Source: Stramenopiles sp. TOSAG23-3
Taxonomy: Eukaryota
Length of the DNA stretch: 33,820 nucleotides
Direction of reading: 5' to 3'
Assembly (NCBI GenBank): GCA_900128585.1
Contig: LT642207.1
Coordinates: 1-33,820 of the forward strand
The notes under the pieces are model-generated. The model saw only the letters and a list, made by a program, of their open reading frames with translations. It searched no databases and had not been told where the DNA came from. Shown piece by piece: positions 1-33,820 of this stretch; the first letter of the stretch is position 1; each line of letters begins with the position of its first letter. A program made the translations under genes and the position numbers.

Positions 1-197
1 TGGCATAGTCCATTGGCAGGGCCGTTGGGAGATAGGCACGGAATACCCGGAGCCCTGATGCTATGGACTTGGCGACCCCATTCAAGATGTCCCGTTGGAA
101 GATTCGCATCCGCCAATCCATCCATCTCTGGCGGGCTACTATGTAGCTAAAGCTTCCACCGGAGAGCGGGGTGGGGAACTTTATTTCCGCGAGACGG
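1..197 (-). mobile_element. Fragment of CRE-like non-LTR retrotransposon (end of putative restriction-like endonuclease region), runs off window start
   Basis: Reverse strand reads RLAEIKFPTPLSGGSFSYIVARQRWMDWRMRIFQRDILNGVAKSIASGLRVFRAYLPTALPMDYA, colinear with HLAAIKSPTPITAGSLSYLAARQRWPAWWMRIFQRNILNLVAKSIESGIRIFNALAPTALPMEYA at ~17557-17752 (+). Confidence 0.7.
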
Positions 198-489
198 TTT
201 ATTACATTGTTTTTAACATTTATCCTATTTTATTTCTGTTTTTACTCTTTGTCTGTAAATATATTTCCCAGAAAACCCTTATTAGTTTGTAGCTTAGTCG
301 GATTTTTAGGGTAAATCTTCTGTTTTGGACTTCTTTCCTCCTCTCTCCAATGAATACACACTATCGGTTAAATAATATACAAGTAGCATCGGTTAAAATT
401 CAAACATTGGTTAAATTTCAAGCGATTCGTAGCCGTGAACCTCTCATACTAATTGTCTTTCTCGAATTATTTTATTAATTCGTGCCATC

Positions 490-1365
490 TTACAAACGCT
501 CACTGTTGGGTTTACGTTTTAAGCCTTTAATTCTTCGGGTTTGGATTTTCTCTAAATCCTGTTTTTCCACATGGATTCTACCAACTTTTTCCCCGGATAC
601 TGTGTCTACCGAAACATTTTTTCGTCGCCTGTTGCTAGTACCAGAAAGATTAGCATAAGCTTGTCTTTTCAGCAAATCACTTGCATGGAGAGTGCGCCTC
701 ACGGCAAATTCCACTTTTGGACCTGTTGGTAATAGTTCTATACGGGGAAGAGGGCTTCTAGTTTGGTGATAGGATGTAGTGTAACACATCAAATGCAAAG
801 ATTTTTCTCCATCTGTCTTCTCAAGCACTGTGCATACTATAACACGGTCTAAACCAGCCAAATTGATGCGGTCGACAACATCGCCACGAAATACGTCTAA
901 GAGTGTGTTTTTCACTTCAGCATACATATGATCTTCTTCAAATTCACGGCCTATAAAAATAAAGCAGGGTTTTCCACCAGGCATAATCTTTTGTTTAAAA
1001 TTGTCCATAGGCACAAAGGCTAGAATGCCCAGCTCGATAGCATCTAGGATCTTTGAATCAAATACGCGCCCCAACGTTAAATTGTGCGGTCTTTTTTTGG
1101 TGTGAGTTGCGAACGCAAACGAGCCAGCATTGTTTTTCTTACACAGAAACTCAAGGTTTGATGTGTTTTCAAAGACATTTACTTCGTTCTTTCTGGAAAA
1201 CAAAACCCCATGTGGTTTTGATAAAACAAAAAGTTCTTTCAGCACAGATATAATGAAGCTGCTGGTTTTCCTGCCACGAATAAACAAAGTCCTTTTACAG
1301 GACTCATTCGTGCCCGCGGCTTTAGATAGGCCTTTTGCATTTCGAAATCGTTTTTGTGCTCGCAT
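490..1365 (-). CDS. RPF2: Ribosome production factor 2 (Brix domain)
   Basis: 291-aa ORF with Rpf2 motifs KKRPHNLTLGRVFD, KPCFIFIG, LAGLDRVIV, LPRIELLPTGP and C-terminal GEKVGRIHVEKQDLEKIQTRRIKGLKR. Confidence 0.95.
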   Translation of the reverse strand: MRAQKRFRNAKGLSKAAGTNESCKRTLFIRGRKTSSFIISVLKELFVLSKPHGVLFSRKNEVNVFENTSNLEFLCKKNNAGSFAFATHTKKRPHNLTLGRVFDSKILDAIELGILAFVPMDNFKQKIMPGGKPCFIFIGREFEEDHMYAEVKNTLLDVFRGDVVDRINLAGLDRVIVCTVLEKTDGEKSLHLMCYTTSYHQTRSPLPRIELLPTGPKVEFAVRRTLHASDLLKRQAYANLSGTSNRRRKNVSVDTVSGEKVGRIHVEKQDLEKIQTRRIKGLKRKPNSERL

Positions 1366-1640
1366 CGACTATTTAGGTAAACAGTTTATGTGTTGAATTG
1401 GTTGAGAATTGTTTGGTAGGATGTGAATGCGGCCGATAGAGCATCACATGCATTTTTATGGTGTAGACAATTGGGTTGCAATGGAATGCCCGAGCCCTCG
1501 TTCGCCAAGTTTGTACTTGTGGGAAATCCTGTACTAATCTTGTGCGAGGTGAGGTGTCCGCCCCCGCCCCGAACACTAAATTTTTATTTTTTTAAGGTTT
1601 TATGCGTATTTAAGTACAATTACAAATCCAATCAAATAGA

Positions 1641-1946
1641 ACCCTTCGGGGACGCCTTGCAGGGGCCCTTCCTATAATTTACCTAATTGTCGATGGAATG
1701 GGAGGAGCCGCTCGTGGGTGCTGCTAATTCTCGTATGGACACAGCATTCTTCGCCTGCTCACACCCACTCAGGCAATTATTACTGATAGGCTATTATACT
1801 TAATACACTACATTATTCTGGCCTGAGTGTAGAGTTATCCATCCAAATGTTTCTGTGTCGCTGTGAAGACTTTAGAATCTCTACGAGTGGCTCCTCCACA
1901 ATTAGGTATTTTATAGAAATAGGCCCTACCAGGCGTTTCGAAGGGT
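1641..1946. repeat. Imperfect inverted repeat, arms 1641-1715 and 1883-1946
   Basis: acccttcggggacgccttgcaggggcccttcctataatttacctaattgt...gaggagccgctcgt matches the reverse complement of acgagtggctcctccacaattaggtattttatagaaataggccctaccaggcgtttcgaagggt; a third copy lies at 14571-14695. Confidence 0.8.
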
Positions 1947-2369
1947 CATTTCATTATACTTAATTTTGTTGTAACCCTAACTACCTCGCATAAGATTAGA
2001 GGATTTCCCTCGTATTTGTTACTGTTATTTTGTATTCTTTCTTATTCGTTACAGTAGTTTGGTTTGACTTGTCGATTTAGTGTACCTGGGTTTTTAATGA
2101 ACAGTTTCTCTTTTTTCTGGTTGAGAGCTTCTGGGCTAATAATTTAAATTCCACAGCCGCAAAATCTGATTTTTGTGGACAGGTCTCCACCAACAGATTT
2201 GACCAGCACAAAGTTTATGTACGAGTAAAACACAACTATTTTCCTTAAGCGCACCTGCTCATATTTTTTTCAGTAACATTTTATAGTCGTCTACTAAATT
2301 GCTGTTATTTTCGTATTTAAAAATTATTACTGAAGAAGACGGCAATGTTGAGAGAGAGAGCTGAAAAAA

Positions 2370-2914
2370 TCGCAAAATCTTTAAATATTGTACTTGTAAT
2401 ATTTATACTATATATATTGGTATAGTGAAAATAAACTAAACCATTTTTTGTGAAATAAAAAAATAATTCAATGCTATTTCTATGTATTAGTTAAAACTCA
2501 CTATAATGGTGTGTTGCTGTACTGATATTTCCTATTTTTAGGTGTGATATCTTAACCAAGTTCCACCGATTGTGAAAAGTACAATATTTATTTTTTTGGT
2601 GAAGTATACAGGCGCTGGTTTGCTTTTTTTTTACCATTTTGAATTAACCAGCAAATTCGCCAATAATATCTGTGGTGACATATCATTTTATTTTAACTAT
2701 TGTACTTTTCACAATCGGTGAAGTGTTGGTTTTACATTATTAACGAAAAAAAAGGAATTTTCAGTACAGGAACACATCATTAGGGTGATTTTTAACGTAT
2801 ACATAGAAATAGCATTGAAGTGTTTTTTTATTTCACAAAAAATGATTTAGTTTATTTTCACTATACCAATTTATATAGGCTAATATAACAAGTACGGTAG
2901 TTTAAAGTTGTTCG
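2370..2914. repeat. Long foldback (MITE-like), arms ~2370-2587 and ~2697-2914
   Basis: attggtatagtgaaaataaactaaaccattttttgtgaaataaaaaa...ttcaatgctatttctatgtat...caccgattgtgaaaagtacaata is mirrored on the other strand; spacer ~110 nt. Confidence 0.88.
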
Positions 2915-3180
2915 AAACACATATTTCATCCTCTCTTCTTTCATCATAGAAGTAGCATTGAGTTTCAGATAGAATTATCAATATGATGAGGATGAAGTCC
3001 TCGTAGTGCGAATGTATTTCTAGATTTTTCTTCTTTTTGTTTATGCTGTGTTTATATAAATACGAAATCATAAAAAAATCAATTTAATTTCTTATTATTT
3101 GGAAATGAACGATTTGCATTCAATGCTAAATGATGTTGTTTGTCAATTTGAACGTGACGCTGCATCCCCCTTAATATATA

Positions 3181-3217
3181 TAAAACCAACATTTCACCGA
3201 TTGTGAAAAGTACAATA
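3181..3217 (+). repeat. Extra partial copy of the 2370-2914 foldback arm
   Basis: taaaaccaacatttcaccgattgtgaaaagtacaata closely matches the reverse complement of ~2698-2734. Confidence 0.75.
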
Positions 3218-3661
3218 ATTTTTAGACTTTATGAATACTAGACTGAGGTGGATGCACCAGAATTTAGCAGGGGATCTCCCTCTTATTTGAAATAAGAGCC
3301 TCTTATTTCTCTAATGGTGTGTAGTATTACTGTTATAACTGCTGTGTTATGTAAAAAGCAAAACTCTTATTTGACCCATGTACTAGTTTGTATATTAAAA
3401 ACCATTCATAGGAGTCCGAATATGAAGGAGGAAATTAATCAGACCCCTACGAAGAATGTTTTTTGGGTACGATAGGACGTGCTATATTACATTGAAAACC
3501 AACCAATTATACGGCGCAGTTGTAATGTGCAAAATTTTAGCATTTTGCAGCATGTTCTGAAAATCGCAGTAATTTTGTACTTATGAAAGGCAGCTAGTGC
3601 GACTTAAACTAGTGAGAAATCGGCATAGTGTTCGACAGTCAATCGTGCATCGAGGCTACAA

Positions 3662-4966
3662 ATGCCATTGAAAAAAACAGCTGTTTCCAAACGGAAAGCG
3701 GGCCCTGAAAATGATGACCCTTGCCAAAAGAGGGGGGAACCGACACCGCGTTTTGGGACAAACCGTTGTTTTGATGAGAAAAAATATGGACTTGTGAAAG
3801 CTTCTTCGCTTCCTTTTGGGTACCCCAACACGCAAGTTTCACCGTTTGTTTTTACTTGCAGCCCAATGCTGGTGCAAATTATAGGGAGCCGTCGCGATAT
3901 TGGAATATACATATTTTCCTGGCTAGAAGCAAGTACTATGGCAAGATGTCAATGTTTATCGAAGTCATTTTACCAGGCTCGAGAAAACCGGGAAGGTTTT
4001 GTAGAAGCTGCCGCCAAGATTACACCTAAGCTTCGGGGATATCGGTACGCTGATGTGGTAGGTGTACAGATTTCTCGTGGCATTTGTGTGACACAGGCAC
4101 TGAGTGTTTTAGAAGCACTAATTGTACCACTTCTATATCTAGTCGGCGGCTACAATCCCCGTCGCCTACAAACGCAGCGAACCGTAAAGCGTTTTTTGCC
4201 TTGGCTTAATAACTATAAGTTATTAGCACCACTCATAACACCACGAAGAGAATTGGGCGCATGCTTGGTTGAAAATCAACTGTATGCGGTCGGGGGGGTT
4301 TACGGTTTGAACGCATTATCTTCAGTAGAGCGATATAACCCCGTGAAAAACATTTGGCAAGAATGCGGGCGAATGAAATATGCGCGTCGTGCGTGTGCGG
4401 TAACGGCTCTAAATGGAAAAGTATACGCAGCCGGCGGGTTTTCCCGTGCAAAATCTATGAGTGAAGTTGAGCGATTCGATGCAACTCGAAACAAATGGGA
4501 GGCAGTTGCAAGTATGAATTCGGAACGATCAGGATGCTGCGCTGCGGCCACTCAAGGTTTTGTTTATGTACTTGGTGGAGGTAACAATTCAAAAAAAAAT
4601 GATAATACATGGGCATTCTCAAGCGTAGAAAAGTACAACGTTGCTGAAAATAAATGGGAGTATGTTGCAGAAATGAAGCACTCCCGGCGTGGTGCTATGG
4701 CTGCCTCCATTGGAAGTAAAATTTACGTACGTGGCGGCAAAAACAACAGAAATGAGGATGTCTCGGAAATTGAATGTTACGATCCAAAATCCAACAATTG
4801 GATGGTCGTGGAACACATAGAGCCTCCGCCACATTGTGATGTATTTGAAAGGCGGCTACTAATGGAATTTGAACGAGCAGATGGTGTTGAAATGATTGAT
4901 GGAATAGCAGCATCTGGGTGTTTGGCACTGACTCAGAATTTTATTGGGGGTAAACATGCATGCTAA
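3662..4966 (+). CDS. F-box/Kelch-repeat protein
   Basis: 434-aa ORF; F-box-like IGIYIFSWLEASTMARCQCLSKSF followed by five Kelch repeats (LYLVGG, LYAVGG..VERYNP..W, VYAAGG..VERFD..W, VYVLGG..VEKYN..W, IYVRGG..IECYDP..W). Confidence 0.9.
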   Translation: MPLKKTAVSKRKAGPENDDPCQKRGEPTPRFGTNRCFDEKKYGLVKASSLPFGYPNTQVSPFVFTCSPMLVQIIGSRRDIGIYIFSWLEASTMARCQCLSKSFYQARENREGFVEAAAKITPKLRGYRYADVVGVQISRGICVTQALSVLEALIVPLLYLVGGYNPRRLQTQRTVKRFLPWLNNYKLLAPLITPRRELGACLVENQLYAVGGVYGLNALSSVERYNPVKNIWQECGRMKYARRACAVTALNGKVYAAGGFSRAKSMSEVERFDATRNKWEAVASMNSERSGCCAAATQGFVYVLGGGNNSKKNDNTWAFSSVEKYNVAENKWEYVAEMKHSRRGAMAASIGSKIYVRGGKNNRNEDVSEIECYDPKSNNWMVVEHIEPPPHCDVFERRLLMEFERADGVEMIDGIAASGCLALTQNFIGGKHAC

Positions 4967-5069
4967 TTTTTTTTAATAAACCTATAGATAGAATGAAACC
5001 CAAATACTGAAATGATTGTAGGGGAACACACACACCAATAGCCACCAGGGGGGTAATATTCTCAATCGC

Positions 5070-5490
5070 ACCAGGGACGATTGTCCTGCTACATCCAGAG
5101 GACGAGACGGACATGCACGGCTCAGCAGCATGGCCACAGATGCAATCCTACCGAAACAATCGGGTTCACTTGCGCACCAGACTTAAACATGGCGTCCTAA
5201 TGAGCAACCCCGGAGGAGGCATGCACTCGTTTCACAGACAGATAATACAACTACAGAACCACACACATCGCACCTATATCACTGCCTCATAGCACTTCGA
5301 CGACAGCTCTGACTACGAAACCGAACGACAGTCCTCCACGGTCCCACCCCATTACTGATCATCTCGTAAACATTTTTTTGAACAGAAAACGAGCACCTTT
5401 ACCATTTTGAAGCCGCTGTTCATCAAACCGCGCAAGTTCTGGTACAGGTATGAGTGGGACATCGGATAAAGAAGTCAATTATGGGTGGGG
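5070..5490 (+). mobile_element. Degenerate 3' tail of the CRE-like element
   Basis: Aligns with 18963-19480 (-) (gaacagaaaacgagca, cacatcgcacctat vs catatcgcgcctac) and with 14248-14465 and 18282-18500; encodes TIVLLHPEDETDMHGS and MSGTSDKEVNYG (ATG 5450). Confidence 0.65.
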
Positions 5491-6342
5491 ACGGAAGTCG
5501 GTGGAGAACCAAAGATAGAGTTGCTGTGTCTAAACAATTAGTATATAATAACTAATAGGCGTTTTGTAGATAAATACAATTTAAGGTGTATCACTCAATG
5601 TATACTATATAATTTGTTTTCACTCAATGTATTTCGTACAAAAGAATAGGAATTGTACAGAAATATAAATATTATACGAAATCTTGGAGAAAAGGGCGCA
5701 TATCCATCGCACTTGAAAGGAAGCAGTTTTCGAGATTATTTTCAAAGCCCTTTGTGGTTTGCTTTTTCAAAGCGCTTAATTTTGGAGTTTTTTTGTTTTC
5801 TTGTTATTTACCTGTAAGGTATAAAAAATATCTAGGTTTTTTTTAGGTGGATCATTTCAGTTTTATAATATTCCTACTATTTTTGACTGTATAAACGCTT
5901 CTATTCTAAAGAATATTTGAAGGTGATGCAAAAGGTAAAATAATGCATAAAATTAATAGTTTGTCTTTAAATGGTGGCAATACCCTTAACTTAGTTTTGA
6001 TAGATTTAGGGGGATTTCCCCTTTTCATTATTTCCTCCTCATTTAAGTTAGACGACTAAAAAACTAAGCTGAATATCGGTTATTTTTTATGTGATTTTTA
6101 GCTCGAGTGTCTAAGGGGGAAACAAATCGATAAAAACCAAAATGCATACGAAGTAGTGCGCGTTTTAATTTTACGATAAAAAATATAAACAAAGTACTCG
6201 TGAGATTAGTAAAAACAAATATATACGCATTGCATCTCTTGGAAAGAAATAAGAAATCTGATATGAAACCTTAGCATTGCATCGCATGGAAAGTATTCAT
6301 AAGTACCTATACAGCGGCATATATTTTTGTTTTTAGATATAC

Positions 6343-6440
6343 AACCTCTGAATCAGAGTCGTCCAATTTGACCTCCCTCTTCTGTACTTCACTCCTGATA
6401 TCCTCCTCACCGTAATCAACTTCCTCATAATCGCTGCTAT
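6343..6440 (-). mobile_element. Possible further, more diverged CRE-like tail fragment
   Basis: Reverse strand encodes SSDYEEVDYGEEDIRSEVQKREVKLDDSDSEV; gaggaagttgattacgg nearly matches the other tails. Only this short motif aligns. Confidence 0.4.
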
Positions 6441-6627
6441 ATCGTCTAAAACACGACTACCATTTTCCGATTCTGGTACCAAGTATGGTTCACTTAAGGC
6501 TGAAAGGTGGCTGGTATTGTTTTTTTTTTTAAATTGGCCGTATTGAACCTTTGCTGACCTAAACTTTGGAACATTTCTGACGAGCAACATTTCCTGTGCT
6601 CACCCAAAACTCACAATCACTGAAACG

Positions 6628-6737
6628 ATTGTGGAAAATCAAATTGAAATCTGGCCCCAAGAGGTAGTCAACAAATTCTTGAACAAAGCGCATTATAACT
6701 AGGGGCCCTCATTAATCACTCTCCTGCCAAGTTTACT
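6628..6737 (+). repeat. Dispersed repeat, partner at 18790-18903 (-)
   Basis: aatcaaattgaa...ccaagaggt...ttcttgaacaaagcgca...aggggccc...atcact(c/t)tcctg is shared between the two loci. Confidence 0.7.
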
Positions 6738-6816
6738 TATCTAAATTCTAGTTTACAAATGTGCGAAAAGGTAAAAATATGGAGATATTTCTTTTCAGGG
6801 TGTGAAAATGGGAGCC

Positions 6817-7595
6817 TCAAAGCGTAGCAGGCGTTGAAATACTATCCAATTGAACATTTAGGATTGGCTCTGCACCACCAAACTCTTTCATTACATGATC
6901 TAAATATTGTTTTTTGGAAATGTAATGGGCTTTGTCTCCTGCTAGAGATTTTATAACTTGCTTTGCAGCTATTGGTAGTTTTGCCTTATGCAACTCAATA
7001 AACTTTGTTGGCAGAAAATCTTGAAACAGCGCTTTTAAGTGAACAGCAGTTAATTTCTCATCTGGGCATCCTGCCATATCGCATATAACTTTAAATGTCC
7101 ATTCTAGCTTATCTTTTAGGGTAACTTCTTTGGAGTTTCTGGGCTTATTGCTTTTCCATTTCCCATTATAAGCTACAAACTTTTGGAAGCTGTTTAAGAA
7201 ATTGCTAAAAGATACTTTTCCTCTGGACATCTTGAATCCAGCTGCAAATATATTGTCACACGAACTATCAGATGAGTATTTGTTAGTCATTTCCGCATAT
7301 TTTATTGACTGCATCAGACACTTTAAAATTTACTCACGGTGCTCCTGTCAGCATAGGGGGTTGCTTTTTTACATCAATGTGCCCTTTTCCTGCAGCACCC
7401 CCAAGCATCATAAATCGTTTGTGAAGATACTGCAGATTTCGGCGAGTGACTTATCTTAAAGTTAGTAATGTTTTAAGTTCAAGCGAGACGTGTTGATATT
7501 ACGCATAACTTACTTCGATGATCCTCCTCCAAAAGTTCGAGTTTTTCCAAAGAAAGGGTTTTCTCTAACCCTGACCCAGAACCAAAAATTGACAT
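6817..7595 (-). CDS. Calcineurin B/CIB/NCS-like EF-hand family protein, 3 exons (7514-7595, 7338-7449, 6817-7264), 213 aa
   Basis: Spliced frame is open: MSIFGSGSGLEKTLSLEKLELLEEDHR|ITRRNLQYLHKRFMML...LTGAP|SCDNIFAAGF...KVSFSNFLNSF...KDKLEWTFKVICD. LHKRF, PxxDNIF, VSFxxF and KLxWxFKxxD resemble calcineurin-B-family landmarks. Exon lengths 82+112+448=642 nt. Confidence 0.8.
7265..7337 (-). other. Spliceosomal intron 2 (73 nt)
   Basis: GTGAGT donor, GACTAAC branch point (7282-7288), GATAG acceptor; removal joins exon 2 in frame to the 6817 ORF. Confidence 0.85.
7450..7513 (-). other. Spliceosomal intron 1 (64 nt)
   Basis: GTAAGT donor, TACTAAC branch point (7461-7467), ATAAG acceptor; removal restores the frame. 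Confidence 0.85.
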
Positions 7596-8218
7596 TATGT
7601 TCCGGAATTACAAGCCAATTCGTCGTCGGCCTTTTTGCTACACTAGGCGCATCACAATTTCTTTATGCGATCTCAACCTAAATCATGGCCCCCGCACGCC
7701 GACGGCAGTAAACAGGCTTCGCAAATTTGATTGTGATTATATTCAAAGAAGTTGGTTCTATTTGAAATAGTAATAATTTAAATTATAATTTGTTTTTTTT
7801 ATTAATAATAAATAATAATTTAATAATAAATTGCAGTTACACCCAGATCCAGAGCAGTCAACAAATCTGCGTTTTCTTGGATGTACTTGTTAGCGGTATT
7901 AATTTCCCTATCTTATTTTGTTGCCTGGGGCGAGGAAACCCCAAGAAGAGCCTTCGCGGCGCTGTATTTATTGTTCCAGTTCATGGAGGCGCAATAAATT
8001 TCGCGAGCCTTTTGGGTCTTCTTTCATCCTCTAGATTAAGGAGATTGGTCGCATTGCTTTGCAAGATCCTCTACGATTGTCCTTTGGAATACTGTCGTGA
8101 ATAAAGCCCGAGTTTGGGCAGGTAGGTTAATACTCACGTATTCCGACAAATAAAGTGGTTCGGTATTCCCTTAACTGCATTTTCAGAAAACGTTCGTTGT
8201 CAGCTCTCTAAAAACAAT

Positions 8219-8299
8219 TTGGAAACCTGCCCATTCCATTCGTTTTGTATTCTAATATATATTTGATAGGAATGTGCATATCATTGGGCAGGTTTCCAA
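8219..8299. repeat. Perfect 15-bp inverted repeat (8219-8233 / 8285-8299)
   Basis: ttggaaacctgccca ... tgggcaggtttccaa; the left arm and loop (attcgttttgtattctaat) recur on the minus strand at ~20886-20950. Confidence 0.7.
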
Positions 8300-8776
8300 T
8301 AATTTTTTTTTTAAATGAAGCGAGATTCGACATTTAGCGCTTGGATTACCAAATACTCGAATTGGGTTCTATAACTAAATAGCAACACCTGAGAACTGAG
8401 AACGTCTACAAGTACTGTAAGTGAGAACTTAATTAATAATAATCAATGAAGAAAAAAAAATTTCTCCGCCCGTGGTCGTCATCCTCCTCCTAGTGATAGC
8501 GCGTAGGGCGACATGGTGGTGTTTTGTTGTTGTTGTATTAGTCTATAAAATACTACTACACAAAACAAAAAAATGAAAAAAAGGAGTGGCGGAGAGAAGA
8601 AGAAATCAAGTTAGTGTTTACTTCTTCGTTTACTTCTTCGTGGCGGTGCAGTGTATGGTTACAGTCGCCGAAGCAAATTGAGTGTGACATTTACCACACC
8701 GAATGGTGTTAAACCACGAGACGAAACGCCTTTTGAAAACTGTTTATATTTCAACCCACGTGCACGACACTGGAGA

Positions 8777-9064
8777 ATGGCTGAGGTCAACAACGTCTCT
8801 GCAGAGGCGATTACGATAAGGGTCAAAGACCAGGCTGGAGAAGAAACATTTTTCAAAGTAAAGAATACGACAAAAATGTCGAAAGTGTTTGCAGCATATG
8901 CACAACGTAAAGGCGTTCAACAAACGTCGCTCCGTTTTTTATTGGACGGCGAACGTATTACTAATGACGACACACCTAAAACGTTGGAGTTAGAAGACCA
9001 AGACCAGATCGACTGTCTTCTTGAACAATACGGGGGAGTCTCGTTGAGAGTCTCATTTGCCTAA
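8777..9064 (+). CDS. SUMO: Small ubiquitin-like modifier precursor, 95 aa
   Basis: From ATG 8777: ITIRVKDQAGEETFFKVKNTTKMSKVFAAYAQRKG..LRFLLDGERI..DTPKTLELEDQDQIDCLLEQYGG plus the tail VSLRVSFA. Confidence 0.96.
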   Translation: MAEVNNVSAEAITIRVKDQAGEETFFKVKNTTKMSKVFAAYAQRKGVQQTSLRFLLDGERITNDDTPKTLELEDQDQIDCLLEQYGGVSLRVSFA

Positions 9065-9265
9065 TCCTAAAACAGAACTGGGTCGGAAAACCAAAATGCA
9101 TTATACATTTTTAATTTTAAACTGAAAATGAGAGCATATGATCTGTTTCCTAAAGCAAAAACTACACCGCCATATTCGGAAATGCGATTCTTGTCGTCCT
9201 GTTGGGTACTGTCTTTCAGGCGATATATTTTTTTAAAATTTAAAACCCTAATCCAGTTTTTTATC

Positions 9266-10454
9266 AAAAACAAGAAAAATTGGCTGTTATTTTATAATAA
9301 TTAAAATTAAAGAAAAAAGAAGGTGTCAGTTCAAGAACAATATCTCCTCCTATTGCAGATCCTCCCCAAGTTCTGAAGGGGCTCGTTGTCTGTGGTACTG
9401 CTCAATGAAATAATGATCGGTATTGAGTTTGATCATTTCGTGGTCGTATACACATACAGATGTAAGTGTACCTTCTGGGAATCCTAAACGGCTAGGCCGG
9501 TCGGCGATTTCCAGGACATATTCGTATGGCTCTCCAGTTTATCTAAATATTAAACTCTAAGTATTTTTAAAACTTCTTTAAATGTCCCCGGGTGAAGTCA
9601 ACAGGGGTTGTGACGCGAGCAGGAACTTCTTCCGGTGACTCAAGTCAACTCGTTCCACCTGTAATGAAGTTTTTTGACGTTGGTCTTTGTCGTTAGATCC
9701 GCGCTGTGACATTGTCTGATGTGATCCGTTCGCTTCGGTTTGTCCCAGTTCTGCCTTAAAACACAAAATAAAATTTAGACAGAAAAAATTAACCTTAGCG
9801 GTTGTTTAAAATAAAATGAAAACATTTACTTTACATCAAATGGAAACATTTACTTTATAGCGAAAACATAAAGGAGAACAAAACAAAAAGCGAAAAAATA
9901 AATGAAATTAGAGGTAACAAATGAAAATATTTACGTTACAATCAAATGGAAACATTTACTTCATATTTTTTAGATTAACTGAATTGTTTTTTTTTTAAAT
10001 AATAAAGTAGTCAATTGTAGTTTTGACCAGAACTTGGGGGATACATACGAACACGTCCTGGGCATTGTTGATCGGCTGAGCCATCTAGGATTCCCAGAAT
10101 ATAAACTTACATATGTATGTGTATACGAACAAGATCAATTCCACTACTAATCATGCTTTCGAAGATTCAATGAGTAGAAACCGATCACCTTCAAAAACAT
10201 TATTTTGCCGCTGCTGAGTAGTCAATTGGAGCTTTGATCAGAACTTCGGGGAGACATACGAATACATCCCGGAGAATGTTAATCGGCTGAGCCGTTTATG
10301 ATTCCCAGAAGGTACAATTACATCTGTACGTGTACACGACTTGACCAGAAATTGGGAAAGATCTGCAAAAGGAGGAGATTTTGTTCTTGAACTGACACCC
10401 GTTTTATCTTTTTATATTTTTAAATACCTAAACAACAGCTATTATTTTTTTATT
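9266..10454. repeat. ~1.2-kb foldback, arms ~9266-9540 and ~10240-10454
   Basis: ggtgtcagttcaagaacaatatctcctcctattgcagatc and gtcgtatacacatacagatgtaagtgtaccttctgggaatcctaaacggct are mirrored on the minus strand; the outer ends carry the TTGGCTGTT motif (right copy degenerate). Confidence 0.85.
10006..10345 (+). repeat. Direct duplication of ~125 nt (10006-10130 and 10217-10340)
   Basis: agtagtcaattg..tttga(c/t)cagaactt.ggg.a.acatacgaa...atcggctgagcc...attcccagaa occurs twice about 210 nt apart. Confidence 0.8.
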
Positions 10455-10912
10455 AGCAGGAAACTTAATTTACAACAATGACATTTTTGACGTGATATTC
10501 AGGGATTTCCAATCACAAGAAGGAGGTTTAATCTACATGAAAGGAATTCGAATTGAATCATAGGCAGGTTTCTCAAGGGATTTACATGGCAACTCCAGCA
10601 CAAATTGAGGTTTATCCAAAGGTACTCACTCCTTCGAAATGGAATACCGCAGGAACTTCACCTCAGGGGAGACGCACTAACAGACAATAAACCCACAATT
10701 GGCAGGGGGCATGATCCTGGACATTTAACTTTTCAATGTAGGCTAACCCTACTTTTATTGTAAGTATAAGAACTCGTATTGTGTGGTTCCAGATAAATAA
10801 TGTACTAAAAATTAATAAATTCAAAATTAAATATGTTTGATGGGAACAATGGTACAGTAACACTGTTTTGCTGTTGAAAGTTATTTAGTTATCCAAGCAC
10901 ATGAGTACATTT

Positions 10913-11019
10913 TAATCATTGGTTCTATTTAAAAGTTGTATTCTAGTTCATAGTTATATAAGTGTACATAAAACTATTCAAAATAATCATCGGGTCTATT
11001 TAATGTTGTATTTTAATTC
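10913..11019 (+). repeat. Short direct repeat (~36 nt, period 71)
   Basis: taatcattggttctatttaaaagttgtattctagttc vs taatcatcgggtctatttaatgttgtattttaattc. Confidence 0.6.
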
Positions 11020-11634
11020 TTAAAAACTTGATTTTTCCAATTTCGTTTTCATAAATGGTTAAGAAAGAGGTCTCGTAAGTATAATAAAGTAGTAATATAA
11101 TCCTTATTTGCTTTTTTTCTTCTTTAATTTATTAAATTTTCTTCAAATAGCTGTGTTCAATACACTGCTCTTTAAGAAACGGGCCAAACGAAATAATTTC
11201 AAATTATATAATAATAATACCATCAAATTACATCACACAGCATTAATAAAAGTTTCCGTTAAGGAAAACACTAGCATTCTCGACGAGATTTTTTCCCCCC
11301 TTGTTTAAAGTCAAAATAGCCCTGCTGTGTCAATATATTATATACCCTAAAAATAAGAGCGTTAAATGTTTTGGCTCTCTAATAATGTACTGTAGTAAAA
11401 TAACAAAATTTACATCATTTTTTTGTCCGTATCATATTTCAAAGATACGAACTTTTAGTTGTTCCTCTATAAACAATTATAATATTTTCCTTTAAACCAC
11501 GAACGCCGCAAACTTCAAGCAACCAAGCGCATTCCTTACTTACAGCACCAGGGTTATCCGTCCAAGAGGTTCTATGAATAGTAATTCCCTGGTAATACAA
11601 AAAAGTATTTAGCCACTCTTTAAGAATTAATTCA

Positions 11635-11803
11635 CGCCTCAAAATTTCCAGCATCGTCCAATTGGGAGAATTGAAATTGTTATAATCACAAAACAGCATT
11701 TTCACTGTATTTTTTGTATAAGTACATGACTCATTTTTAAGGAGTTATAGGGGCAAAACTCAATTTTCCCAAATTGGACGATTCGTGACATTTTGAGGAG
11801 GCG
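11635..11803. repeat. Imperfect inverted repeat, arms 11635-11674 and 11760-11803
   Basis: cctcaaaatttccagcatcgtccaattgggagaattga vs tcaattttcccaaattggacgattcgtgacattttgagg. Confidence 0.7.
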
Positions 11804-12093
11804 CGTTTGAAAAAATGATGTGTTTTTTAGCTGATAGTAGTAGTACACGACAGTAACAAAACGATATATTTGACATTTTTCGTTCGTCGATAATAATACT
11901 CACACTATGCTCACACTCCATTTCTATCCAATACCTTGGTACATATTACTTTTCAACGAACAATATGATATGGGACCATCATGTGGACATTAGTTCATTT
12001 AATATTGATGAGTTGAATAAATTAAAGAGTATTGCCAACTAGCAGTCTGGGACCTTCAAAAATGTAACAATTGTGTATACCATACAAGAACAT

Positions 12094-13227
12094 ATGAGTG
12101 GCAGTACATTATCCATCGATCTCGGCTTGCATTCGATCAAAATTGGGTATGCTGGGCTAGATGAGAGCAGCTTATGGGCACCTGATCTCGTTGTCCCACT
12201 GCTGACCAAGTTTAGAAACCTTCCAGGTTGCTCTGTACTGCCTGTAATTTCTCATGGTTCTAAAATCGGCTACCATGATTGGGAAGATAAGTTAAAAATT
12301 TTGGTTCATGATTTCTGTACAGAAGATGACTCGTTGTCTATACTCTTTGCAGTGTCTGTATCTTTACCCGTGTCGGCCCAAAGTGCTTTACTTAAGCTGG
12401 CAATGGAGTCACTTGGCTGTTCCAATGTTTATTTTGCTCCTCACCCAGTGTTATCTGCTGTGGCACACGGCATGACAAATGCAACCGTTCTTGATTGTGG
12501 TCACTCGCACACAAGTTTATGTGATATACGTGATGGGGTTGTTGACCCTGGGAGTATTTGGTCTTACTCTGTGTCTGGGACACATATTACAGACTGTTTT
12601 GTCAAAGGTTTGAAAAAAGAGAATGCTCTGGAAAACAAAATGTCCTTACTGGAAGATATAAATAATTTTGAGTTTGGTGTTGAAGGGCAGATTGTAAGGA
12701 ACATTAAACAATCAACATTGTTTTTGCATAATCAGAAAGACATCCAGGCTATTCCTACAGAACAAATCAACTTTGAATTACCTGATAAGTCTTTCATTAC
12801 AGTTGGCAAATCGCGGTATAATGCACCAGAACGTTTATTTTCGAAAGAGAACATTTATGTGAGCCATAATTTTGGTGACCAGTACAGTAATAAAAAAGGA
12901 AATATTGTCGATATGTTTACGAATGCTTTGCAAAATAAAAAGAGATTAAATGCGGCAATTGATTTGGTTTTTGCAGGTGGAACAAGCATGATAAAGGGTT
13001 TTGATAAGCGATTTGGTAAGGAATTACGAAATACACTTAGTGATGCTGGATGTAAGCGCTCAATCATCAGTATCCAAACTCCTGTGCGTCGGAAACCCCG
13101 CAAGTTTTCTGCTTGGGCTGGTGGTGCAATATTAGGTGGTATGTCGACAATGTCTCCCTTATGGATAACCTCGGGAGACTACGAAGAGCTTGGTGCTGAC
13201 TCGCTTTCAAAGCGACTGTTTCACTAA
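12094..13227 (+). CDS. Divergent actin-related protein (possibly nuclear ARP4-like)
   Basis: IDLGLHSIKIGYAG, VLDCGHSHT, FELPD..I.VG..RY.APE.LF, LVFAGGTSMIKGFDKR and RKFSAWAGGAILG..W.T..DYEE.G are actin-fold motifs; first in-frame ATG at 12094. Confidence 0.9.
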   Translation: MSGSTLSIDLGLHSIKIGYAGLDESSLWAPDLVVPLLTKFRNLPGCSVLPVISHGSKIGYHDWEDKLKILVHDFCTEDDSLSILFAVSVSLPVSAQSALLKLAMESLGCSNVYFAPHPVLSAVAHGMTNATVLDCGHSHTSLCDIRDGVVDPGSIWSYSVSGTHITDCFVKGLKKENALENKMSLLEDINNFEFGVEGQIVRNIKQSTLFLHNQKDIQAIPTEQINFELPDKSFITVGKSRYNAPERLFSKENIYVSHNFGDQYSNKKGNIVDMFTNALQNKKRLNAAIDLVFAGGTSMIKGFDKRFGKELRNTLSDAGCKRSIISIQTPVRRKPRKFSAWAGGAILGGMSTMSPLWITSGDYEELGADSLSKRLFH

Positions 13228-13286
13228 ACATCTTCTCAAATTTATGGGGTAATTTTGGTTCTAACTATTCGGTCCATGCAATACAC

Positions 13287-13373
13287 TAAGTATCCCAAGT
13301 GTTACGGTTTGCCGTTGAAATAAATGCTTGTTTATACTTTATCCCTTTCAACCCCGAAATATCGGGAGCTCTC
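13287..13373 (-). pseudogene. AP2/ERF-like DNA-binding domain relic
   Basis: Reverse strand reads ESSRYFGVERDKV*TSIYFNGKP*HLGYL, matching the AP2 pattern SSxYxGV...WxAxIxxxGKxxHLGxF, with two in-frame stops. Confidence 0.6.
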
Positions 13374-13928
13374 GAGCTTTCACAGTTGTTCCATACGCTC
13401 GTACATCGCGCGTGCCTGTGCGGTCTCCTTAGTAAGCACAAACGGCTCCGATAAGAATAGACTATACTCTAAGGGGCTTGAATCATCGCATGGAAAACAG
13501 AACACTACTTTTTGCAGAATCTTATATCATCTCGCTTAAAAAAGAATTAAGGAAACATCAATTTAATTTCCTGGCCTCTCAGAATTTGTTGTTTTAGCTG
13601 CGGTCTGCGGTATAACGTACACGCACTCGCTGTGGCTTCGGCTCTAAACTACTTCGTAGTATTTTAGTCGTCTAGAATATTTTATCCCATGATTGTGGCA
13701 CTTACATGGCCAAGATTAATAGTTGAGGGGAGATTAAGGTTCCAACCTGTTTTGTAAAACATATCAATCATAAAATACCAAACAGGCCTTAGGGGACCTG
13801 GTAAACAAGCCCATGCAATTCGAGTTTAACTACAGCTGACAATAAATTGTACAAATAAAAACACGACATGCCAGAAGTGAGCTCATAGATTTAAAAAACA
13901 AATTATGTAGTATGCTCATATATTTAAT

Positions 13929-14547
13929 AAAACAAGAAAATTGGCTGTTATTTAAGTAATTAAATTTAGCTTCGTCGTACCCTAATCCTAACTTGGTTCT
14001 GTATTTTTTTTTAAAGATTTAATAAAAACAAGAAAAATTGGCTGTTGTTATTTAATAATCGTAAAAAAAAGAGTATAAACAGCCAATTTTCTTGTTTTTA
14101 AGAGTATAACCAGGAGATGCGATATGATAATAAGTACATTAAATAACAGCCAATTTTCTTGTTTTTAGTATCATTAAAACAAGAAAATTGGCTGTTATTT
14201 AAGTAATTAAAATTTATGTACTGCTTCAGTAAATAATTAAGTATATTCGACCCTCTCCCGACACCTCAACTCACAAACGATAATTCCCTGACTGGTTCAC
14301 AAGACAGACGACGAGCACCTTTTAAACATTCACGCCGCTGCTTGGTAAACCGCACAAGGAATGATCCACATATATGAGTGAGACATCGGATGAGGAAGTT
14401 GATTATGGGTCTCCTGACATCGACGCAATTCCACACACTGATTCGGATCATGCATGGGTGTATTGATTTACTAAAATCACAACAGCAAAGATCAGTTCTT
14501 AGTACATTAATTTTAATTACTTTAATAACAGCCAATTTTTCGTTTTT
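13929..14547. repeat. Cluster of six copies of AAAACAAGAAAATTGGCTGTT(ATTTAAGTAATTAAAATT)
   Basis: Copies at 13929(+), 14024(+), 14078-14099(-), 14139-14166(-), 14176-14224(+), 14501-14547(-). Confidence 0.9.
14248..14465 (+). mobile_element. Short 3' tail fragment of the CRE-like element
   Basis: Colinear with 18282-18495 (ctcccga.acc.ca.c.cacaaa, acaagaca, tatgagtgag.catcgga.gaggaagttga.ta.ggg, gattcggatcatg); encodes MSETSDEEVDYG from ATG 14374. Confidence 0.75.
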
Positions 14548-14570
14548 AATTAAGTATACCCTATATCAAA

Positions 14571-14695
14571 ATAATGAAATGACTATTCGGGACGCCTGGC
14601 AGGGGCCTATTTCTATAATTTACCTAATTGTCGGTAGAATGAGCCGCTCGGTAGAGATTGTAAGCATTCACATATAGACACAGGATCCCTCGCTG
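14571..14695 (+). repeat. Third copy of the 1641-1946 repeat family
   Basis: ataatgaaatgactattcgggacgcctggcaggggcctatttctataatttacctaattgtcg matches both arms at 1641-1957. Confidence 0.8.
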
Positions 14696-14742
14696 TGCTG
14701 TACGGTATCTGGTATTATACCGATCCGGCTGAATGATAGATA

Positions 14743-15167
14743 TTGCACTTTTCGCAGTTTTTTGGGGGGTGGGTACGAGAGCGTGTGTGTGAAAATTCAC
14801 GAAAAAATAGATATTACTTCGATGCTGTTATTATGTCAAATATAATTAACATTGAAATAACAAAGAAAACGATATACATATATTTAATTCCTTAATTTAC
14901 GCTTGATAGGCGACAACAAAACCATCGATTTTCAGATTTTCAAAACATTTTTTGAATACTAATTAGCATTGTTGGAACACAATTTACTGCAAATAATTGA
15001 ACGAAGAAGAAAACAATTAAGGAAATATGTACTAAATATTATTAAATAGTGTTATTTAAATGTTAATTATATTTAACATAATAACAGCATTAAATTAATA
15101 TCTATTTTTTCGTGAATTTTCACACACACGCTCCCCCCCCCCTGTTCACTAACTGCGAAAAGTACAA
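14743..15167. repeat. Foldback (MITE-like), arms ~14743-14897 and ~15014-15167
   Basis: Perfect 38-bp core gagcgtgtgtgtgaaaattcacgaaaaaatagatatta (14779-14816 / 15096-15133) within longer imperfect arms. Confidence 0.88.
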
Positions 15168-15474
15168 AAACTCCCACACTCATCACGCTGGAAGTTTGTG
15201 GTGTAAGTACGAAAACCAATAATCAATAATGGCCTATGCAGGTGTGATAATGAATATAATGGACAATGATGACTTCTTCTGCTCTCTAAGAGCTGTAAGA
15301 CGACAGTGTAATAAATAAATGTATATATGCGAGGGAGGTACTCATAAACTTGTTGGCAAAATAGTAAGAGCGGTCAATTTGCATCTAGAGTTACTTCAAG
15401 AACGCGGGGGAAGCCAAAATTGCTATCGGTAACTTTTGGTAGCGTCTGTCATATTAGAAGATGAAATAGTTCTT

Positions 15475-17010
15475 ATGCCAAGTCGTGCTCTTTCTTTTAA
15501 GGGGGCTATCGGTGACTCTGAAGGAGAGGGATGTGTGTGCGTTCAAATCGTTGAACCAAAAACTTATGGGAGCCGCCATCAGCGAGCGAAGCAAAAACGA
15601 ATAGCACTACATTTTCTTAGCAATATTAAGACGACAGGGGGTGAGCGCAAGGAAAGTGACACCAGCTGGAATTTACAAGCGGATAGCCATTCATGTGAAG
15701 ATCAAATACTCTTACCGTCCCCAGAACTAATTCTAGCGGAAGGAAATAAAGAAGTTGACCAAATAAGTATACGCCTTAGAGGAAGGAAATACAAGTTTAT
15801 TAACCAACCTCATTTTAAAGAGGAGTGGTACAAAACTCTTTGGGAAAGAAAAATTACAAATATTGGTTTGCTTACTGCGAAGTCGTTTATGTCGTTTCGA
15901 AAGAGTTATCCAACGCTATGCTACTCAATTACTCCTTATCGCCGTGTCTTGCAAACGGACAAAACTTCTGGCATAATAAATTCGTTTCAGACTGTGAAAC
16001 AAACAAAAAAGCATTGCAAGTTCAATTCGTTATGGAAGGAAAATTCCTACGGTTATTTATTATTTGCTGCGTGGGGAAATGACAGCGATTCCTTGCGTAA
16101 AATAAACGCATTAATTCAAAATCCATCATCGGTAAAAAATATTTTTAACAAAAAGATGATTCTCTGGCTAAGGAACTGGTCCTTGAAATGGAAGAAGGAA
16201 AGAATCTTACAGCGTAAAATTGACCGTAAATACCATGCATATTATGTCGATGATCCAAGACTATCCCAAGGTACCCACAAAACTGTTATAACAAGCATAA
16301 ATCCTATGTATACATTTTCTGTTTTGAGATATGCAAACCACGAGACCCTTAAGAATGAACTAAATGACGAATACCGTAAATTGCACCCTTGGATCCCGTT
16401 TTCATTAACTCTAAGTAAAATTCGAAACTTAAAAAGGGAAGCGCTGGAGTACTGGTTTAAACACGGGCTTGAAATATCAACGTTGGCTCTTGCCATTGTT
16501 TATTTTGAAAAGTTAATTGTGAAACAAATTGTTTTTAAGGAGAATCGTAAGTTAAAATTTGCAGTTTGCTTACTTCTGGCCTTCAAATTTAATGAAGCCT
16601 ACAACCACAGTTATCGGGAGAATTGCTGCGATGGCGATTATTCTAATTCGCTAATTAATATGAGTAGCAGTGAAGACGACGACGATAAAATAGCTATTAA
16701 TAGTTTGAAAACCAAAAGAGAGAAAAGGAAAGTCCGGTCTTGTGGCAGTACAGTGTATAATTATGTACAACAATTGTTTGGAATAAGCCAAAAAGAGTTG
16801 GTGAAAAACGAAATGGTGGTGCTTGTTGAGTTGTCTTTTGGATTATTTGTGAAACACCGCGATATAATTATTCACTTCACACGATTATTGGGGGTCTTAG
16901 CATTGAGACCTAGGGAATATTTGGGAGAAAAAAATTACGCGCTTCACTGCATGGGCGATAGCACGGATAGGAGAAGTACTGAAGATCGAAAGGTTGCCAA
17001 CTCAGTGTAA
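15475..17010 (+). CDS. CABLES: CABLES-like (CDK5 and ABL1 enzyme substrate) cyclin-box protein
   Basis: N-terminal ALHFLSNI, then VDDPRLSQGTHKTVI, LKNELNDEYRKLHPWI, LTLSKIRNLK, TLALAIVYFEKL, KENRKLKFAVCLLLAFKFNE, EMVVLVELSFGL; first ATG 15475 (the ORF track starts at a TTG). Confidence 0.88.
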   Translation: MPSRALSFKGAIGDSEGEGCVCVQIVEPKTYGSRHQRAKQKRIALHFLSNIKTTGGERKESDTSWNLQADSHSCEDQILLPSPELILAEGNKEVDQISIRLRGRKYKFINQPHFKEEWYKTLWERKITNIGLLTAKSFMSFRKSYPTLCYSITPYRRVLQTDKTSGIINSFQTVKQTKKHCKFNSLWKENSYGYLLFAAWGNDSDSLRKINALIQNPSSVKNIFNKKMILWLRNWSLKWKKERILQRKIDRKYHAYYVDDPRLSQGTHKTVITSINPMYTFSVLRYANHETLKNELNDEYRKLHPWIPFSLTLSKIRNLKREALEYWFKHGLEISTLALAIVYFEKLIVKQIVFKENRKLKFAVCLLLAFKFNEAYNHSYRENCCDGDYSNSLINMSSSEDDDDKIAINSLKTKREKRKVRSCGSTVYNYVQQLFGISQKELVKNEMVVLVELSFGLFVKHRDIIIHFTRLLGVLALRPREYLGEKNYALHCMGDSTDRRSTEDRKVANSV

Positions 17011-17392
17011 GAGGCTTTTTATCTTTCGGGTTATGAGGAAAGACGACAGCTGAAACGTGCATAAAAAACACCTCTCACTAATTAAGTTTTTCAAAACCAA
17101 AGTTTCTCTCTGTGCTTATTCATTTTGAATGCAACAGGAACATCGCCCTGTTTGCTGCTAAGTGCAACTTGTCAATTGGAATCTAGGTTCCAATTAAATT
17201 CATTTTCAGTGCGCATAGGAGTGCCATTGTCATCATTCTCACTATATCCATCTAGTTCAGCCTCCGCCGACTTTTGAATTATCGAAGGAAGATACGCGTG
17301 TAAATTTACTTCGGCGTATTCTTGGACCCACTGCCTACTGCATTCTCCAATCTACCACCCCAATTATTTAAGAAAAAAACATATTAGGTTTA

Positions 17393-18519
17393 AAATACGC
17401 GCAAGCATGGAATGATTTCAGAGAGAACGATGACAACGCGGGAGCGCTTAACATCTTGAGACACCTGGACCCTGCCCGTGATGGCGCCCCCAAAATAGCG
17501 TTTTTTTGGGATGTGCCTCAGTGGGGCTTTCTCAGGGGGGGAACAAGCCCTCTTCTACCACCTTGCGGCAATAAAGTCCCCAACCCCGATCACCGCCGGT
17601 AGCCTCAGCTACCTAGCAGCACGCCAGAGATGGCCAGCTTGGTGGATGCGAATCTTCCAGCGGAACATACTCAACTTGGTCGCCAAGTCCATAGAATCAG
17701 GCATCCGGATCTTCAACGCCTTAGCCCCAACAGCCCTGCCAATGGAGTACGCCGCCGAAGTAGCCGACACCGTGCCCCTCATTCGGCACCCCCAAGGCTT
17801 GGACCCCGACAGCTCGGAGTCCGAGACGGAACCGCAAAGCTCGGGGGACGAGCAATCCAGTAGTGAGCACTCCAGTAATGCCCCGACTCTAATTGTGTCA
17901 CTCTCGGACGACGACACCGAAGTACAATCCTCAATAAAATCCAGTAGTGAGCACTCCAGTAATGCCCCGACTCTAATAGTGTCACCCTCAGATGACGACA
18001 CAGGAGTACAATCCTCAATGCAATCTGCAGATGACAGGACGCCGGGCAGGCGCCTACGCCCTAGTAGACGACGACGATGCTCACGCCCAATCGCTACCCT
18101 CGGATTCATCGACCCTATCGGTGTCATCATCGGACGAAGCGGACGGGGGGGAGGAGTAAAGGGACCAGAACATCGCCAGCAGGACGAGATACCAACTAGC
18201 CCGCCGAAGCACCACAACCTCAGCATTGCACACAAAATCTTCACCATCGCAACAGAACTCACAAATGCCGATTACGAATACCGACCCCCTCCCGATACCC
18301 CAGCCCACAAATGACAAGTCCTTGACTGATTTACAAGACATATAATGAGCATCTCTAAAACCTTCATGCTGCTGCTTGGATAATCACACAAGGATTGTTT
18401 CATCTATGAGTGAGGCATCGGACGAGGAAGTTGACTACGGGCCATTTGAAATCGTCGCAAATCCAAACACCGATTCGGATCATGGATGGAGTACATCAGG
18501 GAATGATAGTCTAGACTAA
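17393..18519 (+). mobile_element. 5'-truncated, degenerate CRE-like non-LTR retrotransposon (putative endonuclease C-terminal part plus low-complexity tail)
   Basis: GC-rich block. KYAQAW...KIAFF|GMCLSGAFSGGEQALFYHLAA...RIFQRNILNLVAKS (one extra T in the T7 run at 17501-17507) resembles the post-KY part of restriction-like endonucleases of CRE/R2-type elements. An S/D/P-rich tail follows, ending MSEASDEEVDYG...SLD*. The catalytic PD-D and zinc knuckle are not visible. Confidence 0.7.
17854..18019 (+). repeat. 84-nt in-frame tandem duplication within the element tail
   Basis: aatccagtagtgagcactccagtaatgccccgactctaat.gtgtcac..tc.ga.gacgacac..gagtacaatcctcaat twice (SSSEHSSNAPTLIVSxSDDDTxVQSS). 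Confidence 0.92.
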
Positions 18520-18650
18520 GTGACAAGAGTAAATCAATAAGGATAATCACAGGAGCAGGGATAAGTTCGCAGTACATGAAGGAAAGTAAACCTTAAATGG
18601 ACAAAATGATCAGATTCAATTTCGCGGTACTGAAGGAGATCATTAATTTT

Positions 18651-18706
18651 AAAACAAGAAAATTGGCTGTTATTTAGGTAATTAAAATTAATGTACTGCG
18701 AACTGA
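18651..18706 (+). repeat. Solo copy of the AAAACAAGAAAATTGGCTGTT motif
   Basis: aaaacaagaaaattggctgttatttaggtaattaaaattaatgtactgc is nearly identical to 14176-14224. Confidence 0.88.
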
Positions 18707-18789
18707 AATCTACTAAAATCATGCAGGCCTTGAGAAGGCTTTACTGCAAGAATTGGTGCTGCCGCTGTGATAATATTTCCACCAGCCAA

Positions 18790-18903
18790 TAGTAACTGAC
18801 AGGAAAGTGATGTTTGCGGGCCCCTGGTTAGATTGCGCTTTGTTCAAGAACTTGTGCCGATGACCTCTTTTGGGATCTGAATTCAATTCGATTCCCAGCA
18901 ATT
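18790..18903 (-). repeat. Dispersed repeat, partner at 6628-6737
   Basis: Reverse complement shares ttcttgaacaaagcgca, aggggccc and flanking blocks with 6628-6737. Confidence 0.7.
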
Positions 18904-18962
18904 TTTATAATTTAGATTAACTGAACTAGGTTCCTTTTCTTACTGCCAGTATTTGTAATCCT

Positions 18963-19480
18963 TTATTTGACTCCATCTTCTCCATAGCTGACTTCTTCGT
19001 CGTCCTTTGTATCCCTCATATCTGAATCGGAATTTGTGTGTTTTTTAGAACAGCCGTTTGTAATTGTTTTTCAAGATGCTCGTTTTCTGTTCGATACATC
19101 ACTCAAGGCATGATCAATAGTGGAATCAAACTGTGCAAGAGTGTCGGTCGGACTAGTGGTCAAAGCCATCGTCGAGGGGCAATGATGGTGGGATGTAGGC
19201 GCGATATGCGGTGGTGTAATTGCATTGTCCTTCCCTGGTTCTATGATTTTGGTCGGCCGGGCCTTTTTCCTTCTGCCGTGAGTATTCTTCTGCAGCTGCG
19301 TGGTCATCTCATCGCGGCTCGTCGTATTCAGGACTTTCCCGTTCCGTCACAGCTCGGGGTCCTGGTGGCGCCGACTCTTCTTGTGAGCTTTGCGGTTCTG
19401 ATTCTGCTGCCGGGCTGTGCGTTTCCATCTCGTCTTCTGAAGTTTACACTACCACCAATCCGCTGTGATCCGCAGGACAT
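18963..19480 (-). mobile_element. Degenerate 3' tail of the CRE-like element
   Basis: gaaccgcaaagctc (EPQSS) is shared with ~17829; colinear with 5070-5490; ends MRDTKDDEEVSYGEDGVK* (ATG 19019). Confidence 0.7.
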
Positions 19481-19573
19481 GTTTCTAGAAGTCGGCAATC
19501 ATTGGACACTCGTGCTAAAAGCCAATCGCTAAATGAAAAAATCACGAGTTGTTTTTCATTTTTTTATTGGAGT

Positions 19574-20431
19574 CTACTCAGATCTTTTTCTGCAAACGAA
19601 GACATGATCAAACGGAAGTGGAAAAGGGGAATCCTGAATCCAAGAACTTACTTCTTTTTCACTGGGGTACTCTGTTTCCCACGAATAACAGACTTTGTGA
19701 GTTTCTAAAACATCAAAACCATTAGAATAAAACCAAAATTCAGCTTCTTCTTTTAGAAAATGTTTTGTTACGACCCCATCACGAGGGAGACAACCAATGC
19801 ATATTTTTTGCCCCAAATTTGGAAGTTTGTAATCAATTAAAAGTTCAGCATCAATAACTTCATGTATGGGCTTAAGCTCCTTCATCCTGTAATTGCAGTA
19901 AAGGGCACTTTCTAACGATGGTAGGACAAACAAAACAATTCCTTTATCACACATGACATTCTTCACAGAATTTAGTATCCGTTGTCTAGTTCCTTGGTCG
20001 GGTGCAATTAGAACATTTGCACATACTCCAAATGATGGTGCAGTGCATTGGTTTTTGAATTTACCAAAGAGCTCATTGACGTCACAAGTCAGATCATGAA
20101 TAACTAAATTGACATTGTCCATTTGTGACGTTCGTTGTTGTGCCAATGCTGCCAAATTACCACTTAATTCACATCCATTGACAGTTTTGAACTTGGAAGA
20201 TAGATATGGCAAATAGAGCCCTGGTCCACACCCGAAATCAAAAGCTGATAATTTCAAATGGTGGCTCTCTTCGCAATGTTTTACATATTTCTGTATAACA
20301 CGCTTGATGATACCATACCTATCATCGGTTATGGAAGAGACAAATTCCTTTTCGTAGTCAATTGCCCAGCTGTTCCAATACTCAATTCCCGCCGACATTT
20401 CGCAACGGCGTGTTACGGAACCAGTAGACAT
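19574..20431 (-). CDS. Class I SAM-dependent methyltransferase
   Basis: Motif I FDFGCGPG, post-I VNGCELS, HDLT, VCANVL, GIVLFVLPS; start at ATG 20431 or 20398. Confidence 0.88.
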   Translation of the reverse strand: MSTGSVTRRCEMSAGIEYWNSWAIDYEKEFVSSITDDRYGIIKRVIQKYVKHCEESHHLKLSAFDFGCGPGLYLPYLSSKFKTVNGCELSGNLAALAQQRTSQMDNVNLVIHDLTCDVNELFGKFKNQCTAPSFGVCANVLIAPDQGTRQRILNSVKNVMCDKGIVLFVLPSLESALYCNYRMKELKPIHEVIDAELLIDYKLPNLGQKICIGCLPRDGVVTKHFLKEEAEFWFYSNGFDVLETHKVCYSWETEYPSEKEVSSWIQDSPFPLPFDHVFVCRKRSE

Positions 20432-21112
20432 CAATGAGACGCTGTTTTGGTTTACACAGTTAATGATATGTGCATGATAAGTTCATGATGAGCTTATTGC
20501 ACTTACAAATACTTCTTAGTTTCATTGTTAGCTTCTTTCCAGTAGTACATCACTTATTTGTACTGCATGTCTAATTTATTGTTCTCATTATTTGATTATT
20601 TAATAGTCCGTGTTGTTGTTAGATATTTTTTAAAATTACCATCAAGTAGTCTGTAACGTGCTGTGTGGACTGTGTGTGTTAACTGAAATATATACATCAA
20701 CAACTAATTCCATTTTCTTCACATTGTATGATCTTTTTTTATTTAATAAGGGTTTTACATTAAAATTTAATTTTACTTCTTTTTTTCTTTCTGTATATTA
20801 ATGATTTCGAAATTTCGATACAGATGGTAATCTTTAATATTTATGCGCTTTACGTCACGTCACATTTTAATTTATTTTTGAAAACATATCAAAATACATT
20901 AGAATACAAAACGAATAAAATGGCATGTTAGCAAATTTTTTTAAAAATGCGGCAAAAGAAATTAGCACTTTCTCAGCAGCGGTTACCTTCACGTATTTTT
21001 TTCGATTATGAGATTAAGGAACTATCCGTTAATCGTATTTTTAGTAACTGTCATTTTTAAATACGATATTAAATACGTCCTCTGATTTTGTAGTTAAATT
21101 ATGTCGAACAAA

Positions 21113-21471
21113 TACCTAATTAGATCCGAAAATCGGTGAAGTGGTTGTCTCCTATTGCCTGTATTTTTTCACTAAGCGCAAATATACAGGTACAGAGGAC
21201 CGAATAACGTTTTTGGGGGCATTTTTTGATACACGGATTTATATGTGTAAATGTTACAAGTACAACTCGCAAAAACTTTTAATATTGTATTTATAACTGT
21301 TACCTATATATATTTGTATAGTAAGAAAATAATAATAAACCTGCCTGTGTGACGCTATCACTTTCTACAAAAAAAGTTAGTCATTTCTCTGTGCCTGGAC
21401 ATTTGCGCCTAGTGAAAAAGTACAGGCAATAGGAGACAACCACTTCACCAATTTTCGGGTCTAATTAGGTA
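21113..21471. repeat. MITE-like element with 85-bp inverted arms (21113-21197 / 21387-21471)
   Basis: 7 mismatches in 85 nt by manual alignment; outer ends TA|cctaattag...ctaattagg|TA. Confidence 0.9.
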
Positions 21472-21913
21472 AGTTGAAATGTTTTTTTTAAAACTTTTAA
21501 TGGCAATATAGTATTTTGAATAAGCATATAGTTGTAATTAAGGTATATTATTTAGCGGTCTAAATCTCTTAAGTACCACACTTTTCGTTCTCGTTTGGCA
21601 ACAGTTTGGGTACCCGTTCGAGTATTCGTACTCGTAAAACTTCTAAACAAACAAATGTTTTTATCTAATTTTTTTTCTCGGTTGAAGTAAAATCCTGCCT
21701 TAATTAATAACTTCCTGTTATTGAGTGTATTGGCTATGCATTCGTCAAATAAAGTCGTTTTTATCTTGACGATTCTCATCCTATCATTTGCTCTAAATGT
21801 CAGTGAATCAGTGATTCACTGTAGCAAGGATTGTCTGGATTGCAGCGTAAAGCAATATTGCAGTTGAGCTTATCTACTTAGCAATCGATATTTCTTCTTC
21901 GTCATCTTCGCGC

Positions 21914-22712
21914 ATAGTACCATAGCTTTCTGCTACCAATACCTGAATGGTTTTAATGGTTGTCGTTGAGATTTCAAGATTGGCAATTCACCCCGTAGGT
22001 TGATACAAATGGCATTTGTGTTAACCTAAGTCAATCTGAACAACACTGCTCAAGCTCAAAATCACAAAAACGGGACTTCTATCTCCTCCAAAACGAGAAA
22101 CATATGATCCCTGATTGTTTTGTATATTTAATAATACATATTAAATTTTATAATCCAACTATTCTCGAAGAATAATATTCGATTTTACTATGATTCTTCA
22201 TATGTACTGTACTGGCTATAATCGTCACGTTGACTACTCACCCTGCTCTGTTTAGGGGGTGTTCGTCATTGCATCGTATCAGGAGTGAACTTGTTCGACC
22301 TGATGCATGTTGTCAAAATTTCATGCAGTAGATGCCAGTCTTACAATCTTTATCGCATTGTCACCCACTGACCCAATAGTTGTGTGCTGGGCAATGGTCA
22401 ATGGGCAAGCACGAGCTGACTCATTCAACAGTTTCGTTGCTGCACTGTGAAATTTGGTCCTGGCCAAAGGATGTTGCTTTCATTTTGTGTAGTGTTGACG
22501 TATGTAAGGTAAAGCATGTTAAAATCTACCAATTCCCTTATGAAATGGTATTTGACACCAATGTGTTTTCGCAGGGCGTCAATGTGCTTTGTTCGATGTG
22601 ACGTTGTCGCATCTAAGCTCTGCAGGTTCCTGGAATATAGTATCATAGCTTTCTGCTATCGATACCTTAATGGTTTTAATGGTTGTCGTTGAGATTTCAG
22701 GATTGGCAATTC
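21914..22712. repeat. 76-bp direct repeats (21914-21989 and 22637-22712)
   Basis: atagta(c/t)catagctttctgcta...aatggttttaatggttgtcgttgagatttca(a/g)gattggcaattc; 5 mismatches by manual alignment. Confidence 0.9.
22425..22610 (-). mobile_element. Ty1/copia pol relic (RNase H C-terminus)
   Basis: HRTKHIDALRKHIGVKYHFIRELV...LTYVNTTQNESNIL matches the copia hallmark HxRTKHIDxxYHFIRExV...YxxTxxQxADI. Confidence 0.85.
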
Positions 22713-23255
22713 TTTTATTAGACGACTAGTATAAACAATTTTTTGAAGTTGAGGCTGTAACAAGTACGTACGCAACAACGTAGATCAAATTTCCCATAAC
22801 ATGTAAAGAAGAATAAATTGATAAATATATTCTTTCAATGATGTTTCATATTGTTTTATCGTACTTATTAAGTGAACATTTATATACAAATGGAATATAG
22901 TTCCTATTAATATATTGTAGTGTATTTGCATAGTTAAAATAATAAAGCGAGGTATTCTTCTGTGTGCTTGTTACAACAACCAAAACTGAAAAGTTCATCA
23001 CCGAGGAGGAGTGGTGGTGATATTTTGAATTAGAAAGTCTTCTCTTCTTTTTCTGTGGTGTGTGTTGTCCTGACCGGAGGAATGAATTTTATTCTACAAT
23101 TTAAGGAGTTATTCGAATATTTCCGTTTTATTACATTATTTCAACGTAATTAATGGTGTGATAATACAAATATTTCTTTTCTTTTCGATCGAAAACAATG
23201 CAAAAAATCCTCAATTCGAACTTTCCGATTGATTCTCAAGGGTTTGAAAAACAAA

Positions 23256-23452
23256 TTAGCATCATATTAATTTCTATAACAAAGGAACACCATGGGATTT
23301 GATGTTAAGGGAGAAACGGTCATTCGCGCGTTTAATGTTACAAGCTAAAAGCAATTCATATTCTTCTCTTTTTCTATATTTTTTCTGTGAACGTTCCTCC
23401 CTTAACGTAACATCCTATGGTGTTCTTATGCATCGAAAATAGCGATGCTAAA
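23256..23452. repeat. Imperfect inverted repeat, core 23283-23318 / 23392-23428
   Basis: gaacaccatgggatttgatgttaagggagaaacg vs reverse complement gaacaccataggatgttacgttaagggaggaacg; ttagcatc extends the match outward. Confidence 0.7.
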
Positions 23453-23877
23453 TCGATGTAAGAAAAAGTGAACAAAAAGACAGCTTTGAATGACGAAGAA
23501 CCGTTATTTTTTTGAAATTGTACTTCCATTTGTTTTTTTATTAGCAGAGCAGGTAGGTAACAGGTACCGGGTTCTTTATTCCAATGTAATATCAGGTGAC
23601 ATGACATATCACGCCGCCAGGCTAATAATTAAAAAATCATAAGTTTTCCAACAACAATCAAATTTGTTGTTGTTGCAATTTTTTATTATCTGTACTATGT
23701 TGCCACAAAGAAAAGCTGAATTCCGAACAACTGTTGCACACGTGTACCAACGAACGATAGATCATAATCTCTTGAAGCGAAATTTGGTGCATCTACCACA
23801 ATAGGGAACCCGCACAGCCGAGTAAGTGTGGAAGTCAATTAATAGTATAGCAATACATACAGGGTTCTGTTCTACTC

Positions 23878-26800
23878 ATGTCCTTTGAAGACAACCCCCT
23901 TTCAACTCCTGTTAGCGAACCAGTGGTCACGGTAGCAGAGAGGCATTCAAACACCTTGGCTCCAGCGAGTACTAGCAATGGGTATAATGTTGCGGAGCCA
24001 ATTACCAAACCTGGTGACTCCTCTGTCATGCGAGTATTTCCCCCAGTCGTTGAATTCCATGGTGTAGAAGTGGGCACCTTATATGTCATAACAATTACTA
24101 TTCAGAACACAAGTAATAGTGTTCGACGTGTGCGCTTTCAACCCCCGAAATCGAAGGCGTTTACGCTACGAAATGAACCAAAAGGTGGACTAGCACCTGG
24201 ATTAGATGTTACTGCTGATATTGAATTTTTCGCAGAAAGCGAGCAAGATTTTCATGATAAACTGACTGTTGTCAGTGGAAAGTATAACGTAGAAATCCCT
24301 CTTCACGCTTTTGCACCAGCTCCCCGCATAGAGTTTGACGGTTTTGTTGACTTTGGTGTGTGTGTTCTTGAAAATGCTACATCAAAAATTGTCGAATTTA
24401 AAAATGTTGGAATGGCAATTGGTGAATTTGAAATCGAATACGACGAGGATTTACCTATTAAGATTGAGCCCAGAAGAGGAACTCTGCATCCTTTAAACCC
24501 GCCTCTTAAAATCGACCTAGCTGGTAAAGTTTCTGACGATGAGGACGACAATAGTTTAGATAGTGAAGCTAGTAGTGCATTTGAACGTAAACGCAGTAAA
24601 AATATGGAAGGAAAGCCTAAATTGGAGCTAGAGGAAAATTTTCCAAAGAAAACATCAGCAAGGATCCGTATTGAGTACACAGGAAAGGAACTCGGCGCCT
24701 TTCGTGCGCTCGCAAAGGTTGCCATGGTTGGTCAGCCAGATCGTGTATTGGATATTAATGCGCAGTTAGTCCAACAAAGTTTGGAACTAGTGTTGCCGGA
24801 AGGTGGAGGACAAGTCAGCAGTCTCAATTTTGGGACTTTATATTTCAGTCATGCTCGCACAATCAACACCCTTTTAGTTAACAATGGTCCTTTTCCAGCT
24901 TCCTTTACTGTGCATTTAAACGAGGAGGTACATGTTAGTGATGACGAGGTAGATTATGACAACACTAACTATATGATGGAAAAGGAAGAGCAGGCAACTC
25001 CACCCTATACTTCAAGCCCATCAGATGGTATCATCCAGCCATACTCACAATTGCCAGTAATCCTTCAGTTTCTCCCTTTTAGAAAGAAACAAAAAACTGG
25101 TTGGGCACAGACCATCCCCGATCCAAACGACATGATGCAGGCTTTTAATGTGGAAGGTAATGTAGAATGTGTTGATACCCACCAATCCATTGCGGTGCAC
25201 CTCTCTGGCAAAGCTGTTGTTGCTAATGTCCGCATTGATGCTTCTGTATTTGATTTTGGTGAATGCCCAGTGCATGACAGGAGAGACATCTTAACAACGA
25301 TAACAAATGATGGATCTGATTTGGTGGCTAATTGGATCGTTGAACGTGTTGCTCAATTCAGTTTTAAACCTGCTCGAGGATCTCTTCAACCTGGGCAAAG
25401 TCAAAATATTTTGGTCTCCTACAAACCTACACAGTTGGGAAGGTTCCATAAAGATCTTACCGTTACTATTGAAAATGGGGCAAAACTGCTGCCGCTGCGA
25501 TTGATCGGAACGTCAGAAACAATAGGAGAAGACAAACAGAAGATCGTAGGCGGTCCAGATGCAATACCATCAGATTTTAAACCAAATTATAAATTTGTTC
25601 GCCGAGACGACCCTTCTTTGAACAGTTCGCCCAGGAAAACATTTCGCCGCGGGAAACCATGGGAAGAGAGTTTGGAAGGCACTGAAATGGCCTCATTAAT
25701 GAACCCAATGCCAGAAATAAACGTCGCAGATGCCAGGTATACCTTTAGTGTACCTGACCTCATTCGGAGGCAAGCTCACCGAGGCCAGTACAAACAGTAT
25801 TTGCACGACATGAGAATCCATCGGAAGCGGCAGCAAATTAATGCAGAACGTCAAAAACATGGATTGTCTGTTTTGGGTGACCCGAACGGGGTAGATATGG
25901 GAATGAACCCTCGGGCAGGTCTGCGAAGCCCTCAACCGTCGATGCCAGCTGAATCCGATCCATTATGGTTAGAGCGCCCGATGGATGAGGATGGCGGAGC
26001 GCCACGGCGAAGGGTAAAGGTACCCCCGAATGAAAATGTGCTTGTCAAAAGAAAATTTAAGCCTTCGCCAACTACACCAGCCGAGGTGCGAGACATAGAC
26101 GCCGACTTAACGCCGGAAAATCTGAAAGACATTGTTGCTGGACCCAAAACTTTAGATTTCGGTAAAATCGTGGTACGGTCTATAGTCACCAAGTCATTTG
26201 CGGTAGGAAATAATTTGGCTCAAAATATCCTGGTTTCAATGGTAATTGATGAAGAAGAGATGCAACGCTCCACTCCTGATTCCCAATTGGTTCCTCCTGG
26301 AGAAGTTGCTGGTTTTGATATAGTTTTTTCTAGTCGTGATACACAAAACTATAGAAAAACGATACAGTATACAGTCAATAATAAATATCAATTCAAATTT
26401 AATGTTGTCGCTGAAGTTGTGCCAATACAGCTGGATTTATCTGCAGAAGAATTGAACTTTCGTTTTACCAGCGATGATTTAGACCCGACAATATCAGAAG
26501 TTGTTACTATTTCAAACCCGGGAAATGCCCCAGCCGAGTTTTCGTGGAGTACTGGTCGAAACGGCGTCTTTACTGTTGAGCCAAGGAAAGGTTTGGTACC
26601 GGCATTTAAAGAAGTGGATGTGAATGTGACTTTTCGCCCAGTAGCTAAAGCAATAAAAAACGATGTTTTGCGCTTGGCGGTAGCATCCGGGCAGGGGGCT
26701 GAACGCCAACTCGTCGTTGATGGAGAATCACTAGAGGGAAAAATAATTTTTAAAGACAAAGGGCTTGATCTGGGAAACTTTCCGGTAGGAATACCAATGG

Positions 26801-29800
26801 AGCGCTCGATCATTCTGAAAAATGCATCGAAGACCGCAACAGTGTACTATGTAGAATCAAATGCTCCAGGTTTCACGGTAACCCCAAAACGAGGTCGTAT
26901 CAGCGGAGGGGCAACAGCAGAAGTAAAAATTAGTGTTAAGGCTCCAAAACAGCACGAATATACGAAAGATTCCATCACCGTTCAACCTCGCGGAGGGAAA
27001 GTCGTCACATTAGATTTGGCAGGCGAAGCATTGGTGCCAGATGTATCTGTGAAAGAAGAGGAAATCGATTTCGGCGGGGTTACTATTGGTTCTACTATGA
27101 AACATAGTCTTACCTTATCTAATAATGGCAGTATCCAGGCAACTATATTTATTGACCTTGAGCGCTACCCAGAGTTCAATGTTGGTTTGGCCCCTGTTGG
27201 GGACGGGCAACAAACTGATCTTGAAAGTGTATTCGTTCCGGTGTCTGATTTACGATTGACCAGCGCTAGCACAAACGCTCCCTCAACGGCCGCGGGGAGA
27301 CGGTCGAGTTCTGGCCGTTCTAAGCGGAAGGTGAAAGAGTCCGACAGAGGAGATGATGTGCCTCCTGCTCGGAAATTTCGTCTGACAGTTGAAGCCGGCC
27401 GAAATTTGAAACTAAACCTAATATATAATCCTCAACACGAACGCAGCCATGTGTTCGAGGTGCCCCTAATACTTGCGGGTATAGAAGGTAGACCCCCCGA
27501 AGGGATGAGACGAGTGATTGTGGCTGAAGGCTTGAAACCGAGACTTCTTTTGAGCCGAACGACAGTGGAATTTGGCGACCGGGTAGTAAGCCGTGACAAA
27601 AGCATGCGATTTCCGTATCACACCGAATTGACACTGACAAATAGGGATGAAAACATGGTGTCGTGGGAGGTTGATTTGTCTGATCTGTATATGGACCGAC
27701 CCGGCACCCGGGATTCTATGGCATCTGCGACAACAACCATGACATCTATGACAGGATATGGGACCAGTCAAACCCTGCCCACATTTTCTATGGAACCATC
27801 AAGTGGCGAGTTGGAGCCGGGAGAAGCTCGAGTTGTGAAAGTAAGTTTTTTGCCTTTTGAAGCAATTTCATACGAAGCCGAAATGCCTATTTATCTTGAT
27901 GGAAACCGAACACGACCTTACCTGATGATTCAATTGAAAGCAAATGGCATGTACCCTAAGTTAAAGTTTAGTACAGACGAGGTAATATTACCACCTGTAC
28001 CCCTAGGTATAAAATCAAAAACGTGCTTCGAAATAATAAATCAAGGATATGATCAGTTAGAAGTTTCCCATCAACTACCAATTGATAGTGCACACATTCC
28101 TCTGAAAATATCATACCCGGATGGGAAACAAATTGGGCTTTCAAAAGCACGCCTTTCAATAGAAGTGAGTTTTGCATCAAGAAAACCAATGGCATTTACA
28201 GCAAAAATTGAGTTTATGGATTCAGGTGGCAACAGATTTTCTATACCAGTGAGTGGAACATCTGACGCGTGCTTACTGACAACCTATGATTTTGTGAGAG
28301 CCAATTTAGACCCATATGGCGGGGACAAAAAATTTAGTTATTATGTGTCAGATCAGAAGGCGATTCAATTCTTTGAAAATGTACAAGTGCGGCAAATGCT
28401 GAAAGCCGACGCAAAAACAAATGGCCGTACTACCCCGCGAGGGCTAGAAACACCTTTTAGTGCAGGTGATAAATCTATGGGGGGGGTTGACATAAGTTAT
28501 CTTGGAAAGTCTTCGGTTAATACTGACAATATAGAGGCACTACGAAGTTGGCTTAATTGTACAGCAATGAAAAGCCCATTAGAAAACATCCCGAAAGATT
28601 TTGTTGATTCTCATGGAAAAATTTTGATTGAGCTGATAGAAACCCTGACTGGGCGAAACGTTCCGGGAAAAGTTATAAAACTGTCTGCCAACAAACGAGA
28701 ACACCCTACTCAATTACTGAAGCAGTATGAAGAATGTTTGGCGCATTTGAAAGGCCATGGTGCATTGCTCAACCATATACGCCCAGAATCGTTATTGTCT
28801 AAGAGCGACTTTATTCATATCTGCAGCCACCGCGAATTATCAAAATTAACGCCAACACAGTTGTTACAAAGAAAAAAAGATTTAGAGCGAGAATACAAAC
28901 GCATATATCTTCCTTCTTGGATTTCGGTTTTATACCAGATTATCAAAATATATGTGTTAAAAAGAATTACCCAGAAACAATATGAGTCTCTGCCTGGAGT
29001 TGATCCGTCAAGGCCTTTGCCTGGCTTTTCCGCCGACGATTCTGACACTGAAGTAAAGAAGAAGAAAAGAAGAAAAAAAGATGATCCTGCATTAGTTGGT
29101 AGTAATGTTTATTCTGTATCAGAGGGTTTGCTGCTAAAATGGCTTACGTACCACTATGTTGTTCTTGGACCAGAAAACCCTAAACGCTTGACCAATTTTG
29201 AAGAAGATCTGAAGGATGGCTCCGTTCTATGCCATCTACTCCAAAGCCATGTTCCAAATATTGCTGCTTCTGGGCGTCCTTTATTTGGATTTAAAAGAAA
29301 TCCAGCTTCAGATGAAGATAATAAACTTAATGCTACCAAGTTCATCGGTGGGATGCGAGAGTTAGGGCTTGATCTTTCAATTTCTCCCAGTTCCTTTACT
29401 CATCCAAATGGTCTTAATATGTTGCTGTTGGTCATATATTTATATCAAAACTTGCCTCAATATATCCCAAAGACAACCATTGAATTCTATGGATTTTTGG
29501 GCGAACGGGTGGTGAAAAATATTGAATTGAGGAACCCTGCAAAAAAGGGCATAAATTATTGGGTGACTGTTGAAGGATCTCCCGACTTCAAAATCGAAAA
29601 GCGCCAACTGCAGTTAGACCCTGGTGCTGTTGAAGCGTTTCCGATAGAGTTTGTGAGTCGCTTTACGAAAACTGTTAATGGCCGTCTCACCTTTCGAGCA
29701 CAACGTGATGGAGGCATCAATGCTGCCACTATGGTTTTCAACTTGAAAAGTATGGTGCACTCGAGAAAAGCTGTGCTAACTCATCAAATAAAGACGGTGG

Positions 29801-32800
29801 CGTATGAGCCGCAAACTGTTGAAATAGATATCGCAAACAATTTTTCGTCCGACTGCGTGTTTTCTCTGACCCTCACACAGGACCTGCTTGTGAACAATAA
29901 ATGGGAAAAGGCATCACATATTCTGCATGGGCGCCATAAAACAAAGAAACGTGGTGGCTCAAAGAAAAAAACTGGGATTGGGATGCGGAAAAGTGACTCA
30001 AACAAGAAGAGTTCTACTGCTGTTCCCGTTAGTCAACTTCCTGAAGATTTGAAAGAGGCGGCCTTTTTTGCACCTTTCTGGTGCCGGAATTCGTCGGTAA
30101 AAGTAAAATCGAGTGGATCGGCCACAATAACTATGCAATTTCTGCCGTTACAGCCAGGAACTTATAGATGTCAATTGGTTTTTCTTGACGAGAAAGTTGG
30201 TGAAACAATGTACGAAGTCCTAGGAGTGGCCGAAATGCCAAAACCACTCGAATTTTTTTCGTCTGCTATGGATCTGACATCATCTGTGCAACGTCACCTT
30301 TCGATTCCATTTTGCAATGCTCACTTAGACAAAGCGAGAAGTGTTGCAATGGAAAGATATGCTGGTTCAACTCTAAAAAAAATGCGAGATGCACTGAAAA
30401 TGTATATTTTGTCTGAGAAGCCGCCTCAAGTTTTTACTGTGGAATTTAATTCCCCGTTTTATCAGGCGGCCCCTGATTGTACTATAAGTGAGATCAGGGA
30501 AGGTAGTACAAACGCAAAAGCTGTCCTAGCGACTCCCCGTGGGGCAATGGGAGATGGGCAAGGAAGCATCATGGTCAACTTTCAACCGAGTGCGGCGGGG
30601 GAGTATCCGGCTCAGCTGGTGATGCGCTCTCCGTTTGAAGTTCGCGTATACGATTTTTATTTTACAGTCAAAGCCCCCAGTCAGGAGAAGGCGCTAGAGT
30701 TTGGAGCACCGGCTCGCCAGACAATCGTCCAAGACATTCCAATAGTTAATAACAGTGATCAGGATTGGAGTATAGGGGCAAAAATAACAGGTGAAGGATC
30801 ACAACAATTCAAAGGACAGAAAGCTCTCAAAGTCAAGGCAGGCGAGGAAGGCGCCTACAAATTGCAATATAAAGCAGAATGGGTAAGCGAGTCATCTGCT
30901 CAACTTACATTAACAAATGCCACAACTGGCGAAGATTATGTATTTAAACTTTATGGCACTGCGGATGAACCGTTAGCCGAGGAACATGTTCGGATTGAAT
31001 GCCAGGCGCGACAGCGTATATCTCGAAAATTCAGAGTACGAAATGCCACTAAAAGTTCAACGATATTTAATGTAGAATGCGATTTACCTGGCATAAGTGG
31101 TTCGTCAACAATTGAAGTTGGCCCAAACTCTACTGGTGATTATGAACTTTTTTTACGCCCCCTTCTTGGTGGCGAGTATAGTGGAGCAATAACTTTTACT
31201 GCTCCTGATGGATCCTTTACCTGGTACACAATTGAGATTTTTGCTGCAGCTCCAACTTCTGAAGGCAGTCTCGATTTGAAAGCGTTTGTGCGGAAAGCTG
31301 TGGCCGTAGAAATTGGTTTACAGAACCCCTTGGACGAACCTATTGAATTCGAGGTAAAACTGACAGGCCAAGGTCTCCTCGGCGATCCTGTTTTCGTTTT
31401 ATCAGCACAGGAATCTGGAACGTACGAACTGCTGTATTCCCCATTGGTTCCAGTGCAAGAAACTGGTTCGATTGTGTTTGCAAACCAGCGTGTTGGTGAA
31501 GTATGGTACGAACTCAATTTATTGGCGGAATCACCTCCTCCAGAACAATTGCAAGATATGGAGTGCTGTGTAGGACTGCGATCGCGCCAAAAAGTCCAGC
31601 TAGAAAATCCCACTGGGCAGCAAATTCAATTAATTAGTGTTGTTAGCAATCAGCTGAATTTTCGCGCAATACCGAATCAAATTACTGTGCCACCATATGG
31701 TACTGCCGTTGCAGAAGTGGAGTACACACCTTCAAGCATCAACGAGATCCAAAAATCCTCTGTGGTTTTTCGAAACTCAAAACTTGGGGCATGGAAATAT
31801 GTTGTAGAAGGGCGAGGAAATCCACCTTCCACTATGGAAACTGTTGAAGTGTTCTCTCCTATGGGTGTACGGGAATCCGCCACATTTAGTTTCCGGAATC
31901 CTTTTTCTGAAGCTATTTTTGTGAGCGTCAAGATGCATTTTAAAGATGAAGCTTCCAATGGTGCATTTTCTTTGTTGGTAAAGAGTGGTGATATGCGTGT
32001 GGCTCCATTTAGCTCGTTGCAAATCCCATTTATATTTTGCCCTCCTGCTATTTTCGAATACCACGCAACCGTTGAGGTCGAAGCCGACCAAGGAATGTTG
32101 TGGACATTTCCTGTTAAAGGTACTGCAGAAGCTCCTTCTTCAGATGATGCAGTTATTATCTCCACCGCAGCTCGGAAGTCTGTCTCGGAAACAGTGCCAT
32201 TTATTTTACATTCCATAGACCCGAAGGAAGCGAATTCTAGTACACGTTTTGCGCATTCGTTGGTAATTCCTGATGAATATAAAACAATTGTGGAGAAATC
32301 CTTAGTTATCACACAAAATTCCTGTGGCATAACCGATCCGAGTACCCCTTTATCTTACACCTTCAAGTTCAATCCTTTGAAACCTTTTAAAGCAAATTTA
32401 GAATTTATATTGCGAAAAGGTTCGGGGGGACAGTGGCGGTTTCCACTAGTATTACAAGCATCCGAGCCGGCTGTAGATGACGTTATACTAATTGAGGCAA
32501 TGATTAACCAAACTTCAAGTGTCAGTTTCAAACTATCAAACCACTTCAATGCATATTCAGACTTTTCTGCAAAATTTACGCCTGAATCTCCCTACGAGTT
32601 TACGGTGTATCCAAGCGAAGGTGTCTTAGAACCACCTGGAACTTCCGGTACAAGTTTTATTTTGTCCTTTACACCCACTGAATATGGCTGCAATGGTCGT
32701 ACGAAGTGCGCGGTATACCGCCAATATACACTCCGCCAAGTGGGAAAACTGGAATTGATACACGTATGAGCCCTCACCTAACCAAATCGTTAGGAAAATA

Positions 32801-32852
32801 TAAGAAGAAGAATTTTATGAAAGCAAATATGCACTTAAACAAGAACAAATGA
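23878..32852 (+). CDS. CFAP47: Cilia- and flagella-associated protein 47, single exon; frameshift near 32689, natural stop at 32850-32852
   Basis: 2963-aa ORF of repeated ASH/PapD-like domains (MRVFPPVVEF..GLAPGLDV; LDFG..; ITISNPGNAPAEFSW), a calponin-homology region (SNVYSVSEGLLLKWL...NFEEDLKDGSVLCHLL; LYQNLPQYIPKTTIEF) and late VYPSEGVLEP..SFTPTEYG; continuation QWSYEVRG lies in another frame. Confidence 0.9.
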
Positions 32853-33235
32853 ATGATCCGGTGTTGTATGTAAATTTTAAACTCGTGTGCGAAATCCATA
32901 AATGGCAAGGAGAAGAACACAATACAAGTGAAGTAACCACAGATGATATCTGATAATTGCTGCTCTGAAAATAGGGTAGCTCTTATAAATCTCGACTTCA
33001 TTGAGTGGATTCGAGAACTGTTCATTTACATTGGGGCCCAAGAATTCTTACTTTTTATTTATTGTTTTGAGATGCCGACAGAAATAATTGGATTTGAGGC
33101 GCATGCGATGTTTAAAAAACATAAGTTTTTACGAGTTCAGAATTGACAGCCCCAACTCATTTTCTCCACGAAACATGTACGAGATAAATTAAAAACAAAA
33201 TAAAAAACAAATTATATATGATATGTATGTTTACC

Positions 33236-33820
33236 ATGAACAACGAACCCCCAAACATACTAATGTTCAGGAACATGCCGAAGCTAAAAAAAAAGCGCTC
33301 AAGCCACCATGCAAAAATGGGTACCCTCCTGGAATGGCTAGGCTCCGAATGCATCGACACGAATATAGGCAGGGACGACGCTCCCTGCACTATTTCTCCA
33401 TGCACCTCATATTCTTTATGAAGGCGGCGGAGTACAAAATTCCAAAGGACTTCGCCACCGGAGCCGCCAAAAGCTCAGCCCCGAAATGGACGTACGACCA
33501 CCAAATGGAGATGGTCCTACAAGGAAAATGGAGGGAACTCTACACGGCCCTCCTCGACTGGCACCTTTACTGCCAGGTGAACGACCTCTGCCAAGAGCCA
33601 ACAACCTCCCCCAACCAAGGCAACGCCGCCAGAGCCAGGAAGTTCGCAGACGAGGGCCAGCTCAGCCGGGCCGTGGCCGCAATGGAAAACACAGGCCTAG
33701 CGAATCATGCATCGGCAACCGAAGTCCGAAAACTGCACCCCGAAGGAAACCCCATGACGGACGAGGACTGGGAGAACGCCCTCCAGCAACAGCACCGGGA
33801 CCCGACCACCAAATGGCCGC
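33236..33820 (+). mobile_element. CRE-like non-LTR retrotransposon, region just upstream of reverse transcriptase; runs off window end
   Basis: GC-rich; a frame open to the window end (absent from the ORF track) reads VLQGKWRELYTALL...NAARARKFADEGQLSRAVAAMENTGLA...EVRKLHP, the GxWxEL / GxxSRAxxxL / LxxxHP motifs preceding RT in CRE/R2-like elements; probable frameshift near 33380 after FRNMPK. Confidence 0.78.

What the first reader, a model, noticed from the sequence alone, without database searches (positions are those of the whole stretch)
1..33820. CRE-like retrotransposon copies all sit just 3' of protein genes and on the same strand: possible 3'-end-targeted retroelement
Seen: RPF2(-) stop 490 -> copy 1-197(-); Kelch(+) 4966 -> 5070(+); EF-hand(-) 6817 -> 6440(-, weak); actin-like(+) 13227 -> 14248(+); CABLES(+) 17010 -> 17393(+); methyltransferase(-) 19574 -> 19480(-); CFAP47(+) 32852 -> 33236(+). 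Six of the seven gaps are ~100-390 nt. Each convergent interval holds two copies tail-to-tail, while the three divergent promoter intervals (~6.9 kb in total) hold none that I can recognise. Seven of seven co-oriented is 1/128 by coin flip (1/64 without the weak copy). Known: CRE/R2-type elements usually target repeats such as spliced-leader arrays or rDNA, and Dictyostelium TRE3 targets the 3' side of tRNA genes. Inference: this family may be directed to Pol II gene 3' ends or terminators, or antisense and promoter insertions are purged by selection. That the 33236 pre-RT piece belongs to the same family is assumed, since it overlaps no other copy.
Basis: partly seen in the sequence, partly recalled or inferred. 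Interest (0 to 1): 0.85.

Follow-up and report, generated by a model that had tools for sequence, protein, structure and literature searches.

The report
Retroelement confined to gene tail ends

Summary
The repeats are real and form one family. A related metagenome contig (L007) carries a 1748-aa uninterrupted ORF that joins the window's "pre-RT" piece (33223-33820) to the 17387-18625 copy. The ORF has a reverse transcriptase, a CCHC motif and a conserved C-terminal domain. Copies are 5'-truncated and share a U-ending 3' tail. They have 8-12 bp AT-rich target duplications, and some copies are only 24-30 nt long.

The position claim holds in 36 independent loci plus the window. Family DNA lies in 10 of 14 convergent intervals, 8 of 17 tandem intervals and 0 of 16 divergent (promoter) intervals.

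The strand claim does not hold. The first long copy behind a gene's 3' end is sense in 16 of 34 cases in the loci. In convergent intervals "co-orientation" is automatic, so the 1/128 coin-flip is the wrong null.

RNA contigs run from the genes into the copies. AT content and T|AA site density do not differ between interval types, so site sequence does not explain the pattern. Whether integration preference or selection causes it stays open. "CRE-like" was not testable; the endonuclease fold was not confirmed.

The parts
2..226 (-). Copy A: 5'-truncated fragment (full-length ORF residues ~1514-1582), running off the window start; 264 nt behind the stop of the Brix/RPF2 gene (490-1365, -)
   Evidence: blastn 78% to 17557-17753; tblastn to 22 family proteins and to the L007 ORF, 84%; an RNA contig reaches 254
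5062..5560 (+). Copy C: old fragment of the ORF tail plus the start of the 3'UTR, 96 nt behind the Kelch gene stop (4966). RNA contigs from the Kelch gene run through it and stop at 5556/5561
   Evidence: tblastn; nhmmer 5341-5486, E 1e-18; RNA contigs 4234-5556 and 4734-5561 of two studies while a DNA contig runs on (the tool rates this a weak hint)
6330..6440 (-). Copy E (weak): a ~17-nt core of the ORF tail (GAGGAAGTTGATTACGG) on the minus strand, inside the transcribed 3' region of the EF-hand gene
   Evidence: alignment; not found by tblastn or nhmmer; RNA contigs 6270-7264 and 6286-6911
8790..9064 (+). It splits the supposed divergent interval 7314-12094
   Evidence: Pfam Rad60-SLD, E 3e-18; RNA contigs 8720-9253
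9258..9535 (-). Copy of a sister subfamily (variant 3'UTR, same terminal tail at 9266-9290), antisense, 202 nt behind the SUMO stop
   Evidence: blastn to L008, L014, L009, L018 and to the 3'UTR behind the ORF tail in L022; summed depth 1236-1428 against a baseline of about 6
10037..10455 (+). Second copy of the sister subfamily, head to head with the previous one
   Evidence: inverted repeats I5-I7; blastn
13929..14232 (.). Cluster of micro-copies (3' tails only): 13929-13995(-), 14024-14048(-), 14075-14099(+), 14130-14166(+), 14176-14232(-)
   Evidence: motif search, 8 exact matches against 2.7 expected; nhmmer; 13929-13995 matches the L007-type 3'UTR
14246..14547 (+). Copy B: 302-nt insertion (ORF tail, 3'UTR and terminal tail) flanked by an 11-bp direct repeat AATTAAGTATA at 14235-14245 and 14548-14558
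17387..18625 (+). Reference copy: last ~290 codons of the ORF (frameshifted; family stop at 18519; 84-nt internal tandem duplication 17854-18021) and a degenerate 3'UTR. It lies 377 nt behind the cyclin-like (CABLES) gene stop (17010)
   Evidence: tblastn; nhmmer 18291-18652, E 8e-95; RNA contig 16615-17612 spans gene and copy
18651..19480 (-). Copy D: tail to tail with the reference copy, terminal tail at 18651-18674, with a ~105-nt foreign insert (18797-18902). It lies about 94 nt behind the methyltransferase gene stop (19574)
   Evidence: nhmmer 19126-18983 and 18771-18651; blastn; tblastn
33223..33820 (+). Long copy starting at residue 139 of the full-length ORF (5'-truncated, one frameshift near 33380), running off the window end; 454 nt behind the CFAP47 ORF stop (32769)
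   Evidence: tblastn to the L007 ORF, 82% and 98.6%; HMMER hits P0001-P0010

Best explanation
The repeats are copies of one family of LINE-like (non-LTR) retrotransposons of a gene-dense marine protist.

Anatomy. The element has a single ORF of at least 1748 aa. It holds an N-terminal and pre-RT region, a reverse transcriptase, a long linker, a CCHC motif, a conserved C-terminal domain where R2/CRE-type elements carry their endonuclease, and a Ser/Asp-rich tail. The 3'UTR ends in a conserved 30-45 nt tail (...TACTTAAATAACAGCCAATTTTCTTGTTTT).

Shown:
- Copies share this 3' end and are 5'-truncated to any length, down to 24-30 nt.
- Copies are flanked by 8-12 bp AT-rich duplications that begin with A.
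- New copies often land in or beside the tails of resident copies, giving tandem, tail-to-tail and head-to-head clusters.
- Family DNA starts a median 71-156 nt from stop codons. It fills convergent intervals and the 3' side of tandem intervals and is absent from divergent intervals.
- There is no strand rule relative to the gene.
- Gene transcripts run into the copies.

Inferred:
- Insertion is by target-primed reverse transcription at T|AA-like sites, with the tail as the part the enzyme recognises.
- The restriction to the terminator side comes from a preference of integration for gene 3' ends, whichever the strand, reinforced by selection against promoter and coding insertions. I put the integration share at about even odds.
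- Copies that land in 3'UTRs become part of them and may supply the mRNA end.
For: One family and RT:
- L007 ORF 3..5249 has no stop.
- The window pieces map to it collinearly.
- BLASTP to P0007: E 4e-56. P0007 hits RVT_1 at E 1.3e-5, below the curated cut-off.
- hhalign of the family relatives P0039/P0040 to P0041 (PF00078 on record) gives probability 97.5%, E 8.6e-12.
- Atlas: 28 of 30 nearest clusters carry RVT_1.

Common 3' tail and 5' truncation.

Duplications: 8 cases read's output, and for L022's long copy. They include 24-30 nt inserts in L018, L022 and L034.

Nesting.

Position:
- Long copies in the loci have a same-strand gene on the 5' side in 24 of 28 and an opposite-strand gene on the 3' side in 25 of 28. 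Where both neighbours are known: 13 convergent, 3 tandem sense, 1 tandem antisense, 0 divergent.
- Family DNA: 11572, 4070 and 0 bp in 14 convergent, 17 tandem and 16 divergent intervals. Other repeats occupy 5 of 16 divergent intervals, 2145 bp.
- P(no divergent among 14 occupied intervals) is 1.4e-4 under a bp-proportional null.
- AT content and T|AA site density are equal or higher in divergent intervals.

Strand: 16 sense and 18 antisense of 34.

Flanking ORFs are ordinary genes.

RNA contigs: 4234-5556, 4734-5561, 6270-7264, 6286-6911, 16615-17612, 254-1391.
Against: - Endonuclease not confirmed. AlphaFold model mean pLDDT 38. No PDB match for a profile of the domain. hhalign finds only the CCHC stretch, E 0.0037, probability 8.9%. 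Pfam finds no RVT_1 in the L007 protein itself.
- The N-terminus of the ORF is not seen (5'-open), so an N-terminal nuclease or DNA-binding domain in this family is excluded only through relative P0007.
- Three long copies face the 5' end of a real or likely gene: L017, L018, L022b. One is antisense in a tandem interval: L027.
- Nothing here separates integration preference from selection. All copies seen are survivors.
- The loci come from several metagenomes and perhaps several related species.
- Genes were called as ORFs of 150 aa or more, so small genes such as SUMO are missed.
- Sense copies start slightly nearer the stop than antisense ones (median 71 against 156 nt, p 0.045). A weak strand effect is therefore not excluded.
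- The RNA ends inside copies are only the 'weak hint' kind.
Confidence: 0.6

Rival explanations
1. Selection only. The element integrates at AT-rich T|AA sites anywhere, on either strand. In a genome with intergenic spacers of 150-1300 bp, insertions in coding DNA and promoter-side spacers are purged, so only those behind gene ends survive.
For: - Empty spacers are tiny: convergent -149 to 751 bp, tandem 62-595 bp, divergent 427-1285 bp.
- No strand rule.
- The duplications show no specific target sequence.
- Most copies are old (62-78% identity within the window).
- A few copies do sit on the 5' side of genes: L017, L018, L022b.
Against: - Other repeats persist in 5 of 16 divergent intervals (2145 bp) while this family has 0 bp there.
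- Micro-copies of 24-30 nt, which should do little harm, are also missing from divergent intervals, apart from one doubtful 4-edit match at 20908-20928.
- Site density is no lower in divergent intervals.
Confidence: 0.4
2. The element is directed to Pol II gene 3' ends and inserts on the same strand as the gene, or antisense copies are purged.
For: - In the window the first long copy behind a gene end is sense for 6 of 8 genes, 7 of 8 if the weak copy E is counted.
- In tandem intervals long copies are sense in 4 and antisense in 1.
- Sense copies start nearer to the stop (median 71 against 156 nt, p 0.045).
Against: - Independent loci: 16 sense and 18 antisense of 34. With micro-copies, 18 of 40.
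- The window itself has an antisense copy 202 nt behind SUMO.
- Micro-copies in tandem intervals are antisense in 9 and sense in 3.
- In convergent intervals one copy is sense to one gene and antisense to the other at similar distances, for example L031 at 37 and 36 nt.
Confidence: 0.06
3. Self-seeding. The pattern is mostly a by-product of the element's habit of inserting into or beside the tails of resident copies. A few founder copies behind gene ends then grow into clusters, which inflates the apparent preference.
For: - Tandem and nested junctions occur in L001, L002, L004, L006, L007, L009, L010, L014, L028 and the window at 13929-14553.
- The 12-bp duplication of the minus copy in L001 is part of the neighbouring copy's 3'UTR.
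Against: - Counting intervals rather than copies still gives 10 of 14, 8 of 17 and 0 of 16.
- Many loci hold a single copy wedged between two stops: L022, L025, L031.
Confidence: 0.1
4. The short palindromic units are MITEs or DNA transposons with terminal inverted repeats, and the 'retroelement fragments' merely lie beside them.
For: Inverted arrangements of the 40-nt motif occur at 14173-14222/14501-14550 and 9260-9535/10037-10418.
Against: - The motif is always the 3' end of an oriented copy that continues upstream into subfamily-specific 3'UTR and ORF tail.
- Single tails have their own 8-12 bp duplications of varying length.
- The inverted pairs are two copies head to head or tail to tail.
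Confidence: 0.03

Closest known systems
R2 / CRE / NeSL / R4-type non-LTR retrotransposons (restriction-like endonuclease group)
   Same: - Single ORF with the RT in the middle, then a Cys/His motif and a further conserved domain C-terminal to it.
- No APE domain found by Pfam.
- A defined, non-poly(A) 3' end.
- A pre-RT motif and RT homologous to P0041, which has an N-terminal C2H2 finger and a C-terminal CCHC plus PD..D-like stretch (seen by eye; RT homology).
   Different: - These elements insert into one repeated target such as rDNA, spliced-leader genes or microsatellites (abstract start of PMC4640811, seen in the listing). This family sits at many unrelated loci with varied AT-rich duplications.
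- The nuclease core could not be recognised.
- The clade was not tested.
L1-type LINEs
   Same: 5' truncation to any length, target duplications of variable length, and an AT-rich T|A target resembling the L1 TTTT/AA site (the L1 site is recalled, not from a call).
   Different: No poly(A) tail, but a conserved U-ending tail. No APE domain seen. One ORF.
Dictyostelium TRE5/TRE3 and yeast Ty1/Ty3 'safe-haven' targeting
   Same: Gene-dense host, with copies confined to a harmless class of intergenic position (titles and abstract starts of PMC5006619, PMC3159450 and PMC6101501 in the listings).
   Different: Those elements are tethered to Pol III genes at a fixed distance. Here the landmark is the 3' side of protein-coding genes, with variable distance and no strand rule, and active targeting is not shown.
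Transposable elements as donors of mRNA 3' ends
   Same: Host transcripts run into the copies and appear to end in them. The idea is known for mammals (title and abstract start of PMC2553571, listing).
   Different: Here it would concern a large share of genes of a compact protist genome. Poly(A) sites were not mapped.

Membership tests
Non-LTR (LINE-like) retrotransposon | Encodes a reverse transcriptase of the non-LTR type | tested here: met
   - BLASTP of the L007 ORF to P0007: E 4e-56. P0007 hits RVT_1 at E 1.3e-5, under Pfam's cut-off.
- hhalign to PF00078-bearing P0041: probability 97.5%.
- Atlas: 28 of 30 clusters carry RVT_1.
- Pfam finds no RVT_1 in the L007 protein itself.
Non-LTR (LINE-like) retrotransposon | Copies share the 3' end and are truncated at the 5' end | tested here: met
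   Mapping of all copies onto the 1748-aa ORF; common tail
Non-LTR (LINE-like) retrotransposon | Target-site duplications of variable length; no LTRs or TIRs | tested here: met
   8 duplications of 8-12 bp. The inverted motifs are separate copies.
RLE-bearing group (R2, CRE, NeSL, R4, HERO) | CCHC motif and PD-(D/E)xK nuclease C-terminal to the RT | tested here: inconclusive
   - The CCHC stretch aligns in register with P0041: BLASTP E 0.10; hhalign E 0.0037, probability 8.9%.
- The nuclease core was not recognised.
- AlphaFold pLDDT 38, so no fold search was made.
- The PDB profile search gave nothing relevant.
RLE-bearing group (R2, CRE, NeSL, R4, HERO) | No N-terminal apurinic-like endonuclease | tested here: met
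   No Exo_endo_phos hit in the L007 ORF or in P0007, which starts with M about 120 aa before the conserved part. The L007 ORF is 5'-open.
RLE-bearing group (R2, CRE, NeSL, R4, HERO) | Insertion into one specific repeated target sequence | tested here: not met
   The copies lie behind many different genes. The duplications differ in sequence.
CRE clade | RT groups with CRE1/CRE2/SLACS/CZAR in a phylogeny | not testable with these tools
   No reference sequences of the clades were on hand. PDB searches with the family RT gave nothing.
CRE clade | Target in spliced-leader RNA genes | tested here: not met
   No RNA family was found in the window, L007 or L010. The flanks are protein genes.

The most novel reading that the evidence does not exclude
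An R2/CRE-architecture LINE that has given up sequence-specific targets and instead integrates, on either strand, into the termination zones of Pol II genes. This would be a terminator-side safe haven in a gene-dense protist. Its conserved 30-nt U-ending tail would suffice for target-primed reverse transcription, so the genome is peppered with 24-30 nt micro-insertions, and many genes now end their mRNAs inside copies.
Probability: 0.35. Interest if true: 0.75.

Novelty: new variant of a known kind. Interest (0 to 1): 0.5.

Why it matters
Retroelements of gene-dense genomes are known to survive by aiming at harmless sites, chiefly next to Pol III genes. A LINE family confined to the tail side of protein-coding genes would be another such solution if integration preference is behind it. 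It would come from an element architecture that is otherwise tied to single repeated targets.

It also bears on annotating this organism. Much of what lies behind its stop codons is element DNA, some 3'UTRs are built from it, and the tail motif is a handy marker.

If selection alone explains the pattern, the case is an ordinary, though very clean, example of purifying selection shaping transposon landscapes. It also shows that 'co-orientation' counts need a null that respects gene arrangement.

Tried and rejected
I used 39 metagenome loci instead, of which 36 are independent: L011 is the window's own locus, L021 lies within L022, and L037 duplicates L036.
- The word-index search for longer relatives of the 33193-33819 piece found none. 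The Atlas on that piece gave no usable hit.
- My first idea, that the 40-nt motif is a MITE or DNA-transposon end and the 18270-18490 block belongs to it, was dropped. The motif proved to be the oriented 3' end of copies with subfamily-specific 3'UTRs and their own duplications.
- Neighbour-strand counts (24 of 28 and 25 of 28) were rejected as a strand test, because convergent intervals satisfy them automatically. They were replaced by the gene-centred test.
- Endonuclease fold: the model was too poor, so no fold search was run. The PDB sequence and profile searches were empty.
- Rfam found no family, hence no ribozyme, in the window, L007 or L010. The element's true 5' end was not available.
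- Small genes that might rescue the counter-examples L018 and L027 were looked for and not found.
- The 12-nt match that would make 13929-14877 one large minus copy was judged possibly chance and not used.
- Summed contig depth at the tail motif is 28,000-32,000 against about 6 beside it. The tool says this is no copy number, so I use it only as a sign of high multiplicity.
- Parts of the window without RNA cover were not interpreted.
- Three full-text searches listed no LINE family described as confined to Pol II gene 3' flanks. I read only the listings (titles, abstract starts), no full papers and no supplements, so this is weak evidence of absence in print.
Full report
WHAT THE WINDOW IS

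The window is 33.8 kb of about 40% G+C DNA with long, almost intron-free genes. They are:
- a Brix/RPF2 gene, 490-1365(-)
- a Kelch gene, 3662-4966(+)
- an EF-hand-like ORF, 6817-7314(-)
- an actin-family gene, 12094-13227(+)
- a cyclin-box (CABLES-like) gene, 15475-17010(+)
- a methyltransferase, 19574-20431(-)
- a 2963-aa ORF, 23878-32769(+).

Of 24 public runs listed for 12000-20500, 20 hold the stretch or a part of it. These are marine or seawater metagenomes and metatranscriptomes of 14 studies, plus one run of a coded organism. The host is therefore a common marine plankton protist. I did not try to name it.

ARE THE COPIES REAL AND ONE FAMILY?

Self-comparison shows these matches:

| Match | Identity |
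|---|---|
| 2-198(-) to 17557-17753 | 78% |
| 14236-14457(+) to 18271-18489 | 78% |
| 5241-5484(+) to 19229-18982(-) | 67% |
| 5311-5485 to 18270-18441 | 63% |

The ORF 17499-18314 has 27 relatives in the protein collection. Reading them shows that the family ORF runs on in another frame to a common end (...SE.SDEEVDYG...SDH.WST..NDSQD*) at window 18519. The conserved block shared by copies B, C and D is therefore the coding tail of an ORF, not a separate small gene.

An exhaustive HMMER search with the piece at 33223-33819 gave 10 hits. One of them, P0007 (577 aa), runs on into RT motifs (RVT_1 E 1.3e-5, 25.4 bits, below Pfam's cut-off of 29.6).

A scan of metagenome contigs with an alignment of the family gave 39 loci. 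One of them, L007, carries an uninterrupted ORF of 1748 aa (3..5249, open at the 5' contig end). Window 33382-33819 matches its residues 199-344 at 98.6%. The 17387-18447 copy matches residues 1461-1732, copy A matches 1514-1582, and B and C match about 1677-1742.

The window's copy starts at residue 139 of that ORF. The part of L007 before it aligns with the distant relative P0007 (BLASTP from residue 73, E 4e-56), so it is element, not host. The window copy is therefore 5'-truncated.

WHAT KIND OF ELEMENT IS IT?

The RT is divergent:
- Pfam finds no RVT_1 in the L007 protein itself, and PDB sequence searches are empty.
- Its identity rests on the alignment to P0007 and on relatives P0040 and P0041, which carry PF00078 on record.
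- A profile comparison of P0039/P0040 to P0041 gives probability 97.5%, E 8.6e-12 over 162 columns.
- 28 of 30 nearest Atlas clusters carry RVT_1.

By eye, P0041 is a classical zinc-finger, RT, CCHC and PD..D element. In the family, a Cys/His stretch (C.C...H....C, then PHN..ED.L) lies about 550 residues behind the RT. It is followed by a strongly conserved domain (DKRP...NL.TSIP, GNQADGL, HWDVHF, NER.K..KY, GAPKI.LFGMSLSGAFS).

Only the Cys/His stretch aligns with P0041 in register, and weakly (BLASTP E 0.10; hhalign E 0.0037, probability 8.9%). An AlphaFold model of the domain from 13 sequences was too poor to use (mean pLDDT 38), and a profile search of the PDB found nothing relevant.

So the architecture is that of the R2/CRE group and no APE domain is seen, but the nuclease itself is not confirmed. 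The label 'CRE-like' could not be tested, because no reference sequences for an RT tree were available.

HOW IT INSERTS

Across loci and subfamilies with different 3'UTRs, the copies end in the same tail...TACTTAAATAACAGCCAATTTTCTTGTTTT(T), followed in most cases by A-rich flank. This is the 40-nt motif that occurs 8 times exactly in the window against 2.7 expected.

I first took it for a MITE end, because it occurs in inverted pairs. But each unit continues inward into a subfamily-specific 3'UTR. For example, window 13929-13995(-) matches the 3'UTR of L007. nhmmer with a 3'-region profile finds the units as oriented partial copies.

Direct repeats of 8-12 bp flank copies of very different length (and for the long copy in L022):
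- the 302-nt copy B of the window: AATTAAGTATA at 14235-14245 and 14548-14558
- a ~300-nt copy in L001, whose duplication is part of the neighbouring copy's 3'UTR
- a ~220-nt copy in L002
- the long copy in L022
- inserts of only 24-30 nt in L018, L022 and L034.

All the duplications are AT-rich and begin with A. Five-prime truncation to any length, a fixed 3' end and variable duplications are the marks of target-primed reverse transcription.

New copies often lie in or next to the tails of older ones, giving tandem, tail-to-tail and head-to-head groups. Summed contig depth is far higher over the tail (28,000-32,000 at 13971-13977) than over single-copy flanks (about 6) and over the upstream ORF part (22 in 17343-18009). 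The tool warns that this is not a copy number, but the gradient fits heavy 5' truncation.

THE POSITION CLAIM

I dropped three loci: L011 (the window's own locus, 99.9% identical), L021 (within L022) and L037 (duplicate of L036). In the remaining 36 loci and the window I called genes as ORFs of 150 aa or more with little repeat content. I called long copies by tblastn (100 nt or more) and micro-copies by the tail core (up to 4 edits). A sample of the flanking ORFs are ordinary genes: sulfotransferase, GATase/NTP-transferase, EML, ion channel, PP2C, RPL13e, COG3, kinase, Sec24, glycosyltransferases.

Long copies in the loci (54 in all):
- the nearest gene on the 5' side is on the same strand in 24 of 28 cases where one is in view
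- the nearest gene on the 3' side is on the opposite strand in 25 of 28
- where both are known: 13 convergent, 3 tandem sense, 1 tandem antisense, 0 divergent.

By interval, after splitting the window's 7314-12094 at the SUMO gene:

| Interval type | Intervals with family DNA | Family bp | Intervals with other repeats | Other-repeat bp |
|---|---|---|---|---|
| Convergent | 10 of 14 | 11,572 | 8 of 14 | 1,771 |
| Tandem | 8 of 17 | 4,070 | 10 of 17 | 4,545 |
| Divergent | 0 of 16 | 0 | 5 of 16 | 2,145 |

On the uncorrected table, 9 of 15 convergent against 0 of 16 divergent gives Fisher p 2.5e-4. Under a null proportional to non-repeat bp, the chance that none of 14 occupied intervals is divergent is 1.4e-4.

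Family DNA begins very near stop codons, at a median of 71 nt where the first long copy is sense and 156 nt where it is antisense. Gaps are as small as 8, 10, 27, 32 and 37 nt. Empty spacers are tiny: convergent -149 to 751 bp. Many insertions must therefore lie inside 3'UTRs.

Counter-examples exist. In L018 and L022b a copy lies 734 and 670 nt from the start of a gene, in L017 it abuts one, and in L027 it is antisense in a tandem interval. The L018 and L027 neighbours are real genes by Pfam, while the L017 and L022b ORFs had no Pfam hit. No small gene was found in between in L018 or L027. In the first three the other flank is off the contig.

THE STRAND CLAIM

In the window this applies to C, ref and D, and to the weak copy E.

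The fair test is gene-centred: for each gene 3' end with a copy behind it, is the first copy sense or antisense?

| Set | Sense | Antisense | Total |
|---|---|---|---|
| Loci, long copies (p 0.86) | 16 | 18 | 34 |
| Loci, with micro-copies | 18 | 22 | 40 |
| Window, long copies | 6 | 2 | 8 |

A SUMO-like gene at about 8790-9064(+) (Rad60-SLD E 3e-18; RNA contigs 8720-9253) is followed after 202 nt by a minus-strand copy of a sister subfamily, 9258-9535. A plus-strand one follows at 10037-10455.

Micro-copies in tandem intervals are antisense in 9 and sense in 3, and these counts are not independent. A single copy between two stops is sense to one gene and antisense to the other at like distances, for example L031 at 37 and 36 nt.

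What remains of a strand effect:
- 4 sense against 1 antisense long copies in tandem intervals
- the slightly shorter gap for sense copies (p 0.045).

The tail-to-tail pairs in the window fit the element's habit of landing by resident tails. Head-to-head pairs occur as well: L034, L020, and the window at 14176-14547 and 9258-10455.

TRANSCRIPTS

Contigs of three metatranscriptome runs continue from genes into copies with 0-1 differences:
- Kelch, 4234-5556 and 4734-5561, through copy C
- EF-hand, 7264-6270 and 6911-6286, through the E region
- CABLES-like gene, 16615-17612, into the reference copy
- RPF2, 1391-254, up to copy A.

For Kelch and EF-hand, RNA contigs of two studies stop within a few bases of each other, some tens of nt beyond the copy's ORF end, while a DNA contig runs on. 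The tool rates this as a weak hint of an RNA end. So copies are parts of 3'UTRs and may supply the mRNA end. Poly(A) sites were not mapped.

WHY THERE?

Target sequence does not explain it. AT content (0.61-0.63) and the density of TAA/TTA, TTAA and TTTAAA are the same or higher in divergent intervals.

Two explanations remain.
- Integration preference for the terminator side. Other repeats do live in divergent intervals while this family has none. The 24-30 nt micro-copies are missing there too, except one doubtful 4-edit match at 20908-20928. A very abundant element in a genome this dense would be costly if it integrated at random.
- Selection alone. The spacers are tiny, all copies seen are survivors and many are old, no specific target exists, and a few copies do lie on gene 5' sides.

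I cannot separate the two with the data on hand and give them about equal odds. The strand-specific version is unlikely.

COMPARISON AND NOVELTY

The architecture is closest to the R2/CRE group. That group is known for insertion into single repeated targets (abstract start of PMC4640811 in the listing), a feature tested here and not met. Truncation and duplications resemble L1.

Confinement to a harmless class of sites recalls the Pol III-linked elements of Dictyostelium and yeast (listings). Here, though, the landmark is the 3' side of protein-coding genes, and tethering is not shown. Transposable elements as sources of mRNA 3' ends are known in mammals (PMC2553571, listing).

Three full-text searches listed no LINE family described as confined to Pol II gene 3' flanks. 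I read only the listings, and supplements were not consulted.

VERDICT

This is a real, well-defined element family and a real, replicated position bias. The strand rule is refuted and the cause is unresolved. I rate it a new variant of a known kind, of moderate interest.

Noticed in passing
window 8790-9064 (+): An unlisted SUMO-like gene (Rad60-SLD, ubiquitin fold, ending ...EQYGG plus a short extension) with RNA contigs over 8720-9253.
   Followed up: yes
window 2379-2590 / 2694-2907, 21113-21214 / 21370-21471, 14743-14862 / 15050-15167: Three pairs of 84-216 nt inverted repeats (84-94% complementary) of other, unidentified repeat families. Two lie in divergent (promoter-side) intervals where the retroelement family is absent; they look MITE-like.
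   Followed up: partly
window 6628-6729 and 18797-18902: A ~100-nt repeat (75% identical, inverted) that interrupts the 3'UTR of copy D and also lies in the EF-hand gene's 3' region. It belongs to no family I could name.
   Followed up: partly
window 17854-18021: An 84-nt tandem duplication (90% identical) inside the Ser/Asp-rich part of the element ORF. Relatives have one to two such units.
   Followed up: no
window 7449-7514: RNA contigs of three runs skip 64 nt (CT..AC on the plus strand, i.e. GT..AG on the minus strand): a short intron of the EF-hand gene. Contig ends at 7264 and 7338 suggest a second one.
   Followed up: no
P0007 (relative of the element), residues ~15-30: The N-terminus of the distant relative carries ...GIRYGEATHPGPP, faintly like 2A 'skipping' peptides reported at the N-termini of some non-LTR elements (recalled). 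It has H where the motif has N.
   Followed up: no
window 14235-14258 versus 18271-18290: The 5' copy of copy B's 11-bp duplication is itself 9 of 11 identical to the element sequence at the truncation point. This suggests that microhomology between target and cDNA set where the copy was truncated.
   Followed up: no
L031 4653-5151; L030 3868-3892: Extreme crowding: an element fragment lies 37 nt from one stop codon and 36 nt from the convergent gene's stop, and a micro-copy starts 4 nt behind a kinase gene's stop.
   Followed up: partly
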